In this document: in pieces, positions 1 through 64,000 of the stretch
Position numbering within the stretch: position 1 is the first letter of the stretch
Layout: each line of letters opens with the position of its first letter
Virus record (IMG/VR): IMGVR_UViG_3300033463_000004
Location: 32,001-96,000 of that record
Source of the DNA: a virus
Taxonomy: Duplodnaviria; Caudoviricetes
Reading direction: 5' to 3' (one strand)
DNA: 64,000 nucleotides
The notes under the pieces: model-generated
The model's input: the letters and a program-made list of their open reading frames with translations, nothing else
What the model was told of the DNA's origin: nothing
Databases searched by the model: none
Position numbers and translations under genes: made by a program

Positions 1-2
1 AA

Positions 3-659
3 CGAAGAACCGGACAATTCTTTCCATCGTTTAATGGATATCAAAAAACGAATGATGGTTTTGCAACAGGAATTGCCCGTCAACATATGCATCCATATGA
101 TCGTGCATTGGAATACTGTGCATCGATTTATGACATCATTACAAATGAAACTGGTACAAAGATTTTGTATTGGTGTAAATATTATGGTGTATATCCTGTT
201 AGCTGCCAGAATGGTATGTTATCAAGTGACAATGCTACTGCTATTACTGGTGATGCTCGTATATCTGCGTCATTCCAATATCAATATAAACAAGAAAATG
301 TTTATAAGAACCTGATTGAATTCAATTATAATGCGGGCATTTTCGATAACATGGGTCATATGTATTCTGATGTACAAGCACATTTGCAAAATGCAGTACC
401 GTTCTTATATCGTGAGAATTATTCTGGCGGTGGAGATACTACATCAAATGTGTTACGTAATTATATCGGTGCATCAAGTATGATGACGGGATCTCCTTTC
501 ATCATATCAGAATCCAGTAGTCAACATGATCCATGGAAATGGAGTAATGATGACATTGTTCAAAATAATCTGTGCTTCTTACCAGCACAAGTAGTTGATA
601 CAAAATTGGCATCTAAGATGACACTTGGTATCACGAATGAAATGTCAGTTAGATTATAA
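3..659 (+). CDS. 5'-truncated virion structural protein (tail-tube-like/baseplate hub family of jumbo phages)
   Basis: Frame is open from position 3 (RRTGQFFPSFNGYQ...), so the gene starts before the window. ILYWCKYYGVYPVS resembles the tube-fold 'Y.LxGxxP' strand. Lies directly upstream of the portal. Confidence 0.5.
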   Translation, partial: RRTGQFFPSFNGYQKTNDGFATGIARQHMHPYDRALEYCASIYDIITNETGTKILYWCKYYGVYPVSCQNGMLSSDNATAITGDARISASFQYQYKQENVYKNLIEFNYNAGIFDNMGHMYSDVQAHLQNAVPFLYRENYSGGGDTTSNVLRNYIGASSMMTGSPFIISESSSQHDPWKWSNDDIVQNNLCFLPAQVVDTKLASKMTLGITNEMSVRL

Positions 660-676
660 TAAAAGGAGGTGAGCAT

Positions 677-3058
677 ATGGCACAGCAAAAAGAATCCAAT
701 GAGGAACGTCTGATACATGGCTTGATGAATGATATTACCGGTGGAGATATTGTAATGTCAAAGGATGAATTGTCCACGACAATTTCCAATATTCTCCGCA
801 AGTATAATCTGTCAACAGATTTATCATTCATCGAAAAGATTGCAACAATGAAGTTCCCTGATTCTAATGAGAAGATATCAATTGATATGCTTCCAAAAGA
901 ATTAACCGATGCTGCATTCTTACCTGTAACAACAATCGCAGATATCGCATTGCGTCAAGATCTCGATATGGTTGTATCACAGATTCCTGAATGGTACAAT
1001 GCGTTGATTGTTACACGTGATGCAATATGTGAATCTGATATTGTCGATGGTACATTAGCACGTACAATCAATTTTGATAAAACGAAATTGATTGATGTCG
1101 CTGAGCAGACTGTTATGGCGAAGATTGAAGCAACTGAAGAAAAGCTTCGTCTTCATTCTATCATCAAGAATCATATTGTATACAATACATTGTTCTATGG
1201 TGAAGGATATGTTTATTGCGTACCATATGCAAAAGTATTTGAGGACCTGTATAAGTACAGACTGCAACAGAGTGAACGAAAAGATCCTCGAAATACTGTC
1301 GCAAGCATGTTCGAAACTTCATCTTCCTTAACTGGATATGGTTATGGATATGGCGAATCCGCTGTTGAAAAATCATTGAAAGATACATATGGAAAAGTTG
1401 TTCAAGAACAATCTGCAAATGGAAAACAAGTAACACAGGAAGCTTCGTTGTTTTCTGAACAAGAAATCATTGAGATTATTCCTGGTTATCATGGCAAAAC
1501 TTTAACCGAAGAACAAAAAGAAGACATTGTTCCAGATGAGAGTCGTGATAAGTTGTTCGATGAATATGTTGATGATATCGCACGTAATATCAGATACATA
1601 GAAAAGGATATCGCACTTCCGGTTATTGAAGAATCTGCTCTTGACTTAAAACGTGCTTATGACGTAAAATATCAAGACAGAGGATTTGTTCAAGAGACTA
1701 ATAAAGTCTTCGAAACTGTCATGACAGACGGTGTGATTGGTGATGATATCTCAAAAGAATTCCAGAATGTTAAAGGTGTTTATCTCAAGATATTACCTGC
1801 AACAAAATTGATTCCAATCCGTATTGATCGAACTGTTATTGGTTATTATTATATTTCCGATTTAACACGTCCTGATGATGCGGGCGAACGTCGTAACTCT
1901 GGATTATCTGGATATACATTGAGAACACCTTCTATTGGACATGATACATTTTCTCCGGATAAAATGTTATGTGAAAGACTTGCTTCAAAGATTATCAGTA
2001 ATTTCAATTTGAAATTTATGCGTGATAATACCGCATTGCATCAACAAATCGTTGCAATTCTAGAATCACATAAATTCAATGAAGCAATGATGCGTTTCAT
2101 CTATATTCCTGCAGAAAATGTTTGTCAATGCACAATTAATGAAGATGGTGCAGGCAAAGGTCATTCGATGCTTGAAGGTGGTTTGATTACTGCAAGAATG
2201 TATATGTTCTTGAAGATGTATTCCATTCTGTGGCAAATCAATAATTCAGCAATTCGTGTGTATAATTTGCGTTCATCTGGAATTGATAAGAACTACAAAC
2301 AGTTCATTCAACAGTTGATTCGTAAATTCTCTGCACGTCGTGTTACATCAAATGATATTTTCAATTACAGATCTTCATTAACCAAAGTCTCTGGTGGTTC
2401 AGAACTTGTTCTTCCTATGGGACCAAACAATGAGGCACCTGTTACAATTGAAAATATTCCTGCTGCAGAAGCACCATTGAATACAGATCTGTTGGATAAA
2501 CTTCATGAAGAAGCAATCAATTCAACACCAGTTCCCGCAATCATGGTTAAGAATGGTGGAGTGACGGAAGTTGAATTCTCTAAAGAAGTTGAATTATCTA
2601 ATACACGATTTGTTTCATTTATTTCTTCATGTAAGATTGATTTCAATCGTGATATCACAATGCTGTATCGTAAGATACTTCGTTGGGAGACGGATATTGA
2701 TCCAGAGATTATTCATGATTTGAAATTTGTATTCCATATGCCTGCGGCAAAAACGCTGTCGGTTACATCAGATATGATTTCAAATTTTGAAGCTGTCTTC
2801 CAATTGGCATATACAACATTCTTGACGAAGAAAGAACAACAAAATGAAGATGGTAATGATGATCCGATTTCTGATATCATGCGGAATTACAAGAAACTGA
2901 TGATTGGCAAATATTTGCCACAAATCGACGTTGAAGAACTCGAGAAGATGGCAAATGAAGCTCGCGAAGAAACCAATAAGATGAAACTTGATAAAACTGC
3001 TCCTGAACAGAATCTGATTGATAGTTCTAATTTACCAGAGGAAGGAGCTGAAGCATAA
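677..3058 (+). CDS. portal protein (jumbo phage type)
   Basis: 793 aa with AGGAGGTG RBS. T4 gp20-like landmarks: YGEGYVY, LIPIRIDRTVIGYYYI, GHSMLE...AR, AIRVYNL, AINSTPVPA. Close to terL. Confidence 0.7.
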   Translation: MAQQKESNEERLIHGLMNDITGGDIVMSKDELSTTISNILRKYNLSTDLSFIEKIATMKFPDSNEKISIDMLPKELTDAAFLPVTTIADIALRQDLDMVVSQIPEWYNALIVTRDAICESDIVDGTLARTINFDKTKLIDVAEQTVMAKIEATEEKLRLHSIIKNHIVYNTLFYGEGYVYCVPYAKVFEDLYKYRLQQSERKDPRNTVASMFETSSSLTGYGYGYGESAVEKSLKDTYGKVVQEQSANGKQVTQEASLFSEQEIIEIIPGYHGKTLTEEQKEDIVPDESRDKLFDEYVDDIARNIRYIEKDIALPVIEESALDLKRAYDVKYQDRGFVQETNKVFETVMTDGVIGDDISKEFQNVKGVYLKILPATKLIPIRIDRTVIGYYYISDLTRPDDAGERRNSGLSGYTLRTPSIGHDTFSPDKMLCERLASKIISNFNLKFMRDNTALHQQIVAILESHKFNEAMMRFIYIPAENVCQCTINEDGAGKGHSMLEGGLITARMYMFLKMYSILWQINNSAIRVYNLRSSGIDKNYKQFIQQLIRKFSARRVTSNDIFNYRSSLTKVSGGSELVLPMGPNNEAPVTIENIPAAEAPLNTDLLDKLHEEAINSTPVPAIMVKNGGVTEVEFSKEVELSNTRFVSFISSCKIDFNRDITMLYRKILRWETDIDPEIIHDLKFVFHMPAAKTLSVTSDMISNFEAVFQLAYTTFLTKKEQQNEDGNDDPISDIMRNYKKLMIGKYLPQIDVEELEKMANEAREETNKMKLDKTAPEQNLIDSSNLPEEGAEA

Positions 3059-4503
3059 TGCGAATTGAAAAGACTACAACAGGTGTTATTATCAAAGATC
3101 CAACAAATGAAGTCAAACGGAAATGTTTGCAATATTTCACGCTTCAGAACCCTACTCGTGAATTCTTTGTTTATTCAGGTAATGACCCAGATAACAAACC
3201 AATTCTGGGTCATGAACATGACGTAATCTATATTACGTCAGGATTTTTAAAAATCAATGATCCTGAAATTAAAAAACTCAAAATTGATTCAACCAAACAA
3301 TACTTGACACCAAAACAAATCACGTTGACAATGAATCGAACGCCGCGTTCAAAATTACAAGAAGATTGCATTCGAATGATTACAACTTCAGAAGCTTCAA
3401 AAATTACAATGGAGCTAAAACCTGGAGTCGGCAAAACCTTTATAGCATTATATGGTGCATCAAAACTTGGATTGAAACCTTTGATCGTTGCGCCAACATC
3501 ACTGTTGAAGAATCAATGGATTGATAATATCGTTGAACTCGGTATTGATAAATCCGATATTGCAACAAAGATTTGGGATGCACCCGAAAAGAAAGTTTGT
3601 GTTGTTACAATATCTTCACTTGAAGGTGCTGTTCGTGATGATTGGAATGGGCTTATGAAGACTTTGGATTCAGCAGGTTTTGGAATCAAAGTCATTGACG
3701 AAGCTCATCTTCATCTGAAAGGAATCTTAAAGTTTGATGCATTATGTAATATCAAACATAACTGGTATCTATCAGCAACACTCGGAAGATCTGATCCATC
3801 TGAAGACAGAATCCTAAATCGTGCTTTAGCAGATGCAAAACGATTCATTGGTAATTCTGCATATGAAGAATATCAAAAAGAATATGTCCAAGTATATCTG
3901 CAAGACATTTATTATTTCCCATCATCTAAGCTGTGTAATAAATGTTTCAAGTATGGTTCAAAAGGTTTGATACGTGCTTCATACTATCGTATGTTGATGG
4001 AATACAGGAACGGCCAACCCTTCATCAATAATGTTATCAATGTCATTAAACGTGCAAAAAGCATTATTAATTATGATGGAAAGATTCTTGTTCTTGTTCC
4101 ATTAATCGATATTATCGATAAGATTATTCTTGCAATGAAAGCCGATCCATACTTTAAGAATTATACGTTTGCAGGTGTTGATGGTTCAATGCCATTATCA
4201 AAACGACGTGATGCAATGGAATCAAATTTCATTTTATCAACATCATTGTCAATGGGAACCGGCGTTGACGTATCGAATCTTGGAGTTGTTGTTAATTTTG
4301 ACCAATATTCTTCATCAATTATCGGAGAACAAATCTTCGGACGTTTACGTGACAGAGGAAAAGAGACATACTATATCGACGTTTGTGACCATGTAAAACA
4401 AGCATCAATGCTTGCTCGATGGGGAAAGAAGCGTCGTTTATTGATTCCATATTATCCAGGTGCAAAACGTGACATGAAGAAATTTCCTGTTATATATTGC
4501 TAA
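3058..4503 (+). CDS. superfamily 2 DNA/RNA helicase (UvsW/XPB-like)
   Basis: Walker A PGVGKT, motif Ia VAPT..LKNQW, DEAH box, motif III LSAT, motif V GTGVDV, motif VI QIFGRLR. TAATG translational coupling to the portal. Confidence 0.9.
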   Translation: MRIEKTTTGVIIKDPTNEVKRKCLQYFTLQNPTREFFVYSGNDPDNKPILGHEHDVIYITSGFLKINDPEIKKLKIDSTKQYLTPKQITLTMNRTPRSKLQEDCIRMITTSEASKITMELKPGVGKTFIALYGASKLGLKPLIVAPTSLLKNQWIDNIVELGIDKSDIATKIWDAPEKKVCVVTISSLEGAVRDDWNGLMKTLDSAGFGIKVIDEAHLHLKGILKFDALCNIKHNWYLSATLGRSDPSEDRILNRALADAKRFIGNSAYEEYQKEYVQVYLQDIYYFPSSKLCNKCFKYGSKGLIRASYYRMLMEYRNGQPFINNVINVIKRAKSIINYDGKILVLVPLIDIIDKIILAMKADPYFKNYTFAGVDGSMPLSKRRDAMESNFILSTSLSMGTGVDVSNLGVVVNFDQYSSSIIGEQIFGRLRDRGKETYYIDVCDHVKQASMLARWGKKRRLLIPYYPGAKRDMKKFPVIYC

Positions 4504-4511
4504 ACGGAATG

Positions 4512-4648
4512 ATAATCCGGAATGTTCCTTCTCCGTTTTCATACAAGGTTTGGCCGCCTTGTTTTCGCCGTAAGCGGGACGGCGATTTGCTGTGTTTTCC
4601 TCCTTGAGAACAGTGCATAATACACCATTCGAAAACATTCCGGATTAT
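4512..4648 (+). ncRNA. candidate structured RNA (closing stem plus three internal hairpins)
   Basis: Perfect 15-bp inverted repeat ATAATCCGGAATGTT (4512-4526) / AACATTCCGGATTAT (4634-4648). It encloses hairpins ACAAGG..CCTTGT, TCGCCGT..ACGGCGA and GTTTTC-CTCCTT-GAGAAC. Located between the helicase stop and a terminator. Confidence 0.5.
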
Positions 4649-4658
4649 TTGATAATTT

Positions 4659-4682
4659 ATGTGGGGGCGAAAGCCCCCACAT
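4659..4682. terminator. intrinsic terminator hairpin (GGGGGC-GAAA-GCCCCC)
   Basis: ATGTGGGGGC GAAA GCCCCCACAT; member of the window-wide terminator family. Confidence 0.8.
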
Positions 4683-4701
4683 TATCAATATATCATATTT
4701 T

Positions 4702-4716
4702 CATATATATATTATT
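4702..4716 (+). promoter_or_regulatory. putative early phage promoter CATATATATATTATT
   Basis: Matches a motif recurring at about 10 intergenic sites; resembles the TATATTA core of phiKZ/AR9 early promoters. Followed by leader hairpin 4715-4768. Confidence 0.65.
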
Positions 4717-4839
4717 ATTATGAATAAGAGATAATCTATACAAATGGATTGTTTCATATTCATAATAAGAAGGGTATTTATACCCTATAACAATTAAATC
4801 TCTCACGCCACGAGGGATAAAAATGAGGAGGATATAGTC

Positions 4840-5202
4840 ATGAAGAAATATTTTGATGAAATCTCGGAACTTGGCGAGAAATTTGAGAGAACAATCTCTC
4901 AAGCTGTAGACATCGTTGCTGACATGAAATCGGTAACGTCTGCATGGATTGCGGCAGCAGACGCAATCCGAGCAAAAGAAATGGTCGGACTGTTGTCCGG
5001 CGAGAAGCTGGAAAAAGCCAAAGACAATCTAATGCCGGCATTTTTGTCGACAGAAGATAAAACATCGTTTGATGAGGTATATGAAAATATGACCTCATCT
5101 ATCAAAGATTTGGACAAACTGATGTCCAAAGTATCGTTGATTCTCTTCGAAGAGAATCAAAATCATCAGGAAGAAAATCATCAGGAAAAGGAGGAAAACT
5201 AA
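4840..5202 (+). CDS. hypothetical acidic helical protein (early)
   Basis: 120 aa, GAGGAGG RBS, downstream of the early promoter. Confidence 0.75.
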   Translation: MKKYFDEISELGEKFERTISQAVDIVADMKSVTSAWIAAADAIRAKEMVGLLSGEKLEKAKDNLMPAFLSTEDKTSFDEVYENMTSSIKDLDKLMSKVSLILFEENQNHQEENHQEKEEN

Positions 5203-5203
5203 A

Positions 5204-5551
5204 ATGACACTTGACGACATCAAAGAGTCTCTCGAAAAGAGACTCGAAAATCTTCTTAACTCTGGTGGGGAGGTAGACTTCCCGAATGGGAAGGCCATCA
5301 AAATTGAGGGCCCGCGTGGAGCGGCAGTCCTCATTACAGGCCTGCTCGCAGGTGTTGGCACCGCGATCGCTGCTGCAATTGTGACTAAACCGGTTGCAGT
5401 CGCAGCCGATGCAGTCAACCGCCTTGTGCGGGACGGTACTGAACTCCGCAATGCAATCACGGATTATCGTGATTGCAAACGAGGAATCTATCCGTTTCCG
5501 GATCAAACGATTCCGGAACCGGAAACATCAGAAGAGGATGCGGGGGATTAA
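5204..5551 (+). CDS. hypothetical membrane-associated protein (early)
   Basis: 115 aa, AAGGAGG RBS, hydrophobic Ala/Gly segment AAVLITGLLAGVGTAIAAAIV. Confidence 0.7.
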   Translation: MTLDDIKESLEKRLENLLNSGGEVDFPNGKAIKIEGPRGAAVLITGLLAGVGTAIAAAIVTKPVAVAADAVNRLVRDGTELRNAITDYRDCKRGIYPFPDQTIPEPETSEEDAGD

Positions 5552-5561
5552 CCCCCGCATC
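5537..5561. terminator. bidirectional terminator between convergent genes
   Basis: GATGCGGGGG ATTAA CCCCCGCATC followed by a T-run. Confidence 0.8.
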
Positions 5562-5577
5562 TCATCTTTTTTTTTTG

Positions 5578-7707
5578 TTAAAAGTTTTGATTTACACTTG
5601 TGAAATATGCATAATCAGATGCATCCAATAAATCAACAGGAGGATTATCTCCACCGTAATCTTGACGTTTATATCCATATACATCATATCCATTATTTGA
5701 AAATCCTGATGCACGGCTATTGTCCATGTTTTCTCGTAACAATTGATTTTCAAATCCATTTGGATCTTTGTATGGAATGATATTGTTGATTTGCTGCTCA
5801 GATAATTCTTTATCATATTCTGCAACTTCACGTCTTGCATTTTTAAATGTACATAAATCTTTATGTATGCCAAAGCGTTCCAATTTGAAACCAAAATAGA
5901 AAATATATAGCACATGGTTATATGCCATGACCAAGTCATCATGACAACCAGAAGCAGCTTCAATTTTTCCATTCTTTGCACGAACAAGATTCATGATATC
6001 AAATGATAAACACTTTGTTGTTAAAAGTTCTTTGTAATCATGAACATGTGATTTCAACAGAACAAACATCTTTTCACGAATCGCAGTTGTAAGATATGTA
6101 CCAATGTATCCTTTTTCAATTGCTTTCCGTTTTACAGTCATTTCATTTGTTTCATTTTTTGTAATTGCATTCTTAGATGCATCCAATTTTGGATCATGAT
6201 AGAAACGATGTTCCAAATTGGATTCTTGTACAAAGTCAACAATTGCAGTACCCAAATTATTTGTTTCAATAATAAAGATACATGATGGAATCAGCTTTGC
6301 AACCTCAATTATGACACGCATTAAATCCAATGGTCCTAAGAATGGGGATACCAATTCACCAACAACTTGGAACGTATATGGATGAACAACAATCAATGCT
6401 GTATTATCTCCATTCTTTCCAGATGCAGGGTCGATACCAACCATGTATGGAAGCTTGATATCATAATACGGTGTATTTGATGTCAGACTCTTATGAACAA
6501 TTTGATGTTCATAAACTAAGAAATGATATTTATTCAATATCATGATGTCATGATCCGGTTGACGTGTATGTTGTGCAATATAATCAATGTCAGCTTGCTC
6601 GAAAAGAACACCTTCATCACCACGATATCTTTGTAACAAAACACCACGACGATATTCGTTGATCGTTCCTTTTTTGACAGCTTCGTAGTATTGTTCTTTT
6701 AACCAGTTTTCATCTTTGCGTAATTGTTTATAATTAAACTCGATATAGAACATAGATACTGGTATACGATCTTTATCGTCATCGTCAGCTTGAGGAATAC
6801 TCTTCATATGTTCAATTTCAGCATCAGTTTTGTCATAAATATGTTCGTCAAATACAGGAAGATTGTCAATAATTTTCTGGAAGTCAATTCCTTCTTGTGT
6901 TTCGAGGTTTCCAGGTGTGGAAGCATACATGATACATGAACGTATACCCATTTCTCTAGCAGTGATACGTGCCTGAACGATTGTCGGGTTGGCACCATCG
7001 ATGAATTGTTTCATATAAGAAATAAACTCACATTCATCAAAGAAACCTGCATAAAGTGAAAGACCACGAGATTTATCTTCTGCAACAGATTCTGAACGTG
7101 CTGCAGAAACAGTTGCAATTGAGCAGTTGTGTGCTTCATACCGAAGTGACTGAAGACCTGGTAGATGTTTTGCATTTGCCCATGGATTCATGTATTTCGG
7201 TAGAGCTGTGATATAATCACGCAGAATACCAACATTGTCCATACATCGTTTTTCTGTACGATGCATGTATGGAATATCGACATTTCGATATTCAAATAAC
7301 ATCATATATGAAACAATTGATGTCAGTACTGTCGTCTTATAAGTTTGACGAGGTTGTACAAGTTCGAAATCGAAACTATGAATGAATGACCATATTGCGG
7401 CACAACCAGCTCTATGTAAATACAATGGAACCGCGCCTGCACCACGGATCGGTATTCTGACAACTTCTCTAAAATAAAACCATGGATTACTTTTACATTC
7501 AGCAACAATTCTTCCTATATTTTCTGCAGTAATATTTGGATCATATGGGTCGATGTCTTGTACACCTAAATGTGGAAAGGAAACTTCTAACATGAAATAC
7601 CAATTTTTGATACCAAGTGTTTTTAATTCTTGTGCTGTTAACAAAAAAGATTGGTTTTTTGTTCCAAAATCATAATATTTATTTCCAATTCGTTTGATAT
7701 CTGACAT
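5578..7707 (-). CDS. terL: terminase large subunit
   Basis: NPWFYFREVVRIP; Walker A PRQTYKT; Walker B FFDE; motif III ASTPG; nuclease GIDPA..D, IETN and HDDLVMA. Start moved to ATG 7707 behind AGGAGGTGA (ORF track starts at 7719). Confidence 0.9.
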   Translation of the reverse strand: MSDIKRIGNKYYDFGTKNQSFLLTAQELKTLGIKNWYFMLEVSFPHLGVQDIDPYDPNITAENIGRIVAECKSNPWFYFREVVRIPIRGAGAVPLYLHRAGCAAIWSFIHSFDFELVQPRQTYKTTVLTSIVSYMMLFEYRNVDIPYMHRTEKRCMDNVGILRDYITALPKYMNPWANAKHLPGLQSLRYEAHNCSIATVSAARSESVAEDKSRGLSLYAGFFDECEFISYMKQFIDGANPTIVQARITAREMGIRSCIMYASTPGNLETQEGIDFQKIIDNLPVFDEHIYDKTDAEIEHMKSIPQADDDDKDRIPVSMFYIEFNYKQLRKDENWLKEQYYEAVKKGTINEYRRGVLLQRYRGDEGVLFEQADIDYIAQHTRQPDHDIMILNKYHFLVYEHQIVHKSLTSNTPYYDIKLPYMVGIDPASGKNGDNTALIVVHPYTFQVVGELVSPFLGPLDLMRVIIEVAKLIPSCIFIIETNNLGTAIVDFVQESNLEHRFYHDPKLDASKNAITKNETNEMTVKRKAIEKGYIGTYLTTAIREKMFVLLKSHVHDYKELLTTKCLSFDIMNLVRAKNGKIEAASGCHDDLVMAYNHVLYIFYFGFKLERFGIHKDLCTFKNARREVAEYDKELSEQQINNIIPYKDPNGFENQLLRENMDNSRASGFSNNGYDVYGYKRQDYGGDNPPVDLLDASDYAYFTSVNQNF

Positions 7708-7767
7708 CGAAACCATCACCTCCTATCAATAAGCGTTATAGTATCGGTATAAAAAAAATATAGAATA

Positions 7768-7789
7768 CATGGGGGCTTTCGCCCCCATG
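7768..7789 (-). terminator. intrinsic terminator
   Basis: CATGGGGGC TTTC GCCCCCATG with an A-run on its + strand 5' side (U-tail on the minus strand). Confidence 0.8.
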
Positions 7790-7832
7790 CAAACATTAAG
7801 ATTGACGCACGGATCCTCACGGAGGAAATTTA

Positions 7833-10052
7833 TCAGACATATTGTTTCAATTGATTTAATGTTGGTAAAAGTTCGGTGAATCGCCCATACATGGATTCAA
7901 TATAATTGCGATCGCTACCTTCAAACAAGTCGGTTTCATCCATAAGTTTAAAGAATTCATCCAGATCAACAAACGGATGTGCATTCTGGTATTTCATGAA
8001 ATATGAATACATAATCAAGAATGCACGAAGTTCAGGAATTGATATTTGAACTTCAACGTTATTGATCAAAACATCATATAACTTATCGAATGTACCAATT
8101 GTCGAATAACCGAAGATATCAGGACGCAATTTGATACCCATAAATTTGAGCGTGTTCTTCAAGTTATCCAATTGTGGAAATTGGTTGTACTTTGAGAAAT
8201 CTAATCCCATATCATTTAATTGCGCCATGAGGATTGAATTTTCTTCATATTGAGAACCACGATAATATGTCGTAATCTTTGCGAAATCTTTTACACCAAC
8301 ACCCGCAAGGAAGTTATACGTGTCATATTCACCAAACTTCACAGGGTTATCAGAATAATGTCGTAAGTTCTTATTGAACTGATGTGTCTTGACAGGTTGA
8401 TCATATAATGTCGTACGTCCAGTTGAAATTGCAGATAATGCTTTTGATGGTTCTTGTTTCAATACCCACGTATATTGGTATCCAACAGGATAAGTTTCAT
8501 CCAATTTGATCCAACGTTTATGAAGCTTCGTAAATACATTATAATGGCGCATGATTGCAGGATATTTTTCATATGCTTCCAGTATTGCATCACGAACACA
8601 TACTTCGTTGAATGGTTTAATTTGAATATTAATACCATTCATAAGAATATCATCAACAACAATTTGTGGAGATTCTTTATATAAACGCCGTATCTCGTTA
8701 CCTTGATCCGGATTGAAGATTGAAACGAATTCAGATGTGATATTGATAATTTCATCATTTGATGCACCGTTCTGATACATCTTTCCGATATGCTGGTTCA
8801 TTCTGTCCATCATGAATGTCATGGAACCTTCATAAGTTGCAAATGCAATAATACGATTCGGAACCGCAAGTGCATTTGCTAACATATGAATCGGACGTCC
8901 ATCATCTGTTTTTGGCATATCTGCAGCTGGAATAATTTTGGAAATAACCGATTTATTTCCATAACGTCCAACAACCTTCTGTCCAACTTTGATTTCCATA
9001 GGTTGAAGCATTGTGAACTTAATAATTGTATCCGCAATATATTCCTTCGTAACCCATACGGATTGATTCAAATATTTTTGTGCTTTATGATAAATATCCA
9101 ACAATGATGTGTCATCCTGATATGGATCAACAATTACAGTTGATATATATGCGTATATATCAGAATACCATTGTTTGATTTGTGATAAATAGAAATTGAA
9201 TTGATCATTCTCAACATCAACATTCGTAAAGATATCAATGTCAGCAACAATACCATGTGAGAAAATCTTTGTATCATTGATATGAGGTATGGAAGCTTCT
9301 GCAACAGATGATACATATGAATTCTCTCTAATAGAACACAAGATATCATCTTGAACTTCTTCACCGATATTTGGAAATGGTTTGTATTCTCCATTTCGAC
9401 CATAACGATTCAGCAGAAATGATTTCTTTGAAACATTCACCGTTACAATATCAACGAAATCATATTCCAATGCTTTTGCACATTCATCAGAAATAATTAA
9501 TGAATCTTCTGTGAGTTCCGGTAGTACAGCATATGCCATACGAACATTTACACCCGCGCAATAATTGTCATTTACATAAGATGACGATTGTGCAATGGAA
9601 GCTCCTTTCGGAAGAACATCTCCTTCTTGAATATTGGGGATATTATTCTTCATACGAAAACCGTATTTTTCAACAAGATTCACTGCCGGGGTGAATATTT
9701 TACAAAGATATTTTCCCGTTTCAAGATTCTGAAATATATATGCAATTGGTGAATAAGGTGCATTCGGAAACTTTACAAACTTTCGCATTAAACGGTAATC
9801 TGCATGTGTTCTGATATCCCATGAAGAACGTTTTCCGAATTCGTTCTCTGCACCAGAAAATACCATGGGAAATTCAGGATTACGAACAACCAATCTTTGA
9901 GAAGTATGTTTTACCATCATTCCTCCACGTGTCGTGGAAATCTTCTCAGGGAATGCCATTGCAGACATACCAGTCAATGACAAAGGATTTACTTCAGCAC
10001 ATCTTCTTTCAATGTCCGAAGCATTGTTCATAACTTGAGATTTTTTGGACAT
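7833..10052 (-). CDS. rpoB: multisubunit RNA polymerase beta subunit, C-terminal part (probably non-virion RNAP)
   Basis: RG.M..KHTSQ, EDSLIIS, GQKVVGRYGNKSVISKI, MP...DGRP...NALAVPNR, PVKFGEYD: beta regions F-I in split jumbo-phage form. Start at ATG 10052 after GAAAGGA. Confidence 0.9.
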   Translation of the reverse strand: MSKKSQVMNNASDIERRCAEVNPLSLTGMSAMAFPEKISTTRGGMMVKHTSQRLVVRNPEFPMVFSGAENEFGKRSSWDIRTHADYRLMRKFVKFPNAPYSPIAYIFQNLETGKYLCKIFTPAVNLVEKYGFRMKNNIPNIQEGDVLPKGASIAQSSSYVNDNYCAGVNVRMAYAVLPELTEDSLIISDECAKALEYDFVDIVTVNVSKKSFLLNRYGRNGEYKPFPNIGEEVQDDILCSIRENSYVSSVAEASIPHINDTKIFSHGIVADIDIFTNVDVENDQFNFYLSQIKQWYSDIYAYISTVIVDPYQDDTSLLDIYHKAQKYLNQSVWVTKEYIADTIIKFTMLQPMEIKVGQKVVGRYGNKSVISKIIPAADMPKTDDGRPIHMLANALAVPNRIIAFATYEGSMTFMMDRMNQHIGKMYQNGASNDEIINITSEFVSIFNPDQGNEIRRLYKESPQIVVDDILMNGINIQIKPFNEVCVRDAILEAYEKYPAIMRHYNVFTKLHKRWIKLDETYPVGYQYTWVLKQEPSKALSAISTGRTTLYDQPVKTHQFNKNLRHYSDNPVKFGEYDTYNFLAGVGVKDFAKITTYYRGSQYEENSILMAQLNDMGLDFSKYNQFPQLDNLKNTLKFMGIKLRPDIFGYSTIGTFDKLYDVLINNVEVQISIPELRAFLIMYSYFMKYQNAHPFVDLDEFFKLMDETDLFEGSDRNYIESMYGRFTELLPTLNQLKQYV

Positions 10053-10133
10053 GACAATCACCAATCCTTTCGATAAAGTGTATAAGTTAGTTGTAACCCC
10101 TTTATATTTAATCATACTTTTGGGTTACTTGAA

Positions 10134-10147
10134 AACGATATACTTCT
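10134..10147 (-). promoter_or_regulatory. variant early promoter (AGAAGTATATCGTT on the minus strand)
   Basis: Partial match to the TATATNATT core, followed by leader hairpin GTAACCC...GGGTTAC. Confidence 0.4.
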
Positions 10148-10160
10148 CAAAATAAAAAAA

Positions 10161-10193
10161 AATATAATGCGGGGCATTGCCCCGCATTATATT
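10161..10193 (-). terminator. intrinsic terminator
   Basis: AATATAATGCGGGGC ATT GCCCCGCATTATATT with an A-run upstream on the + strand. Confidence 0.8.
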
Positions 10194-10195
10194 CA

Positions 10196-11074
10196 TCACT
10201 GATCTTCAGGAGTTGGTGTTGGTACTTGTGAAAGAACATCAACAACGTACTGCTCACATGGTGATTTTTCTTCTGCATTCGACATGAAATCAGATATTGC
10301 AAAGTCTGCAATAAGATACATACCAAGTACAATATACTTGTCTCCAAGTATATCAACATTTGAAAGCATGATATCGATCAGATCCAACAGATTGAATGGA
10401 CACGGACATTTATCTGACAGATAAAATTCGCAAACCTTCTTTTCCATCGGAGCAAAGAATAACATATCTTCACGATATTTGTTAATCTTATTATCATTGA
10501 ATTTCTTCGTATGAAGATAATTCTTAATATCATTCAATGTGATATTTTCAACAATGTATTCAATCATTGGTGTCATATTCGAAAAGATTTGAATACGAAT
10601 CTTTTCAATTTGCTCAATGTATTTATACACTGCCCAATAGATGAACACGTCGTCAACAATATCATCCATTGTTGCCTCACCGTTTACCAATGCCATGATA
10701 ACCGGATGTGTTTCATTGAAATCTGACCGGATACGTTCTTCGGTAATACGATTCTTGATACGTTCATACTCGGGAACAATTCTGTTTACAACGAACAAAC
10801 GTTGTTTCATAAGATCAGCCGGGTCAATTTCGTCCGGTGTTTCTTTTGGTTCGATGTCACTCGGGATAAATGCATCGATTGGAGATGTTTCAAGTTCAAT
10901 ATCCGATGTAAATGTTTTGTATTCTTCATCAAACATCTTACGATCAAGAATATGATGGCGTCCATTCAACATTCTGACATTTTGAAAGAATACATTACAT
11001 GCAGAGATTTGAACTCGGTGTGTTTCAAAGAGTTTTGTGAACTCATTGATTTTCGATTGCGGGATTTTGAACAT
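10196..11074 (-). CDS. hypothetical protein
   Basis: Long ORF; start placed at MFKIPQ (11074) behind GGAAGGAAG rather than at 11173. Confidence 0.7.
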   Translation of the reverse strand: MFKIPQSKINEFTKLFETHRVQISACNVFFQNVRMLNGRHHILDRKMFDEEYKTFTSDIELETSPIDAFIPSDIEPKETPDEIDPADLMKQRLFVVNRIVPEYERIKNRITEERIRSDFNETHPVIMALVNGEATMDDIVDDVFIYWAVYKYIEQIEKIRIQIFSNMTPMIEYIVENITLNDIKNYLHTKKFNDNKINKYREDMLFFAPMEKKVCEFYLSDKCPCPFNLLDLIDIMLSNVDILGDKYIVLGMYLIADFAISDFMSNAEEKSPCEQYVVDVLSQVPTPTPEDQ

Positions 11075-11249
11075 CCGAATCTTCCTTCCATTGTAGATTT
11101 TGCTGTGGATAACGTTGTGCATAGTATTGCTCTCTGATAGGTTGATAATTATCAACCACGAAAGCAATTCCATTTTTTTCTATATGCACATGAACGAACA
11201 AGTCCAGTCGTGTAAACTGGACTTGTCCGAAAGATGAAGCATTGATCAT
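11043..11249 (-). CDS. small hypothetical protein
   Basis: 68 aa, GAAAGGAA RBS upstream of ATG 11249, overlaps the next start. Confidence 0.55.
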   Translation of the reverse strand: MINASSFGQVQFTRLDLFVHVHIEKNGIAFVVDNYQPIREQYYAQRYPQQNLQWKEDSDVQNPAIENQ

Positions 11250-11282
11250 TCTTTATTTAGTTCCTTTCATATGGATTTCCCA

Positions 11283-11519
11283 TTAAGAAAGTTCATCGAC
11301 CAAGTCATCAATTGCCGAAGTGTTCAAAACTTGATGGGCGTTACGAATGGAATCATTATAACTCATTTGAGAACCATGATTTGTATTCGTTGACGCCATC
11401 TGTTGTTGATGTTGTTCCATTTGGCGCCGTTTCTGGAACCGTCGGAGTTCTCGGAGTCTGTTTACAAACTTGCGCGGCATTTGTAAGAGCGTATCAATTG
11501 GGATACACCGATTGAACAA
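11283..11519 (-). CDS. tail/baseplate assembly chaperone C-terminal ORF (possible -1 frameshift extension of the upstream gene)
   Basis: TTG start with no clear RBS. The frame is open back to 11615, overlapping the upstream gene. IPIDTLLQMPRKFVNRL resembles gpGT/gp51-type C-terminal parts. Confidence 0.5.
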   Translation of the reverse strand: MFNRCIPIDTLLQMPRKFVNRLRELRRFQKRRQMEQHQQQMASTNTNHGSQMSYNDSIRNAHQVLNTSAIDDLVDELS

Positions 11520-11533
11520 TTCGCCGAGTTCAA

Positions 11534-13285
11534 TCAGCTCTGCTCCATCTCTGTCAAGTTTATTGCGGTAGACGACAGCCTCTGAGATAGCTGGAAAAGC
11601 AAGGACTGACCAACGTCAGGAATCATGATACGTTTTTCATGACGACCACACTTTTCACATGTGACATCCTCGATATAAAACTGAATCGGGTCACGAGTTT
11701 CTTCAGCAACTTGCTTGATTAATGAGAAGAGAATACCAGCATCATTCATGTCGAGTGATGTTGTGATGATTTTCTCAATATCTTCCCAGTTTGTATAACG
11801 GTATGTCTGACCATCAACAACCTTGGAGATTGCAGTAATGAACAATGCCTGGAACAACAGGTATCCATATTCTGCATTGTTGGATTCGTCGAAGTCTTCA
11901 TCACTCTGGTTTTCGCTCTTAAACCGCTCGCGAAGTTCATCCATTAACGGATATCTACGATTCAAGAAATCATATGCAGACGGACGTGCTTCAATCTCAA
12001 CAAGATACTTTGTATGCGGAAGTTCATACATTTTGATTGTTGAATTGATTTTATTAAAGTGCTCGATTGCAGGTTTACCAGGAGCAACAGAACCGGTCAC
12101 TTTGTATTCATGCTGGTTTGCAAGCTCATCATTGATGTGGATAATCTTCTGAGGAATATACTTGATCTCATGTGGTTCGCGACATTTCGGGTTACCACAA
12201 ACAACCGTTGCAGTTTCCACATCATCAGATGCAGAAAGCAGAATACCCCACATCAGCAATTCACGGTCAGCATACTTTGTTTTCTTCAGGAAGTCTTCAA
12301 AGTTTGCAAAATCACCGATTGATACATTCGTGATGTGCTTATAGATAATAGACCATTGTTTCTTATCCATATCAACACGATTTCCAGAAGTCGGTTCAGA
12401 AGACAACTGAATGAATTCCCAATAACTGAGAGGAGTCAAGCAGCATCTGTAACCAGACAACGGCAATGCCAACGGAACAGAATTTGCCGTCGACTTGAAA
12501 GGAGTGATAATGTCATTACGTTGTGAATTCAATACGACTTTTGCAGTACGCATTTCTTCTTGTGTGGTTTTAATCACACGGACATTCACACGTTGCTCTT
12601 CTGACATATCCTTCACAAGATTCTCATCAATGTTCACAGTGACATCACTTACACCTGCATCAACATGAATATTGATTTCAGGAGTCGGTTCTGGAGCAGC
12701 AATAGCCGTGTCAGTTGCCGCTTCAATTGCTTCCTGTGTTTCAGCTGCTTCTTTCGCAGCTTCTTGGTCGATATTATTACCGTCATCATATCGCCAATAC
12801 TTTTTGATGATAGCGCAGAATTCATCAGTAATTTCTTCGCCATTCATCTCATAGTATTCAATAAGATCACCCATCGCTTTGCGACGATAATTGACATCAT
12901 TACCAACTTCTTCAGGAATTCCACCACCAGTGATACCCATCTTGGCAATCGCTTTCTGAATCATGTCACCAACAATATCCAGTTTGTTACCTTGGAATTC
13001 AATTGCATCCTTTTGGAATTTTGGATCCAAAGATTGTGGAGGTAACTGGACAGTCGGTTTGATTGCTTCAGCTGCTTCAGCAAGTTCCTGTTGATGTGCC
13101 TTCCGTGCTTCTTCACGTGCAGCATCTTCCGCAGCCATTTCGTTTGCTTGATCATTTACACCGAATATATCCTCTTCTTCAGGGGCATCAGCCGGTGCAG
13201 CCGGTGTTTCATTGGGATTCATAATTGATTCATTGCGTGCCATCAGTTCCTCTAATGGATCAATGAACTGCTTGTCATCAGCCAT
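11534..13285 (-). CDS. baseplate hub assembly / tail assembly chaperone protein with Zn-binding Cys pairs
   Basis: 583 aa, AAAGGAG RBS, acidic N-terminus. LPLSGY, DRELL..GI, CGNPKC and CEKCG form a T4 gp26-like pattern. Confidence 0.55.
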   Translation of the reverse strand: MADDKQFIDPLEELMARNESIMNPNETPAAPADAPEEEDIFGVNDQANEMAAEDAAREEARKAHQQELAEAAEAIKPTVQLPPQSLDPKFQKDAIEFQGNKLDIVGDMIQKAIAKMGITGGGIPEEVGNDVNYRRKAMGDLIEYYEMNGEEITDEFCAIIKKYWRYDDGNNIDQEAAKEAAETQEAIEAATDTAIAAPEPTPEINIHVDAGVSDVTVNIDENLVKDMSEEQRVNVRVIKTTQEEMRTAKVVLNSQRNDIITPFKSTANSVPLALPLSGYRCCLTPLSYWEFIQLSSEPTSGNRVDMDKKQWSIIYKHITNVSIGDFANFEDFLKKTKYADRELLMWGILLSASDDVETATVVCGNPKCREPHEIKYIPQKIIHINDELANQHEYKVTGSVAPGKPAIEHFNKINSTIKMYELPHTKYLVEIEARPSAYDFLNRRYPLMDELRERFKSENQSDEDFDESNNAEYGYLLFQALFITAISKVVDGQTYRYTNWEDIEKIITTSLDMNDAGILFSLIKQVAEETRDPIQFYIEDVTCEKCGRHEKRIMIPDVGQSLLFQLSQRLSSTAINLTEMEQS

Positions 13286-13322
13286 TTTTCATACTCCTTT
13301 TTGAGAAAAATTTTTCAAACAG

Positions 13323-13336
13323 AAATGTATATCATT
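13323..13336 (+). promoter_or_regulatory. putative early promoter AAATGTATATCATT
   Basis: Motif match, followed by hairpin CATACGGG-AATAA-CTCTGTATG. Confidence 0.5.
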
Positions 13337-13388
13337 GAAATGACATACGGGAATAACTCTGTATGAAATTATAAAGGGAGTATATGAT

Positions 13389-14111
13389 ATGATTTTATTT
13401 AATCGAGAAAATCTTCCGGAAATGTATTCAAAAGCATTGTGGATGAATCCGGATATTGAATATGTGTTCCATAAAACTATTGTTGAATATGACATGCAGC
13501 AAGCATCTTTATCAGTATCACGTCGTTTCCATTTAATACCGGATAATGAATTAGATATTTTGGTTCGAATGCCAAAAGAAAAACGAACACGTGAAATTGG
13601 TTTACGCCAAAGAGACGATAAAGAATTTTCAGAAAATATGATCAATGGTGTTTTACAAACCAGAAAAGAATTCATCGATGAAAATCATTTAACCGAAAAT
13701 GAAATTGTTACATTACATTCAGATGCGTTAATGTTTATTCAAAAGCATAAAATAAAAGATAACATAGATGGTGTGCAATTCATTCATAAAAATACATGGA
13801 CATCATATATACGATATGGACGAGTCGAAATGTTCTACGTGGATGGTACGATTGAATATAAAGGTATACCGAAACAAATGTTACAACAGCATACATTGGG
13901 AATGAACCAATATTTGTTGACAATCTTTAAAATGGTTGAAGATTATAACGATGACGTGTATCGTTATATATCACATTTCCAAAAAATGTATTTACAGGAT
14001 AAATTACCGGAGTATTATTATATTCCATTTGGGAATACGGGTAAACAAAAAGTCGAGAATCTGAAATTATTATCATTCATTGCAAAAATTGTAATGCATG
14101 AAATGAGGTGA
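13389..14111 (+). CDS. minimal DNA-polymerase palm-like protein
   Basis: 240 aa; motif A-like IVEYDMQQA, motif C-like TLHSDALMF, later YKG; AAAGGGAG RBS. Confidence 0.45.
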   Translation: MILFNRENLPEMYSKALWMNPDIEYVFHKTIVEYDMQQASLSVSRRFHLIPDNELDILVRMPKEKRTREIGLRQRDDKEFSENMINGVLQTRKEFIDENHLTENEIVTLHSDALMFIQKHKIKDNIDGVQFIHKNTWTSYIRYGRVEMFYVDGTIEYKGIPKQMLQQHTLGMNQYLLTIFKMVEDYNDDVYRYISHFQKMYLQDKLPEYYYIPFGNTGKQKVENLKLLSFIAKIVMHEMR

Positions 14112-14118
14112 TGATATA

Positions 14119-14775
14119 ATGTATGAATTTTCATGGAGACCAATCAATTGGGGTCCCGAAGATGAAAAAACTGGTGTGAATGCACGAATATTTGTGCAAA
14201 CTCTTGACAAAAATATGATGGATTTATTTTTAATCCAACATGGATTTGATCCAAAAAATGCAGATGTTAAAATAACATCGGATGACGATTATTCGGATGA
14301 CGATATGATTACATTGAAGATATTTAGAGTTGGATCTAGAAAACGGGATAAGATATATCAGATTGCAACAACAACGGAGATTGTTATGGAAATTATATCC
14401 ACAATCAGTGTTGAGTTACTAGATACAATGTCATTTGGTGCATGTGCATTAAAAGGAGAAATCGAATTATTCAATCGCGTTCAATCATTGATTGAAAAGT
14501 TAGATTATGTTTATATCAGAGAAACAAATCCGGGATTCTTGGAAAATATGGATGAAGATGCATACGCATACAGATATCCCGGTTATCCTGGATATCCCTC
14601 ATCGTATGAGGAACTATCTCGAGATGATGATATTGATGCATTAACGGAATCATTATATAACGCAGCAAATTGGACAACAGATGGTATACAACCATTTACA
14701 ATAGAATCGTATATATCAATATTCACAAGTGATTATCTTTTAGGAAAGGTGACGAAAACACATGGCTACCAATAA
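14119..14775 (+). CDS. hypothetical acidic protein
   Basis: 218 aa, GAGGTGA RBS. Confidence 0.75.
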   Translation: MYEFSWRPINWGPEDEKTGVNARIFVQTLDKNMMDLFLIQHGFDPKNADVKITSDDDYSDDDMITLKIFRVGSRKRDKIYQIATTTEIVMEIISTISVELLDTMSFGACALKGEIELFNRVQSLIEKLDYVYIRETNPGFLENMDEDAYAYRYPGYPGYPSSYEELSRDDDIDALTESLYNAANWTTDGIQPFTIESYISIFTSDYLLGKVTKTHGYQ

Positions 14776-15163
14776 AAAGGAATTATCATTACAGGAATTG
14801 GTCGAATCTCATCGACCAAAGAATTTTAAATATTATTTTTATTTTCATAATCCAGATGATGTTGTTGAATTAGAGAAGAATGGATTCGATGTGACATTAC
14901 TTGACACAATTTGCAATCCGGAATTAATTCAAGCAGCAAAACAAGCAACGTTTAAATATTATGAACGCGATATAGTCGCACATGCAAAAGAACCAACGAT
15001 ACTTGAAAAAGGTGTAATCATGACAAAACAAATGGCAACAAAAACAGACAAAAAATTATCACAAGTTGGTGTTGCATTTTTCTCATTGATGAATGTGGAA
15101 TATGTTGCTGTCAAATTATGCTATGATAAATTTGACATATATGAGATATTTATTTTGACATAA
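14762..15163 (+). CDS. hypothetical protein
   Basis: 133 aa, AAAGGTGA RBS, overlaps the upstream stop. Confidence 0.75.
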   Translation: MATNKKELSLQELVESHRPKNFKYYFYFHNPDDVVELEKNGFDVTLLDTICNPELIQAAKQATFKYYERDIVAHAKEPTILEKGVIMTKQMATKTDKKLSQVGVAFFSLMNVEYVAVKLCYDKFDIYEIFILT

Positions 15164-15165
15164 TT

Positions 15166-15189
15166 AAGGTGGGGCAAACACCCCACCTT
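15166..15189. terminator. intrinsic terminator
   Basis: AAGGTGGGG CAAACA CCCCACCTT followed by T-rich sequence. Confidence 0.75.
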
Positions 15190-15203
15190 TTCTTTGTTCT
15201 TAT

Positions 15204-15386
15204 AATGAATAAAATGAGACCCATGAAGAACTTACGTCACCACAGGAGGTGACGATCATGTCTGAAATCGTTATTATACGGATTCCTCAAGGAACAGAGA
15301 TCATTTGTGAGTAACGTTCACAAATAAAACACAAACCACCATCTACAACTTAGGTGATATACTTCATGGATCTCATTTTATTCATT
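15204..15386. ncRNA. structured element closed by a 25-bp inverted repeat (candidate sRNA or structured mRNA for an 18-aa peptide)
   Basis: AATGAATAAAATGAGACCCATGAAG (15204-15228) pairs with CTTCATGGATCTCATTTTATTCATT (15362-15386) with 1 mismatch. Internal hairpin CGTCACC-ACAGGA-GGTGACG. Lies alone between two terminators. Confidence 0.5.
15258..15314 (+). CDS. possible 18-aa micro-peptide MSEIVIIRIPQGTEIICE
   Basis: Perfect AGGAGGTGA RBS upstream of the ATG, but the RBS is partly sequestered in a hairpin. Confidence 0.3.
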   Translation: MSEIVIIRIPQGTEIICE

Positions 15387-15411
15387 GTATCAAAGTTATT
15401 ACAATATAAAA

Positions 15412-15441
15412 TATACATGGGGGCATATGCCCCCATGTATA
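15412..15441. terminator. bidirectional terminator
   Basis: TATACATGGGGGC ATAT GCCCCCATGTATA followed by a T-run. Confidence 0.8.
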
Positions 15442-15459
15442 CTTCTTTTTTTTGTACAA

Positions 15460-16566
15460 TTAGCCCGGTGCAGCATCTGATGCATACGGATTCGAGATAT
15501 CCGTATAAGAACCTTCCGGAGTATTGTAGATCTTGGAGTGATCGCTCGGTGTAAGAACGGTCTCCGGTTTTGCCTGACGTGCGATGCGTTGATTGTTCGT
15601 ACGGAATACCGGAATGTTTCCGACTCCAGACTGAACAGCATCGAGGTCCGGTCTCTTGCCTTTGTTGAACATATCGGTGTTGATATCTCCATATGTGGTA
15701 GGATTCGTATCGGTGAAGAATGCGTCTCCAGCACCAGGGTTGTAGTTCATCTTGTTTCCGAAGACAGCGAACTGCTGTACATATCTGGTCGCAAGATCGT
15801 TAACATATGCAGACTCAACGAACTGGCAGTTGTACTGCAACGTCAGAGTTTGTAGCTGAGAAGTACCAGAAGCGTTGGAATTGTAGATATCATATCCAAC
15901 CTTGCCGGACGGAATGCATCCGAGAGCCATCATAGCACCCTCAACACGTGCACCAGATCTGTCAAGTGCAATGATGAGGAACTCAGCAACTTCCCATGCA
16001 GGGGACGGCTCCAAAGCAACCGTGGATCCACCACCAGATGCCGGAGTAAAGATTCTTTGCGGAATCTTCTGTGCATCAACAGAACCAGCAACCAAACCAT
16101 GATAATGTGTGAGACCAGTGATCTCATCAGCAATACCATCAATCCACATATTATGGAAGTTTGCAGCCGGACGACCAACCAATTCAGGAATGGTAATCTG
16201 AAGTGACTGGTTGTTGTTTGCATTCTGCTGTGTCGGAATCGGAATACTTCTAGAAGCGAAGCCACCCTGCAGGTTTGTTGTCGCCAGTGAATGGTCACCA
16301 GCATTCACCGTGATACCAGTGTTATAGCATTCGATGAGTTTCTTGTACGTTGCGAACTCTTTGTTCGTATACGCATTTGAACCATCACCGAAATAGTGCA
16401 TCAGGAAATAAGGTCCACGATACATGACACAGATAACACGGTTTGTAGTCTCGGGGTTAAGACTCCGGAGTGTGTGAACATCCGGAGTCAAGCCGCCGAG
16501 CATACCTGTGTATTGTGAAAGGTCACCATTATATTCACGGATACCAGTTTGCAAGCTAATCGGCAT
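15460..16566 (-). CDS. tail tube protein
   Basis: 368 aa directly downstream of the sheath, same high-expression codon bias; LQITIPELVGRP....HNMWIDGIADEITG is a jumbo-phage tube-type signature. Confidence 0.7.
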   Translation of the reverse strand: MPISLQTGIREYNGDLSQYTGMLGGLTPDVHTLRSLNPETTNRVICVMYRGPYFLMHYFGDGSNAYTNKEFATYKKLIECYNTGITVNAGDHSLATTNLQGGFASRSIPIPTQQNANNNQSLQITIPELVGRPAANFHNMWIDGIADEITGLTHYHGLVAGSVDAQKIPQRIFTPASGGGSTVALEPSPAWEVAEFLIIALDRSGARVEGAMMALGCIPSGKVGYDIYNSNASGTSQLQTLTLQYNCQFVESAYVNDLATRYVQQFAVFGNKMNYNPGAGDAFFTDTNPTTYGDINTDMFNKGKRPDLDAVQSGVGNIPVFRTNNQRIARQAKPETVLTPSDHSKIYNTPEGSYTDISNPYASDAAPG

Positions 16567-16592
16567 AACTATTTCTCTCCTTTCTCAAAACA

Positions 16593-19500
16593 TTAGGTCG
16601 TTGTGACACGTCTGTTGACATTCACAATGACCGGGATACGGAGATTGATGCCACGGAATACAACGTCGACGTAGCAAACAATAAGTTCGCCACCATCAAG
16701 CGGATTGATGTCACGCTCGAAATGGATATCGAGACCATCAACAAGAGATCCAACCCAGTTGGTGAACATGTTTGTTACTTCATCCTGCATCGTTCTGAGG
16801 AAGGAATCATCGTTGTACTCGAAGAGCTTCTCATCGAGCTTGTTCTGGAGGATGTATACAAGCTGCGTGAGCGTTCTCATGTTGGACTCCTGAATCAGAT
16901 CGGAAGTATCCGAACCTCTCATCAGAGTTCTCTGAGAACGACGCATGATTGCACCATTCACATCCGGAATCCAAGCGTTACCGCCCGAATTGTACATAAG
17001 CTCACGATAATCCCAGTCAGTGGTGTCAATGTCCGGGAAGTAAGATACATACTCAGACCGATCAATCTTACTGTACGTGTTGACGAACGGCTTATTGACC
17101 GTGTAAGTCTGACAATGTCTGAAGAGATTGTCTGCAAGTCTCTTCACATAGGTGTACGGCAGTCCATCCACACTGGCGTACCAACCACCAATATCCCAAG
17201 AAGCATTCGGGTTATCGAAACGCTTGATGAAGGAATTGTTGATTGTCAATGCCATTTCAGCATCAGTAACACCAGAGTCAAGATGCAGCGACATGCCGGA
17301 ACCAGGACCAACTGGACGTTTATCCTCCGGAATACCAGAGTAGACACGGTAATCCATCAGATCATACATAGCCTGCTTAACATCGATTTCGCTGTTCTGT
17401 GCAGACCATCCAGCGGTCAGTTCAGGATTGAAGAGAACCTCATCCTTTTCATCTGCAGTGAAGATAGTTGAAGCAGCAATGAGATCAGCAGCACTGTAAG
17501 ACATCGACGGAAGTGCGGACTGACCAACAACAGTGTTCCAACCACCATCAAAGAGATACTTTGCAGGTACACGAGTCGGTGACATAATTCTCGGATCAAT
17601 CTGACCACGGAATGCCTTAACGAGCAGACGTGAGTATTCCCACTTGTACTCGATATCAGACATTTCAGCAGTACCATATTCATCAAAGAATCCAGTGTAA
17701 CCATCGTGAAGCTTCACATCAGAAGAAGAACTTGTCACGTTGATTCCATACGAAGACGAATAGTAATTCGCCGGAATCGTAACCTTGTTCATCTGAATAC
17801 GATACAGAGAACCAATCGTACCAGTTACAGTGTAACGGTTGATCAGAACTGCAGCACGTGCATCCTGTACCCAAGTGAAGTTTCCGGCAACGAAGTTCAA
17901 TGACAGACCACCAAGAACCCAACCATCTGCAACCTGAGGATCAGGAGCATCGGTCGGAACAGACGTATCAATCATCCATTCGCCGTTAGTATTTTGCTTA
18001 TACCAACGAAGAATCTGGTTCATGCCGGTGATACCTTCGAGCAGTGTGTATGCAGAACCATCACACTTATAGTACTTGATACTGGACGGATCAGTGAAGT
18101 CTCTGAAGACACTCCACTTAGATTCATCAGTTGTCTTGTCATACTTGTCATCCTCTGTCCAAGTATCCTTCGTGCGATAGAACTCACCTTCATGGAGATA
18201 ACCGTCATACACGTTCAATGCAACAAATGCTGCAAGACCACTGTTTTCGATTTCAGTTGCGTAGTAAGTTTTCGAAATCTCAGACTTTGTAATCTCAGAA
18301 AGTGTGATATCACCACCAGCAGATTGCTGAATCGGTGCGAAACGGAACCGGGTGCTTTCGGGAGTCCAACCAAGCGTGCGCTCCGGAGGAACGATTGTAC
18401 CAGTTGGTACATTCGAAATAGTAATAGCAACATATCCCTGTGCACTTGAATCAGTCTGAATACGATATGCTTCAGCCTTATCTTCAGAAACACAGAAAGC
18501 GTCATACTGCGTACCGACAACATCAGATGCAATAAGCGTCGTTGTAGTCGGCGGTGCACCGTACTTACGAATTGTAGTGAGGTTTCTATTCGCAACGGCA
18601 TAGGTGATTTCATGATCATCGGCATCTTTGTATCCAGAATTCACCCATACAGGTTCTGCTGTTGAAGTAGAGGAGATGTCAGCATCCAGATTGAAGCAAG
18701 TTGAACCAGCACGTTTGAATGCTTCACCCTTGGAACCACCCTCATATCTTTCAGAAGCAAGACCCACAACATTTCCAACATTATCCATGGTATCCCATGC
18801 GATGAAGTCGTATCTGTTGTTCTTGTTGTTCGCGATTGTTTCATCGAAATAGAGCATCAGCCACAGTTTGAAGTTAGCCTCACTCTCAAGATCAGAAACA
18901 TAAGTTCCAGCTTTTACCTTATCTGCAGATCCTTCCTTAACAAAGTACAGATCCCAAACGACAGTATCACCAGACGGGACAGCCCATGCAACGGTATCGC
19001 CATCTTTGACAAATCCCTTTGCAATCTTATCACGAACTTCTTTGACAAATGTCATCCGGTCTTTCGTTGCACATACAAATGCAAGCTTGGAGTCAACATC
19101 AGTACCAAGATCATTTCTGTAGAAATGCATCATGTTAGTTCTGACGGTTGTAACAGACTTGGTGTACTGGTTGATTCCAGTAACAATGTATACGAATGGA
19201 TTAGTATCAGAAGTGATACCAGCATACAGATACACATCACCAAGATATGTTGCTTTCGAATCAATGACACCAGATGCATCAGTACCAACCTTCTTAATAC
19301 CAGTTGTGATATTAATCAGGCTCTCAGAAACCTTTGCATCAACATTGATCGGATCTTCATTTGCATCAACCGGCTTACCTTCTGCATCAAGAGTTCCATT
19401 ATAGTATACTCTCTGAGATTCCGGAAGCTCCGGACGATCTGCCGTACGCATATCAACCTGGAAGAACGGAAGCAATGCGTTTGAATCCGTTCCGCCGTAG

Positions 19501-20444
19501 AGATACAGACCAAAGATCGGATCGAATGTATTGACGGTCAATGTCTTGAATACATCGGTTTCATAATCAGTGGTCAAGTTGCTGTTATCATTCAGCATCT
19601 CAGCAAAGTATCCACGATATACATTGTACAGTTCCTGAACAGCTTCCTCATTGAGGAACGGAACCACAACAGAAGAACCTGCTGCGCGTTTACCGACAAC
19701 AATGTTTACCGGATCAATTGCATCTTCACGATGATTGTTGACATTCACCAGAGATGCATGGAATTGCTCAACAGCAAGATTTGTCATCGTATTGATTGTG
19801 GTGAAGAGATAACGAACATTCGCCGGTCTCTTTGCTTGAACCGTTTGATTGATCGTAGTTGTGAAGTTGTTATATGCAGAACCACGACCTGCAGAAACAT
19901 TTACAATGAATGCACGACGGACCCAAGTTTCACCAGTGTCGTCAACATATGCATCGTTCTTTGCATGTTTCTTGATATACTCAGCAAGACGCTGTTTGTT
20001 CTGAAAGTTCACAAGATCCATATCGTTTTCAAGGCTGTAGTTGCCATACCGGACATGGAGTTTCTTGTTCTCTTTATCCCAACGCCACTCGATTGTGATG
20101 CAGGAATATGCATATGTTGCATCAGACGGAGTAATACGGAGCAACTGCACCGGTGCACCCTGATCGATAATGGACAGCGGATATGTAATCGTTTGACCAT
20201 ACTTCTTAATCTCAGAAGTGCCGATATTACCGAGACCATATGCAACATTGAGGATATCCGAACGCATGACCTGGATCACTTTGTTGTCTTCGCCCATGGG
20301 AAGGCCAGAAACAACAAGAGTTCCATACATGGACGGATCTTGTGCAACGACAACCGGGAGATCGCCAGTGTACGAAGAATTGTCCACAATGTGAACGAGC
20401 GTATGAGGAAATGGGTATTTCATGCCATACTTCGTATCAAGCAT
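16593..20444 (-). CDS. tail sheath protein (very large, with inserted domains)
   Basis: 1283 aa. N-terminal YPFPHT..IVDNS, GEDNK, YGQ...P..LLRI.P.DATYA; C-terminal RSQRTL...SDLIQESNMR...FEY...CYVDVVFRG. Strong RBS and structured leader. Confidence 0.8.
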   Translation of the reverse strand: MLDTKYGMKYPFPHTLVHIVDNSSYTGDLPVVVAQDPSMYGTLVVSGLPMGEDNKVIQVMRSDILNVAYGLGNIGTSEIKKYGQTITYPLSIIDQGAPVQLLRITPSDATYAYSCITIEWRWDKENKKLHVRYGNYSLENDMDLVNFQNKQRLAEYIKKHAKNDAYVDDTGETWVRRAFIVNVSAGRGSAYNNFTTTINQTVQAKRPANVRYLFTTINTMTNLAVEQFHASLVNVNNHREDAIDPVNIVVGKRAAGSSVVVPFLNEEAVQELYNVYRGYFAEMLNDNSNLTTDYETDVFKTLTVNTFDPIFGLYLYGGTDSNALLPFFQVDMRTADRPELPESQRVYYNGTLDAEGKPVDANEDPINVDAKVSESLINITTGIKKVGTDASGVIDSKATYLGDVYLYAGITSDTNPFVYIVTGINQYTKSVTTVRTNMMHFYRNDLGTDVDSKLAFVCATKDRMTFVKEVRDKIAKGFVKDGDTVAWAVPSGDTVVWDLYFVKEGSADKVKAGTYVSDLESEANFKLWLMLYFDETIANNKNNRYDFIAWDTMDNVGNVVGLASERYEGGSKGEAFKRAGSTCFNLDADISSTSTAEPVWVNSGYKDADDHEITYAVANRNLTTIRKYGAPPTTTTLIASDVVGTQYDAFCVSEDKAEAYRIQTDSSAQGYVAITISNVPTGTIVPPERTLGWTPESTRFRFAPIQQSAGGDITLSEITKSEISKTYYATEIENSGLAAFVALNVYDGYLHEGEFYRTKDTWTEDDKYDKTTDESKWSVFRDFTDPSSIKYYKCDGSAYTLLEGITGMNQILRWYKQNTNGEWMIDTSVPTDAPDPQVADGWVLGGLSLNFVAGNFTWVQDARAAVLINRYTVTGTIGSLYRIQMNKVTIPANYYSSSYGINVTSSSSDVKLHDGYTGFFDEYGTAEMSDIEYKWEYSRLLVKAFRGQIDPRIMSPTRVPAKYLFDGGWNTVVGQSALPSMSYSAADLIAASTIFTADEKDEVLFNPELTAGWSAQNSEIDVKQAMYDLMDYRVYSGIPEDKRPVGPGSGMSLHLDSGVTDAEMALTINNSFIKRFDNPNASWDIGGWYASVDGLPYTYVKRLADNLFRHCQTYTVNKPFVNTYSKIDRSEYVSYFPDIDTTDWDYRELMYNSGGNAWIPDVNGAIMRRSQRTLMRGSDTSDLIQESNMRTLTQLVYILQNKLDEKLFEYNDDSFLRTMQDEVTNMFTNWVGSLVDGLDIHFERDINPLDGGELIVCYVDVVFRGINLRIPVIVNVNRRVTTT

Positions 20445-20565
20445 TATATTCTCTCTCCTTTTCTATAGATTTTGGATTGTGTAATTACGAGGAAACAGCA
20501 TGAAGAATCGCGTTTCATGCGGGAATAACCTCACAATTATCATTTTGTGTGAGGTATATAAATAG

Positions 20566-20588
20566 TGGCGGGGGATTATCCCCCGCCA
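20566..20588. terminator. intrinsic terminator
   Basis: TGGCGGGGGA TTA TCCCCCGCCA. Confidence 0.75.
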
Positions 20589-20594
20589 TACATT

Positions 20595-21554
20595 TTAAAG
20601 ATTTAATTCATCACGCCGAATTACCGGATATTCATTCATCAATTCATCAATTGCTGTATTTGTGTCATGATTGACCTTTGTAATACGTGCATCCGGATTC
20701 GGATACTCTTCGATGATTTCACCGGATTTTGATTTTGTGACGTATTCTGTATCAGAATCAGTATCACCGACAACGACATATGTCGTTGGTTTATCTGCTT
20801 CGAAAACTGTTGTTGCAGCAACATTACCTGCGTCGACAATACTATTCAAAACATCAGAAGCCTGATCAACATCAATCGTTGGATAATTTGCATTAATAGT
20901 CGTTTCAGTTTGTTGCGGTCCTATGTTGATATCAAACATATTATCCATTATGGAACGACCGATATCATACACATTTGTCTTTCCACCGGTTGAACCTTGT
21001 TGTGGACCAACTGCACCGGTTGCTTGTTGTTGCTTGATCTTCAATTCTGCAATTGCCTTTTTCACATTAATTTGTTTTTCTTGAATTGACATTAATGTTG
21101 AACGTGCCGATGTTAATGCTTGCATTGCTTCAATGTCATCTTCATTCAAACCAAATTTTCCTTTGTCGTTTAAACTTTCCATTGCTTTTCGTTCAAAGAC
21201 CTTAATGATTTTTGCTTGATCTGCAGCCATTGTTTTCAATGCAGCAATATCAGAAGTGAAGATTTTATTTGGTTCAACTTTCTCTTGGAGTGGACCAAGA
21301 TCTGCACTCAATTGAAATGCATTCATAAGATCTGTTGTGCCACCCCAATGTCCGGATGAATATGCGGAAATATATCCATCCATATTCGGATTGAATCTTG
21401 GACGTTCTACGAATCTTGTATAACGATCCAACCATGCATTTGGATCACCAAGATTCTTATCCCATTCGGATACTGGTTGTTGATGATATTCTTCGTTGAC
21501 TTGTTCAAATGAACGTACTTCATTCAGTTGGTTAAATGCATCAAGCATTCCCAT
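20595..21554 (-). CDS. conserved hypothetical protein with coiled coil (probably virion-associated)
   Basis: 319 aa, AAAGGAGA RBS, late-type motif AACACTACTGTA upstream (21601-21612). Confidence 0.75.
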   Translation of the reverse strand: MGMLDAFNQLNEVRSFEQVNEEYHQQPVSEWDKNLGDPNAWLDRYTRFVERPRFNPNMDGYISAYSSGHWGGTTDLMNAFQLSADLGPLQEKVEPNKIFTSDIAALKTMAADQAKIIKVFERKAMESLNDKGKFGLNEDDIEAMQALTSARSTLMSIQEKQINVKKAIAELKIKQQQATGAVGPQQGSTGGKTNVYDIGRSIMDNMFDINIGPQQTETTINANYPTIDVDQASDVLNSIVDAGNVAATTVFEADKPTTYVVVGDTDSDTEYVTKSKSGEIIEEYPNPDARITKVNHDTNTAIDELMNEYPVIRRDELNL

Positions 21555-21600
21555 GGAATCATCTCCTTTAAAATAGTATATGAGATATTCTTCATCTCAA

Positions 21601-21612
21601 TACAGTAGTGTT
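21601..21612 (-). promoter_or_regulatory. putative late promoter AACA-N6-TA
   Basis: Minus strand reads AACA CTACTG TA, the form of the AR9 non-virion RNAP promoter consensus. Confidence 0.4.
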
Positions 21613-21628
21613 TAAAATATAATCATGT

Positions 21629-21655
21629 TTTACGTGGGGCAATGCCCCACGTAAA
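21629..21655. terminator. terminator-type hairpin
   Basis: TTTACGTGGGGC AAT GCCCCACGTAAA. Confidence 0.75.
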
Positions 21656-21663
21656 TGATTCTT

Positions 21664-21678
21664 CATATGTATATTATT
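21664..21678 (+). promoter_or_regulatory. putative early promoter CATATGTATATTATT
   Basis: Full consensus, followed by hairpin GACAATA-ACCGGAGA-TATTGTC. Confidence 0.65.
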
Positions 21679-21731
21679 ATTTTGACAATAACCGGAGATA
21701 TTGTCTAAATCCTAGAAAGAAGGTGATTGTC

Positions 21732-21923
21732 ATGTCCTTTTGGACAAATGAGCTGAATCGTTTAGGGTTTTCCGCAAACGATTCAGCTCACAAGTCTGTG
21801 TCCAGACTTGTTGTTGATAACAAGCGATATGCATCAAATATCCAACAAATCAACAATCAAATCTGTGATGCAGTAAAAAGCGTTTTGAATAAATCCGAAA
21901 ATAGATTTGTCATAACGCTTTAA
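21732..21923 (+). CDS. small early protein (63 aa), monocistronic cassette
   Basis: GAAGGTGA RBS, ATG 21732; has its own promoter and terminator. Confidence 0.65.
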   Translation: MSFWTNELNRLGFSANDSAHKSVSRLVVDNKRYASNIQQINNQICDAVKSVLNKSENRFVITL

Positions 21924-21926
21924 TCT

Positions 21927-21966
21927 TATAATGGGGGGAGATACCGGATGATCTCTCCCCATTATA
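21927..21966. terminator. bidirectional terminator
   Basis: TATAATGGGG(GG)AGAT ... ATCTCTCCCCATTATA between convergent genes. Confidence 0.7.
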
Positions 21967-21998
21967 TATTCATGAGTATGTTTTTTTTGTAATAAATA

Positions 21999-23504
21999 TC
22001 ATTCAAGTTTCGTTAAACCGTATAAACCATTCAAACATTCTTTTTCAATTGGGAATGCTGCTGTAAGATCTGTGCGAACACAATAGATTTTTGAATACAT
22101 CATTTCTTCCGCTTGTTTGTTTGCTTCATCAGACCATACACCAGTACTCTTAACTGTATCACCATCATAGTCACCACCGAGATTCACAAGACGTGAATTC
22201 GACATTTGAAGTACGTCAATAAATTGTGTTGATACTTTTGCGTGTGACATTTCTGGATCAACAACTGGATATGTTTGATATGTTTCACCATTAAATTGAA
22301 TCGGGATTGTGGTGTTTGTTGATAATACATGCACCTTTGTAAAGAAAGCTCCATACAGATCACCGATTGGATATCGAACGGTGTAAACATGACGATCAGC
22401 TTTCACTGTTGCGTTGTAGCAGCATAGATAAATGACGTCAGTTAATGTCAATGGACGAGAGATAGATTCGTTTGTTTGAATATTTACTGCATTGAATATA
22501 ATCGGTGTTTTATTCTCAGGATCAGCATATAATATACGGAAACGAGAACCCGGATTCAACATGAAGATTTTAATTAAATCATCAATCTCTTTGTCATCAT
22601 AAATATTATCAATATCTGAACGTTTGATTTCATCTGGATTAGAATGGAAAGATGTTATATTATCATATGAAAGAAATTGTTTCATATTGAATTTAACAAA
22701 TGGACGGAACATGGATAAAATTGACATCAATGGATATCCTGTACGGAATATTCCAACTGGTGTATTATCTGTACGATATGATGGTGCAGAAATAACATTA
22801 CGGACTGTACCAATTGTATTCTTTGCCAATAAATTTCTCTGGAAGTATCCATTCTTTGTTCCACATAATTTATGAATGTATGAATAGATTTCAATAACGG
22901 TATCTTGGATTTGATTGTGTGCTTTGTGTACAGTCGTTGTGACATGAGACGTTACGGATTTAAATCCAAGCAGCTTCATATAAATAGTATTCAATTCGGA
23001 TTTAATCTGTCTACCATTTCTCATACCAGTTGGACGCATTGACGGTGGTAATACAAGAACCTTGTCAATGAATAATAAACGTTTTGGTGTCTTTGTAAGA
23101 ATTTTAATATTTTCATCACGTTTTGTTTTTAATGTTTTTACGATATCAATTTGATCCCATATATTATACAGATCAACAATACCACAATATTTTCCATTCT
23201 CATTTTCAACCAGTTGTCCATCAATCAAATCACATTTAATTTCAGCATATGCTAATTTACGAATGATTCCACCGGAACGAAGAATGATTGTTTTTGCAAT
23301 ATGTGGATTGAATACATGAATTGGTAATTTAATATATCCGCAACGATATTTTTGTTCTTCTTCAGTTTGTCCAAAGATTTCTTCTGAGAATAATCCATTT
23401 GGATTGAATTGATTCGTTGAACGATATATTTGAGGTGATGTAACTTCTTGCAGGTTATTCACCTTAATAGCTAAATCCATATCATATAAACCTTGAATTT
23501 GCAT
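21999..23504 (-). CDS. rpoC: multisubunit RNA polymerase beta' subunit, catalytic N-terminal part (probably virion RNAP)
   Basis: GLFSEEIFG, CGYIKLP...FNP, VLPPSMRP, RNVISAP, RYPI and catalytic GGDYDGD; AGGAGGG RBS. Confidence 0.9.
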   Translation of the reverse strand: MQIQGLYDMDLAIKVNNLQEVTSPQIYRSTNQFNPNGLFSEEIFGQTEEEQKYRCGYIKLPIHVFNPHIAKTIILRSGGIIRKLAYAEIKCDLIDGQLVENENGKYCGIVDLYNIWDQIDIVKTLKTKRDENIKILTKTPKRLLFIDKVLVLPPSMRPTGMRNGRQIKSELNTIYMKLLGFKSVTSHVTTTVHKAHNQIQDTVIEIYSYIHKLCGTKNGYFQRNLLAKNTIGTVRNVISAPSYRTDNTPVGIFRTGYPLMSILSMFRPFVKFNMKQFLSYDNITSFHSNPDEIKRSDIDNIYDDKEIDDLIKIFMLNPGSRFRILYADPENKTPIIFNAVNIQTNESISRPLTLTDVIYLCCYNATVKADRHVYTVRYPIGDLYGAFFTKVHVLSTNTTIPIQFNGETYQTYPVVDPEMSHAKVSTQFIDVLQMSNSRLVNLGGDYDGDTVKSTGVWSDEANKQAEEMMYSKIYCVRTDLTAAFPIEKECLNGLYGLTKLE

Positions 23505-23531
23505 ACGATTCCCTCCTTATCAGGATAAAGT

Positions 23532-23543
23532 TACAAAAACGTT
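23532..23543 (-). promoter_or_regulatory. putative late promoter AACG-N6-TA
   Basis: Minus strand AACG TTTTTG TA, about 28 nt upstream of the beta' start. Confidence 0.4.
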
Positions 23544-23550
23544 TTTAATA

Positions 23551-23717
23551 TAAAAAATAAGTGTGCAGGGGCCGAAGCCCCTGCAAGAGAAAATGAGGAA
23601 GTCTGTCATGTCAAACCGAGAAAACATGACGAAATGGAGAATAATCCAGCGTGGATACAATGGATTGGAAGATTGTCTTTTCGGCAAAAGACAATCTGGT
23701 TCATCATACAATGAACT
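23551..23717 (-). ncRNA. candidate ~170-nt sRNA: four hairpins plus a UUCG terminator
   Basis: Late-type motif GACA-N6-TA at 23718-23729. Hairpins GTTCAT/ATGAAC, AGATTGTCTTTT/AAAAGACAATCT (perfect 12 bp), AATCCA/TGGATT, GTCATGT/ACATGAC. Ends in TGCAGGGGC-TTCG-GCCCCTGCA plus a U-rich tail. Confidence 0.5.
23564..23585 (-). terminator. intrinsic terminator with C(UUCG)G loop on the minus strand
   Basis: Plus strand TGCAGGGGC CGAA GCCCCTGCA, preceded by an A-rich run. Confidence 0.8.
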
Positions 23718-23734
23718 TATTTTTTTGTCATTTA

Positions 23735-23749
23735 AATAGATATATTATT
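23735..23749 (+). promoter_or_regulatory. putative early promoter AATAGATATATTATT
   Basis: Core TATATTATT upstream of the gyrB-beta' operon. Confidence 0.55.
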
Positions 23750-23829
23750 TTTGCGTCATGAAGATGTTGTATAATCTTCAGCTTCTCAGAACAAACAAAT
23801 ACATTTTGGTTATGAAAGGCGGGTTTTTT

Positions 23830-26163
23830 ATGGCTGTCAAAATGAGAGACGACAAGATGGATATCATTACAAATGATATCGAACGAATCCGAAAAAGACC
23901 AACAATGATCGTTGGATTTGTTGGATCAAAAGGTATTCTGCATTTGTGTAAGGAGATTATAAATAATAACACAGATGAATGTTTTAAGAAAGAATCTCCC
24001 GGTAATACAATTCATATTGAGATTACCAGGGATTATATTATATCGGAAGATAACGGTAGAGGATTACCGACAAATTTATTACGCACAATTCACGAGACAT
24101 CTCAAGCTGGTTCAAACATGACACGTGCACATGGTGCTTCTGCGGGTGAAAACGGTATTGGTACAACTGCATTCACGGCATTATCCAGTGAATTAATTGT
24201 AACAACTTTCCGTCCACAAGAAAAGAAAAAGCTGACGATTCATTATAAAGAAGGAAAACTCATCGAAGAAGTATTGGAAGATTATAAAGGAAAAGAACAT
24301 GGTCTTCGAACATTTTTCAAGCCTTCTAAGAAAATCATGGGAGAATCTGAAATTCCTGTTGATGCACTGGTTGAATGGATTCGTGGATTTGAATATACCT
24401 TGGATCCATCTATCAAAGTATTTTATTCAGTGAATGGTGAGCAATTTAAATTAGAGCACAAGAACATTGATCAATATTTTCATGAAGTAATTCCGGATGA
24501 TAAATTCATGTCTGCGCCAGTTCGTATTGAATGTGAAGGAAAATTACAAGAGATTGTTCAAGATATCACCTATGATCGTATGTATAAAATTGATGCTGCG
24601 GTTATGTATGCTTCACCGGATTATCGTGGAGAAGACTTACGTGAATCATGGATGAATATGATTCATACTGCTGAAGGTGGTTCTCATATCAATGGTGTCG
24701 TGAATGGTTTATCGAAATATTTATCCGAACGCGTTCTTGCGAAAAAGAAAGGTTTGGAAGATGATGATTTACGACGTGATATTCTATTGCATTTAAATGT
24801 TGCAGTAAAAGCAGAATGTGATTTCGCTAATATATTTGCTTCACAAGAAAAATCAAAAGTTGATTCTCGTTCTTTGGCATTGGCTATTTCGAATGCGGTA
24901 TATCAGAAATTATGTGACATGAATCAAGCAAAATTGAATGAGCTTGTTGAAATTGTTATTCAGAATAACCGTGTACGAAAAGAAGGAGAAAAAGTTCGTA
25001 ACATTTCAGCAGAATCAAAAAAGAAGCAATGGTCAAAACCTGATTCATATTTACCATGCTCATCTGTAAAAACAGTACAACCGAAAGAGTTGTTTACTGT
25101 TGAGGGTAATTCTGCAGCAGGTGGTATTAATGCTGCACGAAATGCAACATTTCAAGCTGTTCTTATGTTTAGAGGTAAATCTCCAAATGTTTGGGAGATG
25201 ACAATTGATCAAGCTTTGAAGTCAAATGTTTGGTATGATCTTGTAAAAGTTCTTGGTTGTGGGATTGGTTCAACTTTCGATATTAAGAAATTAAACTTTG
25301 ACAAAATCATTATCACAACGGATGCCGATGTTGATGGATATCATATTCGTGTTGAAATTTGTACGTTCTTCTTACGGTTTTTGCCTGAGATTATTACAGC
25401 TGGAAAATTATATATTGCAGAACCGCCATTGTATAAACTTGCGGCAGGTAAACAAATCTCATATGTTGCAACACAAACGGAATACATCAAAGAATGTATT
25501 CGTTCAGTTGGTAATATTCAATTACAATTCCCTGAAGGTGTTGTACATGTTTCATCTGGAAAAACATTTATTGAAGAAGCTTTCACATATCTCACAGATT
25601 TAACAGAAGTATCAGAAGCATTATCTGTTAATCGTTATTTACTTGAACACATTGCACACGGAATGATGTGTGCAGAATCTGTTGATGGTTTTATTGATCA
25701 TATTGCAGACTGGTTACGTTCATTAACAAAGACTTATCCAGAACTTTGGTATGACGAGAAATCTCATCAAATATTTGCAACAATCGATCTTGTGGATCAA
25801 GTCGTTGTTGTTGATCAATCTCTGTATGATAGATTACTTCCGATTATTCAGATTCAACAGAAATATGGAATGCTTGTACAATTTGATTCTCATACATATA
25901 CAATTGGAAGATTCTTTGAAGAAGTACAAAGAAAATATCCTGTCATAAAAGATCGTTATAAAGGCCTTGCAACATCTGACCCGAAGGTTCTTCGTGAAAT
26001 CGTTACCGATCCCCGCACACGTCATATCTTCCGTGTTGATGCTTCCGATATTCATATTATGCAAACATATGATATGTTGGTTGGTAAGGGTAAAGAAGCT
26101 GTGAAAGCGCGTAAAGATATGATTATGAACTTCAAATGGAAGCCATCCGATATCGATACTTAA
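23830..26163 (+). CDS. gyrB: type IIA topoisomerase B subunit (GyrB/ParE-like)
   Basis: IRKRPTM..G, EII.N..DE, DNGRGLP, GENGIG (GHKL ATPase); GGSH; F.SQ.K; VEGNSA; RGK..N; TDADVDGYHI; PPLY; RYKGL. Start at ATG 23830. Confidence 0.92.
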   Translation: MAVKMRDDKMDIITNDIERIRKRPTMIVGFVGSKGILHLCKEIINNNTDECFKKESPGNTIHIEITRDYIISEDNGRGLPTNLLRTIHETSQAGSNMTRAHGASAGENGIGTTAFTALSSELIVTTFRPQEKKKLTIHYKEGKLIEEVLEDYKGKEHGLRTFFKPSKKIMGESEIPVDALVEWIRGFEYTLDPSIKVFYSVNGEQFKLEHKNIDQYFHEVIPDDKFMSAPVRIECEGKLQEIVQDITYDRMYKIDAAVMYASPDYRGEDLRESWMNMIHTAEGGSHINGVVNGLSKYLSERVLAKKKGLEDDDLRRDILLHLNVAVKAECDFANIFASQEKSKVDSRSLALAISNAVYQKLCDMNQAKLNELVEIVIQNNRVRKEGEKVRNISAESKKKQWSKPDSYLPCSSVKTVQPKELFTVEGNSAAGGINAARNATFQAVLMFRGKSPNVWEMTIDQALKSNVWYDLVKVLGCGIGSTFDIKKLNFDKIIITTDADVDGYHIRVEICTFFLRFLPEIITAGKLYIAEPPLYKLAAGKQISYVATQTEYIKECIRSVGNIQLQFPEGVVHVSSGKTFIEEAFTYLTDLTEVSEALSVNRYLLEHIAHGMMCAESVDGFIDHIADWLRSLTKTYPELWYDEKSHQIFATIDLVDQVVVVDQSLYDRLLPIIQIQQKYGMLVQFDSHTYTIGRFFEEVQRKYPVIKDRYKGLATSDPKVLREIVTDPRTRHIFRVDASDIHIMQTYDMLVGKGKEAVKARKDMIMNFKWKPSDIDT

Positions 26164-26176
26164 GGAGGAAACACGT

Positions 26177-28186
26177 ATGAGTGAACAGTATGATTGGATG
26201 CATGATCCAAAATATGAATTATTCGATGATCTTTCATCAATGGATGAAATCACAACGTCCCAGCAAGTAGTTGACTTGCTGGGCGATCCTGTTGTACTGG
26301 ATCGATATCGTAACAATTTCGATTATCTCATGAACAGAACTGTTGCAATCGCCGAATTGTGTTGGGGTAATTGTGATGAAAATGGAAACAAAATCCAGAA
26401 AACGAATATTCGAATGAAGAAATTCGTAGAAGATAACGAACATGAAATTCGTGTTCTTCCGTTGAACCGATTCATGTTCTGTTTATCGTTACTTCGTCCA
26501 ATTGTTGGATACTTGGAGGATATCAATCTGGATGATTTTCTGTTATCATCTTATTTGACACACAAGGAACGAGAAAAATTCCAAGATAAAATCGTTCGTG
26601 TTTTACAGAGACATGGTATTTCGATTGTCGAAATTCAAGAGAAAATGGCACGACTTTCATTGGATTGGAAAATGATGATGATTGATTTTGCCAAAGCAGA
26701 CATGCAGATTTATACTGCGGAGAATCTGTTCTTGGATCATTATCGTGATTCTGAAGAAATTCGTGAAATTAATAACACAGAATATCCAAATGATATGCAG
26801 ACTGCTGATATCGTCGAAGAGAACGCGAGACGTTATAAGATTCTGGAAGGAATAATGGTTGAACGTAATAACCCGTTCTTTGTTGGAAACAAGTATACAA
26901 AGCTTGTCAAAGACAAACAAATGGAGGAACTGTACATCAACTTCTCCCAGATTCCGGATGGAAGAAATATTATTCCTGTCATTATGAATGGTAATGGATT
27001 CCGCGCTGGTTATCATTCTTTACCAGTATTCTATACAGGTGCAATTGCCGCCCGTGTTCCAGATATCATGAATAAAGATTACATGGGCGCTGCCGGATAC
27101 TTTAACCGCAACCTTATGATGCTTGCATATGGTACGATTTCTCCGACAGTATATGATTGCGGATCAGTAAATCCGATTCCGATTACAGTCGATGAAACCA
27201 TCCTTGAAATGTTTGACGGAAGATACTATTATGAAGAAAAGAATGATGGTATATTGAAAGTCTTACATAAAGAGGATAAAGATAAACTCGGTAAAAAGTT
27301 CTGGTTCCGTTCACCATGCACATGTAATTTGAATGAAGATTGCTGTCATATATGCTATGGTCAACGTGCATTGAAGGTTGCTGATTTGACAGGTGGATTC
27401 ATTTATACAACAGAACTCATGACATCACGTGTTTCACAAAATATTTTATCTGCAAAGCATCTGCTGAAATCAAATGCAGAAAAGATTGTCTATTCTGATA
27501 ACTTTGACAAATATTTTGTCGTTGATATGTCAACAATCATTCCGAAAGACGAAAAACGTTTTGACATTTATATTCGGGAAGATTATATGGACAATATTTC
27601 CGAACAGTTTACATGTTATATCGGAAAAGATCTTGTACCTGTTACGATTTCGAATTATGCATCCATTTCGATTCCGGACAATATTCTGGATAAATGTAAG
27701 GATGTTGTCATTGATGATGTGACATATTACAAAATTACATCACATAAGATTCTAGATGCTGGAGGACAGTTTGCAGTTGTTATTCCAATCAATATCATGA
27801 TGACGAAACGTTATATGGATATCATGAAACTGTTTGAATCAGATATCACAAGATTTTCAACAATCGAAGATGCGGTTGTTGCATTGGCAAAAATGCTTCA
27901 TGGATTGATCCCAATCTTGTCAACACATGGCGAAATTCTGATTGGTCATTTAGTACGTAGGACTGATAATAAGTTACTGCGTCCTGATTGGACTGTTGAA
28001 AATCAAACATATCAAATCATGAGATTGAAAACGGTTCTTCAGAATATTGAAGCATTCTCAACAGCAATGTCGTTTGAGCAAACCAAACATCATCTGTATC
28101 ATTCGATATTTGATGAACGTAATGAAATCAATCGTGTTGGTGCACGTGGATTTGTCGACTATTTGTTTGGTTCAGAGACGATGTAA
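26177..28186 (+). CDS. rpoC: multisubunit RNA polymerase beta' subunit, C-terminal part (probably non-virion RNAP)
   Basis: Bridge helix AGYFNRNL, DCGS, RSPCTC, CHICYG Zn site, trigger-loop SQNILSAKH, HGEIL. Confidence 0.88.
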   Translation: MSEQYDWMHDPKYELFDDLSSMDEITTSQQVVDLLGDPVVLDRYRNNFDYLMNRTVAIAELCWGNCDENGNKIQKTNIRMKKFVEDNEHEIRVLPLNRFMFCLSLLRPIVGYLEDINLDDFLLSSYLTHKEREKFQDKIVRVLQRHGISIVEIQEKMARLSLDWKMMMIDFAKADMQIYTAENLFLDHYRDSEEIREINNTEYPNDMQTADIVEENARRYKILEGIMVERNNPFFVGNKYTKLVKDKQMEELYINFSQIPDGRNIIPVIMNGNGFRAGYHSLPVFYTGAIAARVPDIMNKDYMGAAGYFNRNLMMLAYGTISPTVYDCGSVNPIPITVDETILEMFDGRYYYEEKNDGILKVLHKEDKDKLGKKFWFRSPCTCNLNEDCCHICYGQRALKVADLTGGFIYTTELMTSRVSQNILSAKHLLKSNAEKIVYSDNFDKYFVVDMSTIIPKDEKRFDIYIREDYMDNISEQFTCYIGKDLVPVTISNYASISIPDNILDKCKDVVIDDVTYYKITSHKILDAGGQFAVVIPINIMMTKRYMDIMKLFESDITRFSTIEDAVVALAKMLHGLIPILSTHGEILIGHLVRRTDNKLLRPDWTVENQTYQIMRLKTVLQNIEAFSTAMSFEQTKHHLYHSIFDERNEINRVGARGFVDYLFGSETM

Positions 28187-28197
28187 GGAGTGATACT

Positions 28198-29247
28198 ATG
28201 AATCAAGTGTCAAGTGGTCCTATTACGGGAACATTGAAAGCACGATACAAAATTATTTCCACAATTCTTGGTGAATTATACGATGCACCAAAAGGTGTTG
28301 ACATCTTTATTGATTTCGATACATTTATCAAATCATTGGCTTCATATCAAAAGTATTTGAATTATCTTCCGTTTTCTGGTCCAGAAGTTGAAGTGGATTT
28401 AATGTCGTCTTTTCTGACGACATTAAATCACTGGAAGAACTTTGCAAAGAAATGGGATCATGTTCGAATTATCGGCATCATGAATTCATTTGAACCAAAG
28501 AATCTTGCAGAACGAAAACATTTGAAAACTTATCTGGTTCCGTATGAAAATAAAATGAAGAACGAAAAACTTACACAATTCAAATACTATATGGAAGAAG
28601 CAGTAAAGAAAACACAAGCAATATTGAAATATGTTCCAAACATGTATTTGATTTCATCATCTGAATTTGATTCATTGATGATTCCGAATATACTGGATGA
28701 CTATGAGAAGAGTGGACGAAAACGAATCATCATTACAGGTAATTCATTAATGACTGGATATCATATGTTACCAAATACAAAAGTGATTTATTCAAGATTC
28801 AAACGAAATGGTTCTCAACAAATATCAGATCCGATTCAGATTGTTCAGGCTATTACAAAGGTTGACGAAGATGATGTCGTGAGTGAATTTACAAAGAATA
28901 AAGTTTTCTATAACTTACTGAATGTAATCGTTGGAGATTTCGATCGTGCAATTCTTGGATTAACACAAATTGGGATTACAACATTTGCATATAATCTCTT
29001 AAGAGGTGTTGAACAAGGAAAGATCCGAAATGATCCGAAAAGCGTTGAATCGGTATTACCAATCATTGATAAAGTATATCATGATTATGTGATCAAGAAC
29101 TATCCACTTGTCGATATTGAATCACATACCAAGATGATACCACAATCAGCAATTCAAAATATGAAAGCTGATATGATTGATCTTGTCGATATTGACGGAT
29201 TGCAAAAATACAGTATCGATGGTTTGAATTTATTAGAATTATTATAA
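28198..29247 (+). CDS. degenerate FEN/5'-3' exonuclease (T4 RNase H-like fold) protein
   Basis: IFIDFD, SEFDS and H3TH-like IVGDFDRAILG; several catalytic acids appear missing. Confidence 0.45.
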   Translation: MNQVSSGPITGTLKARYKIISTILGELYDAPKGVDIFIDFDTFIKSLASYQKYLNYLPFSGPEVEVDLMSSFLTTLNHWKNFAKKWDHVRIIGIMNSFEPKNLAERKHLKTYLVPYENKMKNEKLTQFKYYMEEAVKKTQAILKYVPNMYLISSSEFDSLMIPNILDDYEKSGRKRIIITGNSLMTGYHMLPNTKVIYSRFKRNGSQQISDPIQIVQAITKVDEDDVVSEFTKNKVFYNLLNVIVGDFDRAILGLTQIGITTFAYNLLRGVEQGKIRNDPKSVESVLPIIDKVYHDYVIKNYPLVDIESHTKMIPQSAIQNMKADMIDLVDIDGLQKYSIDGLNLLELL

Positions 29248-29279
29248 TTAAACGGGGGCATATGCCCCCGTTTAATTAT
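29244..29279 (+). terminator. intrinsic terminator
   Basis: ATAATTAAACGGGGGC ATAT GCCCCCGTTTAATTAT followed by a T-run. Confidence 0.85.
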
Positions 29280-29306
29280 TTTTTATATGAAGTTTTATTT
29301 ATTTTT

Positions 29307-29321
29307 CATATGTATATAATT
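29307..29321 (+). promoter_or_regulatory. putative early promoter CATATGTATATAATT
   Basis: Consensus match, followed by leader hairpin TAATATG.AAAGGGA...TCCCTTT.CATATTA. Confidence 0.65.
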
Positions 29322-29403
29322 AATATGCAAAGGGAGAAGTAAATTATCTTATCTTATCTTTTTCCCTTTACATATTACACTAGTAGAAAGGAAGATCTGA
29401 ATC

Positions 29404-30627
29404 ATGGATTTTACATCCGGTCGCATTATATCAAATGCGATAACATCGTTATTGCAGGAGCCGATCAATATGCTTCGGTCAACTACATCTGCATTAATGT
29501 GGTATACAGTTGACATTTCCGGCTTCCGATGGAGTATCGAACAAGATGCCGTTGTCGAATTCTTTCGACATGTACCAAGAAGCTTCAATCCTATTGCGGT
29601 TGAAGATCCTTGTGCATCACACGATTATGCCAAGATTCCTGGTAAATCGATTGATGCATATGTTCATAAAGGAACAGCCATATTTCTTGAATATGAGTGT
29701 GTCGACAATGCAACAAACAACGACGGCACTCAACTTCGTCTTACAATGAAGCTCAAGACATTATATACAAAGCGAAATATTGAAAATCTCAAAGACCTTA
29801 TCAAAATCATGATGAAACGGTCGAAAGAGATTGAATCAGAAAAATCTAAAAAGAGATACAAAATCATTGATAATGGGTGCTTTACAGAAGTACCCGCACG
29901 ACCAAACAGAACGTTCAATGATGTATTTTTACCACAAGTTCAGGAAGATTTGATTGTATCTTCCGTAAAAAAGTTCTGTGCAAGTCGGAAATGGTACCAG
30001 GAACACAAGATACCATATCATTTTGGTATCATGTTATACGGAAATCCTGGCACCGGTAAGTCGTCGGTTGTACAGGCTATCACAAATCTGATTGAGTGTG
30101 ATATCATGTATGTTAAAACAGACAGACTTGCACAGACAATTCAAAATCCTCATTGGTTAACATACGGAAACAACGGCAGAATGCGTATTGTTATCATTGA
30201 GGATATCGATACTTCGAAAATGACACGCGATAGACGTGTCTCAAATAAAGAGCTCGGTATTGCAAACACTGGCTCTTTCGTAATACAAGAAGAAGTCAGT
30301 ATCAATAGTCTTCTGAATGTATTAGATGGATTCAATTCCCCGGAGAACGTGATTTATATTTTCACAACGAATCATCTGGAAAAATTGGATCCGGCTTTGG
30401 TTCGACCCGGTCGTATCGATCTAAACGTGGAAATTGCATATCTGAACGAAGAAACGTTCGGAAAATTTATGCAATTCCATTATGGACGTAAACCGGATAC
30501 AACTATAAAAGTGCGTAATCAAATGACATGTGCTGAACTCCAAACAAGAGTTATGGAAGGTATGTCATTTGATGAAATTTGTAATTATGTCAAGGAGGAA
30601 AATTATGGCCAGACAGAAGAAAATTGA
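29404..30627 (+). CDS. BCS1-like AAA+ ATPase
   Basis: GIMLYGNPGTGKSS, IEDID, LLNVLDG, FTTNHLEKLDPALVRPGRID; WY.EH.IPY..G context typical of the BCS1 family. Confidence 0.85.
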   Translation: MDFTSGRIISNAITSLLQEPINMLRSTTSALMWYTVDISGFRWSIEQDAVVEFFRHVPRSFNPIAVEDPCASHDYAKIPGKSIDAYVHKGTAIFLEYECVDNATNNDGTQLRLTMKLKTLYTKRNIENLKDLIKIMMKRSKEIESEKSKKRYKIIDNGCFTEVPARPNRTFNDVFLPQVQEDLIVSSVKKFCASRKWYQEHKIPYHFGIMLYGNPGTGKSSVVQAITNLIECDIMYVKTDRLAQTIQNPHWLTYGNNGRMRIVIIEDIDTSKMTRDRRVSNKELGIANTGSFVIQEEVSINSLLNVLDGFNSPENVIYIFTTNHLEKLDPALVRPGRIDLNVEIAYLNEETFGKFMQFHYGRKPDTTIKVRNQMTCAELQTRVMEGMSFDEICNYVKEENYGQTEEN

Positions 30628-31204
30628 TGTTGTGAATGATATGATCGCAACAAGTGAAACACCGATGAGTGTTTCAGTGGAAGATGTCTTCCGCAAAATG
30701 GACTATCCAGACGATCTGAAATCCGAATCACCGTTCAGATCATTGGATCAGATTTTCAAAGCTGATCCTACGAGAACTGAAGAGAAACCGGATGATCATC
30801 CATCAATCTGTGGTCCAAACATGCCAAGACCGACATCGATTGTACCACCGGTTACACAGATACAGCATAATGGTTTCTCACCGTATTGGGCCGAAGCAGC
30901 ACCCCTGCTTCAGTCTGTACAGACACCATTTCCGCCGACATGTTCGATGATTCCGACAGGATTTACATTTAATCCTGCGGCATTTCAGGTCGGTGATGCG
31001 TATCGCATCGAAATAATTGAAAGAATTTCTCCGGAATACAAATCGTATACCGGTCTTCTTTCGAAAGTGACAGATACAAATCTGACATTTGTTGTGACAA
31101 CAGAGGATGGAAACCATGCTGAAATTACGGTCAAATGTGATGACATGGTTTCTGATATAAACGACAGATTCAGTAAATTCATCAGAATTTACCATCTGCA
31201 TTAA
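30605..31204 (+). CDS. hypothetical Pro-rich protein with a small C-terminal beta domain
   Basis: Start MARQKK at 30605 behind AAGGAGG. Confidence 0.7.
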   Translation: MARQKKIDVVNDMIATSETPMSVSVEDVFRKMDYPDDLKSESPFRSLDQIFKADPTRTEEKPDDHPSICGPNMPRPTSIVPPVTQIQHNGFSPYWAEAAPLLQSVQTPFPPTCSMIPTGFTFNPAAFQVGDAYRIEIIERISPEYKSYTGLLSKVTDTNLTFVVTTEDGNHAEITVKCDDMVSDINDRFSKFIRIYHLH

Positions 31205-31230
31205 ATAAAATAAAGGAGAATACAAACAAA

Positions 31231-31965
31231 ATGAAATTCCAAAAACCTAACCGTCACACTCAGGAACTGTTAAAACGGTGGGGTGTACCGGTTATTCTTC
31301 GTCCAGATTATTGGGATGGACGCAACCGTTCAATCACAATAATTGTGGACGAAACAGTACCGTTCGGTGATGTCATCTTCGAAGACGGCATCACCTATCG
31401 GATGAACACTGATACACTTGATGACAATGTATCAAAGTTGTCTGAAAATGTGTATGATGATTTCATCATAGCGTTCGTTTACGGGGTGAACGCTTATGCG
31501 AAGTGGAATCAGGTGATCATTCGAAAAGAAGATGACGGATTGAAATGGCTGAAAGATGCTATCTCAAGAATCGAATGTGTATTCGATATGTATAAATTAG
31601 ATATCAAACATTTCGGCGCACTCGATTGGAAAAAATGTTGTGCCCATTTCGGTGGAGAGCACAACCTTAACCAAATAATTGCTGATGCAATTGCATATCG
31701 GAGTGAAGAACTGTTTTCACTTTGTATGATATGCAAAAATTGCAAATGCGAACCAAATAACCGCCGGTATTGTACGAGAGTATATGTACCGACAGACGAA
31801 TACGCAGAATCGGTGATCACATTACGTAGAATCACCGATGACCAACCACTGTCAAATGATATCATCGATATCATTCCAACGTTTAAGAATCGTGAACAAT
31901 GCTCGTGTTTCGAAAAGAATGAAACACGATTTATTGATCAAATGATCAAGTTCAGGGACAAATAA
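31231..31965 (+). CDS. hypothetical protein with Cys cluster (possible Zn binding)
   Basis: 244 aa, AAAGGAG RBS, CMICKNCKC...C...C.C. Confidence 0.75.
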   Translation: MKFQKPNRHTQELLKRWGVPVILRPDYWDGRNRSITIIVDETVPFGDVIFEDGITYRMNTDTLDDNVSKLSENVYDDFIIAFVYGVNAYAKWNQVIIRKEDDGLKWLKDAISRIECVFDMYKLDIKHFGALDWKKCCAHFGGEHNLNQIIADAIAYRSEELFSLCMICKNCKCEPNNRRYCTRVYVPTDEYAESVITLRRITDDQPLSNDIIDIIPTFKNREQCSCFEKNETRFIDQMIKFRDK

Positions 31966-31970
31966 TGATG

Positions 31971-31993
31971 AAGTGGGGCATATAGCCCCACTT
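31971..31993 (+). terminator. intrinsic terminator
   Basis: AAGTGGGGC ATATA GCCCCACTT followed by a T-run. Confidence 0.85.
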
Positions 31994-32061
31994 TATTTTT
32001 TTTTCATTAAATAGTATCGAAAAACGACTTCATAACCTTATAACGAAAGGAGTTGTCAAAT

Positions 32062-32280
32062 ATGGCAACGAATAACGATGATATTCAATTCATGCCGTTA
32101 ACATATGAATTGCCCGATGGTGATATCGTGCAATTATGTACATGGGCATTTGTCTTGGAAAAGTTAAAAACATTATTTGTACCCATGACAGATGCTATTA
32201 CTGCAGAAAATGAAGATCTGGATGCAATCAATAATCGTATACTCGAATGGATTGCAGAGCAACAACCAGACGAAACGTAA
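32062..32280 (+). CDS. small acidic protein, first gene of the tail-fibre operon
   Basis: GAAAGGAG RBS, ATG 32062; AACG-N6-TA at 32023-32034. Confidence 0.7.
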   Translation: MATNNDDIQFMPLTYELPDGDIVQLCTWAFVLEKLKTLFVPMTDAITAENEDLDAINNRILEWIAEQQPDET

Positions 32281-32293
32281 GGGAGGGTTATAT

Positions 32294-32698
32294 ATGGCAG
32301 CTGTTGAAAAAGAACCGACATTCGAAGCATTGTTGGAACAGATTGAGATTCAACAACGACTGATTCATCAAATATCTGAAAATTTAAAACAATTGCAGAT
32401 TGGCGCAGGCGGCGGTACCGCATCAATTGAAGATTATGAGTCTGGAAAGCAATATAAACGTAACATGTTAATCGTTGATCCTTCAACTGAAACCGTTTAT
32501 CGTGTTATTCCACAATCGTATGTATCAACTACATGTGAAGATGATATCTATAATGGATATTTGAAGCTTGTTGGATTTGAAAATGCTATCACAACATTCC
32601 CACATGATCCAACACAAGCAGAAATTGATGCGCTTTCCGATGGTACGCTTGTTGCTGTTTATTCTTCTAACGATGCACCGTATGTACCTGACACCTAA
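32294..32698 (+). CDS. tail-fibre-associated protein (coiled coil plus small aromatic module)
   Basis: Start MAAVEKE at 32294 behind GGGAGGG. Confidence 0.7.
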   Translation: MAAVEKEPTFEALLEQIEIQQRLIHQISENLKQLQIGAGGGTASIEDYESGKQYKRNMLIVDPSTETVYRVIPQSYVSTTCEDDIYNGYLKLVGFENAITTFPHDPTQAEIDALSDGTLVAVYSSNDAPYVPDT

Positions 32699-32715
32699 TT
32701 TGGAGGTGTTATTAA

Positions 32716-35700
32716 ATGGCAAATATTTTTGTTTACAACGACAGATTGTGGAGAGCTAGTCAAGAATTTTTTGTTCCTGGTATATATCCATTTACTGTAC
32801 CAGCAGGTGAACATCTAATGATGTGTTGGGGTGCAATGAGTGGTGCTATATGGGATAGCTACCATAATCTCGGTGGTGTTTCATATGGTATTCTGAATAA
32901 TTCAACGCCATTATCATTGAAAGCATATGTTGGTGGTAATGGAGGTGATCGTATAAATGGTACTACTGTTGCACCTGGTGGATTCAACGGTGGTGGCAGT
33001 GGAGGTAAATCATCTGTGTCTAGTTGGTGGTCTGGATCCGGAGGTGGTGGTGCTTCCGATATTCGTGTAAAGACTCCAGAGGATTTTATCGATCCTTCTG
33101 ATATTTACTATCCAGAATTACCAGTTGAATATCAACAAATAGAATATATTCAGTGTGACGGTCATCAGTATTTTGATACTGGATATATTGCAAAATCGAA
33201 TTCAACATTTGTTTTTTCAGCAAGTTATTCTTCAGCTACAAACATGGCTATTTTAGGAACACAAGTAGACTCGGCTGGAAATCCCGGATGGATAGTGTGG
33301 TATGGTGTACGTCGAAATTTACCAATGTTATCATCAAATTATGGTACAGCATATGATGCAGATTCTACTTATTCTGAAACAAATTATGGAAAATATCAAA
33401 CAACTATAAATGTCAATACCAATGAACGTGCAACAATTCAAATTGATGCATATGGAACATTTGTAAATGACGTACCTTCATATTTTAACTCATCAATTGC
33501 TCCGTCTATAGGACCTGATCCGAATAATACAATGTTATTTTTATCTGCTAGACGAGGCGATGATGTTACAATCGGCAACCGTATGTTCAATGGTAAAGCG
33601 TACTATTTAAGAATATATGAACTCGATAACGATGAATATTCATTAGTACATGAATTTATTCCATGTATTCGGTTATCTGATAATACGATTGGAATGTACG
33701 ATACAGTCACATCAGAATTTAATGAACCATTAAAAGATTCGGCATCCTCATCAAATTTAGTTGCCGGACCTGAAGGTTCGTACTATATCGAAGCACAAAA
33801 TTCTTTGAAGAAAAGATCTGAAGATATTCCAACATTACCGGAAGGATATTCACAAATAGAATACATTAAAGGACAGAGTACATCCTGTATTAATACAGGA
33901 TATATTGCAAGTCGTGATAAAGATACTGTTATATCAGTACGTGCAATGGTTGATGGTTCCGGTGAATATGCAATATTTGGCTCACAATCGGATACAAATA
34001 CAAATCCTGGATGGTTATGTTGGTTAAATGCATATGATGGAAAACCATCTATTTGTTCTATATATGGAACAATGACATGGAGCAGCGGTGCATATCGTGT
34101 ATATGCTGGTATACAACGTTCCGTTCCGGCAATGTATTTAGTTAGACGAACAGGAATCAATGTTAATGGAAAATGGATGTGGGAATACAATCCTTCTGGC
34201 GAACCTGATGTGAGACCTATTATATTGATGAATTCGTATCGTGGTTCTGCAACAGTTTCAGCTGGAGGTTTCATCGGTAAAGTATATCATTTCAGAATAT
34301 ATGAAAAAGAAGATGATACATATGTGATGAAGCATAACTTCATTCCATGTGTACGCACAGAAGACAGTCACGAAGGATTTATTGACCTATTGGCAGACCC
34401 GGAATCGGAATTTTATTTTTTGGATACCGGTGTAACATATCCATCATCTTCTGGTGCAATAGGTGAATATCCGATTGTTGAACCTGAACCAAATGAACAA
34501 ATTAATCCTGTTGATCCTGTAGCATTACGTGATTTCAAATCGTTGAATACACGTATAATGGTTGCCGGTGGTGCTGGTGGTCCGACATCGTTCACCGAGA
34601 CATTCTATCAAACTAGTAGCCCATATTATATAGGATGCACCGGAATTGGTGGTGGTGTAAATGGCGGATATCGCGAAATCTTTAATGACGCGACAAAGTT
34701 ATATGCTACACAAGAATCCGGATATTCGTTCGGATATGGACAAAACGGTCGTAATGGAGCTAGTCAATATAATACCAATAATAATGGTTATGGCTGCTCC
34801 GGAGGTGGAGGAGGATGGTATGGTGGATATTCAACATCATCTACTGGATCAAACACAAACTGTTCTGGTGGTGGTGGATCTGGATATGTATTAACCGATA
34901 CATCATACAAACCACAAGATTACATGGAAAATCATCAACCGTATCATTTCACAGTCCCACATCTTGCAGGTGGATATTCTGAATATCCATGTGTTCGAAT
35001 ATGTGAACCCGTAAAAGAATTTCAGGTTGGTGATATCATCACAGTTTTACCAAGTTTTGGTAAAGGACAGCGAATCGATTTACCTTCCGGAAAATATCGG
35101 TTAAGATGTTGGGGTGGATCCGGTGGCGGTTCTGGTGGACCCAGGTATATTGCAAATGGTGGATACGCAGAAGGTGTATTGACATTAACAGCACCGAATA
35201 CATTATATGCATACGTCGGTGGATCAGGTATGTATCACAACTTTATTTCACCAGAATATACAACACAAATGCGTCCTGATATTGGTTTCAATGGTGGTGG
35301 ACGTGCATATCTTTATGGTACACAAGGACATTGTAATGACATTGGGTATCCTGGCGGCGGTGGTACTGATATCCGTCTCGGTGTTGACTCATTATATGCC
35401 AGAATCATTGTTGCTGGTGGTTCCGGTGGTAATGCTTATAATGGTAATAATGGTGTCAAAGTTGGCGGTGTTGGCGGAGGTGAATCAGGTGGTACAGGTA
35501 CTTCAGGATATGGAGATAGTGCTGGACCTGGTACACAGACAGCCCCGGGAGTTAGTATAAATTATCCAACAATCAGCGGTGGATTTGGTTATGGTGGCAG
35601 TGTTCAATATGCATATGGCGGTGTCGGCTCCGGAGGAGGAGGTGGATGGTATGGCGGAGGCTCAGCAACACGAGTTCAATCCGGATATTATTCTTACCCA

Positions 35701-36324
35701 ATTTCTGCCGGAAGTGGTGGATCTGGATATGTATTAACTGAAAATTCATATCGTCCAGAAGGATACCTTGTATCCGATGCATTTGAATTAACCGATACAA
35801 CTCTTATAGCCGGTGGTAATGCTTTACATAAATCTCTAACAAAAATAGAAATTGAAGTAATCGAGACATCTGTTGTGTTATTCTTATGCCGTGACAAATA
35901 TGGAATCAAATATTATGATAAATCTTTATCACGTTGGGCGAACACACCTTCGCAACAATTGGATCAATCATTATTTGAACAATATGGCTCATTAATGGTT
36001 GATAGTGATATAGGTTTGGACGATGATTATGAGATTCTGATATATGATCCAGATGATACTACAACACAAGCTTCATTGAATGTTGTTCCACATGAACAAA
36101 TAATTGTGAATGAGATGATAGATGTTTCAAAGAATTTGCAAATTCGTGAAATAAAACCACGGATGGAAATCAATTCATCCGTATATGATGTTGATATTTC
36201 TGTGAAAAAACAGATTATTCAGCCAAGTGGTACACGATTAATTACAACAATCAATGTTGACAAAAAATCAAAATCTGATGAGAATGCAAGGATCTTCTAT
36301 ATTTCATTAGAAGATGGAAGATAA
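32716..36324 (+). CDS. glycine-rich tail/receptor-binding protein with two inserted lectin-like repeats
   Basis: Two Gly-rich units (CWG..., YVGG.G, GFNGGG, GGG.DIR, RI.VAGG.GG, GGGGWYGG, GGSGY) and two repeats of YxQIEYI...TGYIA...GK.Y..RIYE...H.FIPC.R..D. Confidence 0.75.
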   Translation: MANIFVYNDRLWRASQEFFVPGIYPFTVPAGEHLMMCWGAMSGAIWDSYHNLGGVSYGILNNSTPLSLKAYVGGNGGDRINGTTVAPGGFNGGGSGGKSSVSSWWSGSGGGGASDIRVKTPEDFIDPSDIYYPELPVEYQQIEYIQCDGHQYFDTGYIAKSNSTFVFSASYSSATNMAILGTQVDSAGNPGWIVWYGVRRNLPMLSSNYGTAYDADSTYSETNYGKYQTTINVNTNERATIQIDAYGTFVNDVPSYFNSSIAPSIGPDPNNTMLFLSARRGDDVTIGNRMFNGKAYYLRIYELDNDEYSLVHEFIPCIRLSDNTIGMYDTVTSEFNEPLKDSASSSNLVAGPEGSYYIEAQNSLKKRSEDIPTLPEGYSQIEYIKGQSTSCINTGYIASRDKDTVISVRAMVDGSGEYAIFGSQSDTNTNPGWLCWLNAYDGKPSICSIYGTMTWSSGAYRVYAGIQRSVPAMYLVRRTGINVNGKWMWEYNPSGEPDVRPIILMNSYRGSATVSAGGFIGKVYHFRIYEKEDDTYVMKHNFIPCVRTEDSHEGFIDLLADPESEFYFLDTGVTYPSSSGAIGEYPIVEPEPNEQINPVDPVALRDFKSLNTRIMVAGGAGGPTSFTETFYQTSSPYYIGCTGIGGGVNGGYREIFNDATKLYATQESGYSFGYGQNGRNGASQYNTNNNGYGCSGGGGGWYGGYSTSSTGSNTNCSGGGGSGYVLTDTSYKPQDYMENHQPYHFTVPHLAGGYSEYPCVRICEPVKEFQVGDIITVLPSFGKGQRIDLPSGKYRLRCWGGSGGGSGGPRYIANGGYAEGVLTLTAPNTLYAYVGGSGMYHNFISPEYTTQMRPDIGFNGGGRAYLYGTQGHCNDIGYPGGGGTDIRLGVDSLYARIIVAGGSGGNAYNGNNGVKVGGVGGGESGGTGTSGYGDSAGPGTQTAPGVSINYPTISGGFGYGGSVQYAYGGVGSGGGGGWYGGGSATRVQSGYYSYPISAGSGGSGYVLTENSYRPEGYLVSDAFELTDTTLIAGGNALHKSLTKIEIEVIETSVVLFLCRDKYGIKYYDKSLSRWANTPSQQLDQSLFEQYGSLMVDSDIGLDDDYEILIYDPDDTTTQASLNVVPHEQIIVNEMIDVSKNLQIREIKPRMEINSSVYDVDISVKKQIIQPSGTRLITTINVDKKSKSDENARIFYISLEDGR

Positions 36325-36338
36325 GGAGGTCAAACGAC

Positions 36339-37619
36339 ATGAGCTCACATTTACTCCCTGTAAAGACCGGAAACGAACAGTTTCCGGTCATTTATAGGAA
36401 TACCGGACCACTTCCTGGAAGTGGAAGTCAGATTGTTTCTGGTTTGACGACTGTACATAATGGAACATTGTATTGTTTCAAACAAGGTAATTTTAACCAT
36501 TATGCAACATCAACGCAGACAGGCGAAGCTGTATTATATACAATAAATTTATTTACAGGCGAAATGAAAAAATATGCACAATTCGCATTTAACAGATTAT
36601 GGTACCAATATATCGGTTCGATACTTGTTGATGATAATTATATTTATTTATCATCTTCATGTACCGCAGTTTCTACTTGGGAAGCATATCACTCTGATAG
36701 ATATCCAATAATGATAATTTTCAAATTAAAAGATGAAAATGATTCATCATTAACATTACAAAGAATCGGTGCATATAAATACACTATTGCGAGTGGTAGC
36801 GCTTATGGACGTGCTCGTTGGTATGATAGTACGCATATTTGTGTAACAACTGAAAATGCATTGTTGTTATTTGATATCAAAACACATGTATATCAAACAA
36901 TTGCACATAATTTGAATTGGAGTACACGCGATTTTGCTGTTGGTAAGAAGCTAATTGTAGCAACAAGAAATTCAGCTTCATCTCCAACGTTTTGGGGTTA
37001 TCGGATTTCTGATGGTACATTTTTCACTGGAACAGCACCATCAACCGGTATTGCATGTATTGATTATTGTAACGGCAAATTCTTTTTTGCCAATGCAAAC
37101 TATCTGTATATTTATGATGAAAATACAGAAACATTCACAACCACAAAAAATATCCCATGGACAACACCGCATTGTGTATGTGCTTCGGATTTTGCCGTAT
37201 ATGTGATCTCTAATTCATCATCTCGTGGATACATATATGACTATAAATCAGATTTTACACAAACATTCATATTCCCATGGACAATAGACACGTTAGTTGG
37301 AGACTCTGATATATATCGAGGCTGTGTATCAGAAAACTATTGGTTCTTAAATCATAATACATTGATGATATGTGATTATTCAGGTTATTCAAAATATAAT
37401 CTTGGATACATTTACAAATCATTTGTCATTCATTGTAATGAAACGACAATGGAAACTTTCACATATGATCCACGATTTGTATCATTTGATGAAACATCCA
37501 TGTATGTTCATGATGGTAATATCGATTATGATTTTGAATCAACTGAGCAAACTAACATCAAATCTGCACATATATCAAAATCTGATTATAAATTTCTCAA
37601 TCGAATCGAATTTAAATAA
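36339..37619 (+). CDS. beta-propeller-like virion/tail protein
   Basis: 426 aa, beta-rich blades (YLYIYD, GYIYDY, LLLFDI), AAGGAGG RBS. Confidence 0.6.
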   Translation: MSSHLLPVKTGNEQFPVIYRNTGPLPGSGSQIVSGLTTVHNGTLYCFKQGNFNHYATSTQTGEAVLYTINLFTGEMKKYAQFAFNRLWYQYIGSILVDDNYIYLSSSCTAVSTWEAYHSDRYPIMIIFKLKDENDSSLTLQRIGAYKYTIASGSAYGRARWYDSTHICVTTENALLLFDIKTHVYQTIAHNLNWSTRDFAVGKKLIVATRNSASSPTFWGYRISDGTFFTGTAPSTGIACIDYCNGKFFFANANYLYIYDENTETFTTTKNIPWTTPHCVCASDFAVYVISNSSSRGYIYDYKSDFTQTFIFPWTIDTLVGDSDIYRGCVSENYWFLNHNTLMICDYSGYSKYNLGYIYKSFVIHCNETTMETFTYDPRFVSFDETSMYVHDGNIDYDFESTEQTNIKSAHISKSDYKFLNRIEFK

Positions 37620-37642
37620 ATATCGAAAGGAGTGTGATAATC

Positions 37643-40264
37643 ATGCATGGAACACCAATTGATGAAAAATATCAACGGGCAATGGAATTTGCAAAACATT
37701 TCAAACATGAAAACAAAACATCAAGTATTTCAAATGTATACGTAATACAAGTGAAAGATCTTGATGGAAATGTCGTTGATGAAAAATATGGTATGAATTT
37801 GATGACAAATTACGGTATGTCGCAATATTTTGTATCTAAAGCTAACTGGCCGACAAATTTCTATATCGGTAATGGCTCTGGAACATTTAATCATACAACG
37901 AACGTCATACTTAGTCCTATTACAACGAACCCAGCAACAGTCACGTCAAGTTCAAAGAGTTATGCGTATCCTGTTTATTATGATTCATTATCCGGTGTTA
38001 TCACAACAACTGTGAAATTCCTTGAAGTGTATTTTAATTACAATATCGATGGAGTCACTGGACCAGTTGATATTTCTGAATACGGTATTGGAACTGCATA
38101 CAATGCATTATGGACACATTCATGGGTTTATAATAGTATTGGTGAAAAATCTACGGTTCGAAAAGATATTAATACACGAATTGATATTACAGTGTATTTA
38201 TGTATGTCTTATTCAACATCTATCATTGAAGATGGTTGGACTGCAGGCAAATCTATTTGTATCACCAATCCTTCCAGAATGTTTAATCGTACATCTGTTA
38301 CAATGGATGAACCAAACCTTTATACGTTCAGAAGAAGTGATTATTATGCAAGAACAAAATCCTATACATCTGGATATGCTGATAATGTTTACACTGTAAC
38401 TTCAAATATTTCTGAATTTACAATGTTACCAGCGGATCAATCTGATACAAACCAAAATGTTTATATTGATGGATTCATTTCATGGTGTGCTGGATTCAAT
38501 ATGTTCGAACGAGTCACAATGCCAACTGGTCATGAAGTTTCGTTCAGTGATGTTATTGGAATACCGATTGCATCAATTGCACATACATGGGACGGATTTG
38601 CACGTTCATTCGGACAACCCGGAACATATATCCCATTCACACAAGCAGACATTACTGCATCTTATACGTACAATTACAAGACTGGACAATTCTCTTGTCC
38701 GGATCATTTTGTAAATGATGCAAGAAAATGGTATAATGAAATGTCGTTCAGTACAGATTTTGCAACGACTGCGCGTTATACCAATAACAATGAAGTGTTA
38801 TCAATAAAACTATATCGAAATATCAATACTGAAGATCCTATTGTTGCAATCAGTTCTGCAAATACAACTGTGTATGCAACTGATTCATATTGGGATACTT
38901 CATCATGGAGTCGTATCGTAGATCTTTCATCGATACCTTCTCAATTACAAAACAAACGATACTGGCTGACAACCGATGACATCGCAATTACACCTGTTCG
39001 TGGCATTCAACCATTCGAATTTATTGCATCTGATGATGTAACGCATCATCCAACATTATTATTTGATAAACGTGAATACACGAGACAAGTTCAATTCACG
39101 ACATATGACAAAAGTCCTGATAAGAAATGGTTTATAATCGGATCAAAGATCTATATCGTAGCACGTGGTGACTTGGTTGTTACCTCATCAGGATCATATG
39201 CGATTGGATATAATAATTTGATTATGTATTACAATACTGGCGCAAATACCAATTATTTCTATGAAACAAATATTACAGAACAACCAGCACCAGTCCCAGT
39301 GCAAGTTACGACATTAGGATCTTTGCAGTTCAGATACTCTCATATCAGTGAATCAGAAAATGGATATGCGATTGCATCAGCAACATCAAATGTTACCATT
39401 AAATTTGATTTAACAGGTAGCTCAATTGTTCAAACGCAATTACCTGATTCTCTTGACGCTTGTTGCATATCGAAATCACAAAATTATGCGTATATTGATG
39501 CAACGAATTCACGTCGTGTATTCGTTAAGAAACTTTCAGATGATACAACTGTGAAACAGTTAGATATTCCTGTCAATTATGCTGCTCCAACTTGTATATT
39601 TGGTTGGAAAACTCATCTATATATCACTGATAATTCGACGTATGTGTTCTTATATGATACTGCAAACGATTCATTGACGGAATTATCAACAACAATTCCA
39701 CCAACTGAATATAGAAGATCTTCCAGAGATGGTAACAGTTATTGTCAATTTTCATCATGCTGTGATGAAGGAATGATACTTTATCGTGATAATACAGGAA
39801 CTTCGTATGCAGGTATTATTGTTATTACAGAAAATGATCCAACAACAATAACAGCATTAAATAATCTCAGTGATGGTAATACATCTGGATATATACGACA
39901 TAGATATTTTGATATCATTTCTGTAAACACGAATTCATTATTGATGGTATGTCATTTTGATAGCAGCGGTACAAATTACTATGGTTTTTCTGCAATAGAT
40001 ATCGGCCGATATTTACATGAAAACGTTGTAAATGTTGTCACATATGGCGGATCAAACAGATATCCATTTGCATTATTTGGAGAATTTTACGTTTGTCAGA
40101 ATGAAACATTTAGCGTTGCAAACTTAATGTATCATCGTTTGGTTGGAACAACGAAATGTGTTTCAACAGCAAATCACATCAAACATATATCCAATAAACG
40201 TTGGACAATGAGTGTTACAAATCTCGGTGGATGGAGTGGTTTACCACCCGGAAACAAACAGTGA
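37643..40264 (+). CDS. tail spike / receptor-binding protein paralogue A
   Basis: Thr/Ser/Tyr-rich; shares N-terminal, central and C-terminal blocks with 40807-44391. Confidence 0.65.
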   Translation: MHGTPIDEKYQRAMEFAKHFKHENKTSSISNVYVIQVKDLDGNVVDEKYGMNLMTNYGMSQYFVSKANWPTNFYIGNGSGTFNHTTNVILSPITTNPATVTSSSKSYAYPVYYDSLSGVITTTVKFLEVYFNYNIDGVTGPVDISEYGIGTAYNALWTHSWVYNSIGEKSTVRKDINTRIDITVYLCMSYSTSIIEDGWTAGKSICITNPSRMFNRTSVTMDEPNLYTFRRSDYYARTKSYTSGYADNVYTVTSNISEFTMLPADQSDTNQNVYIDGFISWCAGFNMFERVTMPTGHEVSFSDVIGIPIASIAHTWDGFARSFGQPGTYIPFTQADITASYTYNYKTGQFSCPDHFVNDARKWYNEMSFSTDFATTARYTNNNEVLSIKLYRNINTEDPIVAISSANTTVYATDSYWDTSSWSRIVDLSSIPSQLQNKRYWLTTDDIAITPVRGIQPFEFIASDDVTHHPTLLFDKREYTRQVQFTTYDKSPDKKWFIIGSKIYIVARGDLVVTSSGSYAIGYNNLIMYYNTGANTNYFYETNITEQPAPVPVQVTTLGSLQFRYSHISESENGYAIASATSNVTIKFDLTGSSIVQTQLPDSLDACCISKSQNYAYIDATNSRRVFVKKLSDDTTVKQLDIPVNYAAPTCIFGWKTHLYITDNSTYVFLYDTANDSLTELSTTIPPTEYRRSSRDGNSYCQFSSCCDEGMILYRDNTGTSYAGIIVITENDPTTITALNNLSDGNTSGYIRHRYFDIISVNTNSLLMVCHFDSSGTNYYGFSAIDIGRYLHENVVNVVTYGGSNRYPFALFGEFYVCQNETFSVANLMYHRLVGTTKCVSTANHIKHISNKRWTMSVTNLGGWSGLPPGNKQ

Positions 40265-40276
40265 GGTGTATGTGTT

Positions 40277-40789
40277 ATGTCTGGAATTCATAAATCGAAA
40301 GAAGTATATAAATATACACCAACACGTGATGGTACGAGAAAACTTGTACCTGTTAGAGGCGTCTATGTATCGGGGCTCCATACGGATCCCCTTTACATGG
40401 ATCATTATATAACAATAACAGAATATTCATCTGCGGATGTTGAAATTGTTGATTATACTACACAAGAAACAACACAGCAATCACCAGGTTTGTCTGTTAT
40501 TGGTATTGATATCCATCATGCTGACATTAGTGCATATACTAGAAAAAATACGACAGCATCTTCTCCCGGTTTGTCTGTTATTGGTATTGAAATTGAACAT
40601 TGTGATATTTCGCCATATACACGACAATCACAAACGCAACAATCACCTGGCTTGTCTGTTGTTGGTGTATCTGTTAGACATTCTGAATATGTCAATTATT
40701 TTAGAACGCATATGGATTCATCGTTGGAATATGTCTTGTCTGTATTAGAATATACATCAAGTTCATGTGACATCGAAGATATTATTTAA
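40277..40789 (+). CDS. small virion protein with three 25-aa tandem repeats
   Basis: YT...T...SPGLSV(I/V)G(I/V) three times, 75-nt DNA period. Confidence 0.7.
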   Translation: MSGIHKSKEVYKYTPTRDGTRKLVPVRGVYVSGLHTDPLYMDHYITITEYSSADVEIVDYTTQETTQQSPGLSVIGIDIHHADISAYTRKNTTASSPGLSVIGIEIEHCDISPYTRQSQTQQSPGLSVVGVSVRHSEYVNYFRTHMDSSLEYVLSVLEYTSSSCDIEDII

Positions 40790-40806
40790 AAGAAAGGGTG
40801 AATGAT

Positions 40807-43800
40807 ATGCATGAATTTGGAATTGCAAAAAAATCTATATATGATGAGCATCCTAAATTAAAAGAATTTGAAGAAAATTATAAGAAAACACATCCGGGTG
40901 TTGATATTAACACCAAAAATCTATATATCGTTCAATCTGTGAACCGTGATGGCGTCGTGACATCTGAACAATATGGTTTGAATCTTATAACAGACGCCGG
41001 ATTTGATCAAATTATCTCTAATTATTCACCTAGCTCTGAGACATTTAGAAAAGCAATACGTCTGTTAGAAGGTGTACCAATAGCCGAAGCTCCAACAGTA
41101 TTGACATCTACCATTCCGTCATATACACGAAGAATTCAAACATCAACCATGTCTGGTAATAATAATTATTATGCATTGCAATATAATTCTGAAACTGGTG
41201 TGATATCTCAAAGGATTAATCAATGGGTATGGGAATTTGATTATAATGTGACTGGATATTTACCAGATGGGACATCAGTTTCAATAGATAATGATTTTAC
41301 TGCAAATTGTCTTTATATGTATAATCCAGATTATCCCGACTGGTGTCCTACTGGAATAATATCAACATATGAAGCAGATGGTATGCCAGCTCCAATTATT
41401 AAACATCCAAACGAAAAATTATTTATAACATTTTATGCAACAGGATCTATTCATGAAGATGTTATAAATGATGCGTACGATGATGAAATATATTTTGCCG
41501 TTAATCCTGGAAAGATTTCTAATATTGCATGGGGTTATAGTCATTCTGGATATAATCGTGTTAATTCTCCTTTTGTGCATGCACAATGGTTAGGACCGGT
41601 TTATAAATCATATGCTTTGTCATCAGGAAGCACTAACACATATGTTGATATAAGTTGTAATGAGACTGGTCAACGATTTATCATGGGCAACGGTGAAGGA
41701 TATCGATATGGTCGTCAAAATATGACTTATGTTTTATTAGACCCGCGTGTTGCGTTTACCATGGTAGATTATCGATGGGGACATCGATATTATACCAGCT
41801 GGGATGATGCACATGTCATCAAATGTATATCGGTGGAACGTTTGGATACCCCAGAAGAATTATCAACAAATTTTGGATACACGAACAGAAATGACTCTTC
41901 ACAAATTTCAAATCTATTTGCATTGAAAGCATTTAACACACTTTACCCACTAGGAATTTTACCAGCAGCCGATTTCTCCATCACGTCCATCAAAGGATAT
42001 AATTACATATCGAAAGCCTTTGATATTGATATTTCATACATCAATAGACCTAATGCATATTATAATAACCCATTTATTACATCGGCTGGTATGGCAATCT
42101 CTGTAGCTGGTGCGCCCAGTGGTACATATTATTTATATATCAATCAGCGTGCAAAACAACTCAACAATGGTTTACAACCAGTACCGATTACTGGAATATC
42201 ATTGGACACATCAAGAACTGTTTATGTTGCAGATAAATATTGGGATTTTTCAACTTGGTCTATTGTGACAAATCCAAGTTCAATCCCACAAGCGTTACAA
42301 AACAAAAAGTATTTCATGTTGAAAGATGGTATAGCAATTATCACACCAACATATGATCAACAAGTACATGAATTGGATGTTGGTTCAGAATACACAGTAC
42401 TAAACACGCCCACAGATTCTATTCATGGATGGTATCGCGGATATAAAACATTACACAATCTGACAGACAATTGGATTCTTGTACAAGATTATTTGTTATT
42501 TATGGATCCAACAGGAAAAGATGTTCAATATAAATATAAACTCGAAGGTCCCGAATATGCTGTGTGGTCAAAAATATCTGACGCAGTATGGAATCAAGAT
42601 TATGCAAGCCTTTACATATATTCAAATGGTGAATATGTATTGAATACAAATCCGACATACAGTTCTGGAACAACGTACTACACAACGGCAATTGATCCAT
42701 ATACCATTAGATATAATTATGGTAATAAGATTCTTGTTGCGACGATGGTTACACGCGGTAACGATTCATATCCAGCAAAGGTAAGAATCTATACAATCAC
42801 ATCAGCATCATCTGCACCGACATATCAAGATATTACAATCGACACAAACACAACCGATCGGTCATATACTGGTCAATATACATTCTCTTCAAATGGATAT
42901 TTTGTTATCCAAGATGAACATACACATTGTGCAAACATTATTAAAATTTCCGATGGCACTGTTACAAAACTCGAGAATGTCAGTAATTGTTATGCATTGG
43001 AATATTCCAATAAATGTGTGTATTTCCGATATGGTTCATCACCGTTAACATGGGATGTTTACAATATGCAAACAAATACAGTTGAAGGTTCTTTTGTATT
43101 ACCGGATGAATATTCTAATGTCACATATATGTGCGGGTGGCATGAATATTTGTATTTGCAATCATATATCAATCCAAACTATTTTGTTCATATTATAAAT
43201 ACAAATGATTGTTCAATCCACATTGTCGATGGTATGACATTCAATAATCAATTCACATCATATAGGAGAAATAACAATTCAGTTGATTCTCGTTTATATC
43301 GTTTGAATCGAATTAATAACATAAAATTCCATTCGGATTTTATGATCATTGATTGTTTACCAATGAATCAATGGTATATGGATGATGTGTCTCCTAAATT
43401 TATTAAGTATACAGAACCTGAAAAAACATATTGGTTGTACAAATATGGCGATCGAAATGAACGTCAAGTTGATAACTTGTATGAAAAGAACCATTATTAT
43501 TGTACTACAGCACGATTAGGTTCAACAATTCTGGAAGTTCAACAATCAGTGTCTCAATCAAAATTATTATTAATTGATGTCGCTGGACGTTTTTCAGAAC
43601 GGTATGATGGTTCTGTTGATTTTGTTTCTAATTCAAATACCGATTGGCGGGCTGGTGTTCTTGATATAGGATATCGGATAGATAATCCTTCAGATGAACC
43701 TCTCAATGCGGTTTGTTATCATTGGAACAAAATTCAAATGGATAGTACATATGCGTCCGGTGGTATTGCATATTGGAAAAATGGAATTATCATATTTGAT

Positions 43801-44391
43801 ACTAATATGGCTGGTGTATGGTATCCTCTTGAGTGGTTTATCAACTTCAAGATTACAGGAACAACACGCACAATTCAAGCATACAATAATCCGAAGAAAA
43901 TTGGACATGCTTCCATGACGATGTTTTCAACAAACCGTGGAATAATTCAGCATACATCACCACCGACATCAACAGGCGATCTCCATTATGTATTTAAACA
44001 TGATTCATGGGGATATAGTGACTCAAATCAAAATAGTATATTCTGGGGAAAAATTCTAAAAGGTGAGATATTGGGACCATATGCTGCACAATATGATTTG
44101 TTAGATGGAGAATCATTATCAATCGAAATCACACCTGCAGCCGGATTTGAATTCTTATCCGGTACATTTTTATGGTGGATAGAAGAAAAGCAACTCAATT
44201 ATGACGCAAATGGTGATTATGTAAGTTATTCAAATAAATGGTCTTCCTCTGTGTGTAATGCAACTGACAGCATATCTGGTCCATCTCGTGACTTAACAAA
44301 CATTGGTATATGTATTGCAACAAACTCTAGCCAAATCACATGGTTAGAGCCAACATACATTCAATCAATCAGAATAACGAAATCTAGTTAA
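40807..44391 (+). CDS. tail spike / receptor-binding protein paralogue B (with C-terminal extension)
   Basis: Paralogous blocks with 37643-40264; start probably ATG 40807 behind GAAAGGGTG (track start 40798). Confidence 0.65.
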   Translation: MHEFGIAKKSIYDEHPKLKEFEENYKKTHPGVDINTKNLYIVQSVNRDGVVTSEQYGLNLITDAGFDQIISNYSPSSETFRKAIRLLEGVPIAEAPTVLTSTIPSYTRRIQTSTMSGNNNYYALQYNSETGVISQRINQWVWEFDYNVTGYLPDGTSVSIDNDFTANCLYMYNPDYPDWCPTGIISTYEADGMPAPIIKHPNEKLFITFYATGSIHEDVINDAYDDEIYFAVNPGKISNIAWGYSHSGYNRVNSPFVHAQWLGPVYKSYALSSGSTNTYVDISCNETGQRFIMGNGEGYRYGRQNMTYVLLDPRVAFTMVDYRWGHRYYTSWDDAHVIKCISVERLDTPEELSTNFGYTNRNDSSQISNLFALKAFNTLYPLGILPAADFSITSIKGYNYISKAFDIDISYINRPNAYYNNPFITSAGMAISVAGAPSGTYYLYINQRAKQLNNGLQPVPITGISLDTSRTVYVADKYWDFSTWSIVTNPSSIPQALQNKKYFMLKDGIAIITPTYDQQVHELDVGSEYTVLNTPTDSIHGWYRGYKTLHNLTDNWILVQDYLLFMDPTGKDVQYKYKLEGPEYAVWSKISDAVWNQDYASLYIYSNGEYVLNTNPTYSSGTTYYTTAIDPYTIRYNYGNKILVATMVTRGNDSYPAKVRIYTITSASSAPTYQDITIDTNTTDRSYTGQYTFSSNGYFVIQDEHTHCANIIKISDGTVTKLENVSNCYALEYSNKCVYFRYGSSPLTWDVYNMQTNTVEGSFVLPDEYSNVTYMCGWHEYLYLQSYINPNYFVHIINTNDCSIHIVDGMTFNNQFTSYRRNNNSVDSRLYRLNRINNIKFHSDFMIIDCLPMNQWYMDDVSPKFIKYTEPEKTYWLYKYGDRNERQVDNLYEKNHYYCTTARLGSTILEVQQSVSQSKLLLIDVAGRFSERYDGSVDFVSNSNTDWRAGVLDIGYRIDNPSDEPLNAVCYHWNKIQMDSTYASGGIAYWKNGIIIFDTNMAGVWYPLEWFINFKITGTTRTIQAYNNPKKIGHASMTMFSTNRGIIQHTSPPTSTGDLHYVFKHDSWGYSDSNQNSIFWGKILKGEILGPYAAQYDLLDGESLSIEITPAAGFEFLSGTFLWWIEEKQLNYDANGDYVSYSNKWSSSVCNATDSISGPSRDLTNIGICIATNSSQITWLEPTYIQSIRITKSS

Positions 44392-44406
44392 TAAATTCCG
44401 AAATTT

Positions 44407-44421
44407 CACATATATATGATT
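44407..44421 (+). promoter_or_regulatory. putative early promoter CACATATATATGATT
   Basis: Consensus match; no convincing RBS-led ORF downstream. Confidence 0.55.
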
Positions 44422-44644
44422 ATTACGAACATGAGAGATGATGTGTTTCGGGATAAAGGTATCTAAACGGCCTCCCGAGTGTCCTCCCTATGACAGCGCA
44501 CAAGATTGCATCTCTCTGTTCGCAATAATAAATGCATGAATGAAAAACGAGTTCTGATATTTACAATCCATCGTACAGATGGACATGTCGTACGGACATG
44601 GTGAATTGATTGCTCGTATTTTCATTCATGTATTCATTTTTTTT
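44419..44644 (+). ncRNA. candidate two-domain structured ncRNA (~225 nt)
   Basis: Stem 44419-44440 / 44509-44529 encloses TCGGGA..TCCCGA and TGTC-CTCCCTAT-GACA. Stem 44531-44551 / 44613-44634 encloses TCCATC-GTACA-GATGGA and CATGTC-GTACG-GACATG. A T-run follows. Confidence 0.6.
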
Positions 44645-44652
44645 GATGATGA

Positions 44653-44682
44653 AATGATGTGGGGCTTTCGCCCCACATCATT
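44653..44682. terminator. intrinsic terminator (ends the minus-strand baseplate gene)
   Basis: AATGATGTGGGGC TTTC GCCCCACATCATT. Confidence 0.85.
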
Positions 44683-44690
44683 ATCATTCA

Positions 44691-47600
44691 TCATATCAGA
44701 TTTAAAACAATATTCGAATCAGACAATACGAACATTTCCGGAACATATCTTTCTAATTCATTCTTCGGCATATCATCCAATTCATCCCATCGTTGGACAA
44801 TCGCTTGATAATCAGCGTTCATATAATGTCCACCAATGATATTCTTCTGGTTGGTATACCAACCTTTGAATTTCAAATATGCAACATTAGGATGTTCTTC
44901 CAGTTGTTGGATCAATTGTGAAATGTAAATGTTATTATCCATCGATATCATATCAACTGGGGTATGTACAGTTGTGATGCGGTTGAAATATGATTTGATC
45001 ATTGTACGAATTTCATTCAATGTATTGGTTGATAAACCTGGATTATACAATTTCAAATCAAATTCGATTTGTACATCCAAATCTGGCCAGAATGTTGGTG
45101 GAGTGAGATTCTTATCAACATCCGCAACATAAGAATGCGGTAAACCATATGTTGCAATCAGTTTGCAATCAAGATAATTATTACCTTCCAAACGTTTGAA
45201 GATAACCGGCTCAATTGCTTTGTGAACTTGTGTAAATGCGGAAACAAACGATGCAAATACATCAGAGTTCATCAACTTTGATTGAACAAATGGAACGAGT
45301 TGAACTTCCATTGCACTGTTGACAGATGTTTGTGAGAAGATATCTTCAACTTCACTTGGATAGATTGAAATATTATTGTAGACACGGTCCCAATCAATGT
45401 CACCAGAATATTGTGACTCTATAATATTTGCTAGGGTCATTCTTAATTCTGTCATGTATCCAGTTGAAATATCAGGTACTTCAGGATTGCCCGCATAAAT
45501 CGTGATAATATTATCCAAAGTTGCATTGCAATCGGAAGCAATCATTTGGATATCATGGAATGTCAAACCAGAATCATCAATCGTTCCAGTAATGATATGA
45601 TATGCATACTGTTTAATGGTATACATGTTATTCACATTCGGATCATATTCACACAGTTTCATCAAAGAATCAAATGCAGCCATCTGAACTTCTGAAGGTT
45701 GTTGATATTCACCAAACTTAACAACACTTCTCATTTCTTTCAGTTCTTGAATAAATGAGAAATCATCAACATTCCATCTATCTTGCAAACGGAATCCCTT
45801 GAATGACTCATCACCTTCAATCGGTGATACCAATGTTGGATCGGTTGATTTAAACAGAATATAGATCGTTAATTCTGGATATGTCGCATCAATTGTTACA
45901 ATCTTTGAATCAACTGCAGACACCCAAGAACCACCACCGTATTCTGTTGATGCAATTTTGATGCGATTATCGACATCAACCATTTTATTCAATGGATAAA
46001 TTTGTGCATCAAATCGAATACTACCATCAGATTCAATCTGAACTGGTTCCATTTCAACGCGACCAGTGACAACACCATCAACCTTTGCTTCCAAAACAAT
46101 ACGCATATTGTTTTCTTCCATTGCAAGTTGTTCTGATTCAAAATAGAACATCGGAACATTCGTATTTTCCAATAATACAGACAATGGCATTTTATAATAT
46201 GCAACAGCCGCTTCAGATGCAGTCGGTCTCATATCAGCATAGAATACAACACCATTTCCTGATACATCATTCAGATTAAATGTGACTGTTCCATCATTAT
46301 TATCGATTGGAGTATATGGTGTATAAATATTTGCAGAATTTGCAATCTGATATTGAACCACAACACCGTCATCGTATTTCAACTGGAAATATATAGTGTC
46401 TTGATAACTCTTTCCAATACGATACAAACGTGTTTCACCATATTTGGTTAAACTTGTGCTGAATACTTCATCAGATGTTGTCATGGAAACAAGTTTACCA
46501 GTAGGCTGATCATCTTTCAGACGGAGTTCATAATAATTCTGGGATGCGACACGTTTGAATGAAATCGGATCGTCATCAACGACATTTGGATATACATGTA
46601 TATCAGTATCTCCTGTTACTTTGACAGCTTCCCATGGACCGTGTTCACCCCATAAAGCATCCGTACCAAGAACTTGCTTAAAACTACTGCTGACAGTAAT
46701 TGGATATTCTTTTTTCTCACTACCAGAATAGTCCTCAATTCTGAGACCGCGCAAGTTCCACATACCATCAGATACACGAGTCTTTTCAGTTACACACAAA
46801 TATGTCTCTGATGGATTGAAAACGACATATTGTTGCTTTGGATCCTGAATCAGAATTGGAATCATCTTTGCATATAGATCAACAGGTTTTACAAAGTAAT
46901 TCCACATGATGTCTGTGAATGTCGGAGGTTCTGTTCCATTTCTGAAACGTTTTACAAAATCAGAACCAATGTAAGATGGTGCTTGGTTCGGAATAATAAC
47001 TGTCTCGATATTATAGTAATCCTTTTGATATGTACGAATGATATGTACAAATGAAGGTGTACCGTGATAAATAATACTCTTATCTTCATTACCAAGAATT
47101 GTATCTTGATATTCAAATGGAGTATTCACAATCGAAACCGTTGTCGTTTCATTAATCCACGGATTGAAGTATCCAATTGCAAACGGATACTTCTGAATAC
47201 GAATACCGAATGGATTTGCAAATAAGAAATCATCACCAACATTCACCGCAGTTGAAGCCGTTTCGACTTGCTCATTGGAATTCACAACCAATGGTTTTAC
47301 AGTATAACGATTGGATTCCTTGTTTGCATATACCCATGCCCAACCAGGTGGGATAATGATTTCATTTCCATTTGCAGAAATGATGTTATCATTACTATTG
47401 TAAAGAACTCGATATGGAATCTGCGCGTGTAATGTATTCGTACGATATACTTCACCATCTGGATCAGTCAACGCAATAAATCCACTCCAAATTCTACCCC
47501 ATGGATCATCTCTTCGTTTAAAGAAGAATGGATATAGAATTCGTTTGAAAAAGAATGTCTTAAACCATTCATAGATATCATGATCTGATGAAATCACATT

Positions 47601-48695
47601 TGCAGTATTATATGCTTCAATGGTCTCACGACGCGTTGTCTCATTTGTTCCAATATTTGTACCAGCCTGGCTTCCAGACATAACAAACGCAGATTTTGTA
47701 ACGTTTCCATTGTTTGTGTACTTGTTTGTCGATGTAATAATTGAAACAGATTCTTCTGTTGTGAATGATGAAAAGTTTGCAGCTTCACCATGACATGTAT
47801 AGATTGTCACAACAAATGACGAATTCAGTTGTGGCACAAAATAACGATTACCATTCATTTGGAATTTAAAACGAATTGTCTGCGGCGAATCCATGATGTA
47901 ATGTACGTACGGAAGTTGATCCTTTACATCCGAATGGATTGCAAGAATATGATCACGATCAAGATATTGCTCGTTACCATCACCATCAATATATTTGATA
48001 TCAAATCCTGCAATATGATTTTGACATGTGATGACATAATCATCATTTGGAATTCCATTTGTCATATTATTGACAATTGTGTGAGTTTGTCTTTCAAACT
48101 CAGACATTGTTACAAATATATGCAACCATTCTGATGATGTTCTGTAAAGAATATATGGTTTTTTGTTTACTGCAATCGAATTTTGTTCATCTGTATTAAT
48201 GTATTGAACATTCCAAACTGGATTCTCCGGATTGGTATATTGAATCAATACATCATAATCCAATGAATAAATCGAACCATTTGCAAGATTAATTTTCGTA
48301 TTTTTATCTAATACGAATTCGTACAAATTTCTATGCTGCGGGTTTTCTTTTGCATTTTTGAACAAATCCGACAACTTCAATTCGATCATAAAATTACATA
48401 CAGACGGAATTGCATATGAATAACCGATGTTGAAGATTGCTGCATTTGCATAAATGGAATCCGATAAAACTGCTTTTGTGATGAAAGATTCATTCAGATA
48501 AAATGATGAAGTAAATGCCAAATTTTCTAATGCTTGCGACATATATTCAGATACAACAGAGAAGAAACCACTGTTCAAATTGTTCAATGGTATATCATGG
48601 AATACACGTGGCATCAAAACATTCGCAATATACTTTTTGATTTGTGAATCATCCGAATAATTATTCAACACAATATTCGTGTCTTTCGTTGCCAT
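44691..48695 (-). CDS. baseplate wedge protein (T4 gp6 / baseplate-J-like)
   Basis: 1334 aa. N-terminal ESFITKAVLSDSIYANAA, IYTCHGEAANF, KRRDD; C-terminal IKSYF...IYISQLIQQLE. AGGAGG RBS. Confidence 0.75.
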   Translation of the reverse strand: MATKDTNIVLNNYSDDSQIKKYIANVLMPRVFHDIPLNNLNSGFFSVVSEYMSQALENLAFTSSFYLNESFITKAVLSDSIYANAAIFNIGYSYAIPSVCNFMIELKLSDLFKNAKENPQHRNLYEFVLDKNTKINLANGSIYSLDYDVLIQYTNPENPVWNVQYINTDEQNSIAVNKKPYILYRTSSEWLHIFVTMSEFERQTHTIVNNMTNGIPNDDYVITCQNHIAGFDIKYIDGDGNEQYLDRDHILAIHSDVKDQLPYVHYIMDSPQTIRFKFQMNGNRYFVPQLNSSFVVTIYTCHGEAANFSSFTTEESVSIITSTNKYTNNGNVTKSAFVMSGSQAGTNIGTNETTRRETIEAYNTANVISSDHDIYEWFKTFFFKRILYPFFFKRRDDPWGRIWSGFIALTDPDGEVYRTNTLHAQIPYRVLYNSNDNIISANGNEIIIPPGWAWVYANKESNRYTVKPLVVNSNEQVETASTAVNVGDDFLFANPFGIRIQKYPFAIGYFNPWINETTTVSIVNTPFEYQDTILGNEDKSIIYHGTPSFVHIIRTYQKDYYNIETVIIPNQAPSYIGSDFVKRFRNGTEPPTFTDIMWNYFVKPVDLYAKMIPILIQDPKQQYVVFNPSETYLCVTEKTRVSDGMWNLRGLRIEDYSGSEKKEYPITVSSSFKQVLGTDALWGEHGPWEAVKVTGDTDIHVYPNVVDDDPISFKRVASQNYYELRLKDDQPTGKLVSMTTSDEVFSTSLTKYGETRLYRIGKSYQDTIYFQLKYDDGVVVQYQIANSANIYTPYTPIDNNDGTVTFNLNDVSGNGVVFYADMRPTASEAAVAYYKMPLSVLLENTNVPMFYFESEQLAMEENNMRIVLEAKVDGVVTGRVEMEPVQIESDGSIRFDAQIYPLNKMVDVDNRIKIASTEYGGGSWVSAVDSKIVTIDATYPELTIYILFKSTDPTLVSPIEGDESFKGFRLQDRWNVDDFSFIQELKEMRSVVKFGEYQQPSEVQMAAFDSLMKLCEYDPNVNNMYTIKQYAYHIITGTIDDSGLTFHDIQMIASDCNATLDNIITIYAGNPEVPDISTGYMTELRMTLANIIESQYSGDIDWDRVYNNISIYPSEVEDIFSQTSVNSAMEVQLVPFVQSKLMNSDVFASFVSAFTQVHKAIEPVIFKRLEGNNYLDCKLIATYGLPHSYVADVDKNLTPPTFWPDLDVQIEFDLKLYNPGLSTNTLNEIRTMIKSYFNRITTVHTPVDMISMDNNIYISQLIQQLEEHPNVAYLKFKGWYTNQKNIIGGHYMNADYQAIVQRWDELDDMPKNELERYVPEMFVLSDSNIVLNLI

Positions 48696-48832
48696 TGCTT
48701 TAACCTCCTATATGGAATTATTTGGTAAAAACCCAAATGTAATGTTTGACACCTAATAAATAGGTGTTCATCGCATTACTTCAACGTTTTCGAAACGTTG
48801 TATACTATTTATATATGAAAGGAGCTTTCTCA

Positions 48833-51800
48833 ATGAGTATGGATAATGTACAATTGAAACAGGAAGATCTGTTAAATGGTCAACCCGTATTAACAGATGT
48901 AAATCCTGTGACAAATACAAAATCAGTTGACGACTCTGCATCCGGCGAGAAAATGGAAGATACACTTGCAAGAATATGGCAAGCAATCAACAACAAACTC
49001 TCCCGTGTTGTGAATTCTGTGAATGGAAGAACTGGAGTTGTCATACTCACATCTGATGACGTTGGTCTCGGAGACGTTGACAATGTATCTTTTGCAGACA
49101 TTAAAGAATGGGTCATTAATGAAATCGAGAATACATTCGCAAATAAGAGAATGCAATTCTACAGCACATATGATGACGCATTGGCTGTCGTTGCTACAAA
49201 TGACCGCGCATTGGCATGGGCACCATTTTATTGTGACACGTTCAGCGCAACTGATACACGAAGTGTCATTGGCGTTTTTACATGGGATAAAACATCCTCA
49301 CACTTAGGTGTTGATTATCGTAAGATTAATACCATTGGAATGACAGATGAGACAATTCTCTATCCAACAACTGCTGGTGGTATTGTCAGACCGGCTAGTG
49401 TATCATCTGATCATATGCCAAAAACATTGAATCCTGGTACAATCGGTGTCAACATCTATCCTGAACCCCGTCCCGAAGATCAAATTTTGTATGTCCAGAC
49501 TGGTGCCGAAGTCGGTGAAAATGGTCTTCGTATTGACCATAATAAAATCGGCTCTCGCGTTTATTATGAAGAAACTCCATATGGAGTATATGATCCTATT
49601 TATGGTCTTCCAGGTGCCAATACTGGATACATGTTGTGGAGATGGGACGATGGCGAAAGCGTGAAGGGTGACGCTGTCCGAATCTTCATCGACGATATCC
49701 AAATTCCTGTTAAATATCTTACAAATGGACAATGGTCCTATAATACCGAGCCAACAGAATTAGTCAGTGATCAACCTTTCTATCTTTCTAAACGTTGGTC
49801 ACTCCATGACGTAATTCGACCTAATGATGTCATCATAATGAAGTTTTCAAACTTCATTAGATATGTTGAAGCCAATAAGACTGCCGTTGGTGTTTGTCTT
49901 GATTTCAGTAGATGCCAACCATGCATTGGCACTATTGTCAAGAGTTCAGAACCGGGTATTGAATATGACATCTTTTTCCGCGCATTGAATCCGAACACCA
50001 ACGGATATGGAATCGCAACAATGACATCTCACCAGGATCGTGACGTGAAAAACACACAGCTTGGAGTCAATATTCTCGCAGCGAAATCGACTCCGGATGG
50101 TCGAGTGGCTGGTCAGAGTGATGGGTGGAAATATAGAGGATATGACATAAATATGTCCGGCTTGATGACGCATGCAGGTGCCGAATCTGTCACATCCGTT
50201 GTCAATCACATGAATATACAATACATTGAAGGTGTCCATGGACCGTGGAATCATCCCATATCCGATATAAATGATTGGCAGGCGCCGATAAATGAGCCTG
50301 TAACTCCAGGCTCCATTCATATCACCATGGATGGATCTCTCTGTATTTATCCATACTATCAGTCTCTTGCAACCACTACAAGATTGGGTTCCGTTCCGAA
50401 ATGGATTACTGATAAATTCTATTCGGAAAACGGAGGATCATATACCGTATTGACATCCAAACCAGCAGACTGGAGCTACAATTTCTTTTCATATTATGTG
50501 AAAGACGAAAATGATGAATACATCCATGTCGAAGGTATCAAGAAATCGTATTCAATTGCCGATTATTCAACCGGAATAGGTGGATCAGCTGCTAGATATC
50601 AACGGTGTATTGGATCGTTAATGGCTTCGAATGCAATCTTTGATGCATGGCGATCAAACTCCGGAACAAATGTTCAATATCAATATATGGATGCTGGTTC
50701 AGCAGTCACAGATCCAACCGGTCTTAACCAATCCGATTCACTTGGTGGAACGCGTTCTTCATTGAGTGTGAATCTGTATAAAATGTGTGGTTCTCTGTAT
50801 ACATCCGATACCCAGCAAGAAGCCGGTAAATTGCGGTGGAAATGCGGTTATCAATTCGCAAACCTTTCAGGACTGAGAACAAACACTGAAGATCATGTCA
50901 GTAATGAAGAGGCTGAACTGTACTCGCATCCGATCGATAGACACATTTTGTTCGGGCTTGGTCTTTGTGATTACAAAGATGCATACGGAAACGACCGAAA
51001 ATCGTATAACATGAATGGTGAATATACATCAGGTCTCTCAGTAAATGTGGGTCGTTTCCTCGAGATCACCCCGTTGACAACATACCGTGCTGATAAATAT
51101 TGGGACGGTGGTAAAGTACAAGTACGTGTCGGTGATGGTTTGACTGAACAAGTGACTGAATACGACGTTACCGAGTTTATCAAATCTGGCAGCGTCTCTG
51201 GAGATGTACCTTTCACATACAAAGAACTGCAAGAACGTTGGTGCACAACACCAGAAGAATTCTATTGTCGAATTTTACAATCAGACGTAGAGTTTCAATA
51301 TAACAAACATCATGAAGAATTAATCACAAAACCAGATGACTGGGATACCGATTGGTATAAATATGAATATAATATTGGAACCGATGATGATTCTGATTAT
51401 GTTTTCTTACCATATGACGAGAATAATCCAATTGGTTTTGAACAAATGTCAGCCACATACATGGGTCCATATTATAATTTGAGAATATATGCCACAGGTT
51501 GCCCCGTTACAGGTAATTCAATTGTTGAACTACGTCATACGTATGAATCTGGTGGAATATTGTATGATGATATGCATATCATCTGGAAACGACCCACAAA
51601 CAGAATCACGTTGAATCTTGATCCTGAAACATTAACTATCAACGAAGAAGGAAAAATCACTGTTGTTGGTGGTGTTGGAGGAGACACTGTTAATTTCCGA
51701 TTAATAGATTCTTCTGGATGTTGGTGTGACACATACCAAAAAGAAGATTCAGAAACTGAAATTCCAGAAAAAGTTCGCACCGAAACAATATTTGTTGATG

Positions 51801-53227
51801 AAGGTTTATCAATTTCTGGAAGTAGTACACAAATTCCAATTGATATTAAATTACCATCCACTTCGAATCGTTTCAGAAAGAAAGTTCAAGAAATTTGGGA
51901 CACAAGCATTTCAACATGGGAATATGTATTCATCATTTCACAAAATGCTGAACATTATGACGTTGAACGTGTCACGTCATATACGATTAATTGGTTAAAG
52001 AATAATTTCAGTATAATTAGTGATAATATTGTGAATGGACGAGGTCATACCATATCATACCAAGATCCAACACCGGCAGTATTAGAAGATTTTAACAATG
52101 TTGCAGGTATATTCCGTAAAGCTTTAAACAACAAAGATGAATTAATATTTAATGATGCACAGTATAACATTGGCGATTATACAGTTAGAATATGTGAAGC
52201 GGGACAATACTTGATCGACAATCCGTTTGCTATTGAAAACCGTATCGTTGAAATAATCAAGAGTATTCGTGCAATAATCCCAACAGCTTCTGACGCAAAT
52301 AAAATTGAACAGTATCTTGCTGATCATTATGAACTCGGAACTGTTTCTACAAATGAACAACTAATCGAAGCTGTTCCAAATATACCAATTTGGAACACGA
52401 CAGATAGCAACAATTATTGGGCCGTATATTGGTTATTCACATTTTTTACTGAAAATATTCTGCTTCGTGGAAAATGGCAAAACATATGTGAAGGTGAATT
52501 TGCATATACACAAATCACTAGCAGGCCGTATGATTGGGATACGAACACATCAACATATTTTGCGAAAAATGGAAATGATGAATATTGTCCATGTATACCA
52601 GACGAAGCGGAATTACCTGCTCTTGTATGGTATTATCGTCCAGGCATGTTGTATTCTCGTGATGATGTTGCTGGAACATTTGCGCTTGTTACATTATCAG
52701 ACGCTGATGATTCTCCTGCATGGACTGCATTGCGTAATGGTGAATATTATTATCAGAATAAATTCACACTTCAAGCAGAAGTTCCTGCTGACTGGGATAC
52801 AGAATGGAATAAGTATTTCTGTACAGATGATATCACAACAGACAAACGTTTCAGACATGTTAACACACAAACAAAACCTACATGGGAAGCAAATAAATAT
52901 TACACAGAAGATGCTTCCGGCGCAGTTGTTGGTTATCAACAACTTACAACTCCAGCAGCATTTACACAAAATGAACTTGGTACTGAAAACAATATGGTTC
53001 AAGTTGCACCAAAGTGGAAGACAGATACATTCTATGACACAGATACTTCGCAAACACCACAAGAAACTATGCCAGTTGACTGGTATACAAATTATGCAAC
53101 ATATTATACTAGATCTGGTGAAGAAGGTAGTTATGTATACGAGCATGTGTTACCAAACACAATAAACTTCAAACAATATGTTGGTCCATATTATTCCAGA
53201 TCTCTTGTACCGCATAACAATTCATGA
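48833..53227 (+). CDS. long tail fibre protein
   Basis: VNSVNGRTGVVILTSDDVGLGDVDNVS fibre-shaft motif, V.VG.GL repeats, dispersed PxDW...YY aromatic repeats; start ATG 48833 behind GAAAGGAG. Confidence 0.75.
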   Translation: MSMDNVQLKQEDLLNGQPVLTDVNPVTNTKSVDDSASGEKMEDTLARIWQAINNKLSRVVNSVNGRTGVVILTSDDVGLGDVDNVSFADIKEWVINEIENTFANKRMQFYSTYDDALAVVATNDRALAWAPFYCDTFSATDTRSVIGVFTWDKTSSHLGVDYRKINTIGMTDETILYPTTAGGIVRPASVSSDHMPKTLNPGTIGVNIYPEPRPEDQILYVQTGAEVGENGLRIDHNKIGSRVYYEETPYGVYDPIYGLPGANTGYMLWRWDDGESVKGDAVRIFIDDIQIPVKYLTNGQWSYNTEPTELVSDQPFYLSKRWSLHDVIRPNDVIIMKFSNFIRYVEANKTAVGVCLDFSRCQPCIGTIVKSSEPGIEYDIFFRALNPNTNGYGIATMTSHQDRDVKNTQLGVNILAAKSTPDGRVAGQSDGWKYRGYDINMSGLMTHAGAESVTSVVNHMNIQYIEGVHGPWNHPISDINDWQAPINEPVTPGSIHITMDGSLCIYPYYQSLATTTRLGSVPKWITDKFYSENGGSYTVLTSKPADWSYNFFSYYVKDENDEYIHVEGIKKSYSIADYSTGIGGSAARYQRCIGSLMASNAIFDAWRSNSGTNVQYQYMDAGSAVTDPTGLNQSDSLGGTRSSLSVNLYKMCGSLYTSDTQQEAGKLRWKCGYQFANLSGLRTNTEDHVSNEEAELYSHPIDRHILFGLGLCDYKDAYGNDRKSYNMNGEYTSGLSVNVGRFLEITPLTTYRADKYWDGGKVQVRVGDGLTEQVTEYDVTEFIKSGSVSGDVPFTYKELQERWCTTPEEFYCRILQSDVEFQYNKHHEELITKPDDWDTDWYKYEYNIGTDDDSDYVFLPYDENNPIGFEQMSATYMGPYYNLRIYATGCPVTGNSIVELRHTYESGGILYDDMHIIWKRPTNRITLNLDPETLTINEEGKITVVGGVGGDTVNFRLIDSSGCWCDTYQKEDSETEIPEKVRTETIFVDEGLSISGSSTQIPIDIKLPSTSNRFRKKVQEIWDTSISTWEYVFIISQNAEHYDVERVTSYTINWLKNNFSIISDNIVNGRGHTISYQDPTPAVLEDFNNVAGIFRKALNNKDELIFNDAQYNIGDYTVRICEAGQYLIDNPFAIENRIVEIIKSIRAIIPTASDANKIEQYLADHYELGTVSTNEQLIEAVPNIPIWNTTDSNNYWAVYWLFTFFTENILLRGKWQNICEGEFAYTQITSRPYDWDTNTSTYFAKNGNDEYCPCIPDEAELPALVWYYRPGMLYSRDDVAGTFALVTLSDADDSPAWTALRNGEYYYQNKFTLQAEVPADWDTEWNKYFCTDDITTDKRFRHVNTQTKPTWEANKYYTEDASGAVVGYQQLTTPAAFTQNELGTENNMVQVAPKWKTDTFYDTDTSQTPQETMPVDWYTNYATYYTRSGEEGSYVYEHVLPNTINFKQYVGPYYSRSLVPHNNS

Positions 53228-53241
53228 ATTGAGGTGATCTT

Positions 53242-53742
53242 ATGATTACAATCAATATTACATTAGGCATTGATTTGCATATCGTAGATCACAAGATTCA
53301 TATCAAACGATCTACCGAGAATGCAAGAAACAATGCATTCGAGATACATGATAATGGTATCTATATGGATGATCGGATTGTTGCAAATGGAAATGGATTC
53401 AAAGATCAAAATGGACATATTGTTCGTGTTGGACATTATGGTCCATATGATGTTCTTAATGAACCCGAATTCAGAAAATCAGGACGTGTTTCAGCAAACT
53501 GTATTGTACATCGTGTGTATACTGCAACTCGTAATGAGGATAATACATACAACGTTGAAAACTTCCGTTATGTTGACAGCTTTATCCCGGGAGACATGTT
53601 ACGTGTCTCCCTGGATAATGGAAAACATGAATATCGTTTGATTACAAAAACAACCAGTACAGATGATAGACGTGTTCAACCACAACAAACATATGGAATG
53701 AATAATCGTATTGTTGAAACTGTACTTCTTGGAACATGGTGA
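53242..53742 (+). CDS. tail-fibre-associated protein
   Basis: 166 aa, GAGGTGA RBS, in operon with the fibre. Confidence 0.7.
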   Translation: MITINITLGIDLHIVDHKIHIKRSTENARNNAFEIHDNGIYMDDRIVANGNGFKDQNGHIVRVGHYGPYDVLNEPEFRKSGRVSANCIVHRVYTATRNEDNTYNVENFRYVDSFIPGDMLRVSLDNGKHEYRLITKTTSTDDRRVQPQQTYGMNNRIVETVLLGTW

Positions 53743-53754
53743 GGAGGAATTATT

Positions 53755-54093
53755 ATGATTAAAATTCAATATAATTATTCTGAATCATGTTATGATTATT
53801 CAAAGAATTCTGTTCGTATTTCTCCTGACGACCATAACAATTTAACCGTTGATTCATCAACGGGAATGATTACAATGAAAGCGATTCCTGAAATGACTCC
53901 AAATGAGTTGAATACTCCTGGAAATGGCATTGATGGTGAAGTAAGTGGTTCAGGTGAGGACGATAAGAAATTAAAAATCGTTCGTTTGAATAATTCTGTA
54001 ACAAGAAAACAATCTGGTGATCCTACACCCGAAAATGAAGGAATTATACTTCCCGATTTACTTGATCAATATTTTGATAGTCTGGGGGTGTAA
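53755..54093 (+). CDS. small tail-associated protein
   Basis: 112 aa, GAGGAGG RBS, ISPDDHNNLTV fibre-like motif. Confidence 0.7.
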   Translation: MIKIQYNYSESCYDYSKNSVRISPDDHNNLTVDSSTGMITMKAIPEMTPNELNTPGNGIDGEVSGSGEDDKKLKIVRLNNSVTRKQSGDPTPENEGIILPDLLDQYFDSLGV

Positions 54094-54096
54094 TTT

Positions 54097-54792
54097 GTGG
54101 ATGTATTATTTCCAAAACCCGGAAAAGGTTTTATATTGGACGACAACAACGGTTTGACATTAAATTTCGACCCTCGTACAAATGTACAAAAACTCGAGTC
54201 TGGTATCTATATACCAAAAGACGGATATGGTCAAGGTATCGATGGTACGTTGGACAATTGGACAATCATTCCGATTCTTCCAAAAGACGATGCTGAAGGT
54301 GATACGGCAATCGAAATCAATCGCGATGTCGTTGTTTGTATTTTTTCATTATCTCGACGGAAAGTGACGAATCGTGCATCAGTGAATCAGTACACAACAT
54401 CGTCCGAAACAAAAACTGTTACGGATGTTATGGATGAATTCAATTGTGCAATGGATATGTATAAGACATCTGGTCAGAGTATTCCTGTTGGATTACCCGC
54501 CACGTCTTACATATTAACGCCTGGGGATCTATTCCAATTCCGAGAAGGTGCAAAACCATGGATCCCAGGAAAGAACGCTGATGGAATCACATGGCCATGT
54601 GCAATGGATGACATGAACCGTTATGAAGACGACATCACACAAGCATTGTTTCTTATAACGGAAGCGGAATATAATGATCTAGATATGGATCGATACTTGA
54701 CACGATTATCATTGAAATGTATATGGAAAGAAACCAATGACAATAAATTTGATTCGTATACAGTTGGTCAAACATATACAGCTTCAAAATAA
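54097..54792 (+). CDS. tail-associated protein
   Basis: 231 aa, GTG start behind GGGGGTG. Confidence 0.7.
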   Translation: MDVLFPKPGKGFILDDNNGLTLNFDPRTNVQKLESGIYIPKDGYGQGIDGTLDNWTIIPILPKDDAEGDTAIEINRDVVVCIFSLSRRKVTNRASVNQYTTSSETKTVTDVMDEFNCAMDMYKTSGQSIPVGLPATSYILTPGDLFQFREGAKPWIPGKNADGITWPCAMDDMNRYEDDITQALFLITEAEYNDLDMDRYLTRLSLKCIWKETNDNKFDSYTVGQTYTASK

Positions 54793-54810
54793 AATGAAAG
54801 GATTGGTATC

Positions 54811-56136
54811 ATGGAACAGAAAGAACTTCTGATGCCCGATTCTATGGGCTTTCATGATGATGCTTCACAAGGTGACAATAAACACTATTTGAAAGGTGTT
54901 ATTGAAATCTCGAAGCGTAATAAAATCACAGGTAAAGTGAAACCGGTTCATCGTGGTACAAACATTATTTCCATTTCAGGTATGCAATGGATTCTGATGA
55001 AGATGTTTGGTTTGTATCTGGATGCACCTCATGCAGTTTCTTATGAAAGACTGGATAAGGATACAAACCTCGTGATTCCTGAATTGAATCAATCTGGTAC
55101 CATGGGAATTGGTGTGAAACCGGAAAATTATTCAACAATGGATGTTCCGATTGCACGTGAACACATTGTCCAAGGTTTCATGATTGGTAATGGTGGATCT
55201 GGTGAAGATCAGATGACAACAAAGAATACAAATTATTCTTTTATCAATCTGCGTAATCCAATCCCATTCCAAGAAACACAGACTTCACTCCCGAATGAAA
55301 TTGCTGGTAAGTATCTCGGTAAGTATAATCGTACCGATGGTTCTTCATATGCGAAATCATATTTCATCAAGAAGTTTGACGAGACTCCTCATATCTATCA
55401 CTCTTGGTGGAAAGACGGTCAGAAATGGGATTATGTCGATCCCGTCACACCTGATGATTTGGGACCGGCTGCAGTAAATGCAAATCCAAAAACTGACCGT
55501 ATCGAAACATATGTTGAATGCAAACTTTCGCTGAGTGAAGATGATTGCATGGCATATTTCAATCACGATGGAAATACGCAAACACCTGCAATCAATGAAC
55601 TTGGTCTTGTTGCATTTGATACAACTGTTGATGGAGATCGTTCAATTCTCGAAGGATTATATACAACTGATATCAAAACGATTTTGGATATCATCTTTGA
55701 TAACAAACGTCGTCTTTCTGAACCGGAAGTCGTTGATTATATGCGGTCACTCGTCGATGATGTTCTGAATGTTTTCAATGAAATGGATTTTTCAAACAAA
55801 TATCACATCGAAACAGAAGTTCCGAAATTGTTTGCATTCTACGAGACATTGTTATACATTCATAACACATATATTCCAGAAGATCTGGATTTTGATTTAC
55901 TCCAAGAACAGCTGTCAAGCATTGATAATATCTACGTGCAAGCATACTATAACCAGTACGGTGATTATCAATACGAGACGGATGATTACTCCGCGTGCTT
56001 ATATGATTCCGCATTTGATTCTGCTGAAACAAATGAAGCACAGCGAATTAAGTTGATTACGTATTACACATTCAAATCAATTCCGATTGAAGAGAATTGG
56101 GAAACGTTGATCAACTATCGCATTTATGCAAATTAA
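54811..56136 (+). CDS. virion structural protein (baseplate / fibre-attachment type)
   Basis: KG.IEI...NIISISG, F.IGNGG, PIPF, Y.IK.FD, INELGL, C-terminal YRIY: pattern of collar/baseplate-type proteins. Confidence 0.55.
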   Translation: MEQKELLMPDSMGFHDDASQGDNKHYLKGVIEISKRNKITGKVKPVHRGTNIISISGMQWILMKMFGLYLDAPHAVSYERLDKDTNLVIPELNQSGTMGIGVKPENYSTMDVPIAREHIVQGFMIGNGGSGEDQMTTKNTNYSFINLRNPIPFQETQTSLPNEIAGKYLGKYNRTDGSSYAKSYFIKKFDETPHIYHSWWKDGQKWDYVDPVTPDDLGPAAVNANPKTDRIETYVECKLSLSEDDCMAYFNHDGNTQTPAINELGLVAFDTTVDGDRSILEGLYTTDIKTILDIIFDNKRRLSEPEVVDYMRSLVDDVLNVFNEMDFSNKYHIETEVPKLFAFYETLLYIHNTYIPEDLDFDLLQEQLSSIDNIYVQAYYNQYGDYQYETDDYSACLYDSAFDSAETNEAQRIKLITYYTFKSIPIEENWETLINYRIYAN

Positions 56137-56157
56137 TATGAAAGGATGTGTTGATAC

Positions 56158-56733
56158 ATGCCAACGATTGGTGATGAAAATATTTCCTCGTTGTTGAATG
56201 AAGCAAATGGTCGTACTCGGTCATTCGTTGCTGAATGCATCAACGCATACAAAGCAATTCGATGGAAGACGGTATCGTTCATTATCCCGACTGAACCGAT
56301 ACCGTCACATCGTCCAAGATTATCTGGATATCGAGTATATGTGCCTGGCGCTGCAAAGAACCAAGCATTCTTCAATAAACATGTATTACCAACATTGAAT
56401 GGTTTGTTTATTACAACACCATGCAAAATTAAATCTGATATTTTTGTAAAGACACCGAAATCGTTTAACATGGCTCAGAAGATTCTTGCGGAGATGAGAA
56501 TCCTTCGTCCATGGGGTAATGTGGGTGATGTAGATAACTATGAAAAGAGTATCTATGATCAAATGCAACCAAACGAAAAACGTGGACATGTTGGTATTAT
56601 GCAAAATGATAGTCTTATCATTGAAGCGCACACGAATAAATATTATTCAATTACACCCCGTACAGAGATCACAATTTCTTTTATGGGAAAGATTCCAGAT
56701 AAATTGAAGAAAGTACTTCGCATGCGGGATTAA
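56158..56733 (+). CDS. rusA: RusA-like Holliday junction resolvase
   Basis: PIPSHRPR, DVDNYEKSIYD, ND.LI, KYYS..PRTEI. Confidence 0.85.
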   Translation: MPTIGDENISSLLNEANGRTRSFVAECINAYKAIRWKTVSFIIPTEPIPSHRPRLSGYRVYVPGAAKNQAFFNKHVLPTLNGLFITTPCKIKSDIFVKTPKSFNMAQKILAEMRILRPWGNVGDVDNYEKSIYDQMQPNEKRGHVGIMQNDSLIIEAHTNKYYSITPRTEITISFMGKIPDKLKKVLRMRD

Positions 56734-56756
56734 TAAACTATAAGGAGTGATCTTAA

Positions 56757-58577
56757 ATGGCTAACCTGACAGAAGAAGAGAAGGCTCGTGCAAAAGAAAT
56801 CGCAACACAACAAGCAGCAGCTGATATGAAAGCAGGAAAAGATGCGTGGGCTGACTATGGTAAAGGTGTTGAAGAACTGAACAAAGCCATGAATGATTTG
56901 GGTAATGATATTACCAATCTGAAATCATCTGGTTCTGCTCTCGGTGGTAATATTGGAAAACTGATTTCCGATACAAAACTGAAAGCCAATGCGAATGCGG
57001 GTCAATATCCAACAGCATCTATTATCAAACGTGCTGCAAGAAACGTTGTTGAATTCCCTGTATTCATTTCATCATCTGTTCCGATTGAATATGCTACTGC
57101 AACGAATTCTCTTCTCGAACAAATGTATGCCTCATTCTTGCAGATGGCAATTTCCCAAAATCCTGTTATTCCGGAAGAAGCTGCAAGAAGCGGTGATATC
57201 TTCAAGGGTCTTGGATTGAAGAGTGATGTGTCAAAGTATCTTGAATATGCTGAACTTCCGGGAAATCCTGATTACATGTTCTATGCAAAAGATGCTTGCC
57301 ATAATACAATCACATCTGATGATTGCATTGTTGAATTCAGTCTTCTTTCTATTGATAATAATACATCGAGAATCATCAATGAAGCAGTTGATTATCAGCC
57401 TTTGTCAGAATTCGATCATTATTTCCAAGAAGCTGCAACTAACGAAAAGATCGAAAAACTTGAGAAACAGATTGAAGATCTTGAAGAAGAAGAGGAAGAT
57501 CTTGAAGATTCTCGTAGATTGAGTCCGAATCACCCGGAGCTTTTCCAGGATAAGGAAAAGACGCGTATCAAAGAAGTGAAAGACGAATTAAAAGATCTTC
57601 GTAAAGAACTTCGTGAAGCAAAGAAAGAAGTCAATTCTAATGCGATGGACATAATGAATCGCGTTAAAGCTGCTGACGATATTGGTATCCTCGATTCGGA
57701 AACCGGACGAGCAATGGTAGTTGGTGACGATGGTAAAATGAAACCAATCGCAGCTCATACTCGCAAGGATCGTGAAGAAGCACGAAAACAACAAGATGAA
57801 GAGAGAAAGAACAAAGCAGAAGCACGCGATGCAGAAATGCATCCATTAAACAAAGCAAAAGCAAAAGCTGAACTTGCACCAAGAGCACCACAGCTCATGG
57901 ACGAGACAAAAATCAATAAGCTCAATAGCATGAAGCCGTTGATGATGACTGTCGGTCTTCGTATTATGCAAGGAAACAACATCAGTGATGTGATCGATTA
58001 TGTCGTTGGTGTAAAGACACATTGTCGTGTAATTCCTGCAGAAGTTCTTCCGGATTTCGCAGAGTATCCTTCTAAGACGATGAACTTTGTTTCCAGAAAA
58101 GCTCGTTGGCGTGCAGGTGAATTGAAGTTTGTTGATTATCTTTTCTCAAGAAAAGAAAAGAAGCAAGCTGCATATGATTCTCGTGATCCGAAACGTAAGT
58201 GGTATCACAGACTATATACACTTGCACATTCGAAAGGCAGTTCAAAAGCTGCAAAACGAATTACCGGTTCATCTTCTGGTGAAGGTCTCATTCCAAATGT
58301 CACAGTGGTTCTTTCCAAAGCCGATGTTGATATGATTGAAGCAACAAATGGTATCGATCTCCTGAAGGGTTCTACTGCAAAGAGGATTTGCCAAGAACTC
58401 TTCCTGATTTCAATCGTTGTCATCGATACTGATTCACAATCATTGAAGATGTTCTTACCTGATACAATGAATGATTATGAAGTTCATTCTCTTGCATCGG
58501 TAAACAAACAACTTGCAACATTGGATTCTGCAAGCGACGTTTCTCGTGAAGTAACGAAACTGATGCGTGGCAGATAA
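56757..58577 (+). CDS. virion head structural protein (jumbo phage conserved)
   Basis: 606 aa; SI.KRA....EFPV.IS...LLE..YASF, central coiled coil, YFQEA putative protease site. Confidence 0.55.
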   Translation: MANLTEEEKARAKEIATQQAAADMKAGKDAWADYGKGVEELNKAMNDLGNDITNLKSSGSALGGNIGKLISDTKLKANANAGQYPTASIIKRAARNVVEFPVFISSSVPIEYATATNSLLEQMYASFLQMAISQNPVIPEEAARSGDIFKGLGLKSDVSKYLEYAELPGNPDYMFYAKDACHNTITSDDCIVEFSLLSIDNNTSRIINEAVDYQPLSEFDHYFQEAATNEKIEKLEKQIEDLEEEEEDLEDSRRLSPNHPELFQDKEKTRIKEVKDELKDLRKELREAKKEVNSNAMDIMNRVKAADDIGILDSETGRAMVVGDDGKMKPIAAHTRKDREEARKQQDEERKNKAEARDAEMHPLNKAKAKAELAPRAPQLMDETKINKLNSMKPLMMTVGLRIMQGNNISDVIDYVVGVKTHCRVIPAEVLPDFAEYPSKTMNFVSRKARWRAGELKFVDYLFSRKEKKQAAYDSRDPKRKWYHRLYTLAHSKGSSKAAKRITGSSSGEGLIPNVTVVLSKADVDMIEATNGIDLLKGSTAKRICQELFLISIVVIDTDSQSLKMFLPDTMNDYEVHSLASVNKQLATLDSASDVSREVTKLMRGR

Positions 58578-58597
58578 TTGGAAAGGAGTGATATACA

Positions 58598-59806
58598 ATG
58601 GCACTTTTTGAAAGTAAGAAAAAGGTGAATCAAAAGAAACTTGATTCTGCCATGCTTGCAATCAATTCAATGCTCAACGAGATTTATTCTAATAAATCTT
58701 CGGATGAGTATAAAATGAAAGGTGATATTACCAAGTCACCATCATATTCAAAGATTGAAGAAATGGTTGCAGATCTGAAAACATTGAAGGGATATCCTCA
58801 GAATGAAGCTGCTGATATCACAAAAATGTTTAACACACTGCATCGTCCTATCTTCAAAACCATGGTGAAAGAATACATCATGGAGCATAACGATAAGAAT
58901 ACAGTATTCACAGCAACATTCACTGTTGGTTATCGTCTGTTGGTTGGAGAACTGACCCGCATATTTGCATCAACGATTGCAACTGATAAGGGTATTGTTT
59001 ATAAACCAAACAAGGTTCAAAAGAAATCTGATGCTTCCGAGATGATCAAAATTTATAACGATCAACTTGAAGACAGACTCAACAAATACATCAAAGATGC
59101 AAAAGCATATCCACAAGAATCACCTGTCAGTGAATCAATGCTTGTCATGATGGTTGAGAAGATGTATCAGGAATCGACAGAAGATACTAATGAAGATGCA
59201 ACACCCATCAAAGAAAGCGACGATGATACAACTGCGAATGTTGATCCAGAAGATGATACTAATGGTGATGCAGAACCTGTACAAGAAGCGAGTAAGATTG
59301 CTTCAGGTTTGGCAGCACTTGCAAAAGGTAGTTCAACCGCTGCTGCCGCAATTACTGGGTTTGGTAAAGACCTTACGGTTGTCGCAATATCTGTTGGAAT
59401 CATTGCGGGTCTGTTTAAGGGTATTAACAGTATCTTCAAGGGATTTAACCCAATTGCTGACATCAATTATCTTTTCATGAATTCTTATGACAAGAAGATT
59501 GATGCACTTGGAAACGTATCCAAGATGTATGAAGAGACAAAGAAAGCTTATGAAGAATACATGAAGCTTCCTGAGACTCAACGCAACAAGAAAGTTGAAG
59601 CAAAGTATATTCAAAACATGGAAAAGTATAATATTTCCATGCAGAATCTTGCTGCACAGATTGAACATTTCAATCAGCGTGCAAAGAAAGAATCCGGTGA
59701 AGTTGTGAATGATATTGAGAATAAGCTTCCATCTGGTAATGTTAATGCATCATCAGAAGGTGGATCACAAGATTCTTCACAACAAGATGACGATTTTCAA
59801 TTCTAA
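58598..59806 (+). CDS. internal head / ejection-type protein
   Basis: 402 aa; acidic linker with repeated xxE(S/A) motifs, then a hydrophobic Ala/Gly helix and a coiled coil. Confidence 0.55.
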   Translation: MALFESKKKVNQKKLDSAMLAINSMLNEIYSNKSSDEYKMKGDITKSPSYSKIEEMVADLKTLKGYPQNEAADITKMFNTLHRPIFKTMVKEYIMEHNDKNTVFTATFTVGYRLLVGELTRIFASTIATDKGIVYKPNKVQKKSDASEMIKIYNDQLEDRLNKYIKDAKAYPQESPVSESMLVMMVEKMYQESTEDTNEDATPIKESDDDTTANVDPEDDTNGDAEPVQEASKIASGLAALAKGSSTAAAAITGFGKDLTVVAISVGIIAGLFKGINSIFKGFNPIADINYLFMNSYDKKIDALGNVSKMYEETKKAYEEYMKLPETQRNKKVEAKYIQNMEKYNISMQNLAAQIEHFNQRAKKESGEVVNDIENKLPSGNVNASSEGGSQDSSQQDDDFQF

Positions 59807-59815
59807 GAAAGAAAT

Positions 59816-59838
59816 GGAGTGGGGCATTGCCCCACTCC
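59816..59838 (+). terminator. intrinsic terminator
   Basis: GGAGTGGGGC ATT GCCCCACTCC followed by a T-run. Confidence 0.85.
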
Positions 59839-59898
59839 TTCTTTTTTATCTTTTTATTTACAGATATTTATATGGTTGATCGGAAGGGATGTGATTGT

Positions 59899-60321
59899 TT
59901 GAAACTGAAATTTATTGTAAATGACATCGCTTCATTACTTACAAATTTCTATATTTGTATAACAAACAATAAACCATCTAGTGTTAAGAAAAGATCAATC
60001 ATGGAATTGCATGTGAAACAAGCAATCTTATCAACATATGATTGTATGTATGATGATGTAGATGATGAAGTTTGGATGATTGATATATGGGATCATATGA
60101 ATTTATATACTTATGAATTAAATCATGATGTTGTGTATGATGCAAAACAGATGCGTGATGTTATGAATGATATGCAACGTCGACTGGATGAATTAATTCA
60201 TCATCCACCGGATACATTTAATTTAGATTGCGAACTCATAACAATTCGATGTGTTCCATTTGATGGATTTTCAATCACACCACGCGATATCATAACATTA
60301 CTTGATATTGATTGTATGTGA
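59899..60321 (+). CDS. hypothetical protein
   Basis: Probable TTG start at 59899 behind GAAGGGATG; the track ORF start lies inside the terminator. Confidence 0.6.
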   Translation: MKLKFIVNDIASLLTNFYICITNNKPSSVKKRSIMELHVKQAILSTYDCMYDDVDDEVWMIDIWDHMNLYTYELNHDVVYDAKQMRDVMNDMQRRLDELIHHPPDTFNLDCELITIRCVPFDGFSITPRDIITLLDIDCM

Positions 60322-60345
60322 TTGGCTATACTATAATAGAAAGAA

Positions 60346-60549
60346 GTGAATGTAATGAATCGAGCTATATTAATCAAAGATCAAAATGATCAACTTGTTG
60401 GTGAGTTAATGGCTGCATCAGAAACTGATATTCTGAAATATTTGGCAAAAGGTTTAAAAGTTATTGATAAACGAACAACCGAGTGTATTCAGGAAGCTGA
60501 TGTAGTTGGAACACTTGGTGTGTCTGACGGTTCCATTATTATGGAATAA
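60346..60549 (+). CDS. small hypothetical protein
   Basis: About 64-67 aa; start GTG 60346 or ATG 60355. Confidence 0.6.
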   Translation: MNVMNRAILIKDQNDQLVGELMAASETDILKYLAKGLKVIDKRTTECIQEADVVGTLGVSDGSIIME

Positions 60550-60561
60550 AAAATATTTTTA

Positions 60562-60576
60562 GACACATATATCATT
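60562..60576 (+). promoter_or_regulatory. putative early promoter GACACATATATCATT
   Basis: Motif match, followed by leader hairpin at about 60583-60620. Confidence 0.55.
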
Positions 60577-60658
60577 CAAATGTATAATCAGGTGATATTG
60601 TGCGGTATCATCAGATTGTATATAAATCCCACCATTCTATATTAAGGAGGAAAAAGTA

Positions 60659-61069
60659 ATGGCAACAAATAAGGTCGCCAGCACCCCGGCATGGGTTGCA
60701 TATGGCAACGCTCAACTGCAGGAAGCTGCACGTGCAGACTTCAAGAAAAATGCTGCAAAGATGGGTTACCCGTCTAAGGATGAAATCGGAATCGTCGATC
60801 AGACCACTCTGGACATCTCCCAGACTCTGGCTGCGATCCCGGGTGCAGTATCTGGTTATATGCATGACGAGAAGCGTGCATTTGCACTTCCGGCACCTGA
60901 CAAGAAGACTACTCCGGCAACGATTAAGGTTGTTGCAGTGGAGCAGAAGACCAAGGAAGGTGTTTCCACTCTCGGCAAGAACAAGGGTCAGCCGTACAAG
61001 TCGGTTGTGAAAGCTCACGAGGAAGTGAAGGTTTCCAACAACCGCAAGGATTTCAAGAGCACGAAATAA
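60659..61069 (+). CDS. abundant basic DNA-binding protein, divergent HU/IHF-like
   Basis: 136 aa, Lys-rich, strong codon bias, AAGGAGG RBS; IKVVAVEQKTKEGVSTLGKNKGQPYKSVVKAHEEVKVS mirrors the HU beta-arm. Confidence 0.45.
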   Translation: MATNKVASTPAWVAYGNAQLQEAARADFKKNAAKMGYPSKDEIGIVDQTTLDISQTLAAIPGAVSGYMHDEKRAFALPAPDKKTTPATIKVVAVEQKTKEGVSTLGKNKGQPYKSVVKAHEEVKVSNNRKDFKSTK

Positions 61070-61107
61070 GTTTGGGTTCCTTATTTCGTGGACAAAGATC
61101 TGACAAC

Positions 61108-61137
61108 ATGATATGGGGGCATTTGCCCCCATATCAT
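61108..61137. terminator. terminator-type hairpin
   Basis: ATGATATGGGGGC ATTT GCCCCCATATCAT. Confidence 0.8.
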
Positions 61138-61167
61138 CTATTACAAATTTTTATGGAGGAAAATAAA

Positions 61168-62019
61168 ATGTTTGAAACTCTGTATACTTTAAAATTCCAT
61201 TCCAGATGTGCATTTGATGTACATAATCTGTTTGTCGGCTTTGCTGATAGACTCGTCAAAATTATTAAGAATTCCGATAAACATCCTTACTCCGATATGG
61301 GTCTTCCGCATTTTGACATGAAAGATATCAAAACCAAAAATATCTTAAGTGATATAATTGAACCTGACAGTGATAAAGCTATCGGAGATAAATCAACAGT
61401 TTCCATTTCTTTCAGAACATCAGGTGGTACTTTTAAACGGTATTACGATTTTGAATTGAATACATATATGCCGTATGGAAAAGAACATGCTTCATTCATC
61501 GAAACCGAATTTGTCGTGAAGTCTGATACAAAGTTGAGAGAAGATGCCGCCCTTTATAAACCCGAAGTAAATTCATTCGTTGAATGGTTTGGACGTCATT
61601 TGGAAATCATGCTTTATACAACATATCGTATTCTGTCAGATTCCAGAGATAGTAAACTCACAAATTTGAGAAAGGATGTTCTTGATTTTATTGACAGAGA
61701 AATGTTCTCCGATCTTCTGAGTGATGATGAAGATTTGAGAAGTTTCTCGTTTGAAACACATAATAATGACAAAGTTCCGCTGCAACATGATGTCCGATTT
61801 GATTTCAAGGTTGGGCGTAAAATTGTATTCGCCATCGTTGTTCGTTATCTGGAAGAAGTGGACAAACTTGTGTTTGTCCGACCGAAGACTACACTGAAAG
61901 ATATCGATACAATTCCAACAAACTTGAATCCCAGACAAACATATATCATCAAAGGTTTCATGGATATTTGTCAAAAGCATGTCAATGCTGACGAGGTGTG
62001 GAATGATATTAACGTATGA
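61168..62019 (+). CDS. hypothetical protein
   Basis: Start MFETLY at 61168 behind GGAGG. Confidence 0.75.
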   Translation: MFETLYTLKFHSRCAFDVHNLFVGFADRLVKIIKNSDKHPYSDMGLPHFDMKDIKTKNILSDIIEPDSDKAIGDKSTVSISFRTSGGTFKRYYDFELNTYMPYGKEHASFIETEFVVKSDTKLREDAALYKPEVNSFVEWFGRHLEIMLYTTYRILSDSRDSKLTNLRKDVLDFIDREMFSDLLSDDEDLRSFSFETHNNDKVPLQHDVRFDFKVGRKIVFAIVVRYLEEVDKLVFVRPKTTLKDIDTIPTNLNPRQTYIIKGFMDICQKHVNADEVWNDINV

Positions 62020-62431
62020 TGGTCAGATGTTCGCTGACATGGTTTACTACTCAATTATTCGTGATTTACTGATTAAAATGGTTCCTGAAAATACAAACAA
62101 CGATTTTGTGTTAGCATTATCGGATTTACAAGATTATGGTAATAATGAAATTAGTGCAGACTATGGTGCTGCATTTTACCAGAGACAAACTACTGATGAC
62201 AAGAATCCAAGATTGATTGTAACTGTCATGAAAGTGCCTGATAAGGTTTATATTACATTAAATGGAATTGATCCTGATGCATTGATTGAGGTTGAAGTGA
62301 ATTCCGGTAATCTCCATGTACTTGGAATCAATCTGGATAAACTGGATGATGAGAAAAAAGAATCTGCTAAATTCATATTTGATATTGTACGTGATACATT
62401 GATTTCTCTTACAAAACGAATCGTCGGATGA
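62003..62431 (+). CDS. hypothetical protein
   Basis: Start MILTYD at 62003 behind GAGGTG, overlapping the upstream stop. Confidence 0.7.
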   Translation: MILTYDGQMFADMVYYSIIRDLLIKMVPENTNNDFVLALSDLQDYGNNEISADYGAAFYQRQTTDDKNPRLIVTVMKVPDKVYITLNGIDPDALIEVEVNSGNLHVLGINLDKLDDEKKESAKFIFDIVRDTLISLTKRIVG

Positions 62432-62464
62432 TGATATTTTTATACGTATAAAAATATATAAAGA

Positions 62465-62488
62465 ATGTGGGGGCATTCGCCCCCACAT
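62465..62488 (+). terminator. intrinsic terminator
   Basis: ATGTGGGGGC ATTC GCCCCCACAT followed by a T-run. Confidence 0.85.
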
Positions 62489-62549
62489 ATTTTTTTTACT
62501 TCGAATTAAAGCTTATATAAGCTTAATTTTAAAATAAGGAGTGATAAAT

Positions 62550-63506
62550 ATGTTGAAAGTTTTCAAGCCACGATTAACCCGTCCTGAAAAAGGTAATAAG
62601 TTTTATATTACAATAGATACAGGCGGTTACTCTGCAGCAATTGTTGGTAATCCCATTGATACATTATGCAATGTACTCGCAAACTGTGTTGGATATGCAT
62701 ATGGTCGTTTTAATGAAATTTCCAATAATACAAAAATGTCATATCTTGCACCAAGAAATGCAGAAGTATTTTGGGATATCGCAGGTCAACAAGGGTTTGA
62801 AAGATCGCAGACGCCAAAGATTGGTTCATGTATTGTTTGGCAAAAAGGTCCAACAAGAGACCCAAAAGGCGAAGATGGTGCTGGTCATGTTGCCATTGTT
62901 GAACAGGTGATTGACGAGAATACTGTTATCACATCTGAATCCGGTTATGGTTGTGCAACACCATTCTGGACACAAACAAGAAAACGTGGAGCTGATGGAA
63001 ACTGGGGAATGGGAACTGATTATAAATTCCTCGGTTTCATTCATCATCCTGATATTGATGCAAATACGAGAATTTATACTGGTGGAGACACTCCTGTTGA
63101 ACCGTATCTCGTTATGCTTGAAGCAGGTACACCGATTTACAATATCAACGGAACAGTTGTCGTTCAGTGTGGTACAATTACTGTTACGACAAAATATACA
63201 ATCGTTGATGAAATGATTGTTGATAAAAATCTGTATGGTAAATTGAAATCTGGTGCAGGCTGGGTTATTTTGAGGGGAATTGTTCCGAACCCGACTCCGA
63301 CTACTATGCAGCTTGGTGATTCTGGAGAGAATGTAAAACAACTTCAAAAGAAACTGGTTGAACTCGGATATATGTATAAAGATTGTGTGACAAGTACATT
63401 CGATAGATTAACATTATCCGGAGTAACCGGTTATCAGCTAGAAGCCGGACTTGCAGTTGATGGAATCTGTGGTCCAGCAACACAAAAATCATTAGGCTTA
63501 ATTTAA
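62550..63506 (+). CDS. endolysin: CHAP catalytic domain, SH3-like domain and peptidoglycan-binding domain
   Basis: ANCVGYAYGRF (catalytic Cys), GHVAIVEQV (His), SESGY; YTIVDE...GKLKSGAGWV; LGDSGENVKQLQ..L...DGICGPAT. Confidence 0.9.
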   Translation: MLKVFKPRLTRPEKGNKFYITIDTGGYSAAIVGNPIDTLCNVLANCVGYAYGRFNEISNNTKMSYLAPRNAEVFWDIAGQQGFERSQTPKIGSCIVWQKGPTRDPKGEDGAGHVAIVEQVIDENTVITSESGYGCATPFWTQTRKRGADGNWGMGTDYKFLGFIHHPDIDANTRIYTGGDTPVEPYLVMLEAGTPIYNINGTVVVQCGTITVTTKYTIVDEMIVDKNLYGKLKSGAGWVILRGIVPNPTPTTMQLGDSGENVKQLQKKLVELGYMYKDCVTSTFDRLTLSGVTGYQLEAGLAVDGICGPATQKSLGLI

Positions 63507-63514
63507 AATAAATA

Positions 63515-63550
63515 AAATATAAATGGGGGCTTTCGCCCCCATTTATATTT
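63515..63550. terminator. terminator hairpin, copy 1 of an exact 36-bp direct repeat
   Basis: AAATATAAATGGGGGCTTTCGCCCCCATTTATATTT. Confidence 0.85.
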
Positions 63551-63563
63551 GTTTTCTGTCATC

Positions 63564-63578
63564 CATATGTATATAATT
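63564..63578 (+). promoter_or_regulatory. putative early promoter CATATGTATATAATT
   Basis: Identical to the 29307 copy; followed by hairpin ATTTGAACAG-GAACGGAGATA-CTGTTCAAAT. Confidence 0.65.
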
Positions 63579-63630
63579 CATTTGAACAGGAACGGAGATA
63601 CTGTTCAAATATACACTTGGAGGTGATAAT

Positions 63631-63774
63631 ATGGATGACATGCAGAGTCGCATAGCGACACGTTTGGATTTTGTTGAATCCAAACAGACAGAAACGTCTT
63701 CGGAATTTGTATGTAACGATCGGAACGTCGTGAGACAAATTTTCAAGACCATCAAACGTCTCTATCATATTTGA
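63631..63774 (+). CDS. 47-aa early micro-protein (not in the ORF track)
   Basis: GGAGGTGA RBS; MDDMQSRIATRLDFVESKQTETSSEFVCNDRNVVRQIFKTIKRLYHI; has its own promoter and terminator. Confidence 0.6.
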   Translation: MDDMQSRIATRLDFVESKQTETSSEFVCNDRNVVRQIFKTIKRLYHI

Positions 63775-63792
63775 TAGTAATTGACGAAATAG

Positions 63793-63828
63793 AAATATAA
63801 ATGGGGGCTTTCGCCCCCATTTATATTT
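63793..63828. terminator. terminator hairpin, copy 2 of the exact 36-bp direct repeat
   Basis: Identical to 63515-63550. Confidence 0.85.
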
Positions 63829-63829
63829 T

Positions 63830-64000
63830 TTATTCAAACATAGCAACGAGTTGTTCGATTAACATATCATCTTCATCACTGAATTCAGTATCTTCATCAT
63901 CGAAATAATAATCAATATATTCTGGAAATTCTTCAGAAATTTGATATGCTAAATTTCGAATAGAAGATGACTGTACTTTGATATCACTTACAAGAAACTC
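63830..64000 (-). CDS. 3' end of an acidic hypothetical protein (truncated by the window)
   Basis: Open frame EFLVSDIKVQ...DDEDTEFSDEDDMLIEQLVAMFE*. Confidence 0.6.
   Translation of the reverse strand, partial: EFLVSDIKVQSSSIRNLAYQISEEFPEYIDYYFDDEDTEFSDEDDMLIEQLVAMFE

Follow-up and report, generated by a model that had tools for sequence, protein, structure and literature searches.

Background

Several Firmicute RNAs, among them Staphylococcus aureus RNAIII and RsaE/RoxS, pair with Shine-Dalgarno (SD) sequences through unpaired C-rich or CU-rich motifs, and in the same bacterial group 5' stem-loops block 5'-end-dependent decay. To our knowledge, little is known about the noncoding RNAs of jumbo phages that encode their own RNA polymerases, most of which are uncultured. 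In Bacillus phage AR9, early promoters follow the consensus AAATATATATTAT-N6-G and late promoters the consensus AACA-N6-TA/G, the last base being the start, and the AR9 virion polymerase has been reported to be sensitive to changes in the promoter core such as T-to-G (PMC5312081).

In this paper, we have analysed a 64,000-nt stretch (the window) of the 263-kb genome of an uncultured jumbo phage from cattle rumen. An earlier note had described four intergenic elements in it, E1 to E4, and had read them as a panel of SD-targeting small RNAs (sRNAs), an interpretation that is partly supported by our results. The reading we favour, with a probability of about 0.66, is that E1-E4 are four independent accessory cassettes, that the long stems of E1, E2 and E4 are 5' clamps, that E1 is a conserved sRNA, and that E2 is a copy of a micro-ORF leader. 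The attractive claim that the four form one system has been dropped as unsupported.

Results and discussion

Folding and relatedness of the four elements

The four folded intergenic elements are present as described. RNAfold z-scores were computed against 200 dinucleotide shuffles on both strands, and all four elements folded better than their shuffles (z of -5 to -8): E1 scored -5.3 on the plus and -5.1 on the minus strand, E2 -7.9 and -8.0, E3 -5.3 and -7.5, and E4 -7.6 and -6.6, respectively. GC terminator hairpins bring most other intergenic gaps of the genome below -4 as well, and the z-score alone is therefore weak evidence. Long terminal stems, which had been claimed for three elements, are indeed found in three: the closing stem is perfect in E1 (15/15; 4512-4526 with 4634-4648), matches at 27/30 positions in E2 (15201-15230 with 15360-15389), and is ~21 bp long in the E4a domain and 18/20 in the E4b domain of E4 (44527-44546 with 44619-44638), while E3 has none. 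Inverted repeats with 13 matches are common in coding DNA, with 62 in the 263-kb genome, the most extreme cases being the stems of E2 and E1.

Comparison of the four elements with one another detected no similarity between any of them, as the earlier note had also found, and a search for paralogs of E1, E3 and E4 within their own genome found none; judged in this way, the elements have no shared sequence and no common origin. Their phylogenetic spread is likewise different, since E1 occurs in at least six phages, E3 at full length in two close relatives, E4 in one relative and E2 in none. An Rfam 15 scan of the whole window, which had been suggested as a check, returned nothing at gathering score, the best sub-threshold matches reaching 20-31 bits against cut-offs of 50-120. 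A retron ncRNA (msr-msd) was rejected because the whole phage genome has no RVT_1 match, and a Y RNA or YrlA-type RNA was judged unlikely, with neither a TROVE (Ro60/Rsr) match in the phage genome nor an Rfam Y RNA match, although an Rsr partner might be encoded by the host.

AR9-type promoter motifs

Promoters, starts, strands and 3' ends in all elements are predicted from motifs. An early-type consensus, TTTTCATATATATATTAT-N6-G, has 11 copies in the phage genome, and a late-type class, AAACG-N6-TAAC, precedes at least nine start codons by 32-43 nt, a fixed position that validates the class. By their consensus match and their fixed position relative to genes, the promoters of this phage resemble the AR9 types, the labels 'early' and 'late' being an analogy with AR9, a different phage. 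As with the signals of AR9/phiKZ-type jumbo phages, E4 opens with the early kind and E1 with the late kind; unlike in AR9, the late motif favours AACG over AACA. An AR9-like promoter grammar that appears to reach a rumen phage lineage would aid the annotation of such genomes. The claim that elements possess their own promoter motif and 3' end holds for E1 (late-type) and E4 (early-type), but the early-type promoter of E2 is degenerate. At least these two, E1 and E4, have the appearance of discrete transcription units that run from promoter to hairpin on the plus strand, the strand that had been chosen for them.

E1, a conserved structured RNA

The promoter motif of E1 overlaps the stop codon of a helicase gene. 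The predicted features of this locus are as follows.

4503-4514, plus strand: promoter motif AACGGAATGATA, AR9-late-type AACR-N6-TA, predicted start A4514
4514-4646, plus strand: E1 structured RNA, from fold z, covariance model and pair changes
4514-4526 with 4634-4646, plus strand: P1 helix, from the fold
4527-4534, plus strand: CU strand CCUUCUCC, single-stranded
4543-4562, plus strand: P2 helix, from the fold
4565-4585, plus strand: P3 helix, with GCGGG within the loop
4593-4612, plus strand: P4 helix, with loop CUCCUU at 4600-4605
4615-4631, plus strand: invariant 17-nt 3' strand GCAUAAUACACCAUUCG, conserved in homologs
4660-4681, plus strand: GC hairpin (TGTGGGGGC-GAAA-GCCCCCACA) closing the unit, read from sequence
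4703-4771, plus strand: early-type promoter of gene 4840, ATATATATATTAT-N6-G (the consensus with 11 genome copies), start G4722, with a 5'-terminal hairpin at 4712-4771, an inverted repeat; outside E1

The covariance model identified one copy of E1 per genome in G000-G003, L024 and L025. A promoter motif of the same type stands directly before P1 in 6/6 homologs, its last base being the first of the closing stem, and a hairpin is found 3' of every homolog. The anti-SD-like loop noticed earlier is indeed present: the apical CCUCCU loop of P4 is invariant in all six full homologs, and CCUCC-bearing hairpins occupy the same locus in three more distant relatives (L033/L034, L040/L044 and L046). 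Covariation, another suggested check, was also found, with 12 pairs changed on both sides versus 6.3 in shuffles (0/500) and 1-3 in slid controls, a count based on an alignment of five sequences to the covariance model itself. The G-U pairs favour the plus strand, and among the genome's late motifs that of E1 is the only one in non-coding DNA with a clamped start (12/12). E1 is a genuine RNA family, shared by at least six related phages and marked by compensatory base changes; neither in sequence nor by covariance model does it resemble any Rfam family, and it is gained as a well-supported new family with a motif open to testing.

E1 would be a ~170-nt transcript of a late-type promoter, folded into four helices and carrying a 5' strand rich in CU; its most likely role is that of an sRNA that acts in trans or binds protein. 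Like RNAIII and RsaE/RoxS as these are commonly described, it has a C-rich apical loop (CCUCCU) and a CU-rich single strand, and it is predicted to form a discrete unit that has a promoter of its own and a 3' hairpin; unlike them, it is phage-encoded and has a 5'-3' stem clamp of 13-15 bp. It is possible that the loop pairs with SD sequences. Matches of 11-14 nt to several phage ribosome-binding sites (RBSs) are found, but these are non-specific, as a computed pairing is obtained for every combination of anti-SD and SD. The bolder proposal, that E1 is a late jumbo-phage sRNA family whose CCUCCU loop and CU-rich 5' strand mask, late in infection, the strong SDs of host mRNAs or of early phage mRNAs, strikes us as quite doubtful. 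If it were true, E1 would do as an RNA what translational repressors such as T4 RegA do as proteins, and the one-hairpin versions in distant relatives would be its minimal functional core.

E2, an inserted cassette with a micro-ORF

At the site of E2, five relatives have a stop codon and one bidirectional terminator, and nothing else. The features in and around the inserted block are listed below together with two paralogs of its ORF.

15164-15408, plus strand: inserted block, ~245 nt; five relatives are without it
15166-15189, plus strand: E2's own terminator, part of the inserted block
15201-15389, plus strand: clamped cassette, preceded by a degenerate early promoter
15244-15252, plus strand: SD AGGAGGTGA, followed by 5 nt and then ATG
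15258-15314, plus strand: micro-ORF of 18 codons (MSEIVIIRIPQGTEIICE, then stop), with two paralogs
15409-15444, unstranded: bidirectional terminator common to the tail-tube-like gene, the sole element that relatives have at this site
G000:C1:193329-193388: paralog E2', E2-family ORF MTEEIVIIQIPKGTEIICE
G000:C1:174582-174638: paralog E2'', E2-family ORF MSEIVIITIPVDTEIICE

The statement that the elements hold no convincing long ORF is correct for long ORFs, but E2 carries a conserved ORF of 18 codons. The family's peptide is 18-19 aa long with the pattern IVII-x-IP-x-GTEIICE, and its SDs read AGGAGGTGA or GAAAGGAG. Between E2 and E2', 8/11 codon differences are synonymous, at the third position (binomial P ~0.009), an indel of one codon leaves the frame intact, and the stop is kept though differing (TAA vs TGA). 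From amino-acid conservation, synonymous divergence, start, SD and stop taken together, E2 is a protein-coding micro-ORF, and one under purifying selection; a triplicated, conserved 18-residue leader ORF is thereby gained. The tract UCACCUCCU, taken earlier for an anti-SD tract on the minus strand, is the SD of this plus-strand ORF. The earlier note had itself named CU tracts that are simply RBSs of micro-ORFs as an outcome contrary to its proposal, and in E2 the tract is exactly that.

The paralogs E2' and E2'' lie in genuine early-type 5' leaders of protein genes; the first base of the E2'' clamp is the +1 position of a canonical early promoter, and E2' is missing from G001. The clamp arms of the three copies differ in sequence with pairing retained, a hairpin covers the stop codon in E2 and E2', and a local hairpin takes up part of the E2 SD. 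E2 would represent a duplicated unit of terminator, early promoter and clamped leader with an 18-codon ORF, its GGAGG being the RBS of that ORF. Since the promoter core is missing, E2 may be silent.

As short conserved ORFs in highly structured 5' leaders, E2' and E2'' recall the ermC/cat uORF attenuation leaders, as does the stop codon under a hairpin in E2 and E2'; unlike these leaders, E2 itself has no downstream gene. The peptide showed no resemblance to the known arrest peptides that could be compared, and it is too short for protein tools. With the hok/fst/txpA type I toxin mRNAs E2 shares a short ORF, long-distance 5'-3' pairing and a partly sequestered SD, but its peptide is without a membrane-spanning stretch. 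A type I toxin-antitoxin was rejected, as the hydrophobic run is 4-5 residues and no antisense RNA gene or promoter was found.

E4, a two-domain RNA, and E3, a hairpin array

The predicted features of the E4 locus are as follows.

44408-44427, plus strand: early-type promoter ACATATATATGAT-TATTAC-G, 11/13 against the AR9 consensus, predicted start G44427
44427-44644, plus strand: E4 RNA of two domains, fold z -7.6, with a homolog in G001
to 44529, plus strand: E4a, clamp GAACAUGAGAGAUG with CAUCUCUCUGUUC, from the fold
44531-44634, plus strand: E4b, then U8 at 44637-44644
44656-44679, unstranded: GC hairpin common to the convergent 1334-aa gene, kept in G001 and G002

E4 is shared by this phage and G001, the relative closest to it, and is missing from G002 and five other relatives. 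Its promoter core carries a T-to-G change, and the G001 copy, ACATATATATTAT-TACTAT-G, matches the AR9 consensus at 12/13 positions. G001 keeps the two-domain fold with changed clamp sequences, including a U-G wobble on the plus strand, and no ORF of E4 is conserved there. E4 would be a two-domain RNA driven by an early-type promoter. Like phage morons, E2 and E4 are units of ~245 nt, each equipped with a promoter-like sequence and a hairpin; they are placed just before a terminator common to convergent genes, and close relatives are without them. They differ from morons in having no ordinary protein gene, only the 18-codon ORF in E2 and, in E4, no ORF that G001 conserves.

E3, in turn, lies between two divergent genes.

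23532-23543, minus strand: late-type promoter AACGTTTTTGTA of the 501-aa gene, kept in five relatives and belonging to the genome-wide late motif class
23565-23584, minus strand: left hairpin T1, a GC hairpin then a U run (minus only), an orientation shared by the window, L048, L047 and L050
23586-23698, unstranded: E3 body, with conserved hairpin positions and sequences that differ per relative
23699-23726, plus strand: right hairpin T2 (GTTCAT..ATGAAC), then a U run, kept in four relatives
23736-23748, plus strand: gyrB early promoter, start G23755, adjoining T2

E3 can be aligned at full length in L048 and L047, and L050 keeps the flanking hairpins and a short motif. The body has an invariant 8-mer (ACAATGGA on the plus, UCCAUUGU on the minus strand), no promoter for E3 was found on either strand, and a plus-strand ORF of 44 codons shows no conservation in relatives. 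E3 would consist of hairpins between a minus-strand and a plus-strand terminator in a divergent promoter region, and is possibly a small RNA, of either strand.

Clamps and alternative explanations

In E1, E2 and E4 the long stem opens at a predicted transcription start or no more than a few bases from it, and ordinary early 5' UTRs of the phage open with the same hairpin type. Such a clamp would join the RNA's 5' end to sequence 100-180 nt further downstream; by analogy with the protective 5' stem-loops of Firmicutes mentioned above, its most likely effect is to stabilise the transcript. That early as well as late transcripts of the phage are predicted to start inside a long 5' clamp is a further gain.

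The recurrence of this design at ordinary UTRs also fits an explanation that we regard as unlikely but worth weighing, namely that E1-E4 are all cis elements of adjacent mRNAs (stabilisers, terminators, processing sites or promoter DNA) with no trans function, the 15-27 bp stems being, for example, RNase III sites and E1 the late leader of the downstream operon. Each element adjoins a terminator or promoter, E2' and E2'' are leaders, and gene 4840, downstream of E1, has no proximal late promoter. However, a passive stabiliser needs neither the 17-nt single strand nor the loop of E1, both of which are invariant while the stems vary; the GC hairpin stands between E1 and gene 4840, and E1 folds independently within a long transcript; and E2 and E4 face convergent genes, with no downstream gene to serve.

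The proposal that E1-E4 are coordinated SD-targeting sRNAs or ribosome decoys for host shut-off or anti-defence we consider very unlikely. The tracts are present as written, but a 4-nt SD or anti-SD-like tract turns up in 83-97% of shuffles per element and a strict CCTCC/GGAGG in 11-21%; the tracts by themselves are therefore not significant. Three of the four elements have the strict form (chance of at least 3/4, ~0.01), the E1 loop is unchanged across homologs, and one E3 tract is kept in 3/4 relatives, all of which speak for coordination. The other E3 tract is not kept, however, the E4 loop CUCCCUAU reads CAACUAU in its sole homolog (G001), and the E2 tract serves the micro-ORF. Orphan GGAGG/CCTCC in intergenic DNA genome-wide is near the composition-based expectation after removal of RBSs, terminators and tRNAs, and a panel is further contradicted by the unshared sequence, promoter class and distribution of the elements. 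A conserved unpaired C-rich motif of the RsaE/RNAIII type is found in E1, only partly in E3 and not in E4, and does not apply to E2, so that the anti-SD idea would be left standing for E1 alone.

Finally, it is extremely unlikely that E1-E4 are small non-autonomous MITE-like DNA with the closing stems as terminal inverted repeats: although E2, E2' and E4 are present or absent between phages with 80-96% identical flanking proteins, the arms measure 15-28 bp and the E2 family has three copies, no further copies were found in IMG/VR, there is no clear target-site duplication (a 4-nt ATAA microhomology occurs at the E2 junctions only), and the arms, which coincide with predicted transcription starts, diverge among the E2 copies and the E1 and E4 homologs yet stay complementary, G-U pairs included, and therefore bear the signature of RNA pairing rather than of transposase-binding ends.

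Genome setting and fold statistics

The source virus record is a single sequence of 262,694 bp with 37% G+C, of which the window covers bases 32001-96000. The window encodes a split RNA-polymerase beta-like protein, GyrB, a helicase and a tail-tube-like protein. The genome contains 11 tRNA genes, all of which lie beyond the edges of the window, and a tRNA/tmRNA scan of the window itself found none. Comparison was made with related IMG/VR contigs, all uncultured and 230-278 kb long. The features considered here are the following.

4514-4646, + strand: E1, a predicted structured RNA between the helicase gene (+, stop 4501-4503) and a GC hairpin; a 120-aa gene (+, start 4840) lies downstream
7833-10115, - strand: 760-aa protein with a match to RNA polymerase Rpb2 domain 6
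15164-15408, + strand: E2 block, about 245 nt extra relative to five related phages, flanked by convergent genes
23532-23543, - strand: late-type promoter of a 501-aa gene, with the left hairpin of E3 just upstream
23565-23726: E3, a set of hairpins between divergent neighbours, the 501-aa gene (-) and gyrB (+)
44408-44644, + strand: E4, opening with the early-type motif ACATATATATGAT-TATTAC-G, flanked by convergent genes

The earlier note had proposed that E1-E4 form a panel of small RNAs or decoys that target Shine-Dalgarno (SD) sequences through CU tracts. Their folding is borne out, as all four are far more stable than dinucleotide shuffles on both strands (z -5 to -8), and so are the long closing stems (E1, 15/15; E2, 27/30; E4b, 18/20; E4a, about 21 bp). 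Most intergenic gaps in the genome also reach z below -4, because GC-rich terminator hairpins sit there, and coding DNA commonly holds inverted repeats with 13 matches; the stems of E1 and E2 are clear outliers among the inverted repeats of the genome. The CU tracts of the earlier note do exist, and are weak evidence given their high chance occurrence in shuffles: a 4-nt SD or anti-SD word turns up in 83-97% of the shuffles of each element, and strict CCTCC/GGAGG in 11-21%. Across all intergenic DNA, with true RBSs, terminator stems and tRNAs excluded, orphan GGAGG/CCTCC sites occur at about the frequency expected from composition. Comparison with Rfam returned no family at gathering score, and otherwise only noise far below threshold. 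The four elements have no sequence in common when compared with each other by blastn, and blastn within their own genome found no paralogs, save a 32-nt match pointing to E2', a relative of E2 described below.

Promoter motifs

Eleven intergenic sites share the motif TTTTCATATATATATTAT-N6-G-AATAAGAGA, the TTTTCATATATATATTAT-N6-G part of which matches the early promoter consensus of the Bacillus jumbo phage AR9, AAATATATATTAT-N6-G(+1) (PMC5312081). A second class, AAACG-N6-TAAC, is found 32-43 nt before at least nine start codons, each time followed by GAAAGGAG; it agrees with AACA-N6-TA/G, the late consensus of AR9, whose last base is the start (PMC5312081). For this phage, 'early' and 'late' are labels by analogy with AR9 alone, and all transcript starts, strands and 3' ends given here are predicted from motifs. 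The 760-aa Rpb2-matching protein fits both a multisubunit RNA polymerase of the phage and promoter motifs of the AR9 kind. Ordinary early 5' UTRs open with a long hairpin whose first base is the predicted +1 G; one such hairpin runs from 4722 onward inside the inverted repeat 4712-4771.

E1, a conserved and probably independently transcribed RNA

Homologs of E1 were found in three related phage genomes (G001, G002 and G003) and in the contigs behind loci L024 and L025, at the same site, with the helicase gene 5' and the GC hairpin 3', and in one copy per genome. All follow one design, in which a closing stem (P1), a CU-rich 5' strand (CCUUCUCC or CCUCUCUCG), the hairpins P2, P3 (loop GCGGG) and P4 (loop CCUCC), and a 3' strand succeed one another; the core of the 3' strand is UACACCAUUCG, or AUGCCAUUCUCG in the divergent L039 copy. 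When five sequences are aligned under guidance of the model, 12 of the 34 pairs are altered on both sides with pairing kept, compared with 6.3 in shuffles (0/500 reach 12) and with 1-3 when the structure is slid by 1-3 columns. This covariation is good but not final support for the fold, the alignment being small and fitted to the model. Several G-U pairs on the + strand become A-C mismatches if read on the - strand; therefore, the + strand is the likely RNA strand.

In 6/6 homologs the first bases of P1 are exactly where the late-type motif AACR-N6-TA ends, and this junction holds in L025 and G003 although 175-232 nt of other sequence part E1 from the helicase stop. Genome-wide, E1 is the sole late-type motif in non-coding DNA whose start region is clamped 12/12, that is, paired with a downstream segment. 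In minimum free energy (MFE) predictions E1 folds by itself within a longer transcript. Together, these comparisons indicate that E1 is a conserved RNA, probably with its own transcription. A serious rival is a purely cis-acting role for the elements, as leaders, UTR stabilisers or processing sites, a reading that bears above all on E3, and on E1 if it is a late leader of the genes that follow it. Pairing of the E1 loop in cis with the SD of gene 4840 was considered, and is absent from the MFE structure of the long transcript. Reading of the sequences also led us to reject two coding candidates: ORFs that follow the 'AAGGAGG' of E1 on the - strand, which have a start codon in only 5/8 relatives and unrelated peptides, and the + strand ORF from ATG 4522, which is not conserved.

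As for the proposed anti-SD loops, that of E1 alone passes the conservation test, and the rest of the set does not; the E1 loop is anti-SD-like, and putative pairing with SD sequences is possible. Reduced elements at the E1 site in more distant relatives (L033/L034, L040/L044 and L046) keep CCUCCU in a hairpin loop, and about ten further relatives have a terminator alone. No match to the E1 region was found by blastn in the phage GenBank collection. Besides the true homologs, 15 IMG/VR matches to the E1 3' motif were due to chance, falling in the coding sequence of serine recombinases (MGHTPFGYRIENG) or elsewhere in unrelated DNA, and a gapped E1 pattern matched at least 119 stretches in metagenomes, none of which closes the stem among the loci fetched and checked.

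Several other observations were made around this site and its motif. Between the helicase stop and E1, L025:4446-4615 holds a further clamped element of several hairpins, unrelated to E1, which has an ACCUCC loop and is followed by a GC terminator of its own. A candidate E1-like P1 lies 1.3 kb away from the helicase at L026:5740-5918 (read on the - strand of the locus), flanked by two opposite-strand genes; it pairs AAUCCAGAAUGUU with AACAUUCUGGAUU, shows a compensatory change of G-C to A-U, and surrounds an interior that differs from that of E1 and has GGAGG..GGAGG. Relatives have interruptions in the helicase gene at L032:3001-5118, L039:3384-3684 and L046:3001-4750: the G003 gene has an in-frame, intein-like insertion of about 224 aa, that of G002 one of about 327 nt, full of stops and weakly matching a group I intron (21 bits, E 0.003), and that of L046 one of about 307 nt that breaks the frame. 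At G000:C1:245081-245300 of the full genome (window coordinate 213081, beyond the window), non-coding DNA within the tRNA cluster holds another late-type motif (AACGTTTTCCTG); its start region pairs 12/12 (with G-U) to a segment about 219 nt downstream, and it may mark another clamped RNA.

A micro-ORF cassette in E2

At the E2 site, five relatives with 83-96% identity in the flanking tail-tube protein have nothing but the stop codon and one bidirectional terminator. The block in this phage carries a micro-ORF with two paralogs elsewhere in the genome.

15244-15252, + strand: SD, AGGAGGTGA, followed after 5 nt by ATG
15258-15314, + strand: E2 micro-ORF, 18 codons, MSEIVIIRIPQGTEIICE
G000:C1:193329-193388 (L202:1781-1975): paralog E2', MTEEIVIIQIPKGTEIICE, 19 codons, upstream of a 225-aa gene
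G000:C1:174582-174638 (L213:1450-1625): paralog E2'', MSEIVIITIPVDTEIICE, 18 codons, upstream of a 195-aa gene

Between E2 and E2', 8 of the 11 codon differences are synonymous third-position changes (P about 0.009 for at least 8/11 at third positions), the three replacements are all conservative, the single indel spans one whole codon, and a stop codon is retained (TAA vs TGA). A long clamp encloses each of the three copies, with differing sequences and pairing kept, and the hairpin over the stop codon shows a compensatory change between E2 and E2'. The tract that the earlier note had read as anti-SD, UCACCUCCU on the - strand, is thus the ribosome-binding site of the + strand micro-ORF, the very circumstance which that note had named as speaking against its idea.

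E2' and E2'' sit in early 5' leaders of protein genes, directly behind early-type promoters, with the clamp beginning at +1. E2 keeps the order of its paralogs (terminator, promoter remnant, cassette) and the ATATATATTAT core is missing; therefore, E2 looks like a duplicated copy, possibly still transcribed, possibly not. This phage has the family in three copies, and none was seen in the relatives searched: E2' is missing from G001, no E2 copies were found in four related genomes, and neither the E2 arm nor a degenerate pattern of the peptide had matches in IMG/VR. The 5' UTR of gene 4840 (window 4693-4839) is itself paralogous to that of the 195-aa gene (L213:1430-1691), the two sharing ATATTCATAATAAGAAGGG...CTCACGCCACGAGGGAT; compared with it, the latter has the micro-ORF module as an insertion at the tip of its 5' hairpin.

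Two clamped domains in E4

The promoter motif of E4 agrees with 11/13 consensus positions (12/13 in the G001 copy), and the E4a clamp begins with the predicted +1, G44427; the next domain, E4b, is also clamped, with U8 at its end and a GC hairpin after it. The two-domain fold is kept in G001, where the E4a clamp differs in sequence and has a U-G wobble on the + strand. E4 is absent from G002 and five more relatives; the C-terminal half of the 1197-aa protein found no relatives as a synteny anchor, and the other flank served instead. The CU loop CUCCCUAU is not kept, being CAACUAU in G001, and the other CCUCCC of E4 is stem-internal. The short ORFs were rejected as coding, as 1-nt indels in G001 break their frames.

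Such a pattern of presence and absence across phages would fit MITE-type mobile DNA as an explanation of E1-E4; however, arm sequences vary while pairing is kept, and no clear target duplication is present. Retron and Y-RNA readings were dropped, as neither an RT nor TROVE was found in the phage genome.

E3, a hairpin array between opposed terminators

The left GC hairpin of E3 is followed by a U run on the - strand only, in four phages, and the right hairpin (GTTCAT..ATGAAC), which adjoins the early-type promoter of gyrB, on the + strand only. In the interior, hairpins occupy matching positions in each relative with unrelated sequences, and an 8-mer, UCCAUUGU (- strand), is invariant. One of the CU tracts claimed for E3, UUCUCC, is kept in 3/4 relatives; the other is not. 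Indels in relatives break the frame of a 44-codon + strand ORF, which was rejected as coding. No conserved promoter of E3 was found on either strand, so E3 stays a candidate small RNA of either orientation. The gyrB promoter itself (window 23736-23760) has its predicted start at G23755, only 3 nt ahead of the ATG that opens the longest ORF; the gyrB mRNA would then be leaderless, or else the true start codon would lie further downstream.

Follow-up and report, generated by a model that had tools for sequence, protein, structure and literature searches.

Small RNAs have been described from jumbo phages. These include misc_4 of phiR1-37, which is free-standing and for which mRNA targets were predicted (PMC4848604), and sRNAs reported from 201phi2-1 and phiKZ, of which the conserved 201phi2-1 sRNA is derived from a 5'-UTR (PMC11512511). 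For phiKZ, a 2026 review mentions no more than the expression of non-coding RNAs with a suggested regulatory role. Phage RNAs that sequester host proteins are also on record, namely the Racrs (PMC10651486) and the viral sgRNAs (vsgRNAs; 10.64898/2026.06.01.729453). For AR9, early transcription starts were mapped to AAATATATATTAT-6N-G+1 (PMC5312081).

The window analyzed here, a stretch of 64,000 nucleotides, is part of a 262,694-base (263-kb) virus record, genome G000. Marker-gene relatives, topoisomerase and RNA polymerase pieces indicate that G000 is an AR9/phiR1-37-like jumbo phage: among cultured phages its topoisomerase is nearest to that of AR9/PBS1, and the genome has two beta-like and one beta'-like RNA polymerase matches. 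We take its habitat to be the rumen, judging by the project accessions of its relatives. The contig of one homolog of the RNA described below was binned in a Bacteroidales MAG; we distrust this host assignment given the phage's use of strong Shine-Dalgarno sequences, which are atypical of the phylum of the Bacteroidales. TAG and CTA are about 4-fold depleted in G000 and five relatives, CTAG is 12-fold depleted in G000, and none of 161 ORFs longer than 150 aa has a TAG stop.

The window holds an element that is very probably a non-coding RNA gene; it fills the 299 bp that separate a 1197-aa gene from the convergent 1334-aa gene. The features of this locus, in window coordinates, are:

40798-44391, plus strand: 1197-aa gene, a neighbor only, upstream of the RNA and without a Pfam or PHROG match
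44410-44426, plus strand: AR9-type early (virion RNA polymerase) promoter, a box at 44410-44420 and a 6-nt spacer, assigned by fit to the AR9 consensus
44427-44644, plus strand: predicted non-coding RNA, 218 nt, from G+1 to U8, delimited by promoter rule, fold and homologs
44427-44521, plus strand: domain 1, the conserved core, 95 nt, a three-way junction
44427-44440/44509-44521, plus strand: P1, the transcribed closing stem, 13 bp with one bulge, starting from +1
44442-44446/44498-44502, plus strand: P2, 35/35 cells paired in the hand-curated alignment, two-sided changes in 3/5 columns
44448-44453/44473-44478, plus strand: P3, the TCGGGA/TCCCGA arm, 28/28 cells paired in the same hand-curated alignment, two-sided changes in 2/4 columns
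44454-44457, plus strand: A-rich bulge of the P3 arm, between P3 and P3a
above the A-rich bulge, plus strand: P3a, 21/21 cells paired (hand-curated alignment), two-sided changes in 3/3 columns
44461-44469, plus strand: apical loop L3a with the RUCURA motif, in all seven full homologs
44480-44483/44492-44495, plus strand: P4, with support limited to the group of the window, L009 and L028
44503-44508, plus strand: AGAUUG bulge between P2 and P1, invariant in 8/8 sequences
44531-44634, plus strand: domain 2, comprising the P5 stem, an internal loop, P6 and a junction with twin hairpins
44531-44552/44612-44634, plus strand: P5, the domain-2 stem, 22 bp with one bulge
44567-44600, plus strand: twin hairpins P7/P8 with C-GNACR-G loops (GUACA and GUACG in the window), from homolog loop comparison
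44567-44583 and 44584-44600, plus strand: the individual twin hairpins, directly located
44637-44644, plus strand: U8 run behind P5, the predicted 3' terminus
44653-44682, no strand assigned: GC-rich hairpin of a genome-wide terminator-like family, outside the RNA
44691-48695, minus strand: conserved 1334-aa gene, convergent, related to phiR1-37 g207 and used as locus marker

The 1334-aa gene, presumably of a baseplate-like type, has relatives in phiR1-37 and in Staphylococcus jumbo phages. The hairpin type at 44653-44682 recurs at many gene ends and is present at the RNA locus in RNA-less relatives.

The first-pass annotation had placed a consensus early promoter at 44407-44421 and a transcription start near 44420. 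The promoter stands as a genuine phage motif, with an AR9 fit and 19 matches in G000 (18 intergenic), but its box, which departs from the AR9 core at one position, is 44410-44420, and by the AR9 rule +1 would be G44427. Box, 6-nt spacer and G+1 are present before all full homologs. Only one of the 19 matches lacks an RBS-led ORF, and it is that of the RNA unit; the 47-aa ORF behind the match at 63584 was counted as RBS-led in this census. A single ORF-less match likewise occurs in G001 (1/20) and in G002 (1/8); in the genomes of L009 and L010 the RNA is again the sole ORF-less early match. A sigma-70 site at the RNA promoter was rejected, the sequence not being that of sigma-70. The T-run proposed as the end of the unit is T8, and a U-run of at least six follows the domain-2 stem in all homologs. 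A paired 5' end is frequent among early transcripts of these phages and is not peculiar to this RNA.

Promoter census, homologs, covariation and the lack of a conserved ORF together support the earlier proposal of a stand-alone early non-coding RNA. Rfam 15, which covers riboswitches, ribozymes, 6S, SRP, RNase P, tmRNA, ROOL, GOLLD, CRISPR repeats and tracrRNA, returned no family at gathering score in the window (best weak hits, 24.7 bits against a cut-off of 80) and no match in four homologs, and ARAGORN made no call in the window. A DNA match to the locus was absent from cultured phages, no second copy was found within G000 by BLAST or by both models, and no repeat family was found at the locus. 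No published description of this RNA was found in a search to which candidate viral RNA lists outside Rfam did not belong. We conclude that, as far as sequence and model searches can tell, the RNA represents a new family of structured RNA, of a broad kind already known.

Like the sRNAs of phiR1-37 (misc_4), 201phi2-1 and phiKZ, the RNA is intergenic, ORF-less, within about 200-300 nt and from the same broad phage group. By covariance model it has no counterpart in phiR1-37, SA1 or AR9, the three genomes of cultured phages searched, and unlike the 5'-UTR-derived sRNA of 201phi2-1 it has its own promoter and end. As with the Racrs and viral sgRNAs, it is a phage-made non-coding RNA that could, by analogy, sequester a host protein. 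It differs from them in having no solitary CRISPR repeat, no Rfam CRISPR or tracrRNA hit and no free 5' guide, P1 being paired from +1 in all homologs; its size is also about 220-280 nt, versus about 90 nt for vsgRNAs.

ROOL, named for the rumen, and GOLLD are likewise phage-associated and highly structured. Both are far longer than the present RNA, which has two simple domains and no Rfam match. The 6S, SRP, Y, tmRNA and RNase P RNAs are classes of stable structured RNA acting with protein; here, unlike in those classes, there is no Rfam or ARAGORN hit, and no pairing joins the 5' end to the 3' end. The S-domain loop of SRP RNA and the T-arm of tmRNA are also lacking, and the Ro60 gene expected with a Y RNA is missing from the carriers, TROVE being absent from phage genomes G000, G001, G014 and G002. 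The reverse transcriptase gene (RVT_1) to be expected beside a retron or DRT-type ncRNA was not found in the RNA-bearing genomes, and the neighbors of the RNA are unrelated large genes. The RNA-less sister genome G003 has TROVE-like and reverse-transcriptase genes (L188, L189) that are absent from the RNA-bearing genomes.

The 218-nt unit folds better than chance (z -5.97, 0/200 shuffles), as do the domains taken separately (z -7.7 for domain 2 and -2.4 for domain 1). The sense strand exceeds the antisense strand in fold and G-U pairs in all six homologs tested. Two adjacent domains of about 110 nt, each closed by a stem of about 21 bp with one bulge, had been described. This holds for domain 2 but not for domain 1, where the outer 8 bp of the proposed stem are promoter spacer and would not be transcribed. 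The TCGGGA/TCCCGA arm and the CUCCCUAU-loop hairpin reported for domain 1 were both recovered, as were the two abutting hairpins of domain 2.

Helices covary across the homologs, whereas the short motifs of loops and bulges are unchanged. For domain 1, 96% of cells pair in a model-fitted alignment and 23/31 pairs have two-sided changes, above all shuffles and slid controls; this alignment leans toward structure and four of its sequences are near-copies, so the figures are support and not a probability. The covariation sample comprises only three deep lineages, in alignments that are hand-curated or structure-fitted. Domain 1, with its UCURA, UGU and AGAUUG motifs, is the conserved core of the RNA as judged from these alignments. 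The UGU in its junction is invariant, and RUCURA is kept in L3a though CTA and TAG are about 4-fold depleted genome-wide. The AGAUUG bulge may pair with RUCU of L3a as a 4-bp pseudoknot; RUCU and AGAU are complementary in all homologs, with zero two-sided changes. Two other readings of the UCUAA sequence were discarded. An 11-nt tetraloop-receptor (UCUAA/UAUGA) fails because UAUGA is not kept. A mimic of an amber suppressor, with UCUAA as a CUA anticodon loop, conflicts with a loop of 9-15 nt and a purine before U, with the UCUGA of L035 and with long ORFs that are open in table 11.

Compensatory changes are found in P5-P8 among the window, L009 and L028. In L010, L022 and L035 the long stem of domain 2 and the U-run are kept and the interior is rebuilt; the twin hairpins are the variable part, with one hairpin in L010 and another layout in L022, L035 and L117. 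Hairpin loops across the homologs read GUACA/GUACG, GGACA/GUACG, GUACA/GCACA and GAACG, giving the consensus C-GNACR-G. The suggestion that the loop is kept while the stems differ is thus right for GNACR but not for the exact loop, and the selection on structure that it was taken to reflect is borne out by homologs and covariation. Kissing through a self-complementary GUAC is unsupported, because the palindrome is lost in relatives, whose GGACA, GCACA and GAACG loops are not self-complementary. A tertiary contact between a domain-2 loop and L3a is possible on the basis of complementarity. The match to the L3a region amounts to 5+5 bp in L009 and, including a two-sided change, to 4 bp in L028, and a different loop supplies 5-6 bp in L022, L035 and L117. 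The complementarity is not kept in register in the window.

Homologs were sought with the 1334-aa gene as locus marker. Six further full homologs (L009, L028, L010, L022, L035 and L117) and one partial homolog cut by a contig end (L033) were found. The full homologs have the promoter, G+1, two domains and the U-run, and are 219-280 nt long. RNA identity to L009 and L028 is 74-75%, compared with 44-52% at adjacent four-fold degenerate sites. In L010 the neighboring gene cluster points away from the intact RNA, so the RNA is not the 3' UTR of the upstream gene.

A quick marker-protein tree places all carriers in one 10-member clade (SH-aLRT 99), on three deep branches. The fourth branch of this clade (L011, L032 and L050) has no RNA at the locus, and by covariance model the RNA is absent from a 96%-complete genome of that branch and from 13 other relatives, many of them partial. 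No relocated copy was found behind the 23 promoter matches of G003. A loose motif scan of IMG/VR gave 19 other hits, each of which fold and model showed to be a chance match, and under strict filters no cellular homolog was found in 120 further genomes from a single bacterial order. The distribution appears accessory, as expected of a dispensable host-interaction gene.

We favor the reading that the RNA is a fold-based protein decoy or scaffold in early host takeover or counter-defence, with a probability of about 0.5. The early promoter, the sealed ends and the dispensability in a sister lineage argue for it. We infer the transcription, timing, tertiary contacts, partner and purpose of the RNA as follows. 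The virion RNA polymerase would start the RNA at G44427 once the DNA enters, in keeping with the AR9 rule, and would stop at the U-run behind the domain-2 stem. With its 5' end in a helix from +1 and its 3' end in a 22-bp stem, the transcript should be stable. It would act via shape and not via long base-pairing, with the RUCURA loop, AGAUUG bulge, UGU and GNACR loops forming tertiary contacts or a protein-binding surface, and would bind a protein as decoy or scaffold at early takeover or counter-defence. A candidate phage partner is a 198-aa early protein described below.

Because the helices vary and a few short unpaired motifs are fixed, we prefer an RNA read by its shape to an antisense sRNA acting in trans on mRNAs of host or phage, with which the CU-rich P4 loop, resembling an anti-Shine-Dalgarno sequence, might for instance pair. 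The P4 loop of the window is indeed CU-rich, and phiR1-37 misc_4 offers a precedent with predicted mRNA targets (PMC4848604). The CU tract is lost in relatives, however (CAACUAU in L009, UCACUAU in L028), and what is conserved of the unpaired sequence is dispersed in stretches of only 3-6 nt, so that we consider antisense action unlikely. Domain 1 is also a doubtful candidate for ligand binding or catalysis, whether as a ribozyme or as an aptamer that acts as a sponge for nucleotide signals; domain 2 would then be a stabilizing arm. The covarying three-way junction, invariant bulge and loop motifs and possible loop-bulge pseudoknot of domain 1 form an anatomy typical of aptamers and small ribozymes. 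Against this, Rfam gave no riboswitch or ribozyme match, weak ones included, there is no downstream gene to regulate, and the hammerhead core reading, like that of the 11-nt receptor, fails across homologs.

In a cis-acting unit, early transcription would have an insulating or dampening effect on the two convergent genes, with the stems as terminators or processing sites; this would explain why one and the same conserved gene always has its 3' end against the RNA and why the gap is convergent in most homologs. We give this little weight, since RNA-less relatives manage with a single GC hairpin, the RNA is intact in L010 despite the inverted neighbor, and termination does not need invariant loop motifs. 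Some phage origins consist of a promoter and an ORF-less structured tract, which this locus resembles; a DNA-level element or a replication primer of the origin R-loop type is nevertheless very improbable for a structure that is strand-specific, rich in G-U pairs, begins exactly at +1 and is absent from the 96%-complete sister genome. Hardly credible is a peptide product (the 86-aa ORF at 44579-44839 or a shorter one) or a silent unit. In the window the 86 codons form an open frame, but it has no RBS, crosses the T-run and the terminator hairpin and then runs antisense into the 1334-aa gene; the equivalent ATG yields just 22 codons in L009 and L028, and no RBS-led ORF is present in the unit. 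The frame is thus unconserved.

For a decoy or scaffold, one lead to a partner comes from co-occurrence:

genome positions 148981-149577 (L182:482-1078): 198-aa early protein with its own early promoter, at a fixed position beside a 640-aa gene

This family is present in exactly 4 of 21 genomes, the same four that bear the RNA. The lead is weak, because the pattern can be put down to roughly one gain and one loss, and about 25 other ORFs are distributed in a similar way. The family comprises about 23 clusters and includes a member branching outside the RNA clade. The protein is acidic-looking, and its two-domain alpha/beta model (pLDDT 86.8) found no clear match in a fold search (best Z 7.6); there was no Pfam match and no atlas feature hit. 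Lone RAMP-like proteins were rejected as partners, since the 241-aa ORF at 250102 is also in the RNA-less G003 and G011, and the 263-aa ORF at 221347 is only in G001.

In the RNA-less G003, the site of the 198-aa gene is occupied by another early gene, together with another early unit that has no RBS-led ORF. The latter (L126:8883-9448) is about 565 nt long, with an early promoter, multiple hairpins and a T8 end, and has no Rfam hit and no match in five related genomes. It is a long shot that the RNA and the 198-aa protein form a phage ribonucleoprotein of the infection's first minutes, whose domains dock by loop-loop contacts, and that the sister lineage swapped this pair for another early protein and the 565-nt RNA, as an interchangeable module of AR9-like jumbo phages, based on RNA, for host takeover or counter-defence.

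To our knowledge, phage RNAs with a defined fold are few, and almost none come from jumbo phages equipped with a polymerase of their own. The RNA offers a predictable start, a core supported by covariation and named invariant motifs, which make it suitable for synthesis, probing and use as a pull-down bait. Should it act as a decoy, it would lead to a host protein whose immediate neutralization is essential to rumen jumbo phages. The comparisons argue for a real, conserved and uncatalogued early non-coding RNA gene of one jumbo-phage clade; its reach is limited for now by the narrow range, the uncultured host and a function that we only infer. A wider set of such RNAs in the AR9-like group is possible, because relatives carry other ORF-less early units. 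Those of G003, G001 and G011 share no homology with the RNA at 44427-44644.

The unit of G011 (L171:7747-8110) is about 360 nt long, with many hairpins, a 7-codon RBS-led ORF, a likely H-type pseudoknot right before the T-run and no Rfam hit. In G001, an early promoter in a tRNA region (L150:7725-8200) precedes about 400 nt that are hairpin-rich and without an RBS-led ORF; the Rfam hits there are the nearby tRNAs only. Gaps of 360-520 bp between DHH-like and 640-aa genes (L190:7176-7696, L191:7529-7887, L197:3520-3936 and L198:3466-3893) do not hold the RNA studied here and may hold small ORFs or other RNAs. Within the window, structured gaps unlike the RNA at 44427-44644 are found at 4504-4660 (conserved in G001, 82%), 15191-15400 (with a partial second copy at genome positions 193300-193400) and 23541-23730 (conserved in G001, 70%). 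An unlisted 47-aa ORF at window positions 63631-63774 has a strong RBS, an early promoter ahead of it and two identical terminator-type hairpins flanking it.
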